Notes: a model not told the origin generated them from the sequence alone. A stretch of DNA of 64,000 bases from an uncultured virus (IMG/VR IMGVR_UViG_3300036715_002448) (IMGVR_UViG_3300036715_002448:1-64000); one strand, 5' to 3'; positions 1 to 64,000 are shown, counted from the stretch's first letter. Translations and numbers: made by a program.

Positions 1-687
1 ATCTTTAAGAATTTGCATATCAGCCGCTTCTTTATCCTTCGATAATTCATCTATGAACAAGAAATGTGCTGGATTGTTAGCATTTTGTTTAGCATCACCC
101 ATATCAAGTCGTTTTAAATAATTTCTATATGTAATTATTCTTAACAATGAATCTATGGCTGAGTTAAGTTTTGGGTACATACGATAAGCCGGGTCATTGA
201 CAGAAAGGCCATATTTACCATATTTTTGATTATAGTAAATTACAATAGAAACAATATCGGAAGGGCTAAATGATTTTTGCATTTTACTAGTAAAGGTATC
301 ACCCCAATTAAATCCTCTTAATTTAGAAACAACTGTTTCTAACCAATAGTTATAAACTTTAGCTGCTTCTTCGTCATCATACACGTATTCTCGGGATGCA
401 GAAATTGTAGGAGATGCTGTTGGTAATGTAATTCTTGCTCCTAATTCATTAGCTCTTTCGCCAAATATAATTGTTACTGGGTCATTTTTATCTAAAAGTT
501 TAACACAAGCTTCGTATCTACGAATAGCTTTATCTTTATTTGTTATAGCTTTTGCCATCACAGAAGCTAATTGAATTTCTTTGTCTTTATGACCATTTGA
601 TTTTTTTATAATGTCGCTAATGCGCGTTTCGTCTTTGGCATCTTCATTCAATACATAAAAATCGTCAAATTCAGGAATATTTTTCAT
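1..687 (-). CDS. Leader-tagged hypothetical protein, 3'-truncated at window edge (not in ORF track)
   Basis: Manual translation from ATG 687: MKNIPEFDDFYVLNEDAKDETRISDIIKK..., open to base 1; late promoter motif at 696-710. Confidence 0.85.
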   Translation of the reverse strand, partial: MKNIPEFDDFYVLNEDAKDETRISDIIKKSNGHKDKEIQLASVMAKAITNKDKAIRRYEACVKLLDKNDPVTIIFGERANELGARITLPTASPTISASREYVYDDEEAAKVYNYWLETVVSKLRGFNWGDTFTSKMQKSFSPSDIVSIVIYYNQKYGKYGLSVNDPAYRMYPKLNSAIDSLLRIITYRNYLKRLDMGDAKQNANNPAHFLFIDELSKDKEAADMQILKD

Positions 688-695
688 CAATGTAT

Positions 696-710
696 TTTAT
701 TTTATATATC
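696..710 (-). promoter_or_regulatory. Putative late promoter GATATATAAAATAAA
   Basis: Motif recurs about 14 times just upstream of structural genes; resembles T4 late TATAAATA. Confidence 0.65.
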
Positions 711-772
711 TACACTTATTTTTTCTAAAATTTAAAAATATAAGAAAAATTTTCTTTTACAACATATCTCTT

Positions 773-2224
773 TTAAAATTCTTTAAATTTTTCAATTTCT
801 AATGTAGACTGAATATTACCATTTGGCCTAGCATTTAAATGAATATGGTACGAATGTTCTCCTTTTGCAATATCAAAAAGAAAAATAATTTGTTTGTTAG
901 AGTTCCTATCAATTATTTTTACAGTAGAGTCTTTTGAATTAACTCCATTTTGCAACATTGAAATTGTTTCACCTGCTTGGAATTTAGTAATGTTAGGAAT
1001 TCCATTTGAATTACCGGTTATTTTAAAAAACGTCGGATTGACACCAGAAATAGAAGCAGAAAATGCAGCTGCACCTAACAAATTTTCACCAATTTTAGAA
1101 CCATCAGATAATAAAACGCTTGCCAATTTCAAACTTGAGTATTTTGAAATTATTTCTAATTTGTCACCTTCATATTTTTTAGTATCTTGTTCAAGTTCTA
1201 CATTAACAGTTGCTTTTTTACATTCAGTGCTTATTTGTTTTCTTAATTGATCTATTTTGTTCTGCAATTCTTCTACTGACAAGTTTTGTTCATCAACAGT
1301 AACATTATAAGAAGACTCGTCATTTGTTAATTTTTTGAAATACTGTTTTGCTTTACCTCCTTGCGCCTTTTCTTGTTTTATTGAAATACTTATAATAGAA
1401 CCTTTAAGTTCATTTGTATATTTAAAATCATGTGAAAATAAATCATTAAGTAATCCAATTGCATCAACAGGTTTATTTCTGTTAATATAATTTAATTCAG
1501 TACTTATTTGTGACAAGAAATTTCTATCAATAGCATACATATCGCCAGGATTCCATTTATCAGAACGCATACCTGTTAAAGTCTCTCCAACTTTTCGTAT
1601 ATCATCAAAAATTCCTGTTCTTGTTAATATAGTATTTTTACTACTTATGCTTGATTTAATGTAGTTTGCTACTGACCAATAATCAATTAAATTATTTAAA
1701 GTAGTTTTGTTAAGAGGTGTTGAGTCTAGCCAACGTGAAATTTCATCAATCGTTTTATTATCAACACTTTCATTACCTACTTTAATTGATTTTAATTCAT
1801 TTATGACATTTGCTAAATTTTGTAAAGTTGGTTTGTTTATTTCCGAATAGAAAAGGTAAATAATAAGTCCTTCTTTTACATTAATTGTTGTTTCATGTCC
1901 TGCTTTTTTACCTGTTAATATAGAAGTTTTAGGTCCAACTACTATGTTTATTGAATTGTCTTCCGAAACAATAACAACATAATTTTTTTGTTTAAGTAAT
2001 TCTTCGCCTTCTTTTTTGTCTATTTTTTTGCAAGAATATGCAATATAATAAATTTCATTAGCAGTTATTTCTTCGGTAGTTGAGTACTCGTGAGCAATTA
2101 ATTCAGCAGGAACTTTGTTGTAAAAATTAGGTGATATGGTATAAATTCTATCAGGGTGGGCCCACACACGACTTTCATTTAACATAAAGTTAACAAAGTC
2201 ACTATATTTTAACATTTTTTCCAT
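773..2224 (-). CDS. Leader-tagged putative PD-(D/E)XK-like nuclease
   Basis: Leader MLKYSDFVNFMLNE; DKWNPGDMY...ISISIKQ fits a PD...(D/E/S)xK core. Confidence 0.5.
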   Translation of the reverse strand: MEKMLKYSDFVNFMLNESRVWAHPDRIYTISPNFYNKVPAELIAHEYSTTEEITANEIYYIAYSCKKIDKKEGEELLKQKNYVVIVSEDNSINIVVGPKTSILTGKKAGHETTINVKEGLIIYLFYSEINKPTLQNLANVINELKSIKVGNESVDNKTIDEISRWLDSTPLNKTTLNNLIDYWSVANYIKSSISSKNTILTRTGIFDDIRKVGETLTGMRSDKWNPGDMYAIDRNFLSQISTELNYINRNKPVDAIGLLNDLFSHDFKYTNELKGSIISISIKQEKAQGGKAKQYFKKLTNDESSYNVTVDEQNLSVEELQNKIDQLRKQISTECKKATVNVELEQDTKKYEGDKLEIISKYSSLKLASVLLSDGSKIGENLLGAAAFSASISGVNPTFFKITGNSNGIPNITKFQAGETISMLQNGVNSKDSTVKIIDRNSNKQIIFLFDIAKGEHSYHIHLNARPNGNIQSTLEIEKFKEF

Positions 2225-3138
2225 TATTCAAATATATTTGGATATTTTTCTATAGCTTCAGATGGAATAGGCATTTTAGCAGCTAACAAATAATCTTTAA
2301 AACGTTTTAAGATTTCGTTTCTTTTATTTGCATGTATAAATTTAGGAGAGTCGACTAAGGCAAAAACATTTTCGAAAGTCATAACATCCGATGGTTGTAC
2401 TCCTTCTCCAAATGCAAATTTAACAACTTCTTCTGGCGTATTTGTAACAAATTTATCTTGGTCATGTAAAAGAGTAGCAGTTTTAACTAATCCACCTTTT
2501 TTACCCATGAATGTTTTTGCAACTTGATAAAGTCCTTTTTCAAGACGAATAACATACATTTTGTATTCTTCAGTTTCTCCAGTTTCCGTTTTTTTAGTAG
2601 TTTCTTTCATCGACTCCGAAACAATAGACATTAATAATGTATTACGATACATTCCTTTATATTTAGATTCTGACTTAATAAAATTTGGTGAATAATACAT
2701 AAATTTAGACCAATCAAGATTCCCAGAAAGCATTAAATCTACTTGAGCAACCCCATTTTTAAAACTTCCATTAATTGGAGCGCCAAATGAAACCTGAACA
2801 AATCCTTTACTCACCTTTGTTAAATAACCTAATGATATTAGTTTCTTATCTAACCAATCCAAAGTCTCATCTAAAGAGATTCCATTAACACCTGCAATTT
2901 TATCAATTGACACAGCAACATCAATATCCCCAGAAGTCATAGTAGCAGGTTTTTTGCCATAAGAGCCTATTGGAAACGCATCAATTCCTTCACCATCTAA
3001 TCCAATTTTAGGAAAGATGTTTTTTTCAACCCATTTATAAGTTTCTATAACTTCATCTTGTGAAAGTGGCCTTGCTTCTTCTACAGCATTTCCGCCTTCT
3101 GTTAAAAGGCGGACAACAAACTCTTTATATTTAAGCAT
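2224..3138 (-). CDS. Leader-tagged Pol-beta superfamily nucleotidyltransferase
   Basis: IGSYGKK...SGDIDVAV and distal AQVDLM (hGS, DxD, third Asp); leader MLKYKEF..LLTEGG. Confidence 0.75.
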   Translation of the reverse strand: MLKYKEFVVRLLTEGGNAVEEARPLSQDEVIETYKWVEKNIFPKIGLDGEGIDAFPIGSYGKKPATMTSGDIDVAVSIDKIAGVNGISLDETLDWLDKKLISLGYLTKVSKGFVQVSFGAPINGSFKNGVAQVDLMLSGNLDWSKFMYYSPNFIKSESKYKGMYRNTLLMSIVSESMKETTKKTETGETEEYKMYVIRLEKGLYQVAKTFMGKKGGLVKTATLLHDQDKFVTNTPEEVVKFAFGEGVQPSDVMTFENVFALVDSPKFIHANKRNEILKRFKDYLLAAKMPIPSEAIEKYPNIFE

Positions 3139-3207
3139 CTATATTTTTTATTTTAAAGCAGTAATTCTATATTTGTCTATGAACTTCAATTAAATAGTTT
3201 TTGTACT

Positions 3208-3924
3208 TTAATAAATACTTACTTCTCTGTTGTTTACAATAAACTCATTACCTTCACCATCGATTGCTGGTACATCTTTTCCTTTTTTGAATTGAGGTAC
3301 GTCTTCAGCTTCAATATGAAGGAATTTACCTTTTTCTTCCCAAATAACAAATAATCCTTTTGCATCATTTGATTCATTAACGACAGATTCATTTGCTATT
3401 TTTTTCAATTTAAAAGTTATAACAAAATGACTATCTTTTGGCCATGGTTTAAAATCGTCGCGTTTGTCAATTATTGTAATTTCAATTCCTGCAGTTTTTA
3501 ACCCTTTTTCCAAATCTCTTGCTACCGAATCAGGGCTTTGTCCGCGACTGTAAAAATACCCACGTTTTGCAACTATAGAACCATCTCTTTTGAAAGAAAT
3601 GCTATCTACGCCAAGATAAACATTTTCCATTGCATCTTTAAGAGCTTTCTTTTCTTTAGGACTCAATGCCTTATCAACGGAAACTTCTTCATCTTCATTT
3701 ATTTTAACAAATTCTTCAAATTTAGGTATATCAAGAGCCTCAAATTTAAAATCTTGATTTTCTTGTGATTTTGCACTTACAACTGCAAGTAATCCTACTT
3801 TTGATTTAGGAACTTTGTATTGAATAATAGCTTTTTGTTTGGCATCCCATAAGTCTTTAGCTTCTATTTCATACCTGTTGCCATTCCAAAATGCAAAAAA
3901 TTTTGATTCATTTAAATCTTTCAT
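3208..3924 (-). CDS. Multi-module hypothetical protein with internal leader-like motifs
   Basis: MKDLNES..., internal DIPKFEEFVKINE and NESVVNES. Confidence 0.6.
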   Translation of the reverse strand: MKDLNESKFFAFWNGNRYEIEAKDLWDAKQKAIIQYKVPKSKVGLLAVVSAKSQENQDFKFEALDIPKFEEFVKINEDEEVSVDKALSPKEKKALKDAMENVYLGVDSISFKRDGSIVAKRGYFYSRGQSPDSVARDLEKGLKTAGIEITIIDKRDDFKPWPKDSHFVITFKLKKIANESVVNESNDAKGLFVIWEEKGKFLHIEAEDVPQFKKGKDVPAIDGEGNEFIVNNREVSIY

Positions 3925-3934
3925 GTTTATGTTT

Positions 3935-4456
3935 TTATTTTATATATTTAATGTTATCAAATCCTTCCTCTTTCGTAGGTTCTTCATATTTATTAATCAT
4001 ATCATCGACTATATTAATTCCTACATGCTTTCCTGTTTCCTTTTCGCGTTTTTCTAAACGTTTTAAAATTTCTGCTCTGCTAGTTTTAAATACAACAACG
4101 TTTTTAGTATATCCAAAAGGAACTTTTGACAGTATTTTTTTTCTGCTAGAAACAGTCATATTAGTCATATCAACTACAATATCTTTTCTAGAATTCATGG
4201 TTTTATTAATATGATTTTCTAATTCCATATTAACCTTGCTTTGAAATTCTTTATTGCTAAAAGTTTCAGCATAAGTCATGCCTGTTCCTTTTCTTAGTTC
4301 ATCAACTATATCATCTCTCGATATTGTGATTGCATTCTTTGCATTTTCTGCTTTCCAAGTTGATTTTCCTGAAGCAGGAGGACCTACTAGTATTGTTATA
4401 GTAGGATTTGTTTTTGCTTCTAGAATATTTTCCACGAAGCTGTTAAATTTTTCCAT
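3935..4456 (-). CDS. Leader-tagged P-loop kinase (AAA_33 / PNK kinase-like)
   Basis: GPPASGKST, ISRDDI, VVDMTN, RLEKRE lid; leader MEKFNSFVENILE. Confidence 0.8.
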   Translation of the reverse strand: MEKFNSFVENILEAKTNPTITILVGPPASGKSTWKAENAKNAITISRDDIVDELRKGTGMTYAETFSNKEFQSKVNMELENHINKTMNSRKDIVVDMTNMTVSSRKKILSKVPFGYTKNVVVFKTSRAEILKRLEKREKETGKHVGINIVDDMINKYEEPTKEEGFDNIKYIK

Positions 4457-4465
4457 TATATTTGT

Positions 4466-4708
4466 TTAATCAGTTTTTATATATACATATACACTTTGTA
4501 CACCAAATCTTTCTCTAACCATTTTAATAGCCATTTTTGCTTTAAAGGTGTCTTCTAATTCAAATGTATTTCCATTTACTGTGTATTTAATACCATTTTC
4601 TTTTAAGTCAGAAATAAATGATTTTAAGGCTTTTGAAGATATCCAGCATTTAATGACACCTATTATTAGCTCATTTATAAATTCATTATATGATTTAAAA
4701 GTGCTCAT
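4466..4708 (-). CDS. Leader-tagged small hypothetical protein
   Basis: MSTFKSYNEFINE. Confidence 0.7.
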   Translation of the reverse strand: MSTFKSYNEFINELIIGVIKCWISSKALKSFISDLKENGIKYTVNGNTFELEDTFKAKMAIKMVRERFGVQSVYVYIKTD

Positions 4709-4829
4709 TTATTATTTTTAATTTCTTTAACAGTTTCTATTCAATTTAAGTTATTTATTTTATATATTATTTAAATAATTTTTATTGTCAAAATTGATAA
4801 ATTGTAATCATATATTATAGAAACGTCGA

Positions 4830-4946
4830 TCATTTTTTGTAAGATTTAAGGATTTCTGTATTGTGTTGTATTCTTTTTTCATTTTTTCTTCTGTTACTTG
4901 CATTAGCTTTTACTTTAGAAATTTTTCGTTTTCTTGTCTTTGCCAT
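4830..4946 (-). CDS. 38-aa highly basic microprotein (not in ORF track)
   Basis: MAKTRKRKISKVKANASNRRKNEKRIQHNTEILKSYKK; TATATTTG promoter at 4969-4976. Confidence 0.65.
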   Translation of the reverse strand: MAKTRKRKISKVKANASNRRKNEKRIQHNTEILKSYKK

Positions 4947-4968
4947 TTTAGTTTTCTTATTTTATGTA

Positions 4969-4976
4969 CAAATATA
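4969..4976 (-). promoter_or_regulatory. Bacteroidota-type -7 element TAnnTTTG
   Basis: TATATTTG about 22 nt upstream of ATG; same octamer at 8744-8751. Confidence 0.5.
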
Positions 4977-5019
4977 ATAAAAAAGATTTAATACTGTAAA
5001 ACTTTTTATGTAGTTTATA

Positions 5020-5280
5020 CTATCTTTCCATTTCCCAAGTATAAGTAATAACCCATTGTAATGCTTGTTTAAGCAAACGTTGCATACGTGGGATTAGTTC
5101 TTTAACGTCAGGATGTTTAGATAGTTCTAACTCTAATTCTTTGTAATCTCTAATATCTCCTTTTTCAGTACCTATTTTTTTGTAAATTTCATAATATACT
5201 CTTCTTGTATCTGCATCCATTTGATCGGTGAATTTAGTTCCTTCATTTAGGAATTCTTCATAGTCTAATAAGTTTTTCAT
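5020..5280 (-). CDS. Leader-tagged small hypothetical protein (start reassigned to 5280)
   Basis: MKNLLDYEEFLNEG begins at ATG 5280, removing the overlap with the upstream gene. Confidence 0.75.
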   Translation of the reverse strand: MKNLLDYEEFLNEGTKFTDQMDADTRRVYYEIYKKIGTEKGDIRDYKELELELSKHPDVKELIPRMQRLLKQALQWVITYTWEMER

Positions 5281-5287
5281 GGTAGTA

Positions 5288-5473
5288 TTATTTTTTTCCT
5301 TTAAATTCAAGGGCTTTGTCTATTATAAAATATCCTTTGTCTGTATCTACAACCCAATGTTTTTCTTTTGCAGAAAAGAACACTGAATTAATTTTAGCAC
5401 CTGCAAAATCTGAAGGTTTTAATGCGCTTGCACCTTCTGATAAAAAATTTTCATAATTTGGTAAGTTTTTCAT
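5288..5473 (-). CDS. Leader-tagged small hypothetical protein
   Basis: MKNLPNYENFLSEG. Confidence 0.75.
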   Translation of the reverse strand: MKNLPNYENFLSEGASALKPSDFAGAKINSVFFSAKEKHWVVDTDKGYFIIDKALEFKGKK

Positions 5474-5514
5474 ATTGATTTTATTTATTTATTTTATTTA
5501 GTAAGTCCATGTAG

Positions 5515-5697
5515 CTATTCGACGAAGGGAACAGATAAAGTCAATAAATTTTCTGCATCTTTTTTATATTCAGATGCTTTAAGTTTTTTAATTAAAATTT
5601 GGATGTCGTCTATCAAATTCAAAATTTCGGAATTAATAGAGTTTTCGTCGGGTTTGTCAGATGAAATGAATTCATCAATTGACTTTAAATTTTCCAT
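5515..5697 (-). CDS. Small hypothetical protein with degenerate leader
   Basis: MENLKSIDEFISS; may be truncated by a premature TAG. Confidence 0.55.
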   Translation of the reverse strand: MENLKSIDEFISSDKPDENSINSEILNLIDDIQILIKKLKASEYKKDAENLLTLSVPFVE

Positions 5698-5705
5698 AAA
5701 AGGTT

Positions 5706-6782
5706 TTATTTTAGTAGCTTCTTCACCAAAGGTACGTACTCTTCAACTAAAGATTTAATTTTATTAACTGCTTTAATTGCTAAATCAGAATATGCTTTAT
5801 CAAATTTAGGTGCAACCGCTGCTTTTTCCATTTTTAAAGTGTATCGATTAACAACAGCATTTAAAAATTCATTTGCAGATTTATATTTAACAGTTCCACC
5901 AAATTCACCCAATTGGTCTAATGTTTGAGCTAATAATTTTATACCTTCACATAAATCCTCTATTCTAGGATTATTTAGGTTCATTCCTTTCCAAGATTCA
6001 ATTGCTGTTGTATTTAAAGGTTTATCGGAACCTGAAAGTTCCCACATTAATTTAGCAATATCTTGCATGAAAGTTTGTATGTTTGCTGAGATAAGTTTAT
6101 CTTCAGTATCCTTTCTTTTAGAAAGTTCAACAATCTGATTTCCTATAAACTTAGCTCTTACTCCTCTTGCTTGAATAGAAATATCAAGAACTTCTCCGAG
6201 TGATGAATAAAGATTTCCCAATACAAAACCTTTTATATTTCTCATTGGGGTAAATCTAAATAAAGACCATGCAGCATATTCTTTATGGGTCATTACAAGA
6301 TCTACTTGTACCCATCCTTTTGTTTTTCCTTCAAGTTCTACTTCTACAATTAATTTAATGCCATTAATGCTTGACACTTTTTTAGTCTCAAGCAAGTCAA
6401 CTCCTTTATATTTTTCTGCTTCTAGCCACATTAACAATTCTTGATTGTATAATTTAGTAGTTGCAACTTCATCGTCACGTTCTTTACCATCCGTTAATTT
6501 AAGAGTAGGATAAGCTACCATATAATCAACATCTCCATAAAGTTTGTCAGGTTGATTTTTAATATCTTCTTTCCACCAAGTTCCACTTCCGATAGGACGT
6601 AAAAAATCCAGTGAAGGTAGTTCTAATTCTCTAAGATGTGAGTTAAAATCACTTGATAGTTTTTGAACAACATCATTAACTTTACCAATAACCTGTGGAG
6701 TTATGGGTGTTTCTTGAGTTTTAGTTGTAGAAAAACCACCTTCTAAAAGAGAAATAAATTCGTTGTATTTGTACAATGCCAT
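5706..6782 (-). CDS. Leader-tagged Pol-beta superfamily nucleotidyltransferase
   Basis: IGSGTW...YGDVDYMV and VQVDLV; leader MALYKYNEFISLLEGG. Confidence 0.7.
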   Translation of the reverse strand: MALYKYNEFISLLEGGFSTTKTQETPITPQVIGKVNDVVQKLSSDFNSHLRELELPSLDFLRPIGSGTWWKEDIKNQPDKLYGDVDYMVAYPTLKLTDGKERDDEVATTKLYNQELLMWLEAEKYKGVDLLETKKVSSINGIKLIVEVELEGKTKGWVQVDLVMTHKEYAAWSLFRFTPMRNIKGFVLGNLYSSLGEVLDISIQARGVRAKFIGNQIVELSKRKDTEDKLISANIQTFMQDIAKLMWELSGSDKPLNTTAIESWKGMNLNNPRIEDLCEGIKLLAQTLDQLGEFGGTVKYKSANEFLNAVVNRYTLKMEKAAVAPKFDKAYSDLAIKAVNKIKSLVEEYVPLVKKLLK

Positions 6783-6797
6783 TTTAAAAATTGTTTT

Positions 6798-7346
6798 TTA
6801 AAGTATTTCATAAGATTCAGCATTAACTGAATTATCATCAAAATACTTTTTTAATTCTTGTTTTGTCAAGTTAGTAAATATCTTCAACATATAAACAAGG
6901 TCTTTATCCGCATAATGACGTCCTTTTTCTTTGCCTTCAAATTCGTAAGTATAACTTTCTATTTTATGTTGTGCTTTAGCAGCCCATAAATTAGTTTTTA
7001 ATATTTCTTCAGGTTCTCTATAAGTTCCATCTTCTATATAAAATTTTACTCTAAAAAAATGTGTAGCAGATTCATTAACAACAGATTCATCCATAGGAAT
7101 AAATTTTCCTTTATTAAAATCTGCAATAACTGCATTGTATATTTTTTCAAATCTTTTTTTGACAAGACCCTCTCTGTCATTAATTTTTTTTCTTAATTGA
7201 AAAAGTATTTCATTTGTGAAGTCTTTATCATTTTTATATTTTTTTGTTTTAACAAAAGAAATAATTTGGTCTAAGTAAGATTGGTCATCTGCTGTTATAA
7301 CATTTCCTTCATTTACAAAATTTTCAAATTCTGGTATGTTTTTCAT
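6798..7346 (-). CDS. Leader-tagged two-module hypothetical protein
   Basis: MKNIPEFENFVNEG; internal DESVVNES linker. Confidence 0.7.
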   Translation of the reverse strand: MKNIPEFENFVNEGNVITADDQSYLDQIISFVKTKKYKNDKDFTNEILFQLRKKINDREGLVKKRFEKIYNAVIADFNKGKFIPMDESVVNESATHFFRVKFYIEDGTYREPEEILKTNLWAAKAQHKIESYTYEFEGKEKGRHYADKDLVYMLKIFTNLTKQELKKYFDDNSVNAESYEIL

Positions 7347-7357
7347 ATTTATTATTT

Positions 7358-7882
7358 TTATTTTGAAAGTTTTACTATTTCCTTTTCAAGATCTGCAATT
7401 TGTCCTTTAACATGTTCTACAAAAAATTTAGCTGCTTTGTCAATTTCTTTTTTATTATAAATACCATATATTGGATATTTGTTAGAATAATTTGACTTAG
7501 GATCAAATATAGACAAACTAGTTCCTTCTAATTGAGCTGCTCCTAAACCATCCGCTAAGTCTGATTCAAAAAATGTATTAGGTTGAATAGAAATGCTATT
7601 ATTGTTAGAAACCAAATTAAATACGAATTCAATTAATGCTTTGTTGTCGTGATCTTTAGCTTTTGAATAATCTACTTTAGCATCAATAGTCAATTCATAT
7701 CCTGCATTATAAGGTTTAACTCTTGATACATAAGATTTAATTAAGTCTTTATCTAATAGTGATTTGTAAAATTTATCAACATCTTTTTGAATTTGAAAGA
7801 TTGCCGCTTTACAAGCACCTTGTGCTTTGATAACTTCGTTAGCTTCATTAAGGAATTGGTCGTAATCGAGTAAATTTTTCAT
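7358..7882 (-). CDS. Leader-tagged hypothetical protein
   Basis: MKNLLDYDQFLNEA. Confidence 0.75.
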   Translation of the reverse strand: MKNLLDYDQFLNEANEVIKAQGACKAAIFQIQKDVDKFYKSLLDKDLIKSYVSRVKPYNAGYELTIDAKVDYSKAKDHDNKALIEFVFNLVSNNNSISIQPNTFFESDLADGLGAAQLEGTSLSIFDPKSNYSNKYPIYGIYNKKEIDKAAKFFVEHVKGQIADLEKEIVKLSK

Positions 7883-7888
7883 TTAAAT

Positions 7889-8719
7889 TTAATTATTTTG
7901 TGCAGTTATTTGGTCAAGTTTTACTTGCAATTTTTGAATTTCTTTTTCTAAATTCTTTTTTCTTGTTTGTTTACTATCAATGTTCATTTTTTTCCAAAAA
8001 TCAACAAGGTGCTGTCTGTATTCATCCATTTCAGCTTCCCATTGTTTTTTTGTTTTTTCTTGTCTTGCATAAGAAGTAGGATCCAGTTCTTCCCAAGTTC
8101 TATTAAAAACCCATTTTTTATCTGGTTCTTCCTCAATAATCTGATTTTTTACAGCTTCATAACTTGTTATTTTAGTATTAATAGCAAGATCTGCATCTAT
8201 TTTTTCAATATCTCTAACAAAATAAGAAATTTCTTTTGCAATCTTTTCCGCTTTCGACATTCTTTTAATTTTGTCTTGGTAAGCTTTTGATATTGTTGAA
8301 TTACCTGTTTTAGGTAAGGTTGTTTTAGTTATATATCTATAGTGCAAATGTTGGATATTATATCCACCTGCATAAATAACTTCAGTATTGAATGGGTAAA
8401 CAGTTTCATCGCGTTGTATTTGAGCTGAAATTTCAAGAGAGTCTTTAGGACCTCTGAAAGTATTTATTGAAATTAACTTATCAGTAGGTTTTGTAAACTT
8501 TTCAATAGAAGATACCATGTCATAAACAAGGCCTAATCTAACACTTGTTCTTGTGAAATTTGACCAAGGGTGATAGTGCTCAGGGTCATTTTGTTTTTCA
8601 CGAGTTTCAATACGATTTAAAAGGTCTTCAATAGTTTCTTCAAGAGTATCTAATATAACAGTAACAATGTTTTCTGTTGAATTAGCAACATGTTCATGAT
8701 ATGTTAGAAAAGTGCTCAT
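7889..8719 (-). CDS. Hypothetical phage protein with YAGGYNIQxLHYRY motif and coiled-coil tail
   Basis: Long ORF; weak leader MSTFLTYHEH; own TATATTTG element upstream. Confidence 0.6.
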   Translation of the reverse strand: MSTFLTYHEHVANSTENIVTVILDTLEETIEDLLNRIETREKQNDPEHYHPWSNFTRTSVRLGLVYDMVSSIEKFTKPTDKLISINTFRGPKDSLEISAQIQRDETVYPFNTEVIYAGGYNIQHLHYRYITKTTLPKTGNSTISKAYQDKIKRMSKAEKIAKEISYFVRDIEKIDADLAINTKITSYEAVKNQIIEEEPDKKWVFNRTWEELDPTSYARQEKTKKQWEAEMDEYRQHLVDFWKKMNIDSKQTRKKNLEKEIQKLQVKLDQITAQNN

Positions 8720-8743
8720 AATGAATTAGTTTTAATTATACTA

Positions 8744-8751
8744 CAAATATA
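8744..8751 (-). promoter_or_regulatory. Bacteroidota-type -7 element TAnnTTTG
   Basis: TATATTTG 24 nt upstream of ATG 8719. Confidence 0.5.
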
Positions 8752-8784
8752 ATACCTTTTATTGAAACTTGAAAATTATTTAAG

Positions 8785-9160
8785 TTAAAAGTTCATCATA
8801 TCATTTAATAACTTGTAACTAAAATTACCTGACATAATAGGTCTTGTGGGTTTTGAATAATCTAACGAAACAGGAAATAACCAAAGAAAAAGTTTGCCAT
8901 CTTTAGTAAATTCTATTTCAATTTTTCGTCCTCCTGCATCATATTAAATACCCATGGATGGAACTATTTTATTTGGATATCTGTCATACTTCTTTAACAT
9001 ATAATCCATATATCAACAATTACTTTATTGATTATTGTGAAGTTCCACGAAAGATTGAATTGCTTTCTTATCCATTAAAATCAGTACCTACCAAATGTCT
9101 CATGTCTCATTTAGTAAAACCTTCTTCTAAAAAATCATCAAATGATTGTATATTTTTCAT
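8785..9160 (-). pseudogene. Decayed leader-tagged gene
   Basis: Intact leader MKNIQSFDDFLEEGFTK then TGA at a 7-bp duplication (ATGAGAC x2); later fragments such as YDAGGRKIEIEFTKDGKLFLWLF broken by stops. Confidence 0.6.
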
Positions 9161-9161
9161 A

Positions 9162-9479
9162 TTAAATTCCTGTTATTTGGTTCTCGTAAAATTTATCAGG
9201 CCTTACATTAATAAATACATTGTTTTTAGCATTTAATATTTGCCTTAACATATTTTCTACCCCGATTGTATTGCGTGGGAATTTTCTATTGTGCATACCA
9301 GCAACTAATAACCATTTTGGTAAATTGTCAGCTCCCATATAGTCTCCTAAATTGTCTATAAAATCTTGTATATCAGAATTATCAAATTCAATAATTTTTC
9401 CACCATAAATAGTAACTTCTATTTTTTTATTAGTAGAACTTTCTGTTAAAAAGTCATCATAAGATTGTAAATTTTTCAT
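9162..9479 (-). CDS. Leader-tagged hypothetical protein
   Basis: MKNLQSYDDFLTES. Confidence 0.75.
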   Translation of the reverse strand: MKNLQSYDDFLTESSTNKKIEVTIYGGKIIEFDNSDIQDFIDNLGDYMGADNLPKWLLVAGMHNRKFPRNTIGVENMLRQILNAKNNVFINVRPDKFYENQITGI

Positions 9480-9489
9480 TGTATAATTT

Positions 9490-9676
9490 TTTTTTAAAGT
9501 ATCCGTATATTGTTTTACCTTTTTCTAAAAGTTCATTGGACATACCTCCATCAAGTATATTATGCATTACCATCTATAGTTTACAAATTTTATAGCTTTG
9601 GTAATAGTTGTTATTTTTTTTTAGCTCCTCGAGTTCCTTAATTTAAAAATTCATTGAAATTTTTTAAACCTTCTGT
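9490..9676 (-). pseudogene. Decayed leader-tagged gene (3' end approximate)
   Basis: ACA GAA GGT TTA AAA AAT TTC AAT GAA TTT TTA AAT TAA = (T)EGLKNFNEFLN*; no start, stop at the conserved Glu position. Confidence 0.55.
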
Positions 9677-9678
9677 TT

Positions 9679-10257
9679 TTATAAGTATTTTTTTAATTCA
9701 TCATAGTATTGGTGAACTGATTTAGGTGTCAATTTTTCAAATTCTGCTTTATTATCAGTAGCTATAGATTCTCTCACCTTTGTTCCAGATGGACCTCCTT
9801 GAACCCTTTCATCAACAACTTTCATAATAAAAGGTTCTGTTACAGGAACATCTGATCTTTCTGAGTTGATGTAATTTAATTGGGAAATATAAGATTTTTC
9901 ACGATCAGAACCACAAGCCATACTAATAGGATTGTAACCTTTATCCCTTAACCATTTAACAATTTGTGGAATTACTGTCAATTTTCCTTGTGGGTACAAT
10001 TCAAATGCTTCAATAAATTTAAATTCTTTAGCTACTGAATTTCCAATTTTTTCTAGTAAAGATTCAGGGAAAGGAGACTTTTCATTTTTTGAAATTATTT
10101 GTACAGGAATAACGTTTAAGTTGTATTCCTTAGAAGCTCTTTCAAAAGCAGCAACATGGCCATTATGCACGGGTTGATAACGGCCCGGGAATATCACAAC
10201 ACGTTCCCCAGTTATTGATTCGCAAAGGAATTGGGTATATGTAGGTAAGTTTTTCAT
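9679..10257 (-). CDS. Leader-tagged HIGH-motif nucleotidyltransferase (cytidylyltransferase/NMNAT-like)
   Basis: FPGRYQPVHNGH, CGSDR, SGTKVRE; leader MKNLPTYTQFLCES. Confidence 0.8.
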   Translation of the reverse strand: MKNLPTYTQFLCESITGERVVIFPGRYQPVHNGHVAAFERASKEYNLNVIPVQIISKNEKSPFPESLLEKIGNSVAKEFKFIEAFELYPQGKLTVIPQIVKWLRDKGYNPISMACGSDREKSYISQLNYINSERSDVPVTEPFIMKVVDERVQGGPSGTKVRESIATDNKAEFEKLTPKSVHQYYDELKKYL

Positions 10258-10263
10258 AATTAT

Positions 10264-10575
10264 TTAATTATAGTAGTATTGGTATTGAAATTGTCCTTGA
10301 ATTTGACTACCATCCATTATATTAAAACTATTTAGTATTGAATATACATCGGATGAAGTTATGCCTTGTTTGGAAAGCCTTTCACTTAAAAATCTTTTAA
10401 ATGATTTTGCTCTTTTTTCAGCGGCTTTAATAGAATCAAATTCTTCTTCAAGAATAGTTAGTATGAGTTCTTTTGTGTTGTTTTTTAAAAAATAGTTAAA
10501 TGTTATGTAATACTTTAACGTTTTTATAGAAAAAGACTCATTCAAAAATTCATCAAATGTTTTTAAATTTTGCAT
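10264..10575 (-). CDS. Leader-tagged hypothetical protein
   Basis: MQNLKTFDEFLNES. Confidence 0.75.
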   Translation of the reverse strand: MQNLKTFDEFLNESFSIKTLKYYITFNYFLKNNTKELILTILEEEFDSIKAAEKRAKSFKRFLSERLSKQGITSSDVYSILNSFNIMDGSQIQGQFQYQYYYN

Positions 10576-10584
10576 ATTAAAATA

Positions 10585-11007
10585 TTAATTTACTGTGTTA
10601 AAAAATTTAGTTAAAATATCTGCCATTTCTTTATCAGTGTATGTTTTTCCAGCTTCTAATTCTTCTAAATTGGATGCTTTAACTGCTTCTGGGAATTTAT
10701 TATTAAAATGATTAACTTTCCAAGAATCTTTTTTGTTATTCCATTCCATATCAAAATTAGCCATCCCTAAGTTAGGATACGTTTCTTTGTCAAAAAATTG
10801 AACTCTTGGAAATGTTTTAGAGTCAGGGTCATAATAAACTGCTACACTTACGTGAGCGGTTGTTGTCCTATTTGACTTAATAGACATTATTATTTTCCCT
10901 CCTAATTTAGTAGTTTTTTTAGCATTTCCATATATGACATGTCCTAATGTAATACTATCTAATAAGCCTTCATTTAGGAATTCATCATAAGATTTTAAGT
11001 TTTTCAT
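10585..11007 (-). CDS. Leader-tagged hypothetical protein
   Basis: MKNLKSYDEFLNEG. Confidence 0.75.
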   Translation of the reverse strand: MKNLKSYDEFLNEGLLDSITLGHVIYGNAKKTTKLGGKIIMSIKSNRTTTAHVSVAVYYDPDSKTFPRVQFFDKETYPNLGMANFDMEWNNKKDSWKVNHFNNKFPEAVKASNLEELEAGKTYTDKEMADILTKFFNTVN

Positions 11008-11017
11008 TATTCATAAA

Positions 11018-11329
11018 TTATTTCGTTTTCCAAGAACCTAATACCATAATCATGTGAAGTACTATATTTCCATTGATTTTTTTATATTTCTTAACAAATC
11101 GGTTTGCTAAAGCAACTACTTCTTTTTTAAGTTCATTATCAAGTACTGCATCTGACAATGGATTTTTTTTCCATTCTTTGAACATAGCATTCGTTACCAT
11201 TTTAACATCACTCATCCATTCATCCCACTCTCCTTCAGCAGCTTCTTTATTATCATAGTATTCTACATCATATTTTGTCCAAGCCGTTTCTAGTAAAGAG
11301 TATTCTTCAAATGATTCTAAATTTTTCAT
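11018..11329 (-). CDS. Leader-tagged hypothetical protein
   Basis: MKNLESFEEYSLLET. Confidence 0.7.
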   Translation of the reverse strand: MKNLESFEEYSLLETAWTKYDVEYYDNKEAAEGEWDEWMSDVKMVTNAMFKEWKKNPLSDAVLDNELKKEVVALANRFVKKYKKINGNIVLHMIMVLGSWKTK

Positions 11330-11433
11330 ATTTTGTTTTTTATTTTTATTTAATTTTATGTTTAATACTATTTTATGTTTAATTAATCAAAAACTTATTT
11401 TTCAATTAATTTAAAGTCTGATTCATTTCCTAC

Positions 11434-12210
11434 TTATTCATTAACAAAATCGGAAAATTTCATAAATGTGCTTTCTGTTGCGTAAGGAGCTCTAACATCA
11501 ATTTTTCCTGCTGCTAAAATTTTTCCTACCATTTGAACTTGATTTGGTTTTATTTTAGGCATATCTGCACGTGGAGGTGCACCTGCTGGAGGTCCATTTC
11601 TTTTAATAAGCATTAAAGCATTTTGAACTTTGTGTTCTCCTTGTTTTTCAAACCATTTAATGGCTTTTTCTTTGTCGAAGTATTTTTTATCCATCCATTC
11701 ACCTTCGTATATACATTTTTTAACATCATCCAAAGTTGCAACAAAAATGCTAATATCACCACCTTCTGGTGGAAGTCCTCTTTTGTTTCCAAGTGCATCA
11801 CCAGCGGCTCTAAGAACAGGAATAAGGTCTCCAATGTTTAAATCTACCCTAAGTCCTTCAACTTTTGCATTTGCATTATTGAAAATAGTAGCAGCCCATC
11901 TATGATGACCATCTAAAATTCTATTATCTTTTGAAATAACAGCTTGTAAATCGCCACCTTCAACACCACTTATTGCCATACTTAATGCTTTGCCTAAATA
12001 AACTGCATCTTGGGAAGCTTTTAATGATTTAGCAGGAATTCCTATTTCTTTAGTATACACAACATCATCATGTGCACTACCATCTTGTTTTCCTTTTATA
12101 AAAAACTCATTTTCATCACCTTTAAATGGATCTGGAAATTCTCTTGGATTAACTTCTTTTGTGGGAAGAGCTTCGTTTAAAAAGTCTTCAAATTTTTGTA
12201 ATTTTGCCAT
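11434..12210 (-). CDS. Leader-tagged ParB/sulfiredoxin-like domain protein
   Basis: LKASQD...ISKDNRILDGHHRWAA; leader at N-terminus (MAKLQKFEDFLNE) and again at C-terminus (FMKFSDFVNE*). Confidence 0.7.
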   Translation of the reverse strand: MAKLQKFEDFLNEALPTKEVNPREFPDPFKGDENEFFIKGKQDGSAHDDVVYTKEIGIPAKSLKASQDAVYLGKALSMAISGVEGGDLQAVISKDNRILDGHHRWAATIFNNANAKVEGLRVDLNIGDLIPVLRAAGDALGNKRGLPPEGGDISIFVATLDDVKKCIYEGEWMDKKYFDKEKAIKWFEKQGEHKVQNALMLIKRNGPPAGAPPRADMPKIKPNQVQMVGKILAAGKIDVRAPYATESTFMKFSDFVNE

Positions 12211-12488
12211 TTTATTTTTTTATTTATTTTTCCCAACCCATACGAGTTAAGAGTTCCATCATGTTTTACTTCAGGAAAACTATCATCGTTAAAAAGAGTA
12301 GAAAAATGTTCACCTTTATCAAGATAGTAAATTTTATCGCCAACAATGGCGTGAGCATACCTATCTTCCATGTCTCTAAAAAAATTACTTTTTCTACCAG
12401 AAATTATTATATTTCTTGAATTTGAATAATCGACAATTGGTCCTAGTTTCTCATTCAAAAAATTTTCATAAGATTTTAAATTTTTCGT
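12177..12488 (-). CDS. Leader-tagged protein with ACG in place of ATG (possible early pseudogene)
   Basis: TAACG overlap with upstream stop gives (ACG)KNLKSYENFLNEKLG; 3' end overlaps next gene. Confidence 0.55.
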   Translation of the reverse strand, partial: TKNLKSYENFLNEKLGPIVDYSNSRNIIISGRKSNFFRDMEDRYAHAIVGDKIYYLDKGEHFSTLFNDDSFPEVKHDGTLNSYGLGKINKKIKWQNYKNLKTF

Positions 12489-12802
12489 TATGTCAACTTT
12501 AATTTTTTTAATACAGAATACGGAACTATTGAGTCATCACTTATTGGAATTCCAACGTGTTTTTTATCATCCGCAAAGTCTGCTTGAAAAACATTGGAAC
12601 TATTTCCAACTTGTCCTTGAAAAATACATTTTGTTACATATTCATCTTTACCTGTTACAGATCTTCCAATAGAACTACCGCTTCCATCGCTTGCTCTTTT
12701 GATATAAAGATAAATTTCATCGCCTGCATGTAATTTATGCCAATCTGGTTTAGTTGTTGTTGATTCATTTAAGAATTCATCAAATGTAATTAGTTTTTTC
12801 AT
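12488..12802 (-). CDS. Leader-tagged hypothetical protein
   Basis: MKKLITFDEFLNES. Confidence 0.75.
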   Translation of the reverse strand: MKKLITFDEFLNESTTTKPDWHKLHAGDEIYLYIKRASDGSGSSIGRSVTGKDEYVTKCIFQGQVGNSSNVFQADFADDKKHVGIPISDDSIVPYSVLKKLKLT

Positions 12803-13167
12803 TATATTTTAGTTTTTTTCTTTAGGCTTATAACTTCTTTCATTAACTTATTTAAAGTTTTTTGAATTTCTTTAATGTCTTCATCATCTTCATCATTGTC
12901 TTCGTCTACACTTTCTTGAATATCTTCAAGGTCATTAGCTACATCTTGTAATTTTTTACTTTGTGAGTTAACACTCATTTGTATAAAAATCGAAAGATAA
13001 ATAGCTTCTAAAGACACTATCAAAGTTATAACAAGTAGAATAGTGTTTTTATCAAAAATGTTTAAGAAGTACAAAAAAAATCCAGCAATAAACAATATAG
13101 TATGAATTATGAGAGAACTTACGGAACCTATCCAATATATTATAGCAAATGCTATTTTCTCTATCAT
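12802..13167 (-). CDS. DUF1003-like membrane protein (no leader)
   Basis: Two hydrophobic helices with LIVSLEAIYLSIFIQMSVN, then acidic coiled coil. Confidence 0.65.
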   Translation of the reverse strand: MIEKIAFAIIYWIGSVSSLIIHTILFIAGFFLYFLNIFDKNTILLVITLIVSLEAIYLSIFIQMSVNSQSKKLQDVANDLEDIQESVDEDNDEDDEDIKEIQKTLNKLMKEVISLKKKTKI

Positions 13168-13179
13168 ATTCCATATTGT

Positions 13180-13902
13180 TTATTTTAATTCTTTTTGTTT
13201 ATTAATAGTTGCTTTCAATTCAGATATAAACTCATTTTTACCAAGCTTATCACCATAATGTCCAGATCTAAATATTGGATTAGATGATACATCTACAACG
13301 TATGAAGTAGGACCACCTCCTTCATCAGTGATAGCATCAAAATTAAAGGTATATCTAGTATCATTAATAACTATTTCTGTTTTATAACCAATTGTCCATT
13401 TCCTACCATTTCTATCCATAGCATCTTTACCTTCCTGAGTAATTGCATAACCATTATGAGGTAGATAAATAATGTCGCATCCTTCTTTTATAACTGCTCT
13501 AGAAATGTCACCTACAAAACGATTTTGTAATTTTTTACCCGCGAGTTTTGTCATTTTTTCAACATAATTAGTAGGTACATCAGTTGCATCATAAAGGTTT
13601 TGTATTTCTTCTGGAGTAGCACCTAATTCAATAGCTTTATTACCTAATTTATTAAAATAACCATCATAAGATTTCCAGTTTATGTTATAATTTAACGGTG
13701 CGTTAGAAAGTTTTAAACCTGTTACAAAACGATACATTGCTTTATTTTTATCTGTTATAAGCTTAGCAGCTTTTTCACCATCGTCATGTTTCATAACTAA
13801 ATCTAACATACGGTCCCAGTCTTTGTTGGAAATGCCAGCTGCTTCATTAAGTATATCAAATGATTCGGCTAAGAATTCATCAAATGTTTGTAAGTTTTTC
13901 AT
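13180..13902 (-). CDS. Leader-tagged hypothetical protein, partly paralogous to the ORF at 1-687
   Basis: MKNLQTFDEFLAESFDILNEA; AKLITDKNKAMYRF...GNKAIELGA. Confidence 0.75.
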   Translation of the reverse strand: MKNLQTFDEFLAESFDILNEAAGISNKDWDRMLDLVMKHDDGEKAAKLITDKNKAMYRFVTGLKLSNAPLNYNINWKSYDGYFNKLGNKAIELGATPEEIQNLYDATDVPTNYVEKMTKLAGKKLQNRFVGDISRAVIKEGCDIIYLPHNGYAITQEGKDAMDRNGRKWTIGYKTEIVINDTRYTFNFDAITDEGGGPTSYVVDVSSNPIFRSGHYGDKLGKNEFISELKATINKQKELK

Positions 13903-13959
13903 ATTTTAATTTTATTTTAATTTTCCAGTTTGGTCCTTTTCCTGTAGAAAGGTAATTAG

Positions 13960-15180
13960 CTATTTTTTATAAGCAACCATACCTCTTATCTGATTTAAAG
14001 CAGCAAATACACCAGTGTATTTATATAAAGTTCCTTTGTATAAAAATGTTATACCTTCTGATGGTATAATTGATTCAATTCCACCTACTGCAGTAATTCT
14101 AGAAAGTTCATGTTCTAATTTAGCAACATCTTCTTCTGATCCCGTTGTTCTGATTGTTTTTATGGCATTGTCGATTTCTTTTCTCATTGATTCAGATGCA
14201 GCAGTTGGATTTGCTACAAGAGCAGAAGATATATTTCTCATCAATTCCGTTCCTATTTCAAGAAATATGTTTTCTAATGGGGCAAACACTTCGCGTTTTA
14301 ACTTTTTGGCATCTTTCTTTTCAAGATTTATGTACCATTCAGCATCATTACCTAAGTCTTTTTTAATTTGTGGTATTGAATATGATTTATCAATATCCGC
14401 AATTCTTCTTGCTAATCCATCTAATGCAATTTCAGGTATTTGTATTTTGTCTTTTTCTGCTTGTTTCTTTATAATGTACTTACCCATTCCTATTGCATAA
14501 TCTAAAACAGAAGAATTTTCAGAACAATTTGAGTATTCCATTACTTCTTGAAGTTTCTTTTTATAATAAGACTCTCTTAATGCTGCATTTGGAAATGGTT
14601 TAATTGCAATATCTTCAGGACCTCTAACAAAAAATGTTTTTTGTGATTCTAAATTAGCATCTTTTAATAATTTTCCAATTTCACGACCAGCGGCTTTATC
14701 TTCTCCTTGTGGATTTCCATCCATATCATAAGAAACCACTCCATGAAAAACTAATAAGTTTTGTCCATAGGGTACTGTATTTTGTGTAATAGGTGTTATA
14801 ATTTCTACCGATGCAAATTTCTTACCATTATCAAATAACTTTTCTTTTTCTTTATCTGGCAAAGCTCCAATTGAAGATGTTAAGTCTTCCATTGCAGTTG
14901 TATATGCTATTTCAATATCTCCTCTTCCCGCAAACATATCAGCAATTCCTTTATAATCTAATGCATTTTCACCAGCGTTTTTAAGATGTGATTTGTTTCT
15001 TGCAGCTATAATTTTTCCATTTTTCCAAGAGATCATTATATTTTGACCATCCGTATTATGAACTAATATATTATTAGCAAAATACCTAGAAAAATTATCA
15101 ACCGTTAAGTCGTAACGACATTGATTTTTTTTAATATATTTAATTGACTTGATTTTAGATGTATCGTAAGAGTTCATCAT
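13960..15180 (-). CDS. Split intein IntC (42 aa) + C-extein of KxDG ligase-like nucleotidyltransferase
   Basis: YDLTVDNFSRYFANNILVHN|TDGQN (blocks F/G, Thr+1); later SEGITF and YKYT resemble ligase motifs IV/V. Confidence 0.8.
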   Translation of the reverse strand: MMNSYDTSKIKSIKYIKKNQCRYDLTVDNFSRYFANNILVHNTDGQNIMISWKNGKIIAARNKSHLKNAGENALDYKGIADMFAGRGDIEIAYTTAMEDLTSSIGALPDKEKEKLFDNGKKFASVEIITPITQNTVPYGQNLLVFHGVVSYDMDGNPQGEDKAAGREIGKLLKDANLESQKTFFVRGPEDIAIKPFPNAALRESYYKKKLQEVMEYSNCSENSSVLDYAIGMGKYIIKKQAEKDKIQIPEIALDGLARRIADIDKSYSIPQIKKDLGNDAEWYINLEKKDAKKLKREVFAPLENIFLEIGTELMRNISSALVANPTAASESMRKEIDNAIKTIRTTGSEEDVAKLEHELSRITAVGGIESIIPSEGITFLYKGTLYKYTGVFAALNQIRGMVAYKK

Positions 15181-15244
15181 TTATTATTTTTTTCATTTCA
15201 CTTTCCCAAATAACAAAGTATTTAAAATCGTGTATTTCTGCTAA
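15155..15244 (-). pseudogene. C-terminal remnant of deleted Vsr-like homing endonuclease
   Basis: LAEIHDFKYFVIWESEMKKIINDELLRYI* matches LAEERGFRVLVIWDTE (38102 ORF) and FANSKGFEVLEVWEND (47627 ORF). Confidence 0.75.
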
Positions 15245-15772
15245 TTATTTTTTTATAATCAATTCCATTCCTTCTTTTAAATTTTTAGCAACTATATCAC
15301 CTAGTCCTTTAACATATACTCTATGATTAGGTGTTACTCTTATTACATTTCCATCTTCTGTTTCTATTTCCAACCAATCTTCTGAATTATCATTGTTACT
15401 CCAATTTAATATATCAGCATATTCTACAGTATCAGACAATTCGTTAAAACTTAAAATTTTATCAAGTATTTTATTATCAACTACTTCTTTAATAGTAGTA
15501 AGGCCATTTTCTTTTAGCATAACAATAGAATCGCCTTCTATACATTTTGTTTGAACAAAATTATCGGGGGTAAATCCACCGTTAACTGTTAAACTTAAAA
15601 GTTCAAATAAATCCAAAAATGACAAATTCATATCATCAAAAGGATGTTGTAAATGACCATATGCCCCTCCACAAAAAATAGGGTCATAACTTGCATACAT
15701 AACATCATTACTTTCTGAATCAAAAATAGATATAAATTGATTGTATTTTAAAAAATTATGTGAGTTTTTCAT
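15245..15772 (-). CDS. N-extein (76 aa) of ligase-like protein + split intein IntN (99 aa)
   Basis: GGAYGHLQHPFD...VQTK|CIEGDSIV; block B VTPNHRVY; ends KNLKEGMELIIKK. Confidence 0.8.
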   Translation of the reverse strand: MKNSHNFLKYNQFISIFDSESNDVMYASYDPIFCGGAYGHLQHPFDDMNLSFLDLFELLSLTVNGGFTPDNFVQTKCIEGDSIVMLKENGLTTIKEVVDNKILDKILSFNELSDTVEYADILNWSNNDNSEDWLEIETEDGNVIRVTPNHRVYVKGLGDIVAKNLKEGMELIIKK

Positions 15773-15904
15773 TATACTTATATTGTTTCTATTGGATTTT
15801 TATTACACGTTCTAAATCCTATATAAAATTCTCTAGTAATTTTATGAGTCAATTTATAAACATAAAATACTCAATATTTTGTTTATTAAATATATATTTA
15901 ATCT

Positions 15905-15918
15905 TTTATTTATATATC
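15905..15918 (-). promoter_or_regulatory. Putative late promoter at the head of the leader-tagged array
   Basis: GATATATAAATAAA. Confidence 0.65.
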
Positions 15919-15931
15919 TTCTATAAAAAGA

Positions 15932-15963
15932 AAAAGCCAATAACTTTAGCATTATTGGCTTTT
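15932..15963. terminator. Intrinsic terminator hairpin
   Basis: AAAAGCCAATAA / TTATTGGCTTTT inverted repeat downstream of the 15983 gene. Confidence 0.7.
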
Positions 15964-15982
15964 CGAAAAGTGCAAACTGAAA

Positions 15983-16204
15983 TTAATCAGTTGGTCCTTT
16001 TGGTGTTAGTTTTTGTTCTGGTTCTTCCCCAGATTGAACAGCTTCTGCAGGTGCATTTGCTTTATTCAATTCTTCAACGAAAAGAACTGCATCATAAATC
16101 AAAGCAGAATCTTTTAAAGAATAAACTCCTTTAGATTGAGCCATTTCTGCAGCTTGGATAAGTACTCCAATTGCTTGACCTAGGTTTGAAATTTTTTGTT
16201 CCAT
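15983..16204 (-). CDS. Small helical protein, paralog of 19010-19201
   Basis: NLGQAIGVLIQAAEMAQSKGVYSLKD. Confidence 0.7.
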   Translation of the reverse strand: MEQKISNLGQAIGVLIQAAEMAQSKGVYSLKDSALIYDAVLFVEELNKANAPAEAVQSGEEPEQKLTPKGPTD

Positions 16205-16213
16205 GTTTGTTTT

Positions 16214-17116
16214 TTATTTAATTATTTTAAATTTTTGTTGTATAATATTATATGTAGTTTCGAAATTTTGTTTAAGATCGTTAACTAAAAAATTAATTAA
16301 AACTGTTCGTAATTCTTTATTATTTAGCATTTTTTTAAATCCCCATAAATGAAAATACCATTTAGAAGCTTCTAAAATATTACCGCCGTTTCTAGGAGCT
16401 GGATCCCATTCGATTCTATTTTGTATACCTTCTTCACCGGGTAAGTATGTATTTGTTATTAAAGTAGAATACCTTTTATTCATAAATCTTGCTAACATAG
16501 GTAAAACACGTTGTTCAATAGTCATCATTTCACCATATAAAATAGATTTTTTGGAATTTTCTAAAGCAGTAGTATATGCAATTGTAGTCCACTCATCAAC
16601 AAGTTCTCTATCCCGTAAATGTAAAAAAGAAGTATTAACAGGCATTACATCAGTTAAATCTTTAAATTGATAAGCCATGTGTTTACTTAAAACCTTTTCA
16701 AGTTGTGGATAAACAACAGGACCATTACCTAAAATATGATTTTCACAAAACATACCAGAGAATGAAAGAGGTTTATCCATTTTCAAATCAGGCATTTGTG
16801 AAATAATAACATCAGTGTCTATTATAGCATATTCTTCGTCTGTTATTAAGAAATTACAAAGTATTTTTGCTATTGCCCAATACTGAGTTCTATTAATTCC
16901 TTTTCCTAATAACTCTAAAGAACCATAATTTATTTCGTCATAGTATTTATCAATACCATATTTTTCTAAAACTTTTAAATGAGCTGAGTCACAAATAAGA
17001 TTCATAGAATGTCCTAATTCTTTCCAATGTAAAATAGAAAGAAGCTGTACTAACAGTTCTATTTCAAACCATTCGTGAGGTTCATTGTATTGTTCATAAC
17101 AGTGATATCCATTCAT
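16214..17116 (-). CDS. Putative GT-A fold glycosyltransferase
   Basis: WAIAKI, IIDTDV (DxD), VNTSF, IEQR, YFHLWG. Confidence 0.55.
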   Translation of the reverse strand: MNGYHCYEQYNEPHEWFEIELLVQLLSILHWKELGHSMNLICDSAHLKVLEKYGIDKYYDEINYGSLELLGKGINRTQYWAIAKILCNFLITDEEYAIIDTDVIISQMPDLKMDKPLSFSGMFCENHILGNGPVVYPQLEKVLSKHMAYQFKDLTDVMPVNTSFLHLRDRELVDEWTTIAYTTALENSKKSILYGEMMTIEQRVLPMLARFMNKRYSTLITNTYLPGEEGIQNRIEWDPAPRNGGNILEASKWYFHLWGFKKMLNNKELRTVLINFLVNDLKQNFETTYNIIQQKFKIIK

Positions 17117-17313
17117 TTTACTTCTTCAAAAATAGATTCTTTGGTAATATTAATTTTAACTTGATTTTGCCCAGTTAAGTCTTTTAACAAAATATAAACA
17201 ATATCATCTCTATCCGCATCTACATAAACTTCCCATCCAAAATCCGTAATTTTTCTTTCATTTACCCAAGATTCTACTTTAATGTTAGGTTGTTTTTTAT
17301 AGTAAATTTGCAT
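17113..17313 (-). CDS. Hypothetical protein
   Basis: Short ORF coupled to its neighbours. Confidence 0.55.
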   Translation of the reverse strand: MQIYYKKQPNIKVESWVNERKITDFGWEVYVDADRDDIVYILLKDLTGQNQVKINITKESIFEEVK

Positions 17314-17315
17314 AT

Positions 17316-18497
17316 TTATTTTTTAAGATTTAAGAAAAATTTCTTATTTTCTTTTATTCTTGTTAAGTCAGGTTCTTCTACTAATCCTTTTTCTACCATT
17401 TTCCACAATTTTTTGTATGTTTGACTAGATTCTTCTTTACGTCCACTATACCAAGATGAAATACAATGCAAATCATAAATCTTCCAAAGATAAAAAGGAA
17501 CATCTATAAAAAGATTTGATTTTGGCGAAGGAGACTTTCCGGCATATTTCATTGCATGTGAACTATAAATATATGCAGTATCATAATCTTTTATTGATTG
17601 ATAATAAAGAATAAGTGGAAGTAAATGTTCAACTCTATACATATTAGTTTGACCACATCTACGATAAGCTTCCATAACTTCATAAATAGGATCATTACGT
17701 TTTGCTTTTAAACTTGCCACCATATAACGTGAATAGTAAATTTCTTCCCAGTACCCTGTTAAAGTTTCAGCTCGTTTTGTATACCATTCAATAGCTTTAT
17801 CTATGTTTTCACAATCTCTATATGATTGAGCCAAATAAAATACCCAGCGAGCATCTTTTTTAGGATCATTTGCAACATAATCTTCAAGAATTTTTGCATG
17901 TCCTTCATATTTTTCCTTAATAGTTTGAGAAGTCCATGAATTACCATCTGCTGTTACAAGAACATTAAATCCATCAATTATTGCCGATTTTATATCTTCT
18001 CTGTCATTTACTAAAACTTCGTGTAAAGGACCTTCAAACCTCCAACCATCATTAAGCTTGTAAAATTGCATACGATGATAATGTTGAGCACCATAAGTAA
18101 CTTTAACATTGGCTGCATCAAATTGTACTAATTTTCTTTTAAATAACCAAGATTCAAAATTCTTATCATAAATCAGTTGTTCATCGGCATCTTGCCAAAA
18201 ACCAAATGCATTTTCTAGATTTAGTTCTATTGCTAATTTATTAGCTTCATTTATTGATCTGTTTCTTGCATCGCCAAAATTTATCCAAGGATGGTCAACT
18301 ACTCTACCAGGTATATTCTTTTCTTTAAAAAAGTCTTCTACAATTTCTTTCGTTTTATCCGTAGAACCAGTATCTACTACAACATAAGCATCTATTAAAG
18401 AATATATAGAATTTAAACATCTTTCTATAACATTTTCTTCGTTTTTAACAATCATAGTAAGTACTATATTAGCACTCGGACTTTCTAGTTTATTCAT
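17316..18497 (-). CDS. GT2 glycosyltransferase with TPR-like C-terminus
   Basis: MIVKNEE..IERCL, VDTGSTD, NFGDARN, DADE, LHE, FYLAQSY. Confidence 0.85.
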   Translation of the reverse strand: MNKLESPSANIVLTMIVKNEENVIERCLNSIYSLIDAYVVVDTGSTDKTKEIVEDFFKEKNIPGRVVDHPWINFGDARNRSINEANKLAIELNLENAFGFWQDADEQLIYDKNFESWLFKRKLVQFDAANVKVTYGAQHYHRMQFYKLNDGWRFEGPLHEVLVNDREDIKSAIIDGFNVLVTADGNSWTSQTIKEKYEGHAKILEDYVANDPKKDARWVFYLAQSYRDCENIDKAIEWYTKRAETLTGYWEEIYYSRYMVASLKAKRNDPIYEVMEAYRRCGQTNMYRVEHLLPLILYYQSIKDYDTAYIYSSHAMKYAGKSPSPKSNLFIDVPFYLWKIYDLHCISSWYSGRKEESSQTYKKLWKMVEKGLVEEPDLTRIKENKKFFLNLKK

Positions 18498-18804
18498 TTT
18501 AATTCTTTATTAAGTTTGTTTTGTTTTCTTATTATTACTTTATCTTCTTCTCTTTTTAAAGCCTCTTCTTTAATTTGTTCTAAATTAGAATTGTTAGTAA
18601 TTTTATAGAAGTATGGTTTTTTAGCATAATATATTTGTAGATTTTTTCTTTAACTACATTAGCATTACTAGAATAGTATTTTTATGATTTTAAATTATTA
18701 GCAAAATGCTTTTTCTTTATCAATAAAATACTTTCACTTTCTTCATGTCATAAGAGTTTATTTTAAATATCTACAAAACTAATAAAAAAGTAATAAAAAA
18801 TTGA

Positions 18805-19029
18805 TTAAATTTCATCATTTTTATCGGACTTTGTAAAAGTACCGAAATCTTGATAAGGTAGGTTTTTAGGAGATTTTTTAACTTCTGGGTATTTTAAAAT
18901 AGTACCTTCATAAGGATCAAGGGAAACACCTTTAGACTTGAAAAAATCTGCAAATTTCTTCCAGGTCCCTTTGTAGTATCGTATATCCTTTAAGTTTCTA
19001 TCTTCCATTTTAAGATTTTTTAGCTTCAT
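18805..19029 (-). CDS. Hypothetical protein (true start may be the second Met)
   Basis: ORF track; overlaps upstream gene. Confidence 0.45.
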   Translation of the reverse strand: MKLKNLKMEDRNLKDIRYYKGTWKKFADFFKSKGVSLDPYEGTILKYPEVKKSPKNLPYQDFGTFTKSDKNDEI

Positions 19030-19201
19030 CGACTCCTCTGTCGGCTGTTTGATTTTGTTTATTCAATTCTTCAATAAAGTTAATCGACTCGACTATTATT
19101 GCTACATCTTTTAAATTAAAAACACCTTTTGTTTGTGCGAATTCAGCTGCTTGAACTAAAATTGAAACTGCTTGACCTAAATTTGTAACTTGTTCTTTCA
19201 T
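19010..19201 (-). CDS. Small helical protein, paralog of 15983-16204
   Basis: NLGQAVSILVQAAEFAQTKGVFNLKD. Confidence 0.7.
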   Translation of the reverse strand: MKEQVTNLGQAVSILVQAAEFAQTKGVFNLKDVAIIVESINFIEELNKQNQTADRGVDEAKKS

Positions 19202-19224
19202 TTTGTATTTGTTTAATTTTTAAA

Positions 19225-19252
19225 ATTATATGATGTATTATTGTAAAAGTTT
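19225..19252 (-). promoter_or_regulatory. AAAC-N16-CATATAAT promoter (putative phage-sigma class)
   Basis: Identical elements and 16-nt spacing at four intergenic sites. Confidence 0.65.
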
Positions 19253-19434
19253 AAAAATTTTATGTATGTTTAATGTTATTTTGCATTTAATTTCAGTTAG
19301 CGTTATTCCCAAGAAGGGCCAAAAGTCATTAATTTTATCATTATAAAGTCTTCATTATATACAGCTAACTGAGCTAATGATACTACTATTTGGGCAGTTT
19401 GGAGTATTTTGTATTTAAGATTATTTTAAGTATC

Positions 19435-20079
19435 TTATTTTTTAGGTATAGAATTAAAGTCAATATATTTTCCACTAACTATTTTTGCATCTGGATTTTT
19501 AACGGTAGCTTTAATTTCTAATGCTTTTGTACCACACTTAAAAAATAAGAATCTTTTTGGTATTCTGTAGATGACAAAATCAACAGTGTCTTTAACTATT
19601 GTATGACCTTCGAATGTTTTTGTTTTGGTAGAAAGGCACCCATTTTGTTCAATCCAAGGAGTTTTATAAGTGAAACATTTCAAAGTATCAATTTGTTTGT
19701 CTTTGTAAACTATAGAGTCTTTAACTTTTCCCGTTGCATCAATTGTAGTAGTTGTTCCTGTACTAACTAATGATTGTACATATTTTAACTTTATACCAAG
19801 GTCTGCAATTGTTTTTTTATATTGTTGCTCGTGTGCTTTAAATTCATCTTGTGTTAATTCAAGACGTTTAATTGTTGCAGCACTTTTACCATCTTTTGTT
19901 TTAAATGTGTTAATTGAATCAAAAAGTGTTTCTTGATTATTTGATAATCGTCCTATTTCAACATCTTTTGATTTATTTAGGTTTATTGACCAAAAAAGAC
20001 CACCAGATAGCAAAACTATGAGTACTATTGTTTTGTACTTCCAAAGGAATGCTAAAATTTGTTTAATAATAATTGACAT
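19435..20079 (-). CDS. DUF6549-like membrane-anchored coiled-coil protein (spanin-like candidate)
   Basis: N-terminal TM, coiled coil, PKRFLFFKCGTK motif. Confidence 0.55.
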   Translation of the reverse strand: MSIIIKQILAFLWKYKTIVLIVLLSGGLFWSINLNKSKDVEIGRLSNNQETLFDSINTFKTKDGKSAATIKRLELTQDEFKAHEQQYKKTIADLGIKLKYVQSLVSTGTTTTIDATGKVKDSIVYKDKQIDTLKCFTYKTPWIEQNGCLSTKTKTFEGHTIVKDTVDFVIYRIPKRFLFFKCGTKALEIKATVKNPDAKIVSGKYIDFNSIPKK

Positions 20080-20278
20080 AGTATTTGTTTATTTTATTTT
20101 ATTATGTTGTACTAGTAGTACCTACCATCGATTCTGGTATTAAGATTATTCATAATTGAGTCAAGGCAGTGAAGGTATATACATATTTATTTACTTCGGG
20201 TTTTTGTAAATACTTTCCAGTCAATTAATACTTCTATTATTTAAAAGTTTAGAAGGACCGCTTAATATCAATGTCAAA

Positions 20279-21235
20279 TTATGCTAATTTTGATTTTAGA
20301 TAGTCTATTTCTATTTGTTGTTCTTTAATCGCTTCTATTAACAAAGCTACCATATTTGCATATGCAACGGATAAAGTTCCATCGGGGTTTGTTGTAATTA
20401 CTTCAGGTAATACTTCTTGAACTTCTTGAGCAATAACCCCTGCTTTCCTAAGGTTATCATCCATATCAGTTCTTATGTAAGTATATCCATTAATTTTTTT
20501 TACTTTGTCTATTGCATTTGGAATAATTTGCAAATCAGATTTAACAGATTTATCAGAATGTGCAGTAATATCACCTATTGCATAAATAGAAATACCATTT
20601 GTTCCTGCAATCGAACCTACATGTATGGGATAAATTGGGGTAGTAGAACCTGTTCCAACTCCTAATTTTGTATTAATTATTACATTTCCTGTAGTAAAAG
20701 TAGCCCCGGTTGCAGTTAAACCTTGAACAAACCATTGAACTGCTTGAAATGTATTAGTAATAGAAAGAGCAGCATAATTACCTAAATCACTAAGATACAC
20801 TACATCTTGAAAATTACCAGTACTTCTAAAATTAACAGTTGTGTTCCCTTTTTTAGCTCCACTATTATCATAAGAAAATGACAAAGTGTCATTTTTATTT
20901 ATTTTGAAATTATTTGTTCCTACATTTAACAATCCTGATATGGTTCCGCCTGCTAATGATAAATATGACGTAGAATCAACTGATCCGTCGGCTTTAAGAA
21001 AACCTCCAGAAGTTCCACCAATTGTTTTATGACCTGTTGCTAGTACATATCCATTAACATCAAGAGTTTCTATTGGTGTTAATTTATTAATGGATATTCT
21101 TTTATTAGTAGAATCTAAATTGAAGATAGTGCTACCATCAGTAGCATTATTTATTATTAAAGAGCTTGTAGAATCAGAAAAAGGTTTGAGCTTTTGCACA
21201 ACCGCCCCGTTTTTGATTTTAAATTCATTTGCCAT
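20279..21235 (-). other. Tail fibre with C-terminal S74 intramolecular chaperone
   Basis: MANEFKIKNG; FLKADGSVD; HSDKSVK...GVIAQEVQEVLPE...VAYANMVALLIEAIKE. Confidence 0.85.
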
Positions 21236-21279
21236 AATTCACTTCCCTTTCCGTGAGTATTTTTAAAAAAAATTTAAAA

Positions 21280-21307
21280 AATGGAGTAACCAAATGATTA
21301 CTCCATT
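21280..21307 (-). terminator. Hairpin plus U-tract between fibre genes
   Basis: AATGGAGTAA / TTACTCCATT stem followed by a T run on the minus strand. Confidence 0.6.
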
Positions 21308-21329
21308 CTAATTATATATCATTATGTTT

Positions 21330-22739
21330 TTAGACAATAATTAAGTTACGTGAAACTTTAATTGTTGCTGATGTAGCAGAACCCATAGTTGCAATTAATC
21401 TTGCATTACCAGAAGTAATATCACTCGTAAACGTTACCAATTGTCCGGCTGTTTCTAACACTCCATATTCAGACATCATAGTGGTTGTTCCATTATGTAT
21501 TAATGTTATTTCCGAAATTTGATAATTACTTCCTTGGGTTACTTGAATTAAATACTTACCTGATCTGTAAGTAGCAATTGGAAATGTATCAATAACTGTT
21601 GCAGATGTAGTAGAAAGTGTACTATTATTAGAACCAAATGAATTAATATTTGTTCCAGCGGTAGCTAATGTTAAATTTCCACCAACGGTGATAGAACCTG
21701 TTAAACCAATACCACCTTGAACTTGCAAAGCACCTGTAATTGTACTTGTCGAGTCAGCGTGATTTGTTATTGTAATAGCTGTTGGAGTAGAAGAACCTCT
21801 TCCGGTAACAGAACTTAAAGTATCAGTTTCTGCTGTTAAATAACCTGTTGTACTTGCTGCAGTAATACGACCTTTTGCATCTACTGTAAATGTATTAAAT
21901 CCTGATCCAGCAGTTACTCCAGTATTAGATAAAACAGTTGAAATTAAAACAGGAGAGGTTCCTGAAAAATTGGTAGCAACAGTAGCCCCAGCCATAACAA
22001 TATCAGGACCTGTAAGCCCGAGTATTACATTACGGGAAAAATACTCAGAAGTTGTTGCATTACCAATAAGAGTACCCAAAATAGTTGTAAAACTAGCAGT
22101 CGTACCGGTAAGGCCTCCCGTTAAAGTACCACCACTAAGTTGTAAATAAGAAGATAAAGATGATGAAGTTGCATAAGAATTACCATCAATAGAACCATCC
22201 GCTTTTAAAAATTGCGAAGAAATACCACTAGGAGTTTTAAATCCAGTAGCTTGTATATTACCTGTAAACGTCGCCCCGGTTGATGTTAATCCTAAACTAA
22301 AAATTGCTAAATCATTAAATGTTTTGCTACCTACAAAAGTTTGTGTTGTTGTATTAACAATACCAGAAACCGTTGCGCTTGCACTAGGAAATGCTGGAAA
22401 TATAACATCACTTCCACCTCCCGCTATTGTTAAAGTAGCAGTAGGACCAGCTATTGTACCATTAGTCCAAGATAAAGAAGTTGGATAGTAGTTAGTATCT
22501 ATAGTTGCTTTAAAAACTAAATTACTATCAGCCGTTCCACCAACAAACCAATACTCTACTAGAGGATTGGTTCCTGATTTAATACCAATTGTTAACCCTT
22601 CATAACGATAAGTTGGTATTAATGCAGTTAATGCTGCTGCTGTAGCTCCAGCTGTTGTACCTGCTAAATATGGACCATACTTGGCATCAGCAGGAGCAGT
22701 GGTTTTCGCTAGAATATTATCCGATAAGTTTATTGCCAT
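21330..22739 (-). CDS. Tail fibre/spike-like structural protein
   Basis: Gly/Thr/Ser-rich; FLKADGSID, FTVDAKGRIT, C-terminal YRSGKYLIQV...EYG domain. Confidence 0.7.
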   Translation of the reverse strand: MAINLSDNILAKTTAPADAKYGPYLAGTTAGATAAALTALIPTYRYEGLTIGIKSGTNPLVEYWFVGGTADSNLVFKATIDTNYYPTSLSWTNGTIAGPTATLTIAGGGSDVIFPAFPSASATVSGIVNTTTQTFVGSKTFNDLAIFSLGLTSTGATFTGNIQATGFKTPSGISSQFLKADGSIDGNSYATSSSLSSYLQLSGGTLTGGLTGTTASFTTILGTLIGNATTSEYFSRNVILGLTGPDIVMAGATVATNFSGTSPVLISTVLSNTGVTAGSGFNTFTVDAKGRITAASTTGYLTAETDTLSSVTGRGSSTPTAITITNHADSTSTITGALQVQGGIGLTGSITVGGNLTLATAGTNINSFGSNNSTLSTTSATVIDTFPIATYRSGKYLIQVTQGSNYQISEITLIHNGTTTMMSEYGVLETAGQLVTFTSDITSGNARLIATMGSATSATIKVSRNLIIV

Positions 22740-22753
22740 GATTATTTATTATT

Positions 22754-23956
22754 TTATGCAATTGTAGCTGTTCCAATTGTTGTTACTTTTTGTGCTACGT
22801 ATATTTTATAATTAACACCTGACCATAGTGATGTAGGTGAATTTAAAGCTAATGTTGTTGGAGCAGCGATTAAGTCAGTTGCACCACCTATGGTTCCATT
22901 ATTTAAAGCCGTTTCATACCAAGTAGTTTTTGCTGCAATTGAATCGTATATAGCAAACCAAATCCATTGACCAGATGCAGAAAAATTCATCGACAATGAA
23001 CCAGAACCTGAACCAGATGCTAATACTTTTGTTCCAGCTCCACCTTGTATAAGATCAACTACTTGAGCTGCTGACTGTTGAGAAGATGAACATCCATAGA
23101 AATAAGGATACGCTCCTTCTATTGCTACAGTGTTTGTATTAAAATTAGAATTAGCTGCTTGTGGAGCATTAACACTTAAAACTGCTGCACTTCTACCGTC
23201 CAAAACACCTTTATTGTTATTTTTGGCTACACCAGCATTATAAGCTGCTTTTCCTGACCATGTTGCTGAATTAGCACCATAAGCAACAGTTAAAGTATCT
23301 GTTATATTTAAAGTATATGTAAAATTTGGATTATTTGGGTCAGAATAACCAAATTGAGCAGGTATGTCACTAGCAGTAGTTCCCGTAGGATTAGAAACAG
23401 TCGCTAAAGAAGAAGCACCTCTGTACAATGTTAATGAAGTACAAATGCCACTATCATTTTTTGTAAATGAAGCAGTTAAACCTTGTGATACGCTAGAACC
23501 AACTTCTTTTAATCCTGATGTACTATTAATAAGAGAAATTACTGGAATAGTATAAGTAGGAGCTTGATCTGGAAATAAAATAGTATCTAATGCTTGTACA
23601 ATAGTTTTAGTTTTCCAAGTTGAAGCTGGGGCTGCAGCAGCTCCACCAACTACAGTACTTACAACTGTGTCGGCAATCAAAGAGTCATAAGTAGCAGCAG
23701 TACCACCAATAATTAATCCATTAGCGTCATAAGTAATTTTTGTATAAGTACCACTAGTTATTGCTGTATTTTTAAGAAGATATGCTGATAATGATGCAGC
23801 AGGAGCAAAATATCCAGCAGTAAACCCTTGCAAAAAATTAGCATTAAGATTAGTAAATAATGTACTATCTGTTGCAATACCAGGAACTAATTGAGCACTC
23901 GAATTATAAATCGAGGTTGCACCAATCATTATACCATCTTTAATTTTAAATGCCAT
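22754..23956 (-). CDS. Tail fibre/virion structural protein
   Basis: MAFKIKDG; KITYDANGLI; YPYFYG beta domain; late promoters upstream. Confidence 0.6.
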   Translation of the reverse strand: MAFKIKDGIMIGATSIYNSSAQLVPGIATDSTLFTNLNANFLQGFTAGYFAPAASLSAYLLKNTAITSGTYTKITYDANGLIIGGTAATYDSLIADTVVSTVVGGAAAAPASTWKTKTIVQALDTILFPDQAPTYTIPVISLINSTSGLKEVGSSVSQGLTASFTKNDSGICTSLTLYRGASSLATVSNPTGTTASDIPAQFGYSDPNNPNFTYTLNITDTLTVAYGANSATWSGKAAYNAGVAKNNNKGVLDGRSAAVLSVNAPQAANSNFNTNTVAIEGAYPYFYGCSSSQQSAAQVVDLIQGGAGTKVLASGSGSGSLSMNFSASGQWIWFAIYDSIAAKTTWYETALNNGTIGGATDLIAAPTTLALNSPTSLWSGVNYKIYVAQKVTTIGTATIA

Positions 23957-23973
23957 ATTTCATTTTTTTTTAT

Positions 23974-24010
23974 TTTATTTATATATCTCTTTTTATTTTA
24001 TATATATATC
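23974..24010 (-). promoter_or_regulatory. Two tandem late promoter motifs
   Basis: GATATATA... beginning at 24010 and 23987. Confidence 0.55.
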
Positions 24011-24027
24011 TTTTTTATTTTTTTATT

Positions 24028-25503
24028 TTAAATCATCCTTCTAAACTTAAAAACATAATTAGAAGATTGAATATTAGAAAAATTAGAATATATTTGTAAT
24101 TTAATGTACCCAGGATTACCATCCGGGACATATTTATAAGTTCTTAAATACAAACCACCATCTGACCCACCACCAGATCTATGCAAAACAATTTCGTCAT
24201 TTGGCAATTCCATAGGATTTTTAACAACCCCGCTATACCAACTCAAAATTCCTGAATAGTATTCATTATTATTGGAGCCTCCTTGCCAACTATCATTTGC
24301 ATATAATTGCACTAAATAAGTTCCTGTTTCAATATCAGTTGAATTTATTCCAACATCTTGCCAACCGCTGGTTAAAATTAAACTTTTTGTAATTGTTTTA
24401 ATTTGATCAATATTAAATCCTTCAGTTGTTACAAATCCATTATGCTGAATAGTTCCATTAATAACTAAATTAGTTGATGAACTAGGACCTATTGTAATCA
24501 CTCCTAATTCATCTTTTATAGACGAGTCTCCAATAGAATTCTGACCGGTCCATTTAGCTAAATAATTCGCCATTCCTATTCCAGTAACACCTGTAATTTC
24601 AGATAATGTTTTCCAATGAGTTCCTGTTACTGTTGAAACTAAAACTTCCCCGTCTAATCCAACGGAATTTAAAGAGTCATAAAAAGCACCGGTTAATTTA
24701 AAGTCACCTTCGACTGTTAATTTTTGTAAAGACTGAGTACCACCAATTGAAACATTTCCTAAATAATATATACAACTTGTATTAGTTGTCCATACGCTTC
24801 CCTTAAAAGGAACTCCGTTTTGAAAAAAGCTTCCGGTAAAATTTACGTCACCATTAACATCTAAATTATATAAAGGTCCTGTTTTTCCTATTCCAATAAA
24901 ATCTGTTAAAGGGTCTGTGTAAATATTAGAACCGATTAAACGATTTGTTTCAGTAGACCAATAAACTAAAGAATTATCTGCTATTATGCCTTCTTTATAA
25001 ATAACAATTCCTGGATTATTTTCTGGTCCTAATAAAAAGTTACCATTTTTATCCATGGATATTATTCCATTATTACCTAATCCATCAAAATTTTCTATTT
25101 TTAATCCAGAATAAGTATTATTTGCTAAACTTTGAGTACTTCCATATCTAAGTGTAAAAAAATCTTGCGAGTTATAAACTGTATTAGCTGCTAATGTATC
25201 ACGAGTTCCTAATGTAACCCAACCATTTATATTATCATTATAAACTTGAATTCCTTCAGGCAATATAATTACTTTACCTATATTACCATCATTTCCGTAT
25301 CCTACATATAATCCATGATGAGTAGACCCAGTAGGACCAATTAATCCAGAAGTATTAACATACCCTAAAGGTCCTTGTAATACAGAATCATCACTTCTAT
25401 TATACAAGGAATCTATTAATGCAGAAAATTTATCTTCGGTAGAAAATGAACCGTTTTTAAATTTATCTTTTAATTGTGCGCGATTATATAGTGTTATAGC
25501 CAT
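24028..25503 (-). CDS. Tail fibre-like structural protein
   Basis: RAQLKDKFKNG...FSALIDS N-terminus; IGIGKTGPLYNLDVNG repeat; LAKWTG..SIGDS. Confidence 0.65.
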   Translation of the reverse strand: MAITLYNRAQLKDKFKNGSFSTEDKFSALIDSLYNRSDDSVLQGPLGYVNTSGLIGPTGSTHHGLYVGYGNDGNIGKVIILPEGIQVYNDNINGWVTLGTRDTLAANTVYNSQDFFTLRYGSTQSLANNTYSGLKIENFDGLGNNGIISMDKNGNFLLGPENNPGIVIYKEGIIADNSLVYWSTETNRLIGSNIYTDPLTDFIGIGKTGPLYNLDVNGDVNFTGSFFQNGVPFKGSVWTTNTSCIYYLGNVSIGGTQSLQKLTVEGDFKLTGAFYDSLNSVGLDGEVLVSTVTGTHWKTLSEITGVTGIGMANYLAKWTGQNSIGDSSIKDELGVITIGPSSSTNLVINGTIQHNGFVTTEGFNIDQIKTITKSLILTSGWQDVGINSTDIETGTYLVQLYANDSWQGGSNNNEYYSGILSWYSGVVKNPMELPNDEIVLHRSGGGSDGGLYLRTYKYVPDGNPGYIKLQIYSNFSNIQSSNYVFKFRRMI

Positions 25504-25506
25504 TTA

Positions 25507-26034
25507 TTATATTGCTTGCATTATGTATACTGTTATATCATAAGGTGATGTTGTATTATTTATTAACAAATTTTCAGCATATCCAACATTAGAATTTGTT
25601 ATAAATATGTCTTTAATAATCACATAATTAGTAGTTCCGGCATTTCCAATAGATTCTGGAATTTCGTTACCTATTAAACCTGCTTGAGCTGGTAAACCTA
25701 ATTCAATAATCTTAGAAGACTCTATTGCACTAGGCGGCCATATAACTTTAATGAATAAAAATCCTGCATTTAATTGTACAGTTGCAGTAGCACCAGCTAA
25801 AATTTTTACAGAGTCTATTCTAGTTGAATCTACTTGTTGGAAAAAAGGACTTAAATCCAAATCTGGAGAAGAAAAAACCACATTAGCATTTTGGTAAACC
25901 CCGGGAGTATTTTTAAAAAATCTTATAAATTTACTATTATCAGTAGATCCTCCACAAAAGTTTTTTTCTTGAAGGTCTAAAGTTTCTTGTGAAAATTGTG
26001 ATATTGTATATCCTAATGTATTTTGATCAGCCAT
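25507..26034 (-). CDS. Probable virion structural protein
   Basis: Beta-rich; late promoter at 26043-26057. Confidence 0.5.
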   Translation of the reverse strand: MADQNTLGYTISQFSQETLDLQEKNFCGGSTDNSKFIRFFKNTPGVYQNANVVFSSPDLDLSPFFQQVDSTRIDSVKILAGATATVQLNAGFLFIKVIWPPSAIESSKIIELGLPAQAGLIGNEIPESIGNAGTTNYVIIKDIFITNSNVGYAENLLINNTTSPYDITVYIMQAI

Positions 26035-26058
26035 TATTATATTTTATTTTATATATCT

Positions 26059-26721
26059 CTAAAGCCCACCTTTTATGAGTCCTTGGTAAGTATTAGTGTC
26101 ATTATTTATATGTCCTTCATCTAATTTAGCATCTAATTTTTCGACAGTTAAAGTTTCTGATATTCCATTAGGTTTAGTAGCTTCTTCTGATATATTATTA
26201 GGAACATCAAATTCAGCATTAAAAACATCATCTTGTTTTTCTGTTTTGGTAGTAGGGTTTTCTTCTAATGCAATTTCTTCTTTTTCTTCTTTATTAGGAG
26301 TTACATAATCAACTAAAGATTTAATAAATCCAAGTGCAACAAGTGGTAAAACAGCACCAGAAATGATTGAAAGAACACGCATTTGTTCTACTTTTGACAA
26401 ATCTTGTAATCCAAATAATTCAATCCAATAAGCATAGTTACTTAAATGTGCATAAGTAAAATAAACATTATTCATTACTTGAAATAAAGTTAAAACAATA
26501 AACAAAGCCCAAACAAGTCCTTTATGCATTCTGTTATAAATTACTATAGATGCCAATGAAGCTGCTGCTCCTATTTCAAAAGCAACTGCTAAAAATATAG
26601 ACATTCCGTGTCCATTTGACATTTCAAAAAAATCAATTGAATGGATTGTTGAAATAATAGATGTTATAAAATATAATGTTACGAATATGCCTATAATACC
26701 TCTGTTAAAAATTTTGTTCAT
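26059..26721 (-). CDS. Multi-pass membrane protein with acidic tail
   Basis: About 4 hydrophobic helices; late promoter motif at 26741-26751. Confidence 0.6.
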   Translation of the reverse strand: MNKIFNRGIIGIFVTLYFITSIISTIHSIDFFEMSNGHGMSIFLAVAFEIGAAASLASIVIYNRMHKGLVWALFIVLTLFQVMNNVYFTYAHLSNYAYWIELFGLQDLSKVEQMRVLSIISGAVLPLVALGFIKSLVDYVTPNKEEKEEIALEENPTTKTEKQDDVFNAEFDVPNNISEEATKPNGISETLTVEKLDAKLDEGHINNDTNTYQGLIKGGL

Positions 26722-26758
26722 AAAATATAATTTTAATTTAATTTATATATCTGCCCTA

Positions 26759-26793
26759 AAAAAGCTCTTAAATTTTTAGTTTAAGAGCTTTTT
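26759..26793. terminator. Intrinsic terminator hairpin
   Basis: AAAAAGCTCTTAAA / TTTAAGAGCTTTTT. Confidence 0.7.
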
Positions 26794-26811
26794 AAATAAA
26801 GTGAAAATTGT

Positions 26812-27243
26812 TTATTTTTCAATAAGGATTTCTTGGATGTTTGTTTTATTTACAGCAGTAATAATATATTCATCAATGCAAGTTTTTAATTCTTTTGTCA
26901 TCATTTCTTTTACTTCCGTAATATCAGTTGCTAATACATAAGAAGTTCTAGTAACACGTTTGATTTTTCCAGTATTATCATTTTCTTCTAAATAAAGAAC
27001 TTTACAAGAATAGTAAGAGAGATCATCTCTTGGATCTGTTAAATTCAGGATTTTGTCTGGGGTAATTTCTCTAATTGATTGAATTTTTGAAATTTTACTT
27101 CCAATTTCTCGGTAAATGTACTCATCTACACTTGTCATTGTACCTTCATTAACTCCTAAAATATAACGTCTTGATGCTGATTTTTGTTTTCCTTTATCGT
27201 CAATAAAGGATTCAATTAATTTAACTTCGTAATAAGATTTCAT
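26812..27243 (-). CDS. DUF4494-like protein
   Basis: YYEVK...DDKGKQK...Y plus duplicated YYSCKV...DNTGKIKR half. Confidence 0.6.
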   Translation of the reverse strand: MKSYYEVKLIESFIDDKGKQKSASRRYILGVNEGTMTSVDEYIYREIGSKISKIQSIREITPDKILNLTDPRDDLSYYSCKVLYLEENDNTGKIKRVTRTSYVLATDITEVKEMMTKELKTCIDEYIITAVNKTNIQEILIEK

Positions 27244-27530
27244 TATTTTGTTTTTTCTAAGATTTGTAGTTCTTTGTCTATTTCATTTTGTCTATTGACA
27301 TCTAAAATTTTCCTATCGGTTGACTGTATCATTCGTTTTTCATTTTTAAGACCTTCAATTTCCAAGTCTTTATGGGTTGGTAATGAATCAATTTTAATGC
27401 TAACTGCATCAATTTTTTTATCAACTTCACTCGTACTTAAAGAACATGTTCTCAAAAATATTATTGATAATAACACAATTATAATTATATTTACAATTGA
27501 AAAGTCATTTTTTGATGTAGGATATTTCAT
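27243..27530 (-). CDS. Membrane-anchored coiled-coil protein
   Basis: N-terminal TM ending LRTC, then coiled coil. Confidence 0.55.
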   Translation of the reverse strand: MKYPTSKNDFSIVNIIIIVLLSIIFLRTCSLSTSEVDKKIDAVSIKIDSLPTHKDLEIEGLKNEKRMIQSTDRKILDVNRQNEIDKELQILEKTK

Positions 27531-27769
27531 TTTTTATATTTTTTTGTTGGCTTTGGTGTTTGTTGTGGAAGTTTACTATCATAATAATCATCTATAAAAC
27601 AGTCACAAGGAATATTTGTAGAACCGCATTTAGGACACCTATCGCTTACAACTGATTTTGGAGTTTCTAACACTGGATCAGGCATTTCTTCAGCGAGTTG
27701 AGAAGTTTTCTTTGGTTTTTTAGATTCTTCTTTTTCTGATAATAAAAATTCGTTAAACTTTTTAAACAT
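27527..27769 (-). CDS. Leader-tagged small Zn-binding protein
   Basis: MFKKFNEFLLSE; CPKC...CDC; late promoter at 27779-27793. Confidence 0.6.
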   Translation of the reverse strand: MFKKFNEFLLSEKEESKKPKKTSQLAEEMPDPVLETPKSVVSDRCPKCGSTNIPCDCFIDDYYDSKLPQQTPKPTKKYKK

Positions 27770-27791
27770 TTTAATTGTTTTATTTTATATA

Positions 27792-28337
27792 TCAATCAAC
27801 TGTGGGTTTAACTTCTTCTGTTAATTTTGCTTCATTTCCTGGAACTGGCATGTTAGCTAATTCTTCTACAGAAATTCCATTTTCAGCAGCCATTAATTCA
27901 AGTGATAAATCACGTAAAATTTGACGGTCATTATTTAATTCTTGCATTGGTTTTGCAAATTCATCTGCAACAACTTTGAACAATTTAGCATTTTCAAATC
28001 CTGTTCCTTCATATGTTTTAATGAAGTGAAAAATTGCTTCGATAAATTGACTAGATAATTTACCATTTATCGTTCCTGTTTTTGAATTAGATATTTTAGA
28101 AAGTGCATCATAAATTTGGTCAACCGCGTAGCATTCATAACCTTTCCATTTAACGGTGGTTAAGAAATTGTCATACATAAAACGAGTTTCTTTTTTATCT
28201 AATTTAATGGCATATTCCTTATCATTTAATACCGATTGAAATGCATCAAATTTTTGTCGAGCTTCATCGATTTTTAATTTATTAACTTGTTCTACTACAT
28301 CTTTAGTGTCTTTTTTCTTTCCTTTTACTACTCGCAT
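27792..28337 (-). CDS. Hypothetical protein
   Basis: 181-aa ORF. Confidence 0.6.
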   Translation of the reverse strand: MRVVKGKKKDTKDVVEQVNKLKIDEARQKFDAFQSVLNDKEYAIKLDKKETRFMYDNFLTTVKWKGYECYAVDQIYDALSKISNSKTGTINGKLSSQFIEAIFHFIKTYEGTGFENAKLFKVVADEFAKPMQELNNDRQILRDLSLELMAAENGISVEELANMPVPGNEAKLTEEVKPTVD

Positions 28338-28366
28338 AATTAATTTTTTTATAAGTTTGTTTATTT

Positions 28367-29125
28367 TTATATGTTGATATTTAGTTTTTGTTTCAATTTT
28401 TGATATTCTTTAATGAATTTTTGGTACTGTCCATTTGTGAATTCTAGTTTCTCATCATTACTTAATGTATCTGCTGTTTTTCCTATATTTTTATCATGGT
28501 GATTAACAACTGAATTAGAAACTAAAACATGGTCAATTTTTCTTAATTTTAATTCTTCTGCTAATATGTTATCTGAATACCAAAATTTAACTCCTTCATT
28601 TAGCATACCAATAGTTTCATAGAGACTTCTTTGTTGGAAAATACACCATCCACAAAATTCATTTCTAACTTCATATCCTAAATAAACATTATTTTCATGT
28701 CCTTTGTTGGAACCATGCACAGCCGGACACCAAGGACTAGCTGATTTGATGTTTGGATACTCTTCCATAACTTTTATAATATTAGAAGCCCAATCCTTTT
28801 CATAAGTTAAGTCAGAATTACATAATGCGACATAAGGAGAGTTTCCTTCTTTAATACCTAAATTCAAATATGCATTATAATTAAATGGTATTGTTGGATA
28901 AATTGTTTTACAAGAATGCATCCATTTTTTTTCATTGTATTCATCATAATCTATATTTAGATTTGATTCTACTATAATAGCATGGTATGCTACATCACCA
29001 TTATCAGACTCAAAAAGCGAGTCTAATCCTTTTTTAGTCGTTTTATAAAGTTCTGTATTGCTAGCATACGAAACTATTATTACATCTACATTTTTCATAT
29101 TATTATTTTTTATTGTATATTGCAA
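28367..29125 (-). CDS. GT2 glycosyltransferase (start probably at MKNVDVIIV)
   Basis: VDVIIVSY, FNYNAYLNLG, LCNSDL, FWYSDN. Confidence 0.8.
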   Translation of the reverse strand: MQYTIKNNNMKNVDVIIVSYASNTELYKTTKKGLDSLFESDNGDVAYHAIIVESNLNIDYDEYNEKKWMHSCKTIYPTIPFNYNAYLNLGIKEGNSPYVALCNSDLTYEKDWASNIIKVMEEYPNIKSASPWCPAVHGSNKGHENNVYLGYEVRNEFCGWCIFQQRSLYETIGMLNEGVKFWYSDNILAEELKLRKIDHVLVSNSVVNHHDKNIGKTADTLSNDEKLEFTNGQYQKFIKEYQKLKQKLNINI

Positions 29126-29158
29126 GAGAAGTCCATCCTCCTTTTCCTATATTATGTG

Positions 29159-29950
29159 TTATTGCAATAAATTTATATTTTTAGGTAAGTATGTATTTAT
29201 TGCAATTGGAATAATCTCAAGGTCTAATCCTTCTCTTTTGAATAAGTCTCTATTGTTTTTTATAGCATCTTCTATATTTTCTTTTGAAGTAAATTCAGCA
29301 GTATTAAATTCTTGATGCGCAAAATTTTTGATTTTATTTGCTATAAGTTCAGTTGAACCAAAATAAGAAAAATGCCAACCTCCATTTTTAATAGAATAAC
29401 AGGAACAAAATCTTATTTGTTCAGGATCACCGACTTGTAACAATTTAACATACGTACATACTTTTGGATGATACCATTTATATTTAAACCTACTTTCTAC
29501 ATTATAATAATAAAAGTCTTGTTCTAATGCAAGTACGCCATTAAAGAAATTATTTTTTAAATACAATAAAGTATTTGGGTCAGGTATTTCATCACAATCA
29601 GTTATCGTTACAATATCAAACGGATTCATTTTTATTTTAGAAAATGCCCGCATTATAGCAATTCTCTGAAAACGTTCTCTTACCCAAGAATCATTTGTTA
29701 CAGGAAAGTCATCAACTATGATATGAATAATTTTATGTAAGTATTTTGAATATCTTTCTTTGTTATTTTCAAACCAAAGTTCTTTATCATTTCCTGAATG
29801 AGTTTTAGTAGCTTCAACTAATACAAAATAATCTACAACAGAATTTAATTCAGCTAATCTAAAATCTAACATGTCAAGCTCATTATAGAATGTAAATGCA
29901 TCTATGATTTTTGCAGTAACTTTTAAATTTGATAAATTATTTAATTCCAT
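29159..29950 (-). CDS. GT17-like glycosyltransferase
   Basis: FYNELDML..RL.EL..VVDYFVLVE, WVRERFQR, DCDEIP, GGWHFSYFG. Confidence 0.85.
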   Translation of the reverse strand: MELNNLSNLKVTAKIIDAFTFYNELDMLDFRLAELNSVVDYFVLVEATKTHSGNDKELWFENNKERYSKYLHKIIHIIVDDFPVTNDSWVRERFQRIAIMRAFSKIKMNPFDIVTITDCDEIPDPNTLLYLKNNFFNGVLALEQDFYYYNVESRFKYKWYHPKVCTYVKLLQVGDPEQIRFCSCYSIKNGGWHFSYFGSTELIANKIKNFAHQEFNTAEFTSKENIEDAIKNNRDLFKREGLDLEIIPIAINTYLPKNINLLQ

Positions 29951-29965
29951 AAATATATTTTTAAG

Positions 29966-29993
29966 ATTATATGAAAAAATACAAATAATGTTT
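29966..29993 (-). promoter_or_regulatory. AAAC-N16-CATATAAT promoter
   Basis: Exact motif upstream of the GT17 gene. Confidence 0.65.
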
Positions 29994-30263
29994 ATTCTCT
30001 TAAAAAATTATAAATAGACAAAACTTCCGGAATATAACAAATAGATCCTGCTTTTGATGCACATTCACTAGCAAATTTCCCATCTACTGTATATTGATTT
30101 AATTCCCATCTTATGTTTTTTTCATCAAGGATGATTTAATAACAAAATTATGAAAGTTTATATGGTTAATGGCAAAAAGTGTGCCTGTTAATATAGGACT
30201 TCCGTCCTTATTACTTTTAAATTTTTTAGATCTACTACAAGGAGTTATTATATTTAAGAACAT
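29992..30263 (-). pseudogene. Internally deleted, frameshifted glycosyltransferase remnant
   Basis: MFLNIITPCSR start; other frame gives NIRWELNQYTVDGKFASEC...IPEVLSIYNFLRE*; catalytic middle missing. Confidence 0.55.
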
Positions 30264-30265
30264 AA

Positions 30266-30910
30266 TTAATTTATTCCTTCTTCAGGCAATCCTGGTACAT
30301 GCATTACAATATATGTATAATCTTCTGAATTTGCTTTTTTTATTTTGCCTCTATAGTTAATTATTCTTTGTATAAATCGCCAATCATGTCCATAATAATA
30401 GTCATGTTTAAATCTTCTGACAAAGTCTGTTTTAACTATTATTTCTGAATGTCCTATATAGCCTTCTTTTAATTCTGTATTTCTAATTACATTAGATGGA
30501 TTTATTATTGTATTAAAATATACCATATCAAAATCAGTTCCTTCAATTTCACTTAAATAGTGTTCAAAATGATTAAGTAAAATTATATCATCATTGCCAC
30601 AAAAAATTAAATACTTTCCTTTTGCAAAATCTAATGCCTTATTAATAATATAAGCGCCATAACCACCGTGGTGCTTTTTTAAATTGTAAATATGTAATAT
30701 GTTACCTGTTTCTTTTGCAATCGTTTGATATTTTTTAGCATCGCCAGAATCAATAATTTTTTGAAAGTCAGAACATCCATCTCCTATTATAAAAGCTTCC
30801 CAATTATTTATTGTTTGTGCTAATATATTTTCGATAGTTCTTCTTGTTCGTAGAGGACGTCCATAACACGGAACTACAATTGTTATTCTAGGCTGACTTA
30901 ATTTTTTCAT
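30266..30910 (-). CDS. GT2 glycosyltransferase
   Basis: TIVVPCYGR, IIGDG, AKGKYLIFCGNDD, GHDW. Confidence 0.8.
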   Translation of the reverse strand: MKKLSQPRITIVVPCYGRPLRTRRTIENILAQTINNWEAFIIGDGCSDFQKIIDSGDAKKYQTIAKETGNILHIYNLKKHHGGYGAYIINKALDFAKGKYLIFCGNDDIILLNHFEHYLSEIEGTDFDMVYFNTIINPSNVIRNTELKEGYIGHSEIIVKTDFVRRFKHDYYYGHDWRFIQRIINYRGKIKKANSEDYTYIVMHVPGLPEEGIN

Positions 30911-31610
30911 GATAGTTTTTAACTAATTCGTAAAATTCTTCAAAATTTTCCATTATTTGTTTTTTGTCCATTTCAAACATTTGAACGTCTCCAGTTTCAC
31001 AACTTATCCATATTTCATTGGATTCTGGAAAACTACCAAGTCTTTCAAACATTGCAACTGAATAAGCAGCAGTTTGCATTTTGTAATTTTTAATCCATTC
31101 TTCTTTTTTAGGCCTTTTACTTGATTTAAAGTCAATTATTTTTAATTTATTAGTTTTAGACTTAACTGCCAAGTCAAGCCTTCCAGCATAACCGCCTCCT
31201 TTAAGAGACCAAACAGGAACTTCTTGACAAACAATAGATCCAATTCTATCATAAAAGTCTGAATTACTTTTAAATTGCAAGAAAAGATTTTTCCCACATT
31301 CAATTTCTTCTTTTGTTAAATCTTTAGATAATTCTAATGCGGTTTGGAATGTTTGTTGTAGTGGATTTTCAACATGGCTTACAAAAGTATAAATAAGGTA
31401 CTGTTCGTGCAATGTATGCATAAAAGTACCTCTATTTGCTGAATACTTTGATATTTGTGCAGCTTTTTCTTTACCAACATCTTGTTCCCATTTAAGTAAA
31501 GAAGTTTTGTCAGTCATTGCACCTAATACCGTGGTAACACTGGGTAACATTAACCCAGAAGATTCATCAACCACGTAATACCTGCCATTATTTTTTGAAA
31601 CAGTTCTCAA
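30888..31610 (-). CDS. PD-(D/E)XK exonuclease (Cas4/RecB-like)
   Basis: PSVTTVL, RGTFMH, YAGRLD, IIDFKSS, YKMQTAAY. Confidence 0.85.
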   Translation of the reverse strand: MRTVSKNNGRYYVVDESSGLMLPSVTTVLGAMTDKTSLLKWEQDVGKEKAAQISKYSANRGTFMHTLHEQYLIYTFVSHVENPLQQTFQTALELSKDLTKEEIECGKNLFLQFKSNSDFYDRIGSIVCQEVPVWSLKGGGYAGRLDLAVKSKTNKLKIIDFKSSKRPKKEEWIKNYKMQTAAYSVAMFERLGSFPESNEIWISCETGDVQMFEMDKKQIMENFEEFYELVKNYHEKIKSA

Positions 31611-31613
31611 TTT

Positions 31614-32159
31614 TTAAAAAATAAAATCAAGGATAGATTTCCCTGAATAGTTAATAACTAACGTATTAATTGCCGTAAAAATACCTATGTACAATCCTAA
31701 ATTTCCTATCCATCCAATAAATTTCCAAAATGATAAAAATTCAGTTGGTGGCGATAATAATACCAAATAAGCAAAAGCGTCTTTGTCATTTATTCTTTCT
31801 ATTTCTGGATAAACAAATTCATTTAATTGACATTGCATTAATACAATGTCTAATTCACGCAATTGTTCTACCATCCATGCCCAAACCATTTTATGTTTAT
31901 CTTCTTCATAGAATTCCTCAGGAACATTTATAACAGTATAAAGTCTTCCGATCTTATCAGTTCTTATTTCATATTTGAACTGTGCTAAAATAGCTTTTGT
32001 TGATTCTTCTTTAAGAGCTTTTCTTACTATATTCCAAGTTCTTATGTCATCTATTACTTCAGCTGGCCAAGACCAAACATTAAATAGTTTCATTTTTTTT
32101 CTTGATTTTAATGATTTTAATAATTGCGTTGTTGTTCTGGGCGACAAAATTTTCAACAT
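31614..32159 (-). CDS. Hypothetical protein with C-terminal TM
   Basis: ORF track; hydrophobic C-terminus. Confidence 0.55.
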   Translation of the reverse strand: MLKILSPRTTTQLLKSLKSRKKMKLFNVWSWPAEVIDDIRTWNIVRKALKEESTKAILAQFKYEIRTDKIGRLYTVINVPEEFYEEDKHKMVWAWMVEQLRELDIVLMQCQLNEFVYPEIERINDKDAFAYLVLLSPPTEFLSFWKFIGWIGNLGLYIGIFTAINTLVINYSGKSILDFIF

Positions 32160-32761
32160 ACACTGCTTTCTAATTTTTCTTTTAATATTACTTTTGCACG
32201 AAAGATCCTATTTTTAATTGTTTGTAAAGGAAGATTATATTTTTCAGATATTTCTTCGTATTTTAGATTATTGTAATATCTATCTAATAATACTTCTTTG
32301 AATTTTTCAGGAAGTGCTTCAAGCAATTCATGCAATTTAATGATAACTTTTTCCTTTTCTTCAACTTCTTCGCCATCTACTAAATGATCTTTAAATTCAC
32401 CAAGTAAATCAAATTCTAGTTTAGATATTGAATTTTTGTTTTCATTGTCTTCTAATTCCGAAAAATGAATCATTGAGTCACGTTTTCTGTTTCTAAGTTC
32501 CATACAAGCGGAAGTGTAAGCAATTCTATAAACCCAGGTAGAAATATGCCATTCTGGGTTATATTGATATATTTTTTCATGAACGGTTGTAAATGTATTT
32601 GCGACTATAACGTCAACATCTGAAGGGTTTTTGATTATTTTGCTTACATATTTTAGCAAACCCGGCTTTAATCTATTGTAAAGTTCTGTAAAAGATTGGT
32701 CCGAACCTGTGTTTTTAAATTCTAATCCTAATTCCTGCAAATTTTTTTGTCCTAAACTCAT
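32153..32761 (-). CDS. ECF-like sigma-70 family sigma factor
   Basis: Region 2 (FTELYNR...ISTWVYRIA) and region 4 (LPEKFKEV...YEEISEKYNLPLQTIKNRIFRAK). Confidence 0.85.
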   Translation of the reverse strand: MSLGQKNLQELGLEFKNTGSDQSFTELYNRLKPGLLKYVSKIIKNPSDVDVIVANTFTTVHEKIYQYNPEWHISTWVYRIAYTSACMELRNRKRDSMIHFSELEDNENKNSISKLEFDLLGEFKDHLVDGEEVEEKEKVIIKLHELLEALPEKFKEVLLDRYYNNLKYEEISEKYNLPLQTIKNRIFRAKVILKEKLESSVC

Positions 32762-32858
32762 AAAGTTTTTATTTTAAAAGTGAATACTATTTTGTTATAT
32801 TTTATACAATATAATCAAAAAACTCGATACATGAAAATAATTATCGTTTATTTAACAA

Positions 32859-35600
32859 TTAAATTCCTTTTGCATATACAATTCTATTATCTCCAATTGC
32901 AATTTGCATACCTGATGTCCTTAAAGCTTCTATTAATGCTTTTGCAATATCTTGTGGAAGCTTGTCATTAATAGTATTGTTAACAATTGGCTCAATTTTT
33001 CCTTTTATAGGAGTTAAGGTTTTATCAGATTGTATAGTTGTATTAAGCGGCGTTATTGTTGGTTTAACTGTACTTGGTTCTGATGTATTTCCAACACTAT
33101 TTCCAACATTTTTTCTTAAAACTTCCATAAGAATTCTTTGCATTTCTTCGGTCATTTTACTAAATGCACTTTCTATAGATTCTTTGATTGCACCGGAAAT
33201 TGCTTCAGGATTTTTAGAAAGAACAACAAGAGATTTCATCATAGAATCAGTTAATGTCAAGTTTTTAACGTCAATATCATTTATATTGTTTTTAATTTGT
33301 CCCATTGAATTTGCAATACGTTCAAAATTATTAGCAACGGTATTCAGTTGGTTAAACTTCTTAGTATCGTCATATTGCATCATCATATTCAATGCTCCTT
33401 GTAGTATTTGAGTATCTCTAAAGAACCAATTAGCATCTTTGAATTTTTTCAATCCAGTTGCAAATACTACTAAAGAGTCTCCGATAGATGCTATCATAGG
33501 TGCAAATGAATCAGCTTTAACAGTTCCAACTGAGTCATTTATAGCACTTTGTACACCATTTATCGCTCCTAATAAAGCCGCGTTATCTTTTGATCCATCC
33601 CATTTAACCGACTTAAATTTTAACAAAGCTTCGGAAAATAACCAAATAGCTGCCCCAGAAACAAATAATCCACCTGCACCTACCAGAGCTAAAATAGTTT
33701 GTAAAATTCCCATTGCTGGATTAACTTTAATATTTACAGAACCGCCTGCTAAAGTATTAGTAGTCATTGCAATAGCATTACCTAATGTGGCATTTAAAGT
33801 TGGATTCCAACCTACTGATTTAAATTTTATTAATGCTTCTGACATTAACCATATAGCAGCCGAACCAATTATAATAGAACCAGCGCTAAATAATGATATA
33901 ATAGTTCCCAACATAGATTGTCCTACAGTAGGTTGTCCGGTTATTGATGTTTTTCCACTAATAGAATCTATGACAGAAGTAATTACACCACTTAAAGTAA
34001 CGGAATCTGCAGGTGTCCAATTAACTGTTTTAAACTTTTCTAAAGCAGTTGACATTAACCATATAGCAGCCGAACCTAAAATGAGAGGTCCTATTGAAAT
34101 TAATGACATTATAGCTTGCAATCCTTGTCCAACTGCTCCAGCTACATTACCCATTATTCCTTTATTTGCACTAGTTCCACTTAATGCAAAAAGTACAGAT
34201 TTTATTGTATATTGTAAATCATTTGAATTCTTTTGTGTCCAATTTAAAGATTGGAATTTCTCTAATGTATAAGACATAATTAAAATAGCTACTGCGCTAA
34301 GTCCTAAAGCTATTGCACCAGGTATAATTAATTCAGATGCTACTCCAGCAAGAGTCATAACAAGACCCACACCAGACATAAGTCCTAATACTAAAGCCGT
34401 ATCTACTAAAGTTATGTCCATTTTTTTAAAAACGAACATCGCTAATGCCATTAAAATTATAGGAACACTTGATAACATCATCATAAATGCTCCTTTTTCT
34501 ATTTCCGATGCAAATTTACCGGCAATTGCAAATACTAAAGCAGTTCCACCAATAACTAGCAATGAAAATAATGCCATTCCTGGATCTACAATTGTATTAA
34601 ATACCCAGAACGCACCCGCTAAAACTATTATAGAAATACCAATCCATGCTAAGTTTTTAATACCGCTATCAACCGGCTTAGTACTTATTAATGAAAAAGC
34701 AAACGCTAATCCAACAATAATCATAACTGTTAAAAGAGCTCCAATTGTCATTTGCGGTGCTATTAATGTTATGGCTGCTAATCCTAATCCAAATAATAAA
34801 ATTCCTGCACCTATTTTAACAATAACAGAAAGACCTTTCAAACTTTTCTTATTATCTTTTGATAAAAATACATCCAACATTTTTACAATTAGAACAAAAG
34901 CACCAGCGCCTAAAGCAGCAGGTATAGAAACTAATGCGAATCCAGCTAAAGCTAATCCGAATAAGAAAATATCCTTACCCATATCAACTAAAGTTTTTAC
35001 ATTTTTTAAGTTTTTACCTTTTATATTACCTAACGAATTTATTATGTAATCCACGGTTTTTATAAAAACCTTTGTTCCTAAATTTATTAAAGGTGATAAA
35101 ACCTTAAACATTACAATTGATTTTGCAAAAAGAAGTATATTTCCACCAATAGACAACAGTTCTCCTATAGCTTTTATAGATTCTGTAGATTTTTTCGCAG
35201 CATTACCACCAATATTCTTTAATCCATCACCTATAGCTTTAAATAATGCCCTAACAGTAGCGGCAATTCCTGGTTTAATACTATTTGATGCTTTAACAAT
35301 CATTAAGTAAGCAGACCCAAACTGTTTAAAACTTTCACTATCACTTTTAGCCATTTTAGGTTCTGCTACAGCAGCATAATTTTTACCTTTGATAGTAATA
35401 GCTTTTTTAATTTCGGTTAAAATTTTAGTTTGGTTTTTTAATTCTATAGTAGTTTCGCTCTTAAGTATGTTTTTCATTGAACTTAAAATCGCAAAATTCG
35501 TATCGTTTGTTTCGACGATAGAATCAACCATCGCATCAATTTTTCTAAATATTGATGCGATGGCAGCTTGTGCTGAATTATCTTGTCTTGCTTGTGGCAT
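32859..35600 (-). CDS. Tape measure-like protein with hydrophobic repeats
   Basis: 913 aa, A/G/I/L-rich; repeats of about 70 aa (AAIWLMS.AL.KFK.V.W); follows gp26/gp51-like pair. Confidence 0.65.
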   Translation of the reverse strand: MPQARQDNSAQAAIASIFRKIDAMVDSIVETNDTNFAILSSMKNILKSETTIELKNQTKILTEIKKAITIKGKNYAAVAEPKMAKSDSESFKQFGSAYLMIVKASNSIKPGIAATVRALFKAIGDGLKNIGGNAAKKSTESIKAIGELLSIGGNILLFAKSIVMFKVLSPLINLGTKVFIKTVDYIINSLGNIKGKNLKNVKTLVDMGKDIFLFGLALAGFALVSIPAALGAGAFVLIVKMLDVFLSKDNKKSLKGLSVIVKIGAGILLFGLGLAAITLIAPQMTIGALLTVMIIVGLAFAFSLISTKPVDSGIKNLAWIGISIIVLAGAFWVFNTIVDPGMALFSLLVIGGTALVFAIAGKFASEIEKGAFMMMLSSVPIILMALAMFVFKKMDITLVDTALVLGLMSGVGLVMTLAGVASELIIPGAIALGLSAVAILIMSYTLEKFQSLNWTQKNSNDLQYTIKSVLFALSGTSANKGIMGNVAGAVGQGLQAIMSLISIGPLILGSAAIWLMSTALEKFKTVNWTPADSVTLSGVITSVIDSISGKTSITGQPTVGQSMLGTIISLFSAGSIIIGSAAIWLMSEALIKFKSVGWNPTLNATLGNAIAMTTNTLAGGSVNIKVNPAMGILQTILALVGAGGLFVSGAAIWLFSEALLKFKSVKWDGSKDNAALLGAINGVQSAINDSVGTVKADSFAPMIASIGDSLVVFATGLKKFKDANWFFRDTQILQGALNMMMQYDDTKKFNQLNTVANNFERIANSMGQIKNNINDIDVKNLTLTDSMMKSLVVLSKNPEAISGAIKESIESAFSKMTEEMQRILMEVLRKNVGNSVGNTSEPSTVKPTITPLNTTIQSDKTLTPIKGKIEPIVNNTINDKLPQDIAKALIEALRTSGMQIAIGDNRIVYAKGI

Positions 35601-35611
35601 TCATAATTTAA

Positions 35612-35914
35612 TTATTTTAACTTCATTCCTGAAGGCATTGAAGGAAATTTAAAGTTATTCATTTTTGGCATATATTTTTCTACACCTTTCATCATACCAT
35701 CAGGTGTCATATTGTTACTTCCACTCTTGCCATTTTCTGCATCAGCTTTTTCTTTAAGGATGTCTATTAAATCTTCAACCATGTATTCGTATTCATAATA
35801 AGGCAAACATTCTATTTCAGAAGGTTGTGTGTGAAAATGAAATTGAATATATGCCCTAGTTTTATAGTAATTCCGAATCGATATCTGAAACAACGAAAAG
35901 AGATTTGATGCCAC
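35612..35914 (-). CDS. gp51-like baseplate hub/tail assembly protein; likely frameshift extension of upstream ORF
   Basis: NYYKT...SEIECLPYYEYEYMVEDL; GTG start, 53-nt overlap. Confidence 0.55.
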   Translation of the reverse strand: MASNLFSLFQISIRNYYKTRAYIQFHFHTQPSEIECLPYYEYEYMVEDLIDILKEKADAENGKSGSNNMTPDGMMKGVEKYMPKMNNFKFPSMPSGMKLK

Positions 35915-36836
35915 TGGGAAAGGAAATCGGAACGGTCACCTCCGCTTGACACTTTTCACATTCAACTGTCAGATTTTCTTTTACTCCAACTTTACACATG
36001 TCTATTAATGAATTCATTGTTTGGAATAACTTTAAATCCCATGACATGTATTCTATTTGCATGTTTGATATAATTTTTTCGTTCAATCCTCGCCAATCTT
36101 TTAACATATAAGGCAAAGTTTTCAAAAATGATTTATCAAGTTTTTTACCTTCTTGTTGTTGTTTTTGAATCCATTTAGTAACTTCCATCATAATACCGAC
36201 GGATGGTGGTGCTATTACAATATTACCATTTGATTTTGTTTGAACAATAAATTTCCTAGAATCTTCATCATAGTACTTCATTATTTTATCACTTGGTTCA
36301 TTAGACTCAAATGATGTACTTCTAACTTCTACTTTACCTGAAGTTCCGCATTCATTGCAAGTATAATTTATAACCAAATCATTTTCTCCTTTAAGAAAAG
36401 TAAGCTCACGAACTGCCATTATAACGTAAATTCTATCTTCTTCTTTTAAATCTTTAAAACTACGCATAGATGAACCTTCGCGATATGTTAAACAAGATTT
36501 AAGAACTTGGTTTAATGCTTCGTCAATTGAATAAGGATCATCTTCGCTAATTGTAGAAAATTGTTTAATTTCCGTAACAGTTGCTGCTCTAATTAAAAAT
36601 CTCGCATCTTTACCATAAAAAATTCCTTTAGTCGGAAAGTTTTGTGCGTAAATTTCTATGTAACCTGGTAAAAAACTTGGTTCATCAAGATCTTCTTCAA
36701 ATCCTTTTGCTTTACCTAAAGAACTAGGTTTAGTAATAGGTTGTTCTTCTATTTGTGTACTAGAAATAGAACCATTGTTAAATTCCCTTTGGTCAAGATC
36801 ATCTAAACCTGGATTTTTGTGTGTTTTGTTATTCAT
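35862..36836 (-). CDS. gp26-like baseplate hub/tail assembly chaperone
   Basis: FPTKG..Y, IRAATVTE, DRIYVIMAVRELT, two CxxC; late promoter at 36862-36875. Confidence 0.6.
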   Translation of the reverse strand: MNNKTHKNPGLDDLDQREFNNGSISSTQIEEQPITKPSSLGKAKGFEEDLDEPSFLPGYIEIYAQNFPTKGIFYGKDARFLIRAATVTEIKQFSTISEDDPYSIDEALNQVLKSCLTYREGSSMRSFKDLKEEDRIYVIMAVRELTFLKGENDLVINYTCNECGTSGKVEVRSTSFESNEPSDKIMKYYDEDSRKFIVQTKSNGNIVIAPPSVGIMMEVTKWIQKQQQEGKKLDKSFLKTLPYMLKDWRGLNEKIISNMQIEYMSWDLKLFQTMNSLIDMCKVGVKENLTVECEKCQAEVTVPISFPSGIKSLFVVSDIDSELL

Positions 36837-36876
36837 AAAAAATAAGGTATTTGTTATTTTATTTATTTATATATCA

Positions 36877-38121
36877 TCATTTTGATGACTTTATCTTTTT
36901 CTTCAATTCAATCAAATCGGATTTATACATTTCGGTAGCAGTTAATTTTTGAATTTCTGCAAATTGATTTCTATTTTCTTTTATGTTATTTAATAAATCT
37001 TCATATTTTTCTTTTGTTAAGTTGTAAATTGGTAAATTTAATAAATAGTCAAAAGAATCATTTATTTTTTCAATTTTGGTAAGTTCTAAGTCTGTAATAA
37101 TATCTATTTTAGGCCTATTATTAATCTTAAGTTTTCCGGTTATTACAAGCTTAATAAATTCAGCTTTATTAGTAAGAACCTTGTGGTCATAATCTAATTC
37201 ATCTAATTTATATTGTTTTCTTTTATCATAAAAAGTTAATCTAAAATTGATAAAATAGTTTATTAAAGCAGTAGCTGAGTCAAATTTAATTATCTTGTTG
37301 TGCTCATCTAAACAAGTAATGTTTTCTGTTTCAGTTTCCGTCATTTTCAAAAGCCAATCTAATTGATTTTTTTTCTGACGGGTTTGCAATTCATTACGAT
37401 TGAATTTAATTATATATTCAATCTTAGATTTTTTGCAGTTATTATCATAATATAAAATATGTCCTTTTTCTTCCAAGTTGTTTAAGTGAGCCTCGTATTT
37501 TTGGTATGTTAACGAAGGTGGTAATTCTGTTACTTTAACAGTTGATGTGTTAACAATTTCATATTTTCCTTTTAGTTCAAATGTTGATGTATCATTATCT
37601 ACTTTAATAATTTCACCAGTATATTCGCTCCACCAAGGTAAAGGTTCTTTGAATTTTTTACCATCTAATGCTAACAAACAAGCATCTATAACATCATTAA
37701 CATTTCTATTTAAAATATTTGTAGCAAAACCAACTGCAATACCAGAAGTACCATTTAATAAAATAACTGGAATAATTGGCAAAAACCAATTTGGTTCTAT
37801 TTCCAAGTCTTCTTCTATTTTATATTTCAAAAGATCAAAATCTTTATATAAAGTTCTAAAATTAGCATTTAATTTTACCGAAACATAACGTGCTGCACCT
37901 GGTTCGGTAGACCTTAAAGAACCAAATTGTCCAATACCATCAAATAATGGCATGGAATTTTTAAAAGTTTGCGCCATTCCAATAATAGCTCCATCCATAG
38001 AAGAATTATGCACTACTATGTTAGATTTTCCTATTACAAAATTCTCATATTTAGGGACAGTTATATCATAAAATCGGTTTGGAGACTCTAATATATTTTT
38101 TTTAATGCTTTTTATTTTCAT
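36877..38121 (-). CDS. Split intein IntC (39 aa) + C-extein of topoisomerase II gp52/GyrA-like subunit
   Basis: FYDITVPKYENFVIGKSNIVVHN|SSMDGAI; GQFGS, catalytic AARY, LLNGTSGIAVGFAT. Confidence 0.9.
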   Translation of the reverse strand: MKIKSIKKNILESPNRFYDITVPKYENFVIGKSNIVVHNSSMDGAIIGMAQTFKNSMPLFDGIGQFGSLRSTEPGAARYVSVKLNANFRTLYKDFDLLKYKIEEDLEIEPNWFLPIIPVILLNGTSGIAVGFATNILNRNVNDVIDACLLALDGKKFKEPLPWWSEYTGEIIKVDNDTSTFELKGKYEIVNTSTVKVTELPPSLTYQKYEAHLNNLEEKGHILYYDNNCKKSKIEYIIKFNRNELQTRQKKNQLDWLLKMTETETENITCLDEHNKIIKFDSATALINYFINFRLTFYDKRKQYKLDELDYDHKVLTNKAEFIKLVITGKLKINNRPKIDIITDLELTKIEKINDSFDYLLNLPIYNLTKEKYEDLLNNIKENRNQFAEIQKLTATEMYKSDLIELKKKIKSSK

Positions 38122-39094
38122 TTTTTATTAAAGTATTTATAAATTCTTTACATTTTACTAAATTTTCTTCAGGTGTTTCAGTGTCCCAAATAACAAGAAC
38201 TCTAAAACCTCTTTCTTCTGCTAATTCTATTTTATTATTAAAGTACTCATATGTTTTAATATAATTTTCTTTAGTAAAAGGATGCACCCAATTCAATAAG
38301 GAATTATCATTTCTATAGTCAGGATGCCAATTAATGCCATTATATTCTATTATAATTTTTTTACTTAAAATTGTAAAATCATAAAGTCTGAACATGTCAT
38401 TTTTACACAAAAAGTATTCATTTTTATTATTTACAGGACTTGCATAAAACAAATCTTCTTTTATTAAATTTAACTCCGTTGTCAAATAATCAAATAGTTT
38501 AATAAAAATTTTTTCTGCTTCTTTAGAATATCCATTAAATACTACTCTAGGGTCGTACCCATATTTTTCAATACAAGTTAATCTACTTTTTTGATATGCT
38601 TTTTTGTAAAATAAAGGATCCTCTTCTAATCTTTTTTTAAGTGTATTATTTCTTTTTTCTACAACTATAGGACTTTTTATTGCTGCTGTAACTCCTAAAT
38701 GTTCTACTAGTGATTTTTTTATTTTTTCTTTTACATCAGCTCTTTGAAATACGTTTGTTATACCTTCAGTTCTTAATAAATTACGCTCCCATGCTTCTCT
38801 AGATTTTGATTTTTTAGATAAGTTATGAGCCGTTCCACAAGATAATAAATATGATTGTTTTTTTAATTCTTTTGCACATACAATAGAGCATGTTTGTTGT
38901 CCACTTTTATTTTTAAATAAAGTTCCACATATTTTACAAGGTACTATTCTCTTACAAGAAGGGCACAATGTTAGATTTCTATGTAAATCTTTTTCAAAAC
39001 AAGCATTACCTACATTTTTATAAGTATACTCGGTTCCACAATTAGTACATATCCTATTAGATTTTCTTAATATATTTAGTTCTATTGCATTCAT
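38102..39094 (-). mobile_element. Free-standing Vsr-like homing endonuclease within fractured topo II gene
   Basis: CxxC motifs; YDF...IIIEYNGINWH...AEERGFRVLVIWD; own late promoter at 39100-39114. Confidence 0.8.
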
Positions 39095-39160
39095 ATTGTT
39101 TTATTTTATATATCTTTGCAAACTTACCAAATATACCATCACGGCAATAGATATAATAAT

Positions 39161-39703
39161 TTATTTAATATATTTTAAAATATCATCAGATTCCAACAAT
39201 TCATCTGCTCTTTTCCAAATGCCGTTAGTTAGTAAAAAAGGATGATTTGCTGTGCATTTTATTAATTCGCCGCTTTCTAATAGTATTTCATATTCTACAT
39301 CTGTTATTTGTCCTAACCTAGGAAAACATCCTTCTGAAAAAACAAATTTGTTATTTTTTTCGTCAAAAGAAACAACTTTCATTTTTTTATTAGGAAATTT
39401 TTCTACCCAGTCACCTATTAGAATATAAGAACCATCTTCTAATAAAATAGGAGTATCATAAGCAAGACAGCTTCCATGATGGTACATTTGATTTGCTGCA
39501 CACCTACCACTTAATTGAAATACTTTTAGTGGTTTTTCATTTAAGGTTTTCCAAACTCTAATGGATTCGTTTATAATTTTCCTTTGAGTTGGTTTAAAAC
39601 CATCTACAACAGATGGAATTGCTCTATTTTCTACAGTGTATTTACCATATTCAGCATATTCACTGTCTAAATACTCCGTAATAGTTTTTTGTTGAGTGTT
39701 CAT
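39161..39703 (-). CDS. N-extein (78 aa) of topo II gp52/GyrA-like subunit + split intein IntN (102 aa)
   Basis: RAIPSVVDGFKPTQRK...YHHGS|CLAYDTPI; block B CTANHPF; ADELLESDDI. Confidence 0.9.
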   Translation of the reverse strand: MNTQQKTITEYLDSEYAEYGKYTVENRAIPSVVDGFKPTQRKIINESIRVWKTLNEKPLKVFQLSGRCAANQMYHHGSCLAYDTPILLEDGSYILIGDWVEKFPNKKMKVVSFDEKNNKFVFSEGCFPRLGQITDVEYEILLESGELIKCTANHPFLLTNGIWKRADELLESDDILKYIK

Positions 39704-39704
39704 A

Positions 39705-41567
39705 CTAAAAATTAATCAATTTGTCTTTGCGTAAATTTGAATTGTCACCAAACCAAATATCTAATGATTCTGAAGATTGTTTGTCTGCTGTAAGTTTTAA
39801 CAAAAATGGATTTTCAATTATTTCTTCGTACTCTGTATCTTCTAAAGCTGCAAGTCCTTTCTTATATTCTATGCTCCATTTTGTAGTTTGTGTTTTACTT
39901 GCCCATTCTTCGAAATCTTGCATAGTATAAAAATTTAACGAATCTTTTTTGTTTTTTGCTACTACAAGAGGAGTCATAACTTTATAAATCCTACCATCAG
40001 TAAACAATTCCGGCCAAAATTTGTAAAAGAAATTAGTAAGCAAAGAAGCGATAGAAGTGCCATCTGGATCTGCATCTACGTAAAACAAAATCCTACCATA
40101 TCTTAAATTTTCTGCTTTTTCACCAAATTTTAATCCTAAAGCACCCATTAAATTTTTAACTTCTTCATTTTTGATAATGTCGGTTGTTTTCATTTCATTA
40201 ACATTCAAAAATTTACCACGTAATGGGAAAGCACCAAACAAATTAGGTTCCCTACATTTTCTAACAGCCGAAAGAGCTGAATCCCCCTCAAATAAACCTA
40301 AAGAACATTGCTCCCTATGTGTTCTTGCTTTAGCATCTATAAGTTTTAGGATTTTTACATTACTTACATCCTTGTTCAATTTTCTAATTTTTGAATTCAA
40401 GTCTGCTTCTTGTTTTCTTTGAATCCAATCTAAGATAGAAGCAACAACTTCAGATGCAAATATATTTTTAATAAGTTTATCAGAAACCTCATGAGAAGAA
40501 CCAAAGTCTTTAGGTTCGGTAATAAGTTTTTCTTTAGTTTGCGAACTAAATGATGGGTTAATGATTGTACAATTAACAAAAAGCATTATGTGATTTTTTA
40601 TATCACCAGGTTTTATTTCAACTTTGTGTTTTTTCTTTATCAAAAATCGTAATTTTTCTACTATTTGATTAGTTATATGTGAAACATGAGTACCTCCATC
40701 TTTAGTTTCATTAGAATTAACAAATGAAATTGTTTCGTATCCTGCTGCGGAATATCCTACTGCTACTTCCCAATTTTCAGAACGTTCTGTCCAAGTAGTA
40801 ACAGTACTTCCATCCTCTGGATTATTAACATAAAGGTCGGCATATTCTTTAAAGGATTTAAATCTAAACCTTTCATCGTTAAATGTTATTTTCAATTCAA
40901 CATTACATGCAGCTATATCAAGCACTCTTTTCTTTAATAACAAATAATGGTCTTCATCTATTTTAGAAAGACCAAAGTATTTGAAGTCAGGAACATAAGA
41001 TATTTCTGTAAAGTTTTTTGACGACTCTGTAATTTTAACAGCCGACCTATGAGACATGTTATCTGAAAACGTTTGTAAAAATTGTTTTTGGCCATCTGCT
41101 GTTTTAACAATGAATGTTTTAGAAAATATATTTGTTAATGTACTTCCTAATCCATTTGTTCCTGCTACAACTCTATCTTCACTATCGTCAAAATTAGAAC
41201 CAGAACGAAGTTGTGAAAATATTAATTCCGGGATCCATTTTTTGTGTTGGGTATGTTGTATAACAGGAATTCCACCATTATCCTTAACAGTAATGGTGTC
41301 ATCGGTAACAGATACTACAATAGTGTTTAGATTCTTATTTCTTTTTGACTCATCTACTGCATTTGTAAGAATTTCATCAAAAATTTTAAGAAAAGCAGGA
41401 TTATAAGTTACTGATTTTCTTTGAATTTTATTATTTTCATATACAAATTCATCGGATGTTTGTTGTTTTGTAGAGCCTATGTAAGTTGAAGGACGGTGTA
41501 ATACGTGCTCTACGTCGGTTAAAACCTTGTATTTGCTTGATACTTCTTTTGCTACTTCTTTAGACAT
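39705..41567 (-). CDS. Topoisomerase II large subunit (T4 gp39+60 / GyrB-like)
   Basis: EHVLHRPSTYIGS, EILTNAVD, DNGGIP, GTNGLG, EGDSA, PLRGK, DADPDG, YKKGL. Confidence 0.95.
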   Translation of the reverse strand: MSKEVAKEVSSKYKVLTDVEHVLHRPSTYIGSTKQQTSDEFVYENNKIQRKSVTYNPAFLKIFDEILTNAVDESKRNKNLNTIVVSVTDDTITVKDNGGIPVIQHTQHKKWIPELIFSQLRSGSNFDDSEDRVVAGTNGLGSTLTNIFSKTFIVKTADGQKQFLQTFSDNMSHRSAVKITESSKNFTEISYVPDFKYFGLSKIDEDHYLLLKKRVLDIAACNVELKITFNDERFRFKSFKEYADLYVNNPEDGSTVTTWTERSENWEVAVGYSAAGYETISFVNSNETKDGGTHVSHITNQIVEKLRFLIKKKHKVEIKPGDIKNHIMLFVNCTIINPSFSSQTKEKLITEPKDFGSSHEVSDKLIKNIFASEVVASILDWIQRKQEADLNSKIRKLNKDVSNVKILKLIDAKARTHREQCSLGLFEGDSALSAVRKCREPNLFGAFPLRGKFLNVNEMKTTDIIKNEEVKNLMGALGLKFGEKAENLRYGRILFYVDADPDGTSIASLLTNFFYKFWPELFTDGRIYKVMTPLVVAKNKKDSLNFYTMQDFEEWASKTQTTKWSIEYKKGLAALEDTEYEEIIENPFLLKLTADKQSSESLDIWFGDNSNLRKDKLINF

Positions 41568-41589
41568 TTATGCTTTATTTTTCTTAAAG

Positions 41590-41617
41590 ATTATATGAGT
41601 ATTAATTTAAAAAGTTT
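41590..41617 (-). promoter_or_regulatory. AAAC-N16-CATATAAT promoter
   Basis: Exact motif upstream of the topoisomerase operon. Confidence 0.65.
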
Positions 41618-41698
41618 TATAATTGACTTTGAACAAGTTGTATTCATTTTTTATTTTTAGTTTGAATAGTATAAATATAAACAAAAAAATTGACATAA

Positions 41699-41731
41699 AA
41701 AAATCCTGATAGTACTATTATCAGGATTTTT
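41699..41731. terminator. Intrinsic terminator after tail tube gene
   Basis: AAAAATCCTGATA / TATCAGGATTTTT. Confidence 0.7.
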
Positions 41732-41862
41732 CAATATTTAACTTATTTTATAAATTCCGTATTAAGATCAATTTAGGTATGTTTTTAAAAAAATATTTGC
41801 ATTAAAAATTCCAGCAGTTTATACTAGAATCTTTGTATTACATGAAATATTAGTAGGAAATA

Positions 41863-42435
41863 TTAAACTATGTTTTCTTCCCACCAGTCAGAAGAGAATC
41901 CTACTTCAAAATCTTTTATAATTTCTCCACTTTCATAGTCTCCTTTAATTTCAGGAAGTGTTCCTAATGGTATAATAGCATGGAAAGTTCTTTGCCAGAA
42001 AATATCTCCTTTACGATTATAGTTTGTTACAATAATAGCAGCGTCGCCGCTATAATCTTTTTTCAAACCTTGTTCTCCTGTTAAAGGATTGTATGCTAAT
42101 CTCCACCAGTTACGTAAAATTTTGTATACATAAAACTCATTTGCATCATTAAGATTAAGGTTAAAACCAATCTTAATTTCTTTAGTTGTTGTATCTTCAG
42201 GTCCTGATTTAAGATAAGTACGTTTAGCAAATTTATATGCTTGGGTTTCTGTTTCAAGTCCTTTGTCCATATCAAGTCCTTCTATTTTAGTAACGTGCTC
42301 TAAAATAACATCAGATCCAGCTCTAATTGCAGAAGGTAGTATAAGTTTTACTTCGAATAAGTTACCATAAATTGGTTCTTCGTTTTTCATTGAAGCCTTA
42401 CTACTTCTATAGTGAGGTAATCCTGTTTGTGCCAT
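41863..42435 (-). CDS. Tail tube protein (gp19-like)
   Basis: Follows sheath; NLFEV, LRNWW...YNPLTG...KKDY, FSSDWWE; late promoter at 42451-42465. Confidence 0.8.
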   Translation of the reverse strand: MAQTGLPHYRSSKASMKNEEPIYGNLFEVKLILPSAIRAGSDVILEHVTKIEGLDMDKGLETETQAYKFAKRTYLKSGPEDTTTKEIKIGFNLNLNDANEFYVYKILRNWWRLAYNPLTGEQGLKKDYSGDAAIIVTNYNRKGDIFWQRTFHAIIPLGTLPEIKGDYESGEIIKDFEVGFSSDWWEENIV

Positions 42436-42513
42436 ATTTTTATCTATGTTTTTATTTTATATATCAAAACTTTTTTAAATTAGTACCTTCATTTTAGAAG
42501 GTACCAATTTTAT

Positions 42514-45500
42514 TTAGTAAAGGCCTGTGGATATTTGACCTGTTTTAAGAATGGTTGTTCTATGAACTAAAATTCCTAAACCTTGAACTGGTTCAATGTA
42601 TGTGTCAAGTATACCATAGTGAGCTTGAATAATTTCGTTTGTATTATTTGTAGTGTCCATTACATTTGAATAACTATAAACTCCGCCATCAGAAAGTACT
42701 TGTGCCATGAAATTATCCGCAAGTGTTTTAATTTCTAAACGTACTTGGGCGGTATTGTATTCCCAACGATAATTTTTCAATATTCCTTCAATTTGGTCTT
42801 GTATGTAAATAAGTAATTCTCTTACATGTGCTTGAGAAAGAGCTGATTGTACATTTTGTTGACCGGTTTGGTTAGCATTAATTACTAAACCAAATCCTTT
42901 TTTGTTAACTATTGCATTATAACCAAATGGTTCAATATAGTCAAGGTCTTGTTTGTCAAAGTTATATTCAACACCTGCTAATCCATTACCAGAAACAACT
43001 CCTCTACGAGGACCAGCTATAATAGCATATGGATTTCCTTGATTATTTTTTTCAATAAACAAGTTAGAAACATGTGCTGCAGGTGGAATTGAAACATTTG
43101 TTCCAGCTTCTCTAATAATTAAATTAGGACCATACCAAGCCCCATAATTAGAACCTTCATCGATTGTTGGTAAACTAAATACATTAGAAGGATTCAAATC
43201 AAGATTTCCACCTTGTGCAATATAATAAGTGTTAAACAATGAAGTAGAATTTGCTTTGAAAAGAGGATTAACACTTTCTTTAAATTGTTTTACAGATGGC
43301 ATATTTAAAATTGCAAATACTGAGCCGCGATTTTTAGCAAGAGTAGTTAATCTAGATTTTGAACTGCGTTCAATAGTACCTTCGAAACTATCTACAATAT
43401 AACGGAATGATATGATTTCTCTATCAGTTAAAGCTTGTGCAATATTTGTATTGTACATTACATCTAAAATTTCATTTTGACGGTCAAGTGTACCATTTGG
43501 TATTTGAGCATCTCTTAAAGTATAACCATTAAGATTAAAGAATGTATAATTTTGAGCAAAATCTTTAATATCTTTGTATCTTTGAATTTCCCAGTTACTA
43601 TCAACATAAATAGGTTCGTTAGTTGTTACTTTAATAAATCCATAAGTTGGAGATAACGGATTAGTGTCATTAATAACAGAAGTTATTTTTGTCAATCTAG
43701 ATTTTCCATTTATAGGAGAAATACTAGTTGCACCGGTTCCACCGAAATTTACTACAAGATATTGTCCTTTAACAAGACGTCCCGTAAAACCATCTTGGCC
43801 AAAAGGTCCATTAGGAGTATTATCTAACCAAACTATATTTGTTGGATTAGCTGGCGTTAAATTAGAAGATACTTTAAATTTTTCATTTATATCACCTGTT
43901 AAAGTTTTAATCAATACAACACCGCCGTTAAGATTTCCACTTAATGCATTTAAGGTTACATAATTTATTTTTTTATTCAATTTAACATTTGTTAATCCTG
44001 AACCAATAACACCAAATAAATCATTTGTAAATGTTTTAGTAAAAGAAACAATACTTGTTGAGTCACCAGCCGCTCCTGTTACTATTTTATCACCATCTGT
44101 TATTAATCCTGATTGATAGTCAGCAAACAAGTCAGAGTCTGGACCTGCAAAAACATAATTATTTCCAGAAGCACCTATAATCCAATTCATATCTGATATA
44201 ACTTTAAGGCTTCCTGTAGAACCGCTTGAAATAGCATCAATTTTATAAAAACCATCTACTAAAGAATTAACAGGACCAGCAATTCCTGAATTTGCATCAA
44301 GTGCAAGTTTAATTCCTAATAAAACAGTTTGTCCTGTCGCATCATACGTTTTAGTAACAATTTCAGAATAATTAACGGTAGAAGTAACACCTACAGCTAC
44401 AGTTGGTAAATAAGTTTTACCAATTTGTAATGTATTTACCCAATTTTCAAAATCTGAAACAGTAGCAAATGCGCTTACATAACCTGCAGGTTTGTCGGCA
44501 CTAGGTCCATAAACAGTCAAAGTATCATAACAACCCGGAACATATCCATTAGCACTTTGCATAGCTGCTGAAGATCTTAAAAGACCATTAGCAGCAACCC
44601 CGGAAGTACCACTAACGATAAAAGACATTGTGTTATTTGCAGCAGATGAATATTTCATATAACTAATAGTTTCTACAATAGAACCAGAATAAGACAAGAA
44701 ATTAACGGAAGTAGGTTGTTTCGAATTCATAGAATGTCCTACTAAGTCAATTAAGTCCCCGGATAAAAATCTTTGTTTACCTGCAAAAGTTACAGGTTGT
44801 TCATCAAACACCGATTTGTTAATAGAAATAAGTAATCCGGTTTTTGGTGTTTCTAGATTGACAATATCTTCAATAAATAAATTATTACCAACTTTATCAG
44901 AAGTTTCTGGGATTAAGCATCCTGTATAAACTCCTGCTATAGAAACTTGTGGTAAATTTAAGAAAGAAACTAATCCATCTTTTTGATTTCCATAAGCATC
45001 TATATAGATTTTTTTAAGACCATTATTATCAAAATAAGGACCAAAAATAGGGTCAATTGATAAGCTAGTGTAGTTAGAATAGTCACCGTCTAATACAATA
45101 ACATCAATCATATAATCTGATATGTAGTCATTTTCATTTAAGAATACAGGAACCTTTCCATTACCATACCATTCTTTAGCTGTAATATCAAATCCAATTG
45201 CATCAGATTTACGAATAATAACAGAAAGTTGTTTTCTACCGATATTTGCAATCGTAATTAATTTTTGGTTTGCTACACTTTGATAGTCAGAATTAGCTGC
45301 GGTGTCTTGCAAAGCTTCTGCATTTGCATACCAAAATTTATCTTTATTAAAGAATCCAGAAACTGGTGCTAATACTGCAGGTGAATTAGCTTCTGTAGAT
45401 GAACTTGAAATAGATTGGAATTGAGATTTATCAATATTGTCATCTAAGTTAAGTAAATTAAGAGCAATAATAGGGCCTTTTGTTAAACAAGTCAAGGCTG

Positions 45501-45732
45501 TTCTGTGGAAAAATGAACCTTTTCTTTCAAGAGAAGTATCACGATCTCCGTAAACAGAAGTGAAAAAATCTGTATCTGCGCAATATAATGGAGTGTTAAA
45601 AACTCCTTTTTTAGAGAACCCAATTACCAAACGAGTTGTTTGAGAAGGCACACTAATAGTTTGTGATTTGTCGAAAGTAAGACGGTACACACCGCTACTA
45701 ACAAACTGTTTTAATGATGGAGATATTGCCAT
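42514..45732 (-). CDS. Tail sheath protein (gp18-like) with large insertion
   Basis: SSGVY, GFSKKG.FNTP, AGPRRG, HVRELLIYI, WEYNT; late promoter at 45746-45760. Confidence 0.9.
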   Translation of the reverse strand: MAISPSLKQFVSSGVYRLTFDKSQTISVPSQTTRLVIGFSKKGVFNTPLYCADTDFFTSVYGDRDTSLERKGSFFHRTALTCLTKGPIIALNLLNLDDNIDKSQFQSISSSSTEANSPAVLAPVSGFFNKDKFWYANAEALQDTAANSDYQSVANQKLITIANIGRKQLSVIIRKSDAIGFDITAKEWYGNGKVPVFLNENDYISDYMIDVIVLDGDYSNYTSLSIDPIFGPYFDNNGLKKIYIDAYGNQKDGLVSFLNLPQVSIAGVYTGCLIPETSDKVGNNLFIEDIVNLETPKTGLLISINKSVFDEQPVTFAGKQRFLSGDLIDLVGHSMNSKQPTSVNFLSYSGSIVETISYMKYSSAANNTMSFIVSGTSGVAANGLLRSSAAMQSANGYVPGCYDTLTVYGPSADKPAGYVSAFATVSDFENWVNTLQIGKTYLPTVAVGVTSTVNYSEIVTKTYDATGQTVLLGIKLALDANSGIAGPVNSLVDGFYKIDAISSGSTGSLKVISDMNWIIGASGNNYVFAGPDSDLFADYQSGLITDGDKIVTGAAGDSTSIVSFTKTFTNDLFGVIGSGLTNVKLNKKINYVTLNALSGNLNGGVVLIKTLTGDINEKFKVSSNLTPANPTNIVWLDNTPNGPFGQDGFTGRLVKGQYLVVNFGGTGATSISPINGKSRLTKITSVINDTNPLSPTYGFIKVTTNEPIYVDSNWEIQRYKDIKDFAQNYTFFNLNGYTLRDAQIPNGTLDRQNEILDVMYNTNIAQALTDREIISFRYIVDSFEGTIERSSKSRLTTLAKNRGSVFAILNMPSVKQFKESVNPLFKANSTSLFNTYYIAQGGNLDLNPSNVFSLPTIDEGSNYGAWYGPNLIIREAGTNVSIPPAAHVSNLFIEKNNQGNPYAIIAGPRRGVVSGNGLAGVEYNFDKQDLDYIEPFGYNAIVNKKGFGLVINANQTGQQNVQSALSQAHVRELLIYIQDQIEGILKNYRWEYNTAQVRLEIKTLADNFMAQVLSDGGVYSYSNVMDTTNNTNEIIQAHYGILDTYIEPVQGLGILVHRTTILKTGQISTGLY

Positions 45733-45770
45733 ATTTTTATTTAGTTTTATTTTATATATCTTTTTGATTT

Positions 45771-47654
45771 TTAAAAAATGTCATATATGTCTTCTACTTT
45801 TTCTCCATCTTCATAAGTTTCATAAATTTCATCTATTAATTTCTGTTTATCAGGATCTAATAAGTCAAAAAATTCTTCTACAATTTCTTCAAAGTCATTT
45901 GTTTCCAAGATTGCTGCCGCGGTTATAGAACTCATAAAAAGGTCATCATGACCTGCCTGTGCAGAATAGGTTCCATTTGGATTTCTTGAAAACATTTTAG
46001 CCTCATCTACTGTGTTCGTTTCTAATAATTGCATCCTTCCATTACCTATACATTCTCTTAAAAATTCTGAATATAGTATTTTGTTTTCTTTTCCATAACG
46101 AATTCCTATAGATTTATGAATAGAAGTTACTCTATGTTTGAATTTAACAAAAGTTTCTTCATCAAAATCGTTTTTATGTGGATATAAAGTGATAAGATTT
46201 TTAACAAGTTCAGATCCATAAGTGTTATATTCTAACATTATTCGGATATTTTCTTGATTAAAAATATTTACAGATAACTCATAAAGAATTTTTGCATAAT
46301 CTTCACCACTAATTAAATTATTTCTAAAAACTCCAATTTGCTTTAATCCGAAAAATTTAGAAAAATTAGCCGCATTTTTGATATTCAAAATGTCACTATT
46401 TTCTAATGTAACAACTTCGAATATGTTAATAACAGAATAGTCACGTCCAACTCCTTCAGCTAAATCAACTGAAAATACATAAAAATTAGGGGAATTGAAA
46501 AAATCATCTACATCAACATCAGGATCCCACTTTAAATTAGAATAATCTACATATATATCATCTAATGCATCAAATTCTCTAAATACAAAATCTTTTTTAT
46601 TCCTATCTAAACGTAAAATTTGTTCAGCATTAAGCAATAATGAAGATGATGAAAGAAATTGGCAACCATATTGTTTGTTAAATTCTTCTTCTGACCCCAA
46701 ATTGGCTATTTCACGTGCTTTCCAAGCTTCATCTCTACCTGGAACCTGCCACCAATCTACTCTTAACGGTTTATATTCGTTCATTCCGTCCAATGCATCT
46801 TGGAACAAGTCATGAAATAAATCATATCCATTAGGAGTTGATGAAATAATTACCCTTGATACTTTTGAAGAAGAAAGTGTAGGATAAATATTACCATAAA
46901 AAGGCCTTTTAATATTTTCTTGAATATGAGCAAACTCATCCAAGAATAATAAATGAATAGTAAAACTAATACCAGAAGTTTTTGTAGTGTTTTGTGTTAT
47001 AATACGACATTTGTTATCAAATATCATAGTACCTACATCTTTTTTCATTATACCTGGTTTTAAGAAAAATGGAAGGCCTTCAATAATATTTCTAATTTTG
47101 TCCATAATTTCTTTTGTAGTAGCACCCTTATTCGCAATAAGTAGTGCATTTTTTTCAAATTGAAATAATGTAAACCAAATTAAAAAAATAGATGAAGTAA
47201 TTGTATTATGGGAAAGTATATCATTAGTCCAATATCTGTGATCGTCTGAATTAACAGTTAAATCAAACATTGCAACTTTTTTATTGTATTTTTCTAAAGA
47301 AGTAATAGTGGAAATTCCAGATTTTGTTATAATAGTAGACCCTATTTGAAGATCTTTAACAAAAACCTCTTTGTAATTTTTATCAAAAACTATGTGATTA
47401 TCAGCACATTCTAAAAACTTACCACAGGAAGTTTTTAATTTATATATGGTGTATGGTTGTGTTTGATGTATGTTTGTAGCTGGTTGCCATCCTGAGTCAG
47501 TGTCGACAAAATAACCATCTAACTCAACAGTGTTTTGGATTTTTTTAGTTATGTCATCTTCATCTAGTTTAGAATTTCTAAATTCATATTTTTCAATTAA
47601 TTGTATAATTAATAATATAAAAAAAATTAATGGTCTTTTAAAAATTGTAAACAT
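45771..47654 (-). CDS. terL: Long split intein IntC (150 aa) + C-extein of terminase large subunit
   Basis: Block B CADNH and DLTVNSDDHRYWTNDILSHN|TITSS; LFLDEFAHI, SSTPNG, VDLAEGVGRDYS, GHDDL. Confidence 0.9.
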   Translation of the reverse strand: MFTIFKRPLIFFILLIIQLIEKYEFRNSKLDEDDITKKIQNTVELDGYFVDTDSGWQPATNIHQTQPYTIYKLKTSCGKFLECADNHIVFDKNYKEVFVKDLQIGSTIITKSGISTITSLEKYNKKVAMFDLTVNSDDHRYWTNDILSHNTITSSIFLIWFTLFQFEKNALLIANKGATTKEIMDKIRNIIEGLPFFLKPGIMKKDVGTMIFDNKCRIITQNTTKTSGISFTIHLLFLDEFAHIQENIKRPFYGNIYPTLSSSKVSRVIISSTPNGYDLFHDLFQDALDGMNEYKPLRVDWWQVPGRDEAWKAREIANLGSEEEFNKQYGCQFLSSSSLLLNAEQILRLDRNKKDFVFREFDALDDIYVDYSNLKWDPDVDVDDFFNSPNFYVFSVDLAEGVGRDYSVINIFEVVTLENSDILNIKNAANFSKFFGLKQIGVFRNNLISGEDYAKILYELSVNIFNQENIRIMLEYNTYGSELVKNLITLYPHKNDFDEETFVKFKHRVTSIHKSIGIRYGKENKILYSEFLRECIGNGRMQLLETNTVDEAKMFSRNPNGTYSAQAGHDDLFMSSITAAAILETNDFEEIVEEFFDLLDPDKQKLIDEIYETYEDGEKVEDIYDIF

Positions 47655-48847
47655 GTGTTTATTACATTATTTTTGTTTTGTTTTATATCGTTTTCCCAAA
47701 CTTCTAAAACTTCAAATCCTTTAGAATTTGCAAATTCTATTTTTTGTTTATCATAATTCCATTTTTCCTGAGCAGTCATTTTTAAATTTTTATTATAATA
47801 ATCAGCTTTATATTTTATTGGATTGCAGTGCCAATAGTCTCCATTAATTTCTATAATTTTTTTACCAACTTTAAAATCAAACCCTATCCATTTTCCATGT
47901 TCTTCATCAAAAATTTCAAATTCATTTTCATAGCAAATTGCATCAGGATAAATTTTCAAAAGTTCACTAATAACAGTTTTTGACATGTTTGAAATTCTTG
48001 TTGAATTAATCTTTTTAGGTTTTCTAGAAAATTCACCATTTTTGTATTTTTCTTCAATCTTAGCCGACCATTTAGAATTTCTATCATTAAATCTTTTAGT
48101 TCCTTCAATTTCTCCTAGTTTAGCAATACATTTTTCTAAAGTAAATGTTTTTTGTCTTTCTGATATTTTTTGTTTTGCTTCATCTTCCGAAAATCCTTTA
48201 TTTAACCAGTATCTTTTTTGATTAGGATTAACAATATCAAATGTTTTTAAAAAATTATCTCTATCTGTGTCATTTTTATATTTTTTAAATTTTTTTGAAA
48301 ATGGACTTATAGACTGTCTTTGTTCTAAAGTTGTTTTTGATTTATGATTGTTATTCATTTCGCCAGTTCTATTAAATGATAGTCTTTTACTTTCATTTTT
48401 AGATACTATTAAAGAATTTGGATATTTTAATTTATATTTTTCAGTTGTCCAGTTGTCATGTCTTTGTAAATGAGAAAAAATTGATTTTGTAGCAACTCCG
48501 CAAATTTCACATTTAATATAATCATCAGGATATTTAATCAAAAGTTCTTTAGACTTTTCTAATTCTATTAATTTTTTTTTAAGTTCTTTTTCTTTAGTAT
48601 CATTTTTTCTACAATTGGATGAACAATATATTGCGTAACTTTTACCAAAAAAACTAGGTTCATTGTCGCACATTTTACATTTTACAGTAGACGTTAAATT
48701 ATTTTTTACATAGAAATATCTTTTTCTAATACTTGAATTAATAGGTAAAAATGATGTTAAATAGATTAGTTCATTTAACTCATTTTTGGATATTCTTGAA
48801 AATATATTACAAGATTTAGATTTTAAAATTTTTTCTTTTATGTCCAT
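47627..48847 (-). mobile_element. Free-standing Vsr-like homing endonuclease within fractured terL
   Basis: Zn-binding motifs; FDFKVGKKIIEINGDYWH...ANSKGFEVLEVWE; own late promoter at 48866-48879. Confidence 0.8.
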
Positions 48848-48932
48848 TTTGATATAAATTTGTATTTTATTTATATATCTTTATGGATGCAAAGTTTTAT
48901 GTTCTACAAGACAATTTAGTAAAAAAAGTGTA

Positions 48933-49478
48933 TTATTTTTCTAGAATTTCTAGAATTTTATATAATTTAACTTTTATTTTACCTAAAATAGATGGACTAA
49001 TTGCACTATAATAAAAATCACCTATTGTAGTATCTTTAATTTCTCCATTAGGATATTTTATTTTAATTTTGCTATTATAAAAGGTACACTTACCACATTG
49101 ACGCGGGGCCATAAGAATATCCCATCTATTATGTTGAAATGTCCTAAGAATTTCCTCTTGGTAATCACGGAGAGTAATTTGTTGATAACCATCATCAGTC
49201 ATTACTTTACAATATGTATTTGCAAAATATACAATATCACGAGCACAATGCCTAAGTTCATCCAATTCAAATTGGCTATAATTAAATACTAATTGTCCTC
49301 GTCTAAAATTTTGGTCACCTTCATAAAAAGGATTATCTCTAGTGACATATCCTTCTTTCATCGCTAGTACAAGTTTATCAACTTTTTCAGTAGTCCATAC
49401 TAGTTTATCTGCATTATCTAAGTTAATTTCTGTATCATCTTTTATTCCTGTGAATGAAGATGATAGTGGATTTGCCAT
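48933..49478 (-). CDS. terL: N-extein (130 aa) of terminase large subunit + short split intein IntN (51 aa)
   Basis: CARDIVYFANTY, LRDYQ, Walker A PRQCGK|CTFYNSKI...TIGDFY. Confidence 0.88.
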   Translation of the reverse strand: MANPLSSSFTGIKDDTEINLDNADKLVWTTEKVDKLVLAMKEGYVTRDNPFYEGDQNFRRGQLVFNYSQFELDELRHCARDIVYFANTYCKVMTDDGYQQITLRDYQEEILRTFQHNRWDILMAPRQCGKCTFYNSKIKIKYPNGEIKDTTIGDFYYSAISPSILGKIKVKLYKILEILEK

Positions 49479-49493
49479 TTAAAGTTAATTATT

Positions 49494-50096
49494 TTATTCA
49501 TCTTTTTCCTCGCCAAGCTCTTCTTGAATTTGTTGCATTAAATCACGGCTACCTCTAATAGTAATACCATTATGGGATGAAATTTGCTTTGGACGAGATT
49601 GTCCGTTATCAGATTTATCATAGATGTCAATATCTCTTTTAAGCTTTTTCATCGATTCCTCTGTCGCAAGAATTTGAAGTGTTTGATGTTTCATAATATC
49701 AAGCATTGTACGTTGAAGCCCTGCCAAAACCTCGAACATACGAGGAGATGCATCCCCACCATCAATACTTACCATTAACAATGTAATAGCTCTATCAGCA
49801 ATTTCCATTTGCTGGATTAATCCTGCCATGGTAGACGTTTCTATTTTTGCCCTAGCAGTTATATAATCATTTTTGCTTATAAGTTCCTCGGAAAGGTAAA
49901 ACTTCAACAAAGAATTCATCAAACTTTTAGCTTTATTAACTGACTTGGCTTTTATATCAACATAATCAACTGGTTGTACAGTTTTAAATGTTGGCAATGA
50001 AGAATTCTTAGCCATTGGAAGTCCATCCGGTTCAAAATCATCTTGCAAAATAGAATCTAATGTTTCTTTTGCAATGTCTTGTTTAGTTATGTCCAT
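49494..50096 (-). CDS. Terminase small subunit (gp16-like)
   Basis: Directly upstream of terL; SPRMFEV and GSRDLMQ motifs. Confidence 0.6.
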   Translation of the reverse strand: MDITKQDIAKETLDSILQDDFEPDGLPMAKNSSLPTFKTVQPVDYVDIKAKSVNKAKSLMNSLLKFYLSEELISKNDYITARAKIETSTMAGLIQQMEIADRAITLLMVSIDGGDASPRMFEVLAGLQRTMLDIMKHQTLQILATEESMKKLKRDIDIYDKSDNGQSRPKQISSHNGITIRGSRDLMQQIQEELGEEKDE

Positions 50097-50144
50097 AATT
50101 TTTATTTAGTGTGCTAATCGTAGTATTCACGAAGTATTTATTAG

Positions 50145-51989
50145 TTATCTAACAAAAGAATGTTCTAATTTTATAGGAGGAATGGCATTGTCAATAACTA
50201 ATGCTAATTCTTGTTCTTTAACTACGTATTGATTGAGTATGAGTGATTGTTGTTCTTCTTCTATAGGTTCTGACCAAATCCTTATATTTGTTAAGTTTAA
50301 TGTACCTGCTTTTAATTGATAAGGTGTTTCGGTTGGTAATATATCAACCGGCGTGTAATCCAAAGTTTTATTATATATTTGAAGAAGATTTGTTGTTCTG
50401 TTTTGTGTTGGATTTGATTCATCAAATTTAATTCCCCAAATATAAAAAGATAGTTGTTTAAATTCTGGTTGCAAATTAAACACAATACCATACCAAATAT
50501 CATTAGATAAAGTAGGCAAATTGGTAAATACATATTCGGCATTATTTATAATTACGGATATTGATGTTGCTGCCAATCCTGTGTAATTTACTTTTATTTG
50601 TATTCCATTTGAATTAGATAAACCATCTAAAATTACATCATAAGAATTTTTGTCTAATGCTGAATGGTTTAATTTAATCCATGCAGTAAATGCAAAATTA
50701 TCTTTTTTTAATATGTTAACTAATTTTTTGTATTTTACTGCAATGTCACCAAAATTCATACCAGTTTTCAAGTCATAATAATGTTTTGAAATAATTGTAT
50801 AATAATTTTGTAAAGTTTTAGCTTGTATTACTAATGAACTATTTACATGGCTTCTAACATAGTCATACCCGCCTATAGCAACTGTTGTATATTGGCTTGG
50901 TTTTGTTACTCTTAGATATTCTTTTTCTACAGCAGGTTGTAATGTAGTTTCAAAACTTTCATGCAAATCAGTAACATATTTATCAATATCTGGATTTTCA
51001 CGCATAACATTAAGTTTATCGGCCCATTTATACAACATTATTTTGTAGTATGCTTCCATTCCCATAAAGTCACGGAACATATAAGCCGAAGTCACTTCGT
51101 AAATACGATCTATTAATGGAAAATAAATATAATCCTTTTCTTCAGGTATTCCATTAACACCAAAAGCTCTTTCAAAATGTTCTCTTGTAATATGTCCTTC
51201 TATTCCTTCGGCAAACTCCATATCCATAGGAGTGTATTTGTCAGCATTATCCGGGAATGAGTTATCTGGGATGGCCATTTTAATATCTTTTACGTCATAT
51301 ACTTCAAATAACGAGTATTCATGTAAAACTGGGTCACCTGAGTTTGATGTTGGCCTTGTTTTGAAATACCTAACAACATGTCCAAACATCTCATTAGTTG
51401 CGCAAGCCATTTGTTGATAAATAGCTTGAGCAGGCTTCATTATATCATAAGGCCTGAATAATGAATCTGTATTACTTACTAAAATTCCTGTTGAAAAATT
51501 ACTACCTGGAGATGCTTTTGCTTTACAAGAATCTTGATTCATTGGATATGGTAAAGCCTCTGGCGATTCAGGTATTTTACCAGGTTCATAGTATATTTCT
51601 ATTCTGTTAATTGAACGAGCTCCATTAGAAGTTCCTCTTCTAACAAACTTAAATTGTAAATCAAAAGAATCTGGATCTTGTCTAATTATTTTTGAATAAA
51701 TATCATCAATTCCGGATACAGGTTTACCTCCATCTGTTATTTGTGTCCAAGCTGACCAAACAATTCTAGGATTCCCTAATGATAAAGATGCTCTTGTTGC
51801 ATTAATTATGTCATAACTCCATCTTATGTAAATATCATGACCTTGGTCCCAAGATTCAATAGGATTTATGACAAATTGAATGTCTGTTATTGATTTTATG
51901 TATGTAAAAGTGCCAGTAAAGTCTACTCGTATAGTATCGCCTTCTGTATAAGTTATGTTATTAGAATCAATAAAGAATTCAAGTTTCAT
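50145..51989 (-). CDS. Neck/head-closure protein (gp14-like) with extra N-terminal and LamG-like C-terminal domains
   Basis: FGHVVRYF, DPVLHEY, PEEKDYIYFPLIDRIYEV; FAFTAWIK, TNIRIW. Confidence 0.6.
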   Translation of the reverse strand: MKLEFFIDSNNITYTEGDTIRVDFTGTFTYIKSITDIQFVINPIESWDQGHDIYIRWSYDIINATRASLSLGNPRIVWSAWTQITDGGKPVSGIDDIYSKIIRQDPDSFDLQFKFVRRGTSNGARSINRIEIYYEPGKIPESPEALPYPMNQDSCKAKASPGSNFSTGILVSNTDSLFRPYDIMKPAQAIYQQMACATNEMFGHVVRYFKTRPTSNSGDPVLHEYSLFEVYDVKDIKMAIPDNSFPDNADKYTPMDMEFAEGIEGHITREHFERAFGVNGIPEEKDYIYFPLIDRIYEVTSAYMFRDFMGMEAYYKIMLYKWADKLNVMRENPDIDKYVTDLHESFETTLQPAVEKEYLRVTKPSQYTTVAIGGYDYVRSHVNSSLVIQAKTLQNYYTIISKHYYDLKTGMNFGDIAVKYKKLVNILKKDNFAFTAWIKLNHSALDKNSYDVILDGLSNSNGIQIKVNYTGLAATSISVIINNAEYVFTNLPTLSNDIWYGIVFNLQPEFKQLSFYIWGIKFDESNPTQNRTTNLLQIYNKTLDYTPVDILPTETPYQLKAGTLNLTNIRIWSEPIEEEQQSLILNQYVVKEQELALVIDNAIPPIKLEHSFVR

Positions 51990-51998
51990 TAAGTTAGT

Positions 51999-52469
51999 TT
52001 ATTTTACACTACTAGCTTCAATAACATGTTGAACAACTGTTTGAACAGCCTCAGGATTGATTGACTGTTTTGAAAGGTATTGAATAAACATTGTTATAGC
52101 TAATCCTGCGATAGATCCAAAAACAATCCATAGTGCTTTATTTATTCCACCTTGCCATTTTTCAATATTATCTATCCTATTTAGTATTTTTGGTAATAGT
52201 TTATTAATATCTTCGTCTTCTGTAATATGGTCTTCTATTAATTCTGTATTTTTGTTAACTTTTACAACGACTCCGTTATCAGGATCTAATAGTCTTTTAC
52301 TCAAATCAGAAACCTTTTCTCTAATAACTTTTTGTTCTTCCATTATTTCATTAACACTATTTTTAATTGAATTTAATTCACCATTTGGCAACCTCTTACG
52401 AATTTCTTCCAATTTTTTAAAAATGTCATCAAATAAATCTCCTTGCATAGAGTCTGTACTATTTGCCAT
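51999..52469 (-). CDS. Coiled-coil protein with single C-terminal TM
   Basis: Hydrophobic ALWIVFGSIAGLAITMFI; late promoter at 52486-52499. Confidence 0.55.
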   Translation of the reverse strand: MANSTDSMQGDLFDDIFKKLEEIRKRLPNGELNSIKNSVNEIMEEQKVIREKVSDLSKRLLDPDNGVVVKVNKNTELIEDHITEDEDINKLLPKILNRIDNIEKWQGGINKALWIVFGSIAGLAITMFIQYLSKQSINPEAVQTVVQHVIEASSVK

Positions 52470-52537
52470 GTTATCTACATAATTTTTTATTTATATATCT
52501 AAGACAATTTACTTAAACTATGTAAAAGCAATAAAAT

Positions 52538-52948
52538 CTACAATTCTGTTTGTTTTTTTAGTTTGTCAAATATGAGTTTTGTCTCTGTAGGATTAAATTT
52601 AATCATCATTTTCAAATCCTGTTCTGACATCTTATGAGTAGTTAGGTATAAAGACACAAGTTCTTTAGGAGGGTACCATTCTTTTTGAGATTCTGTTTTT
52701 TTCGTTTTTGTATAAACCCAATAAGGGACCTTATTATATCTAGAAGCAACCATTTGCCAAAGGTCGACAAGTACAGCCCCATTGATCCCATTAAAATTAA
52801 GAGATTGTGCCGTTGATGGGTATTTGATGGAAAAAAATCTGTTAACAATAAAACTATGTTTGCTCTTTGCTATATTAGATATTTCTGAATACTTTTTAGA
52901 GTCTGTAAACATTATTTTTATCAAATCAAATAATTCAATATTAGCCAT
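52538..52948 (-). CDS. Probable clamp loader small subunit (gp62-like)
   Basis: FIVNRFFS...W.YTKTKK pattern, size, and clamp loader nearby. Confidence 0.45.
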   Translation of the reverse strand: MANIELFDLIKIMFTDSKKYSEISNIAKSKHSFIVNRFFSIKYPSTAQSLNFNGINGAVLVDLWQMVASRYNKVPYWVYTKTKKTESQKEWYPPKELVSLYLTTHKMSEQDLKMMIKFNPTETKLIFDKLKKQTEL

Positions 52949-53192
52949 TTGTTTTTGTATCTTTAGTCTCGTTAATTCTAATTTCGTTAATAAATTTTTT
53001 CTTTTCTAACAAAAATTTCTTTTCGTTAAGCGTATTAGAGTCTTGTATTGCAGTTGAAAGTTTTTCTACTGCTAATATTAATCTTTTTATATCAAAATCT
53101 TTTTCAGATGATGTAGTATTTTTATTCGTAACTCTAAGAATTGTTTTAGAAGACCTATTGTTTTCATTGCTTCCTGTGTGTTCTCCAGCCAT
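52941..53192 (-). CDS. Hypothetical protein
   Basis: ORF track. Confidence 0.5.
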   Translation of the reverse strand: MAGEHTGSNENNRSSKTILRVTNKNTTSSEKDFDIKRLILAVEKLSTAIQDSNTLNEKKFLLEKKKFINEIRINETKDTKTNG

Positions 53193-53206
53193 TATGTATA
53201 ATTTAA

Positions 53207-54448
53207 TTATTTTAGTAATTCAGACCAATAGGAGTCATCAAATGAACCCTGTGTGTCTGTTATGTTAACAGATGTTGTTGGTTTAATATTTTTTAATATA
53301 CTTGTATCATTTGGATTTAAATCACTTTGATAAGTAGTAAGTTTTAAAATTTCTTCCTTTCTAATCATAAGATCCAAATGTACTGCAGATATTTTTAAAT
53401 TTATTTTATGTTCAATATCATCCATAATCGCATCAAAAATATCAGTTGGTAAACAATTTTTATGCAAAAACATTAAATCACGATTCATTTTCCATTTAGC
53501 GACAAGCTCAGCATTAGTTTTGTCTTGTATGTTTAAATGAGTTTTTGTTAATTCACAAATCAATTTAATAAATTCATCGGCGAAAAAATGATGTTGTTTG
53601 ACTGAAAAATTTAATCCTTTAAACTTAGATAAAATATCTTCAGATTGTTTATCTGTTATTACATATCTTTGTGGACCTCGTTTAGTTTCCTTAATCTTTA
53701 CATACAAAGGAGAAACATTATCACCATCATCACCTTTTAGAATTTTTTTAAATAAAAAGTCATTAGTATTAATTTCATCGATTTTTATTTTTTCCTTTTG
53801 TATTAAACTTGTTAAATCTGATTTAACAGTATCAAGTGATTGTGCACCAAGGTTAAAAATATCAGCAACATCTCCAGAATCTTCTATTTTTAACCAATTT
53901 GAAAATCCAGGAAATACATGTAAGTTTTTGTCAAACTTATTATAATACACTGTACTAGCATCTAAATTTTTGTCATAGTTAATCAATTGAAGAAGGTCAT
54001 TATCACCAGATATAATAATTGCATTTTGCCCCATTTGGTTAAGATAACTTGACCAACCAAAAATTAAGTCATCAGCTTCAGCATTTTTAACTTTAGAAGT
54101 TATAACACCCATTTTTTTGATAGCAGTAATAAATTCATCGTGAACAGCAAAAACAGCAGCCCAATCAACATTAGTAGATTGAACTCTATTTCCTTTGTAA
54201 TCTTGGTCTGTTGTCATTTGTTTACGCCAAGACGAGTAATCCATACAATAAACAATTTGGTTTGTTACATCCCTAAAACGACGTATTTCAGCTGCAAAAT
54301 CAACCGATAATTTCCAAAGCAATAATTGTTTATCTGCTTCTGGGTCATCTATAAAATTCATTCCTTTTCCCATTTTCATACGTTGGCAAACATGGAATGT
54401 TTTAAGCAGCCAAAAATTTCCATCCAGAAGTAGCGTAAATTTATTCAT
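53207..54448 (-). CDS. T4 RNase H-like 5'-3' exonuclease/flap endonuclease
   Basis: LLDGN, SWRK, YKGNR, EADD, ISGDNDLLQL, GDDGDNV. Confidence 0.9.
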   Translation of the reverse strand: MNKFTLLLDGNFWLLKTFHVCQRMKMGKGMNFIDDPEADKQLLLWKLSVDFAAEIRRFRDVTNQIVYCMDYSSWRKQMTTDQDYKGNRVQSTNVDWAAVFAVHDEFITAIKKMGVITSKVKNAEADDLIFGWSSYLNQMGQNAIIISGDNDLLQLINYDKNLDASTVYYNKFDKNLHVFPGFSNWLKIEDSGDVADIFNLGAQSLDTVKSDLTSLIQKEKIKIDEINTNDFLFKKILKGDDGDNVSPLYVKIKETKRGPQRYVITDKQSEDILSKFKGLNFSVKQHHFFADEFIKLICELTKTHLNIQDKTNAELVAKWKMNRDLMFLHKNCLPTDIFDAIMDDIEHKINLKISAVHLDLMIRKEEILKLTTYQSDLNPNDTSILKNIKPTTSVNITDTQGSFDDSYWSELLK

Positions 54449-54541
54449 AATTTAATAATTTTTATATTTTTTGTGGCATTTTTTTTATTTTATTCTCTTT
54501 TAAAATTTAAGATAAGTTAAATTAAAAATATATCAAAAAGA

Positions 54542-55324
54542 CTAAATAGTTTTTAAAAATTCATGCAATTGTTTATTCCACTTAGCATCTTCAAGTGCAT
54601 TGTGTTCATTAGTTTGAACAGGATATCCAGGTAGTTCACTAATATCTAAATTGACACCTTTTGATTTTATGCTACGTTCTATTAGTTTTTCATCCAATAT
54701 TTGTTTCAAATCATTACAGTACATTGGGAACCCTTTAGGCAAATCTGTCATAAGTCCAAACAACCAACAGAATACAACCCAGTCATAATCTGAATAATAT
54801 CCATAAAATGTTGGAAATAAACTAGGACTTACAGGTTCATATTTTTGAGCTTCCTGTAAAGGGGTTAAACCAAACTGGTTATCCGATTTTCCATAAACAA
54901 ATTCTATTACTTCATTTGCTATTTGAATATTAGATTTTCCATATTTTTTTACAAGCATTTTTAACCTATTTAACGTGAAAGCTTTAACAGGTGTTTTTGT
55001 TTCTTCGGTTCCTTTTTTAACTATAATATATGAATAACCATATTCTTTTATACAAAGTTCTTCAAAAATAGGTTTAAGAACATTGTCCCTAATCCAATAT
55101 ATCTTTTTTCCTGAAAATCCATTGTATTTTTCAAAAGAAGTTAATTCGGCAACATAATATCTATTCCAAGCTTCTTTTATATTAAATTCATTTGAAATAG
55201 AATAGTATTGTTTATCATCTTCCGAAACAATTCCAATAGAAATTAAATCTATAGTAGGTTTTGACTTTCCTATAATGCTCTTTTGCGGCCCTTCTATGAA
55301 CTCGGTATCTAAGTAGTATTTCAT
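54542..55324 (-). CDS. DEDD 3'-5' exoribonuclease (Rv2179c-like)
   Basis: YLDTEFIE, LISIGIV, YSDYDWVVF, HNALEDAKW. Confidence 0.85.
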   Translation of the reverse strand: MKYYLDTEFIEGPQKSIIGKSKPTIDLISIGIVSEDDKQYYSISNEFNIKEAWNRYYVAELTSFEKYNGFSGKKIYWIRDNVLKPIFEELCIKEYGYSYIIVKKGTEETKTPVKAFTLNRLKMLVKKYGKSNIQIANEVIEFVYGKSDNQFGLTPLQEAQKYEPVSPSLFPTFYGYYSDYDWVVFCWLFGLMTDLPKGFPMYCNDLKQILDEKLIERSIKSKGVNLDISELPGYPVQTNEHNALEDAKWNKQLHEFLKTI

Positions 55325-55325
55325 A

Positions 55326-55748
55326 TTAAATTATTTTATTTAATTTTAAAAGTTCTTCGACTTTAACCCAATCAACAAAAGGTTTATTAGAAAGTTCTAA
55401 GTTAAAATTCAAAGGACATCCCAAAGACGCATCATCAATATACATTTGGGCAAATGCCTTTGGACTAGATGTCCATGATTTTTGAGTAGGATTTGTATTT
55501 ATTCCAAACAGAGGAATTTCATTTTCTTTAAACCATTCTACTGCTTCTGTTAAGTACTGTCCGGGAATTCCAAAAATACTTGCATCAGGAGCTGCTACTA
55601 CTTTATCATCACTTCTCATCGTAAATAAAATTAATTTATGCCCAGCTTCTATTAATTTTTTTAAAACAGGAACAGCTCCAATATCTTTACCTATTCTTGG
55701 AAACTCGTGCGTTACGCAAGTTCCATCAAAGTCAATACATACCACCAT
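55326..55748 (-). CDS. HAD-family phosphatase (BT0820-like)
   Basis: IDFDGT, LILFTMR, PK...YIDD. Confidence 0.85.
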   Translation of the reverse strand: MVVCIDFDGTCVTHEFPRIGKDIGAVPVLKKLIEAGHKLILFTMRSDDKVVAAPDASIFGIPGQYLTEAVEWFKENEIPLFGINTNPTQKSWTSSPKAFAQMYIDDASLGCPLNFNLELSNKPFVDWVKVEELLKLNKII

Positions 55749-55890
55749 ATTTTTTCCATTTAAAATTTTTATGTGTCATTCTTTTTCCATTCACACAATA
55801 AGCAATACAAAATGCTATAAAACTACCTTTTTCGTCTGATTCATTTGTGCTATTCCATATTTTAATTATATTTTTATTGACAAGTCATAT
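55732..55890 (-). pseudogene. NUMOD1-type remnant of a lost homing endonuclease
   Basis: YDL/KNIIKIWNSTNE...CIAYCVNGKRMTHKNFKWKKY, frameshifted, overlapping HAD start. Confidence 0.55.
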
Positions 55891-55942
55891 TATATTAATA
55901 GAATAGAAAGTGCTTTACTTAATTTTTCTTTTTGATTATTTA

Positions 55943-56896
55943 TCACGCATTAAGAATAGCTTTTAATTTAAACACTAAAGAAACCATACAAACAACAGGG
56001 TCAATAACAAATTTTAATTCAAATGAATGTTTATTAACTTCATAAGCAACTTCACCAATTTTTCTAATGTAATTTGGTTGTTCTAATTGAATATAATCAA
56101 TAAAGTCTGTTCCTAATGACTTAATAATATCATCTACCTTTGTTGAGTAGTTTGATACAAGGAATTGGTAAGATTTTACTTCATCATAAGATTTATCAAA
56201 TAACATTTCGTAAACATCTTTAAAAACTCCATGGAATTTTTTAATATCAACCAATGTTATTTTCATTTTTCCTTCTGTATAAAATCCTTGTAAAATGTTA
56301 ATAATAGAACGCATATCAGGAAATTTACGTTTTGTCAATTCAATTAATGCATCCTTTTCAATTGACATTCCTTCAATTTTAAGAATTTCAAATATTCTTA
56401 CATAATATTTCTTTTCGATTTCTGCTTCTTCTTCAGCCGTAAAATCAAAATTTATACAATCAAAACGAGACTGAATATTATCAGGAATTTTGTTGAAATA
56501 ATTACAAGTTGCTATGAATCTAGCGGTTGACTCAAATTGTTCAATTGTACCACGAAGAGCTTTCATGTATGCATCAGATACACCATCAAACTCATCAAGA
56601 ATAACATATTTCAATTGGCGGTTACCATCCAAAACAGATAAAGAAGAACAAAATTCGGTTATTTTTGTTCTAACATTTTCAACAGAAGTATCAAGTGAAC
56701 AGTTAACAAAAAGAGTTGCATTATGTTTGCATAGTACTTTAGCTGTTGTCGATTTTCCGGTTCCAGGGCTAGAATATAAAAGTAAATTATTTTGCACTCC
56801 TTTGGAGAGTTTGTTCATAACCCTAGATGGTAAAATAATTTCAGATAATTCGGTCGGACGATACCTTTCAGTCCATAATAATTTTTTTGGATTCAT
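55943..56896 (-). CDS. Clamp loader large subunit (gp44/RFC-like)
   Basis: LWTERYRP, PGTGKST, ILDEFD, ALRG, IQSRF, FPDMR. Confidence 0.92.
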   Translation of the reverse strand: MNPKKLLWTERYRPTELSEIILPSRVMNKLSKGVQNNLLLYSSPGTGKSTTAKVLCKHNATLFVNCSLDTSVENVRTKITEFCSSLSVLDGNRQLKYVILDEFDGVSDAYMKALRGTIEQFESTARFIATCNYFNKIPDNIQSRFDCINFDFTAEEEAEIEKKYYVRIFEILKIEGMSIEKDALIELTKRKFPDMRSIINILQGFYTEGKMKITLVDIKKFHGVFKDVYEMLFDKSYDEVKSYQFLVSNYSTKVDDIIKSLGTDFIDYIQLEQPNYIRKIGEVAYEVNKHSFELKFVIDPVVCMVSLVFKLKAILNA

Positions 56897-56922
56897 TTAC
56901 TTTAAATTTTTCTATTTTTTAA

Positions 56923-56950
56923 ATTATATGTCAAAAGGACGGATTTGTTT
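56923..56950 (-). promoter_or_regulatory. AAAC-N16-CATATAAT promoter
   Basis: Exact motif upstream of the clamp loader. Confidence 0.65.
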
Positions 56951-56962
56951 ATCCGTCCTTTT
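56933..56962. terminator. Intrinsic terminator overlapping the promoter
   Basis: AAAAGGACGGAT / ATCCGTCCTTTT. Confidence 0.7.
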
Positions 56963-57151
56963 AAGTATTTAGAAATATAAAATAAGAATGAGTATTGTCT
57001 TTCGTATTGAACTGTGTCCGCCTAATTCAAATAAATGGCCCATTAAGACTTTTAAAGTAAATCACTGATAAGAATGCTAATCACTTAATTTGATTTTTTC
57101 AATGGTATTATCAATAGTGTTGCTCATTGCTAGTAATTTAGAATGTTCAAT

Positions 57152-57325
57152 TTATTTTGGCTGGCATACAGTTAATAATACTAAAAATGCAATCAAAGAA
57201 ACTACAAAAAACCAACTTAGTAAAGTTATATGTTTTTCACGTGCTTCTTGTTTTAGCCTAATAGCTTTTAGTCGTTCAATGTCATTTCTTTGCCATTCAC
57301 GAAAAGCTTCGAGTGTATTTTTCAT
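57152..57325 (-). CDS. 57-aa membrane microprotein (not in ORF track)
   Basis: MKNTLEAFREWQRNDIERLKAIRLKQEAREKHITLLSWFFVVSLIAFLVLLTVCQPK. Confidence 0.55.
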   Translation of the reverse strand: MKNTLEAFREWQRNDIERLKAIRLKQEAREKHITLLSWFFVVSLIAFLVLLTVCQPK

Positions 57326-57382
57326 ATTTACATTAATTTATATTTGAATTTTTATATGACATAAAATACTTCCACTTAATTT

Positions 57383-57631
57383 TTATAATTTGTTTAATGG
57401 AACTTCATCAATCTTTTTAAAAATTATTCGCTTTTTATCAACTCTTTCCGAAGGCAAACATTTAGGACAATTTTGAGTAAACAATGACCTAAAAATACAA
57501 CCAGCACATCCATAATATGCTTCTGTTATTTGTACTTTGGCGAGATGGTCAACATATTTAACATAAGCCAAGCTTCCTAAAGACCAATCTGTCCCAGCAT
57601 ACTGTGTTAATTCTTTGTTTATTACTGACAT
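57383..57631 (-). CDS. Small Cys-rich protein
   Basis: CAGCIF...C...C...ERVDKKRIIFKK. Confidence 0.6.
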   Translation of the reverse strand: MSVINKELTQYAGTDWSLGSLAYVKYVDHLAKVQITEAYYGCAGCIFRSLFTQNCPKCLPSERVDKKRIIFKKIDEVPLNKL

Positions 57632-57690
57632 ATTTAAAATATATTACAAAACAATTTTTCTGAAAAACTTTTGATGTTCATGTTTTTAAA

Positions 57691-58122
57691 TTAATGATTA
57701 GCACAGATTGGACCAAGACCTCTTTCAATACTTTTAGCATCAGTTAATTTCTTTCCACAACAAAGACATTTGCCAGTATGCATGAGTTCAATGTTATTGT
57801 CCAGGTAATCGAATTCTTTACGTTCTACTTTATCTAATACGAATGCTATTGCAATTGCTGAAGGAGTGTTAACGATTGATTTTTTGTTAAAAATCTTGCC
57901 ATTAAAATAAGTTCCAACTCGTTTGAATTTTGAGTACTCAGTTTCAACTTTAACGTGAGTGTACCAATTACCATTGAATTCAGAACGAGAAATTCGGTAA
58001 GTGTAATCTTTGCCGGTTCTCTTTGACTTAATAGTGAATTCGGCACCATTGTTATTTTTTTCTGAAGAAAGTGTTGCACCTAATGCATAAGAAGAAATGA
58101 GATGAGAATTAGCCGAGTTCAT
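57691..58122 (-). CDS. DUF6011-like Zn-finger protein
   Basis: CLCCGKKLTDAKSIERGLGPIC; FTIKSKRTGKDYTY. Confidence 0.75.
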   Translation of the reverse strand: MNSANSHLISSYALGATLSSEKNNNGAEFTIKSKRTGKDYTYRISRSEFNGNWYTHVKVETEYSKFKRVGTYFNGKIFNKKSIVNTPSAIAIAFVLDKVERKEFDYLDNNIELMHTGKCLCCGKKLTDAKSIERGLGPICANH

Positions 58123-58148
58123 AATGAAGTATTATTATGTATGATTAA

Positions 58149-58168
58149 TTTGATGTATAAAAATAATA
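58149..58168 (-). promoter_or_regulatory. 20-bp element duplicated upstream of two adjacent genes
   Basis: TATTATTTTTATACATCAAA, identical at 59048-59067. Confidence 0.5.
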
Positions 58169-58227
58169 TTTTTTCACAAAATAATACTTCAAATATAGTT
58201 AAACTTTGTTAAAAGTAAAGTTAAAAT

Positions 58228-58467
58228 TTATTTCTTTGTTTCAGCATAAATAATGTAGTATGCACTAACTACATTTATAACAAAGAAAAAACCAAATAAA
58301 AAAGTACTTTAATTAAAAATAGGATTTAACAATGGAATTCCAGCAAAACCATTAATTTCCATTTTAGAATAATGAAAAAATAATTCTACTGCCCAAACTA
58401 TGGCACTTAGTACATTAAATGCCATAAAGAAAATAACTAATAAACCGTGAAAAATTTCACTCTTCAT
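58228..58467 (-). pseudogene. Hydrophobic ORF with in-frame TAA at 58309-58311
   Basis: MKSEIFHGLLVIFFMAF...PIFN*STFLFGFFFVINVV... Confidence 0.4.
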
Positions 58468-58473
58468 TTTGTT

Positions 58474-59034
58474 TTATTTAATGATAAAATTCTTGACAAT
58501 TAAATTTTGTACTAAATGATTACCTTTTTTGTTAAAGTATGGTGTTCTTGCTTCTACTTCTAAAACTACGTAGTGTCCTTTTATACGTTTTCCAACATTT
58601 CCTATCATAGGTAGTACATATTCATAACCTCCATATTCAGCTTTTTTATAAGTTCCTTTGGCAAAAATAACATTATAAATCAAACCAGAAGGTTCATATT
58701 GTTTATAGTATGCGAATTTTTCTACTCGATAATCATCATAAAAAACAGTTAGGTTTTTAACAAAAAGAATTTCAACTTTATGAATTTCATTAGGAGTTAA
58801 CGAAGGAATTGAAATAAGCTTATTGTTTTTGTCTGTTGTATATTTTTCAATTTCATCATAATATACAACAGACATATCTTGGGCAATACTTTTTAGTTTG
58901 TCAATGGTACAAGTGTCTTTTAACCAAAGAAAATAATCAATGTCTATGTCGTAAATCTCTTTTAGTGTTTTACCTTGATATTTACCATAAGGATAAATAG
59001 TATCTTCGCCTTTAAAATCTATTCTTGTTGCCAT
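58474..59034 (-). CDS. Protein with N-terminal PYGKYxG (DUF3820-like) domain
   Basis: YPYGKYQGKTLKEI...DYFLW. Confidence 0.6.
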   Translation of the reverse strand: MATRIDFKGEDTIYPYGKYQGKTLKEIYDIDIDYFLWLKDTCTIDKLKSIAQDMSVVYYDEIEKYTTDKNNKLISIPSLTPNEIHKVEILFVKNLTVFYDDYRVEKFAYYKQYEPSGLIYNVIFAKGTYKKAEYGGYEYVLPMIGNVGKRIKGHYVVLEVEARTPYFNKKGNHLVQNLIVKNFIIK

Positions 59035-59108
59035 AACTTTAATTAATTTTGATGTATAAAAATAATAAAATTATCCTATATATAAAAATACTGCACAAAA
59101 AGTTTTGC

Positions 59109-59519
59109 TTATTTAACCTTATTTAACCATTCATTTATTATTTTAAGGTCATTAATATGTTTTTCTTTAGATGGTGAATTATTATAAATGTATTTATTTT
59201 TTGCATTTATCAAATTATAAATATCGCCACATTTAATAAGTCCTATCATTTGTCTGTTTTCTAATGAATACAAAATGTCTAAGTTAATATTTAATAGTGG
59301 ATTCTTATAAGCAACGGAATTGATCGTTTTTCCTTGTGTTTGAATCCAACCTTCGGGAATTTTCAAATCTAATTCAATTATAGGTTTGTCAACTATAATG
59401 TCTATGTCCGCGTTTTTCCTGCCTAGGTCAATACCAAGCAATTGTAAAAAAAGAGAGCCACTAAGCGCTGCATCGTGACTCTCGTTTAATTTAATTATTT
59501 CTTTTGCAATATTTAGCAA
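59109..59519 (-). CDS. Minimal nucleotidyltransferase-fold protein
   Basis: LSGSLFL...ADIDIIV, LDIL, KHINDL. Confidence 0.6.
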   Translation of the reverse strand: MLNIAKEIIKLNESHDAALSGSLFLQLLGIDLGRKNADIDIIVDKPIIELDLKIPEGWIQTQGKTINSVAYKNPLLNINLDILYSLENRQMIGLIKCGDIYNLINAKNKYIYNNSPSKEKHINDLKIINEWLNKVK

Positions 59520-59526
59520 GTTCGTA

Positions 59527-59973
59527 TTATCTTATTTTTTTTTCAATATCCCATTGTATTCTTTCTAATGGTTTTTCATCACCACCGTTTTTGTAAATTT
59601 GTTTCCTTACATAGTCAATAAGTCCTGGTTCATATCTGGCATTTTGGGCCATTTCAAAAGACTCTCCATAGCTATTATCTGCCATAGATTTAATCCATTT
59701 GTTGTAACTTGTTTGATTCCATGAAGAACTACCACCTCCTCTAATTTTCTTAAATTTTTCTATTGCATTTTTATCTGGTGGCGTAGCCTTTACTTTAGTT
59801 GACATAAATTTTTTATCACCAGAAATATAAACATCAAATCCATGATGAGGTTCTACTTCTTCTATATAATAATCTTTACCTTCTGTGTGCACTGTACCTC
59901 CTAACATCGGGTGGTTTTTTTCATTTATTTCTGACTCATTAACAAAATCAGAAAATCTTAAAAAATTTTCCAT
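59527..59973 (-). CDS. Leader-tagged hypothetical protein
   Basis: MENFLRFSDFVNESEINE. Confidence 0.7.
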   Translation of the reverse strand: MENFLRFSDFVNESEINEKNHPMLGGTVHTEGKDYYIEEVEPHHGFDVYISGDKKFMSTKVKATPPDKNAIEKFKKIRGGGSSSWNQTSYNKWIKSMADNSYGESFEMAQNARYEPGLIDYVRKQIYKNGGDEKPLERIQWDIEKKIR

Positions 59974-59982
59974 TGTATATTT

Positions 59983-61473
59983 TTATTTTTCGAATTTTAT
60001 TCCCATGTGATTATTACCTTTAGCTTCTCTTGGGTTATATTCACCGTCAAAACTAGAACAAGTAAAAGTTTTGTAAGGATTTATACTTACACCAAGAATT
60101 TCCATAAATTTACGATTTACTAAAAATTTAGTACTTTTATCAGTTCTATCAACTAATGATACTAATACATTTTTATACCTTTTACCTAAAAATACAACAT
60201 CCATTTCAATTATTGGCCTTTCGTGTACATTAGGTCCTACTTCAGCATTAGAAATTCCTACTACTTTACTTGTAAAATGTTTTCCATTAATAGACCATTC
60301 AACAGTTTTCTTATTATCTGAAACTTCCATTTTATCATAAGTCATTGAACAAGAAATAGCACCATTACCTGTATCAAATTTGGCTACAAATTCACCAATT
60401 CCTGGAACTTGAACAACTTCACGGAATCCAATAACTTTTCTTGAACGAATCCAGTTAGACTTATCGGTAAAATAGTCAATTATATTTTTAACCACATCTA
60501 TTCCTGTAGCATCTTTAAGTCCTTGTGTACCTGGTGAAGAATTAACTTCTAACACGTAATTTTGTTTTGATTTTTTATCAACAATAATATCTACACCAGC
60601 CCAATTACATCCAACTGCCCTCGCTGCATCAATTGCCATTTGTGATTGCTCTGGTGTTATTTTAACCTTTTCTGCTTTTCCACCTAAAGAAACATTTGTA
60701 CGAAAATCTTTATCAATTTTATTTCTACGCATAAAACCTAAAACAACAGAGTCATCTTCAGAAGGTTTTGGTGAATTAAATTTACGAGTAAGAACATGTA
60801 TTCTTAAATCATAGTCGGAGTCAATTTTTTCTTGAATAAGAGTTTCGATATCTGCGTCAACTTTCCAAAGTGTTTGAAGAACTGATTTAAGAGAAGCTTC
60901 CGATTCAATAACAGAAACACCAATACCATGTGAACCAGATAACATTTTAAGAATAACTGGAAATTTTCCACCTATTTTTTTAACAGCTCCATCGATAGAG
61001 TCCTCCCCGTTGATTAGCGCTGTTCTTGGTGTTTGAATTCCGGAATTTTCTAGGATTTTTGCAGTAACCCATTTATTTTCACAATTTAAAGTAGATTGTA
61101 AAGTATTAACTACAAAGAAATTTAAGTCTTCTAATCTTTCTACTAAGTCACGTGTACGAGTATTTCTTACAATACCGCGGCGTGTTAAAATTGCTGTATA
61201 ATCTGAATCAATTTTTACAGAATTTTCTTTATCTGCTAAAAGTAATCCACCATTTTTTAAAATTGTTAAAGTTGCTGTATTAATATCAATTACATAAAAA
61301 GGAATTCCTCTAGAATCACATTCCTTTTTAACAGCAGGAACAGTATAAGATTCTTCGCTAACATTTGATAAAAGAACAATTTCTGCTTTTTGTTTTTTAG
61401 AAGCATTTGTTTTTTTTACAGTATTTATTGCTTCATTTACAAACTCGTCATAATAGTTAAATTTATTTTTCAT
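59983..61473 (-). CDS. Leader-tagged RimK-like ATP-grasp ligase fused to retropepsin-like protease
   Basis: FPVILK..SGSHGIGV, IQEKI, DFRTNVSLGG, GVDI, LEVNSSPG; AKFDTGN...RPII...LVDR; leader FNYYDEFVNE. Confidence 0.85.
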   Translation of the reverse strand: MKNKFNYYDEFVNEAINTVKKTNASKKQKAEIVLLSNVSEESYTVPAVKKECDSRGIPFYVIDINTATLTILKNGGLLLADKENSVKIDSDYTAILTRRGIVRNTRTRDLVERLEDLNFFVVNTLQSTLNCENKWVTAKILENSGIQTPRTALINGEDSIDGAVKKIGGKFPVILKMLSGSHGIGVSVIESEASLKSVLQTLWKVDADIETLIQEKIDSDYDLRIHVLTRKFNSPKPSEDDSVVLGFMRRNKIDKDFRTNVSLGGKAEKVKITPEQSQMAIDAARAVGCNWAGVDIIVDKKSKQNYVLEVNSSPGTQGLKDATGIDVVKNIIDYFTDKSNWIRSRKVIGFREVVQVPGIGEFVAKFDTGNGAISCSMTYDKMEVSDNKKTVEWSINGKHFTSKVVGISNAEVGPNVHERPIIEMDVVFLGKRYKNVLVSLVDRTDKSTKFLVNRKFMEILGVSINPYKTFTCSSFDGEYNPREAKGNNHMGIKFEK

Positions 61474-62020
61474 TATTTCGTTTAATATATTTTATAATTT
61501 TTTTATTTTGTCTTAAAATTTTTTCTTTTATTTCCGCAGTAAATCTATAAGATGAATCAACAATTTTACTATTAATTTCTTTACTATCTTTTATATAAGT
61601 TTCAAAACACTTGTCACAAGTAAAATTCCTTGCCGTAATTTGATTTATTTTTGAAATTATTGGTTTGTTACAATACGCACAATGCCATGGATATTCTTTA
61701 TATGTTCTTTTTATATATTCTTTAGATGATACTTCTTTTGTTTCAGGATTGAAATAAATTCTATTAATTTTTTGGTATTTTAAATTTTCTCTTTCTATCT
61801 TAAAAATACATTTAAGAAACAAATCATCCTCTAAATACTTAGCTATTACTTTGTTATAATCAAGTATCATTTTATAAGAAGTAGGAATACCAACTAATGA
61901 TATTCCATGTTTTGATTTGCTTCCTTTTATTTTCTTTTTAACTATAGTAACATTACCAATACGAATAGAACCAGTACCAAATTGGTTGCCATATTTAATC
62001 CAACTATTATTGTTAGCCAT
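61463..62020 (-). CDS. Hypothetical Zn-finger protein
   Basis: CAYC...CDKC. Confidence 0.55.
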   Translation of the reverse strand: MANNNSWIKYGNQFGTGSIRIGNVTIVKKKIKGSKSKHGISLVGIPTSYKMILDYNKVIAKYLEDDLFLKCIFKIERENLKYQKINRIYFNPETKEVSSKEYIKRTYKEYPWHCAYCNKPIISKINQITARNFTCDKCFETYIKDSKEINSKIVDSSYRFTAEIKEKILRQNKKIIKYIKRNNEK

Positions 62021-63395
62021 AAATCATTAAATCATCAAGTTGTTTTCCTATATCATTTATTATAAAATCAGTGGTTAACGTTTCCATTTCTAATTCTAGT
62101 AAAAGTGTGTGAATTTCATCCATTGTTACACCTTCATTTTTTGCCGACTCTATTTTATTTCGTAATGCGGCCATTTTGCTAGCTAATTCATTTCTTCCAG
62201 CTTGTACAGTTTTAAAAGTATCATGTAATTGGGCTATTTCCTTTTCGCTTAATTTGCCCATTGCTTTAGAATCACTCATCGTATTAGTTAATTCTTTAAG
62301 TTTTTTAGCAAGATTATCCTTTTTAACTCTTAAAACAGCATGTTCGTTTCTTAATGATTTAATTTCATCCGTATCTTTATCATCTTCTTTTTCTGCATAA
62401 ATATCTCTTTGGTCAGTTGGTTTTATTTTTTTAGCGGCTTCTATTTCATCAGCTTTATCTTTAGCTTCTTTATCTAATTTTTCTGCCTCTTCTCTTTTAG
62501 ATTTATCTCCAGGAGATTCTTCTAATTTGTTTTCTTGTTTTCCGGTTTCTTCAGGTTTTTTAATAGAGCTACCATTGCTGGCATTACCAGCTTCATTATT
62601 TATAACTGATATATCATTTGAATTAGTTTCTGTTTTACCTCTTTTATCTACTTCAGCCTCATTTTTTTCAGATTCACCAAGTTTTTTTTTCGCTTCCTCT
62701 AATCGAGATGTTATTTCCCTTAGTGATTCATTACTTATATGAGCCTTCGACAATTCTTGTAAAAATTTTACTTTGTATTTAAGTTTTTTAGATGTTATAT
62801 ATGCTTTTAAATATGGATTTTCATCCTCTGTCATAGCATTTAAAAAATCTATTTGAGCTTTAATAGAATAAGAATTTGATTTTTGCAATTTCTTGTATTT
62901 GTCCTCCAAAGTTTTAACAACTTCCTTTAACGATTCTATTTTTTTAGTTTCACGGTCAGACGGTTCTTCATCTTTATTAGGACCAGTAGTTCCTTTAGGT
63001 TCTTCATCTTTATTAGGACCAGTAGTTCCTTTAGGTTCTTCATCTTTATTAGGACCAGTAGTTCCTTTAGGTTCTTCATCTTTATTAGGACCAGTAGTTC
63101 CTTTAGGTTCTTCATCTTTATGTGATAATGCTTTTTTCTTTTTTCTTAATACATATAATGCATTATCTATTGATTTATTCTTTTTTGCAATAGCAGGATT
63201 TCTTCCAGGATTTTTTTGTTTTTTAGATATTAAACTAGCTATTTTATCATCTAAGCTATCTTCCGATTCAAAAAGTACTCCTTCACATAATAATTCTTGG
63301 ATTATTTCTAATTCTTTTTGTTCAGAAAGTTCATAAGACTCAAATAAAATTCGGTCATATTCTTTTATTAAAAAATTACTTAATTGTTCTTTCAT
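62013..63395 (-). CDS. Charged coiled-coil protein with many [ILV]xE sites (prohead core/internal protein candidate)
   Basis: ILFESYELSE...LLCEGVLFES; K/E-rich; 12-aa tandem repeat. Confidence 0.5.
   Translation of the reverse strand: MKEQLSNFLIKEYDRILFESYELSEQKELEIIQELLCEGVLFESEDSLDDKIASLISKKQKNPGRNPAIAKKNKSIDNALYVLRKKKKALSHKDEEPKGTTGPNKDEEPKGTTGPNKDEEPKGTTGPNKDEEPKGTTGPNKDEEPSDRETKKIESLKEVVKTLEDKYKKLQKSNSYSIKAQIDFLNAMTEDENPYLKAYITSKKLKYKVKFLQELSKAHISNESLREITSRLEEAKKKLGESEKNEAEVDKRGKTETNSNDISVINNEAGNASNGSSIKKPEETGKQENKLEESPGDKSKREEAEKLDKEAKDKADEIEAAKKIKPTDQRDIYAEKEDDKDTDEIKSLRNEHAVLRVKKDNLAKKLKELTNTMSDSKAMGKLSEKEIAQLHDTFKTVQAGRNELASKMAALRNKIESAKNEGVTMDEIHTLLLELEMETLTTDFIINDIGKQLDDLMIYG
62962..63121. 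repeat. Perfect 36-bp coding tandem repeat, 4 copies plus a partial
   Basis: Unit GGTTCTTCATCTTTATTAGGACCAGTAGTTCCTTTA encodes KDEEPKGTTGPN on the minus strand. Confidence 0.95.
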
Positions 63396-63411
63396 ATTTT
63401 TATTTGATTTT

Positions 63412-63930
63412 TTATCTCCAAGTTGGTATTAAATTTGACAATCCAGGTAATTCAGTTCCTTCTAATTTAGCAATTTGTGCTTTTTTATCTGCTATATCTA
63501 AAAACATTTCTAATTCTTTTTTATGCATATCGTAAATATGTTGTAATGCAGCTTTTGCTTTTCCTCTAGTAAAAAGATACATTAAATATTTAAAAGCACC
63601 ACCTGTAGCTTTGGTTGTTTTTTTAATAACAGAAGCTCCGGCATTAAATACAGATGATGCATCCAAGTCTCCAATTGGAACTGATCCACTACTTCCTCGT
63701 TCATTTAATGCTTCATAATTTTCTTCAAAACTTTCTAACAAATAATTCATAGTAGAGTTACTTATAGATTCAGTCATAATACCTGACGCCGAATACTGTG
63801 TAAGCATCAAATAATTAATAAGTTCTTTCATTTCATCTGTCGTAGGTTTGTATTGATATTGACTACAAAGTTTAGAAAATTGGCTTATATCCATTTGTAG
63901 GCCAATTATAAGTGAGGGTTTTGCAAACAT
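63412..63930 (-). CDS. Late hypothetical protein with LxE sites
   Basis: MTES, YLLES, ALNE; late promoter at 63949-63962. Confidence 0.55.
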   Translation of the reverse strand: MFAKPSLIIGLQMDISQFSKLCSQYQYKPTTDEMKELINYLMLTQYSASGIMTESISNSTMNYLLESFEENYEALNERGSSGSVPIGDLDASSVFNAGASVIKKTTKATGGAFKYLMYLFTRGKAKAALQHIYDMHKKELEMFLDIADKKAQIAKLEGTELPGLSNLIPTWR

Positions 63931-64000
63931 AACTTAACTAATTTATTGTTTATTTATATATCATAGAATTTTTTGACACTATTTATAGTACTTAATAAAA

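Follow-up and report, generated by a model that had tools for sequence, protein, structure and literature searches.

How does a phage make a full-length large terminase subunit, or a topoisomerase, when each is encoded by two separate open reading frames (ORFs)? The question is raised by a 94,163-bp record from an uncultured phage with a large, low-GC (about 28%) genome, of which the record covers ~30% according to CheckV, and specifically by the record's 64-kb window, the whole stretch of DNA analysed here. A sequence-only reading had proposed that three naturally split inteins lie in this window. We found all three as described, each as two minus-strand ORFs, and reproduced their coordinates, the lengths of the N- and C-terminal intein halves (IntN/IntC, 99/42, 102/39 and 51/150 residues) and the predicted spliced lengths of 440, 453 and 607 residues for, respectively, a protein with a KxDG motif, a topo II gp52/GyrA-like subunit and the large terminase subunit (TerL).

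Class-1 inteins carry Cys or Ser at residue 1, a TxxH sequence with an essential His in block B and a C-terminal HN followed by Ser, Thr or Cys. All three candidates start with Cys1 (K/CIEGD, S/CLAYD and K/CTFYN, slashes marking predicted junctions) and end with HN followed by a nucleophile at position +1 (VHN/T, VHN/S and SHN/T), and TPNH, TANH and ADNH, which we take to be block B of pairs 1, 2 and 3, all contain the His. A stop codon follows the IntN and an ATG start precedes the IntC in every pair. Four halves match the Pfam Intein_splicing model (E 3e-6 to 3.3e-4), each below its gathering score of 35.8 bits, and the Hint model exceeds its cut-off for the pair 1 IntN only.

The KxDG N-terminal ORF (15245-15772, minus strand; NFVQTK/CIEGD) comprises a 76-residue N-extein (15545-15772) ending in FVQTK, which aligns with the N-termini of uninterrupted homologues (FVQEK/TDGQ), and the IntN (99 residues, 15248-15544) closed by a stop codon at 15245-15247. 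This IntN matches Hint (30.9 bits; cut-off 29.7), Intein_splicing below cut-off (E 5.4e-5) and, in a phmmer search of the PDB, the NrdJ-1 intein (E 9.9e-9). Beyond a 64-nt spacer (15181-15244), the C-terminal ORF (13960-15180, minus strand; NNILVHN/TDGQN) starts with the IntC (42 residues, 15055-15180; Intein_splicing E 3.3e-4, profile positions 121-155) and continues into a 364-residue C-extein (13960-15054) delimited by homologue alignment and starting with TDGQN. Of the 120 listed KxDG homologues, 94 read straight through K/TDGQ and 24 are C-halves starting with this IntC, and 72 of 80 IMG/VR loci of the family are continuous at the junction. One homologue (P0069, 572 residues) carries a homologous intein there in contiguous form, and a relative, L040, repeats the split layout with a spacer of 84 nt. 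We rejected pair 1 as a fractured gene in the sense of Dassa 2009, because its spacer contains no endonuclease ORF; it is a split intein of the same kind whose break retains no endonuclease.

The pair 1 junction rebuilds motif I (K-T-D-G), of which K74, D76 and G77 are invariant in 29/29 uninterrupted homologues. Together with the Walker A site in TerL described below, this insertion between the invariant Lys and Asp-Gly agrees with the earlier proposal that the elements sit at functional motifs. The accompanying label "ligase-like" fared less well: the rebuilt motif fits it, although by itself it is weak evidence for a covalent nucleotidyltransferase such as an RNA or DNA ligase or a capping enzyme, but the protein matches no Pfam or PHROG family and gave no hit in a profile search of the PDB. 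Foldseek searches with its AF2 model (pLDDT 80) returned nothing from the PDB at E <= 0.001, T4 Rnl2 ranking third and sixth (E 1.8 and 3.6), and weak RNA-ligase matches from BFVD at ranks 7, 11, 12, 14, 25, 32 and 44 (best E 6.3e-3). We keep a ligase function as a weakly supported lead.

As in a T4 gp52-like A subunit of a type IIA topoisomerase, a DNA_topoisoIV domain spans both topo II halves, and the second insertion divides it. The N-terminal ORF (39161-39703, minus strand; MYHHGS/CLAYD) encodes a 78-residue N-extein (39470-39703; DNA_topoisoIV E 3.2e-11, profile positions 1-56) ending in MYHHGS, and the IntN (102 residues, 39164-39469; Intein_splicing E 3e-6), which matches DnaE inteins in the PDB (E 1.1e-5) and is followed by a stop codon at 39161-39163. 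The C-terminal ORF (36877-38121, minus strand; NIVVHN/SSMDG) encodes the IntC (39 residues, 38005-38121; Intein_splicing E 2e-4, profile 122-155) and a 375-residue C-extein (36877-38004; DNA_topoisoIV E 6.9e-67, profile 51-429) starting with SSMDG. Between the halves lies a free-standing endonuclease-like ORF of 330 residues (38102-39094, minus strand), which shares 20 nt at its 3' end with the beginning of the IntC and has a late-promoter-like GATATATAAA motif just upstream (39105-39114, minus strand). Of 19 topo loci, 12 run uninterrupted through the predicted junction, and the split with its endonuclease recurs in L027, L030 and L032. The +1 residue is Ala or Gly in 11 of the 12 uninterrupted relatives and Thr in one, whereas the intein-bearing allele has Ser, a pattern predicted by selection for splicing.

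The third insertion falls within the Walker A motif of the T4 gp17-like TerL, and PHROG terminase profiles match both halves. The N-terminal ORF (48933-49478, minus strand; PRQCGK/CTFYN) contains a 130-residue N-extein (49089-49478; PHROG terminase large subunit, E 5.8e-20) ending in PRQCGK, and a short IntN (51 residues, 48936-49088; stop codon 48933-48935) modelled as the first HINT strands plus a C-terminal helical tail. A free-standing Vsr-like endonuclease ORF of 406 residues (47627-48847, minus strand), with GATATATAAA upstream (48870-48879, minus strand), separates the halves and shares 28 nt with the beginning of the IntC. The C-terminal ORF (45771-47654, minus strand; DILSHN/TITSS) comprises the IntC (150 residues, 47205-47654), with an N-terminal helical head followed by blocks N2-N4, F and G, and a 477-residue C-extein (45771-47204) starting with TITSS, which matches Pfam Terminase_6N above cut-off (E 9.6e-12) as well as PHROG terminases. 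Splicing would rebuild Walker A at GK/T, and RQIGK/TITSSI is uninterrupted in 16 of 18 TerL loci; the split layout is also present in L001 and L013.

The break in the TerL intein lies near its N-terminus, the IntN holding the first motif only and the IntC the rest. Pfam intein models match neither half. In the PDB, the IntC retrieves the gp41-1 intein (E 5.4e-4), residues 47-150 aligning with gp41-1 residues 26-128, and VidaL (6vgv, E 2e-3). In the predicted complex, residues 128-143 of the N-terminal ORF supply the strands missing from the IntC. The halves are predicted to dock with an ipSAE of 0.88 (best of three controls, 0.00). Of 78 solved complexes, 51 attained that mark, as did 2 of 108 mismatched pairs; contact agreement between runs was at least 91% and partner pLDDT at least 87, and the pass may stem from likeness to split-intein complexes that are already solved. 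About 60-70 extra residues are predicted to form a helix pair at the break.

In uninterrupted homologues of the three genes, the last residue of the N-extein is followed directly by the first residue of the C-extein, a correspondence far beyond chance. Judged from these alignments, the three pairs are real insertions, and the separate ORFs, intein residues and exact empty sites in relatives bear out their description as naturally split inteins. Independent metagenome contigs supply element-free alleles of two of the genes. For TerL, contigs of X1, X2 and X4 join 47205 to 49090, skipping 1884 nt, which is the length of the element at 47205-49088; the X2 contig (2725 bp) has a depth of 7.2, compared with 2.2-5.6 over the element. 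This joint is one base off the predicted boundary, and with the window's letter at that position the codon would be Asn rather than Lys; each empty TerL piece carries one differing letter that falls outside its interior, which would be consistent with a Lys codon. For topo II, X1 joins 38003 to 39473 through four other letters; on balance 1465 nt are missing, the length of the element at 38005-39469, and the resulting HHGS/ASMDG carries Ala at +1 in place of the nucleophile Ser. This allele is one short contig (side 30, depth 4.5) of a run that may itself be the source sample. In both genes, the missing stretch is IntN, endonuclease and IntC in length.

Errors of assembly or sequencing in contiguous inteins or ordinary genes are a highly improbable source of the breaks, since against a record that is a single metagenome assembly, and a pair 1 break made only of a stop codon and 64 nt, stand 23 other C-half KxDG proteins from other assemblies (59-93% identity) with the same start in the IntC, the repeated layout in L040, X2 contigs from another sample and another study that match the occupied topo form, with 0-1 differences, over N-extein, IntN and endonuclease and again across the IntC/C-extein junction, and, in pairs 2 and 3, breaks filled by ORFs of 330-406 residues that have paralogues. 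These C-halves and X2 contigs settle the earlier worry that the gaps might be assembly errors.

An intervening Vsr-like endonuclease, also part of the sequence-only reading, was found in pairs 2 and 3 but not in pair 1. The topo ORF matches Pfam DUF7487 (34.7 bits; cut-off 27) and a PHROG homing endonuclease (E 9.3e-9), and the TerL ORF matches Pfam DUF559 (22.0 bits; cut-off 20.6) and is identical at 157/265 positions to the endonuclease inside gp41. The six intervening ORFs of the record are paralogues of one another, and five of them are preceded by GATATATAAA, which occurs 21 times on the coding strand and 0 times on the other. Residues of a D..E.NG..WH pattern are conserved across three aligned endonuclease ORFs; family membership and these residues suggest endonuclease activity. 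A PDB search with these ORFs gave no match to I-Bth0305I at E up to 10. The ORFs resemble I-Bth0305I and the EDxHD homing endonucleases in their C-terminal Vsr-like nuclease core and in their association with inteins or introns, but have Cys-rich, zinc-finger-like N-terminal halves (ROS/MucR-like, Pfam E 2.3e-3; PDB 2jsp, E 0.01) rather than the NUMOD layout given in that study (PMC3239194).

We consider it very probable that intein elements entered the three phage genes and persist there as trans-splicing split inteins. The KxDG, topo II and TerL genes would each be translated as two polypeptides, whose intein halves would dock, rebuild the HINT fold and trans-splice to the full-length proteins. 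The chemistry would be that of class 1, with attack by Cys1, transfer of the N-extein to Thr or Ser at +1 and cyclisation of the terminal Asn. TerL is split atypically, after the first strands of the fold, and in the model each half has an additional helix at the break, the two helices pairing. In pairs 2 and 3, a free-standing gene for a putative Vsr-like homing endonuclease sits at the break, its 3' end overlapping the start of the C-half ORF and its expression possibly timed by its own late-promoter-like motif. The most likely role of the endonuclease is to carry the complete IntN-endonuclease-IntC cassette into alleles that lack the intein and that still coexist with occupied ones in the same communities.

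Alternatively, the halves may no longer splice, the intein remnants serving as non-covalent docking domains or the genes being dead. Splicing-free assembly of a split phage enzyme has a precedent in an nrdA gene split by a mobile element (PMC3045599), and both the sub-threshold Intein_splicing scores and the Ala in place of Thr in the TerL block B would fit such decay. We nevertheless regard this as improbable. All three pairs, and their diverged alleles on other contigs, retain residue 1, the block B His, the HN and the +1 nucleophile; the intein-bearing topo gene has the Ser at +1 described above; and TerL is essential, and the phage was found in at least four runs.

The count of three proved too low. 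Four more split inteins lie at 77.9-92.2 kb of the record, in gp46, gp41, UvsX and PolB, which by sequence brings the total to at least seven. TerL, gp41, gp46/SbcC and UvsX are unrelated ATPase genes with little in common beyond the P-loop. Beside these four inteins stand three canonically split ones, one of which is charge-reversed with Ser1/Ser+1.

The element type is already known, and it is the density in one genome that is unusual. Dassa 2009 described fractured genes in ocean and lake metagenomes, with gp41-1, NrdJ-1, IMPDH-1, terminase and DNA ligase loci, control elements that enter together with the endonuclease, and a terminase intein with an unusual split point whose long IntC lacks motif N1 only (PMC2677866). 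[quoted passage not shown] The loci of that study are short, mostly truncated metagenome pieces, whereas seven are found here on one 94-kb contig; the ligase it reports is similar to that of Felix 01, a DNA ligase, whereas the KxDG protein matches no Pfam family; and topo II is not among its eight enzyme types, the word 'topoisomerase' having 0 occurrences (PMC2677866). AceL-TerL, GOS-TerL and VidaL share with pair 3 a natural split near the intein N-terminus in a phage terminase or other phage ATPase, with a short IntN and an IntC holding most of the fold (PMC11766414). AceL-TerL (25+104 residues, Cys+1) and GOS-TerL (37+115 residues, Ser1/Cys+1), as tabulated in that review, differ from the 51+150 residues and Cys1/Thr+1 inside Walker A found here (PMC11766414); judged from the +1 residue rather than from their extein sequences, the insertion site is probably different. 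The cultured Pseudomonas jumbo phage MIJ3 carries a split intein with an endonuclease gene in PolB (Ser1, block B EDHSIMV, block G ILVHN/S) that resembles the PolB intein of this record (89.3-92.2 kb, outside the window; TDDHSIMV, LLVHN/S), but MIJ3 has one such element, with an HNH endonuclease, compared with seven and Vsr-like endonucleases here (PMC6892783).

Several inteins in one cell could in principle cross-splice, and the sequence-only reading had suggested that selection against this would give an orthogonal set. From sequence comparison, mutual orthogonality of the trio in the window is plausible. The pair 1 and pair 2 IntN share 19/73 identities, TerL shares at most 13/36 with either, and each pair has its own nearest solved relative (NrdJ-1, DnaE and gp41-1/VidaL for pairs 1, 2 and 3). 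Since the TerL IntN lacks blocks N2-N4, it cannot complete a canonical IntC. There is about an even chance that the trio avoids cross-splicing simply by descent from three old, unrelated lineages, one with a different split topology, with no selection needed, an explanation that these low identities and distinct relatives favour. Against it, pairs 1 and 2 are alike in charge polarity (IntN -9 and -6; IntC +4 and +4) and share a KIKSIK stretch at the IntC start, so some pressure to keep them apart is possible. If descent is the explanation, the real cross-talk problem, if any, would lie among the four paralogous Walker-A inteins (TerL, gp41, gp46 and UvsX), whose orthogonality appears doubtful from their sequences: three other inteins of this genome are paralogues of the TerL intein, and the TerL and gp41 IntC share 53/133 identities as well as their last 12 residues. 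The interchangeable IntN pieces of GOS-TerL and AceL-TerL point the same way (PMC11766414).

A bolder proposal, which we advance tentatively and think unlikely to hold in full, is that one cassette of a Vsr-like endonuclease and an atypical intein hopped within the phage lineage among the TerL, gp41 helicase, gp46/SbcC and UvsX genes, with the helix pair at the break point serving as a pair-specific address against chimeras and the genome thus carrying seven mutually orthogonal split inteins. If this were true, the addressing would stop the four paralogues from joining parts of different phage ATPases, and the orthogonal set, four paralogous inteins and three canonically split ones, would have evolved naturally. 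Such a number of split inteins in a single genome could offer a natural tool-set for protein joining.

The record is linear and spans 94,163 bp, about 30% of a genome by the CheckV estimate, with a GC content of about 28% and nearly every gene on the minus strand. Three genes of that strand within the window occur as pairs of separate ORFs carrying complementary intein halves (IntN and IntC), and recomputation reproduced all the numbers put forward for them in the sequence-only reading. The gene for a KxDG protein comprises an N ORF at 15245-15772 and a C ORF at 13960-15180 (IntN 99 residues, IntC 42, spliced product 440), the gene for a gp52/GyrA-like topoisomerase II subunit comprises ORFs at 39161-39703 and 36877-38121 (IntN 102, IntC 39, spliced product 453) and the TerL gene comprises ORFs at 48933-49478 and 45771-47654 (IntN 51, IntC 150, spliced product 607). 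The latter two spliced lengths are presumably near those of T4 gp52 and gp17. The endonuclease gene supposed to intervene between the halves is indeed present as an endonuclease-like minus-strand ORF in the topoisomerase (38102-39094) and TerL (47627-48847) breaks, whereas the KxDG break holds only a 64-nt spacer. The count of three split inteins holds for the window but not for the whole record, which has four more.

Cys at residue 1, a block-B His (TPNH in the KxDG pair, TANH in the topoisomerase pair and ADNH in TerL), a terminal His-Asn and a Thr or Ser at +1 are present in all three pairs. The TerL insertion point is Walker A, and that of the KxDG protein separates an invariant Lys from the invariant Asp-Gly after it. 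The topoisomerase site, YHHG(S)/(S) (slash, insertion point), is what we take to be the start of the GyrA quinolone-resistance region and presumably differs from the known GyrA intein site. Searched with Pfam intein models, the pairs fared unequally: Hint matched the KxDG IntN slightly over its cut-off, Intein_splicing matched both halves of the KxDG and topoisomerase pairs below threshold at the expected profile ends, and neither TerL half gave a match. Among solved structures, the KxDG IntN matched the NrdJ-1 intein (E 9.9e-9), the topoisomerase IntN matched DnaE inteins (E 1.1e-5) and the TerL IntC matched both the gp41-1 intein (E 5.4e-4; query residues 47-150 on chain residues 26-128) and the atypically split VidaL intein (E 2e-3). 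The gp41-1 and VidaL matches indicate that the TerL IntC makes up all but the first strands, which the 51-residue IntN contributes. The two halves of each gene would be translated separately and dock, and class-1 splicing would rebuild the enzyme.

The strongest evidence for reading these predicted halves as inteins comes from empty sites. TerL is uninterrupted in 16 of 18 IMG/VR relatives, which read RQIGK/TITSSI, an exact match to the predicted junction that bears out the proposed rebuilding of Walker A; two relatives (L001 and L013) carry the same split intein. The topoisomerase II gene is uninterrupted at 12 of 19 loci, three (L027, L030 and L032) repeat the IntN-endonuclease-IntC layout, three (L034-L036) have the same intein in more distant topoisomerase genes and one (L037) has halves without a matching extein. 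The +1 residue in the 12 uninterrupted relatives is Ala (7), Gly (4) or Thr (1), and Ser in none. We found 344 homologues of the KxDG protein; among the 120 matches listed, 94 are uninterrupted (..FVQEK/TDGQ..), 24, the window's own protein included, are C-halves beginning with an IntC of about 40 residues, in one (P0069, 572 residues) the site is occupied by a homologous, contiguous intein, and the remaining one is truncated. Of 80 IMG/VR loci of this family, 72 are uninterrupted, seven have an unreadable junction and L040 is split by an 84-nt spacer that lacks an endonuclease. A locus search with the single KxDG C-half returned no relative, whereas an alignment query did. No megablast match to the TerL locus turned up among 50,697 phage records.

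Two of these relatives have peculiarities of their own. The TerL split-intein allele of L013 (3081-3530) has an IntC ending in SHQ instead of SHN, and its break holds a different ORF of 335 residues with GDNRT-type repeats. The record of L027 (G005) has a second, contiguous intein match at 21915-22322 in a 753-residue frame, which indicates that intein-rich relatives exist outside the present record.

The gaps could have been assembly errors, an alternative that we examined in metagenome contigs aligned to 36800-49600, covering the topoisomerase and TerL pairs. Four DNA runs contain the stretch, X1 possibly being the source sample, and no RNA run was listed among those containing it. At TerL, contigs of X1, X2 and X4 join 47205 to 49090, skipping 1884 nt, the same length as the IntN-spacer-endonuclease-IntC element (47205-49088). 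The element-free form in X2 is a 2725-bp contig of depth 7.2, compared with 2.2-5.6 over the element, and the ratio is opposite in X1 (about 3 for the element-free form versus 5-9 for the element). As aligned, the joint is one base off and, read literally, gives Asn for the Walker A Lys; each piece across it has exactly one differing letter, its identity not listed, consistent with a Lys codon there. At the topoisomerase gene, positions 38003 and 39473 are linked in an X1 contig through four other letters, a net loss of 1465 nt that equals the element (38005-39469), and the element-free allele reads HHGS/ASMDG, with Ala in place of the nucleophile Ser of the intein-bearing allele. Contigs of X2 span both topoisomerase junctions of the occupied form. 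Joints with only 21 letters on the shorter side, such as 36994 to 38504 and 46964 to 47604, were discarded as probable repeats or other organisms. The contigs of occupied and empty forms show that the breaks are real rather than assembly errors and that both alleles coexist.

Judged by sequence, the ORFs in the breaks are members of the Vsr-like endonuclease family associated with fractured genes. DUF559 (TerL ORF) and DUF7487 (topoisomerase ORF) score above the Pfam cut-off and D..E.NG..WH residues are conserved in the three ORFs aligned; I-Bth0305I was not among the PDB matches of the TerL endonuclease ORF. The motif GATATATAAA lies 10-25 nt upstream of five of the six endonuclease ORFs and has 21 copies on the coding (minus) strand of the 94-kb record and none on the plus strand, mostly 10-25 nt before start codons (for example, 45751-45760, 42456-42465, 36866-36875 and 26048-26057, all on the minus strand). 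It resembles the T4 late promoter, TATAAATA, and is likely a late-promoter core. The end of each endonuclease ORF runs 20-28 nt into the C-half ORF, suggesting coupled translation of the two. The endonuclease would cleave empty alleles, and the cassette would be copied in during repair; the Ser+1 codon, adjacent to the topoisomerase cassette, would come along. L001 retains the TerL split with an endonuclease reduced to a 54-residue remnant, and we read this remnant and the endonuclease-free KxDG pair as later stages after endonuclease loss.

The four additional split inteins lie outside the window, at 77876-92189 of the record (876-15189 of locus L118), with a paralogous endonuclease ORF in every break. 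They interrupt a gp46/SbcC-like protein (N ORF 80987-81196, 69 residues; IntN 28, IntC 123; junction GIGK/S), a gp41/DnaB-like helicase (IntN 32, IntC 147; NIGK/S), a UvsX-like recombinase (IntN 26, IntC 162; GESG/TAKT) and PolB (89254-92189; IntN 121, IntC 45; YGDTD/S, with Ser1 and Ser+1). The TerL, gp46, gp41 and UvsX inteins are all atypically split at the P-loop, and their IntC halves share 25-40% identity. Between TerL and gp41, 53 of 133 IntC residues are identical, including the same final 12, as are 157 of 265 endonuclease residues. No intein match was obtained in three large relatives whose TerL is uninterrupted (160-254 kb, 52-83% complete), which makes the intein load a trait of this lineage.

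The PolB intein has no Cys in IntN and one in IntC, its charge is reversed (IntN +6, IntC -15), and its blocks resemble the split PolB intein of Pseudomonas jumbo phage MIJ3 (PMC6892783); Cys-independent split inteins are wanted as tools. In the surrounding region (91452-93989), the PolB N ORF begins only at motif B and the exonuclease/motif A part is not directly upstream, where an unassigned 248-residue ORF and one resembling a transposase (PHROG transposase, E 1.7e-5) are found. PolB may be divided into at least three parts; the record itself stops at 94163.

The atypical TerL pair is predicted to bind, with an ipSAE of 0.88 for N ORF residues 125-181 and C ORF residues 1-156, compared with 0.00 for the best of three controls; 51 of 78 solved complexes attained this mark, as did 2 of 108 mismatched pairs. 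Contact agreement between runs was at least 91% and partner pLDDT at least 87. Because solved split-intein complexes exist, this predicted docking is a likeness and not a proof. In the model, the first IntN strands (128-143) pack against the IntC core and an IntN-tail helix (152-180, with contacts every 3-4 residues) against an IntC-head helix (6-24); both tails are kept in kind in L001 and L013. According to a review (PMC11766414), AceL-TerL (25+104 residues) and GOS-TerL (37+115 residues) are shorter than the present intein (51+150 residues) and have Cys at +1, whereas the latter has Thr.

The invariant Lys and Asp-Gly of the KxDG protein flank the junction; its description as ligase-like is no more than a lead, from weak RNA-ligase matches of the modeled fold. 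A profile of 29 homologues found nothing better than E 1 among PDB sequences, and Pfam assigned none of the 29 to a family. In the ESM Atlas, roughly one in four members of the nearest clusters bears DUF6267, a search with PF19782 had no match anywhere, control genomes included, and the term DUF6267 does not occur in the literature searched. tblastn against phages returned three records, one annotated 'cytidylyltransferase like protein'. A 192-residue ORF at 9679-10257 with an H-N-G-H motif looks like a cytidylyltransferase-fold nucleotidyltransferase, and the closest structural relatives of the KxDG protein in BFVD are 825-944-residue 'cytidyltransferase-like domain-containing' proteins, together a hint of two activities working together.

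An N-terminal leader, MKNL-x-[ST]-[FY]-[DE]-[EQ]-F-[LV]-NE, recurs over 773-15772 and is scattered up to 76969; in loose form it marks 26 of 102 minus-strand ATG ORFs of at least 70 residues (about a quarter, a few doubtful). The KxDG protein and its uninterrupted homologues also bear an MKNL-type leader, which could be a targeting or processing signal. Separately, an ORF at 62013-63395 has four tandem copies of a 12-residue unit (DEEPKGTTGPNK) near its N-terminal third.

Fractured genes, Vsr-like endonucleases and an atypically split terminase intein have been known since 2009 (PMC2677866), atypical TerL, VidaL and PolB16 inteins followed (PMC11766414 among the sources), and a cultured jumbo phage, MIJ3, has one split PolB intein (PMC6892783). 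The kind of element is known; what is notable here is its density, paralogy and live polymorphism. Neither a split intein in phage topoisomerase II nor a phage genome with many split inteins was reported in the literature covered, outside which lie the supplementary intein lists of Dassa 2009 and Pinto 2020 that may bear on these claims. Split inteins are used to ligate and label proteins and to build logic circuits, and few mutually orthogonal ones are available; the largest set that we saw tested numbers 15 (PMC7090010). Candidate new pairs are the topoisomerase II intein, at a site for which we found no report, the widely distributed endonuclease-free KxDG-protein intein, the TerL intein with its predicted helical clamps and, outside the window, the Ser1/Ser+1 PolB intein.

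The in-window trio is mutually distant and TerL differs in topology; the KxDG and topoisomerase pairs share a charge polarity and a KIKSIK stretch. The matrices published in PMC7090010 show cross-talk mainly among atypically split inteins, and by analogy selection against cross-splicing would bite at the four Walker A paralogues. Seven split inteins in one cytoplasm, four of them paralogous at the same motif, constitute a natural experiment in orthogonality, and with occupied and empty alleles side by side, the homing of intein and endonuclease could be tracked directly in this population.
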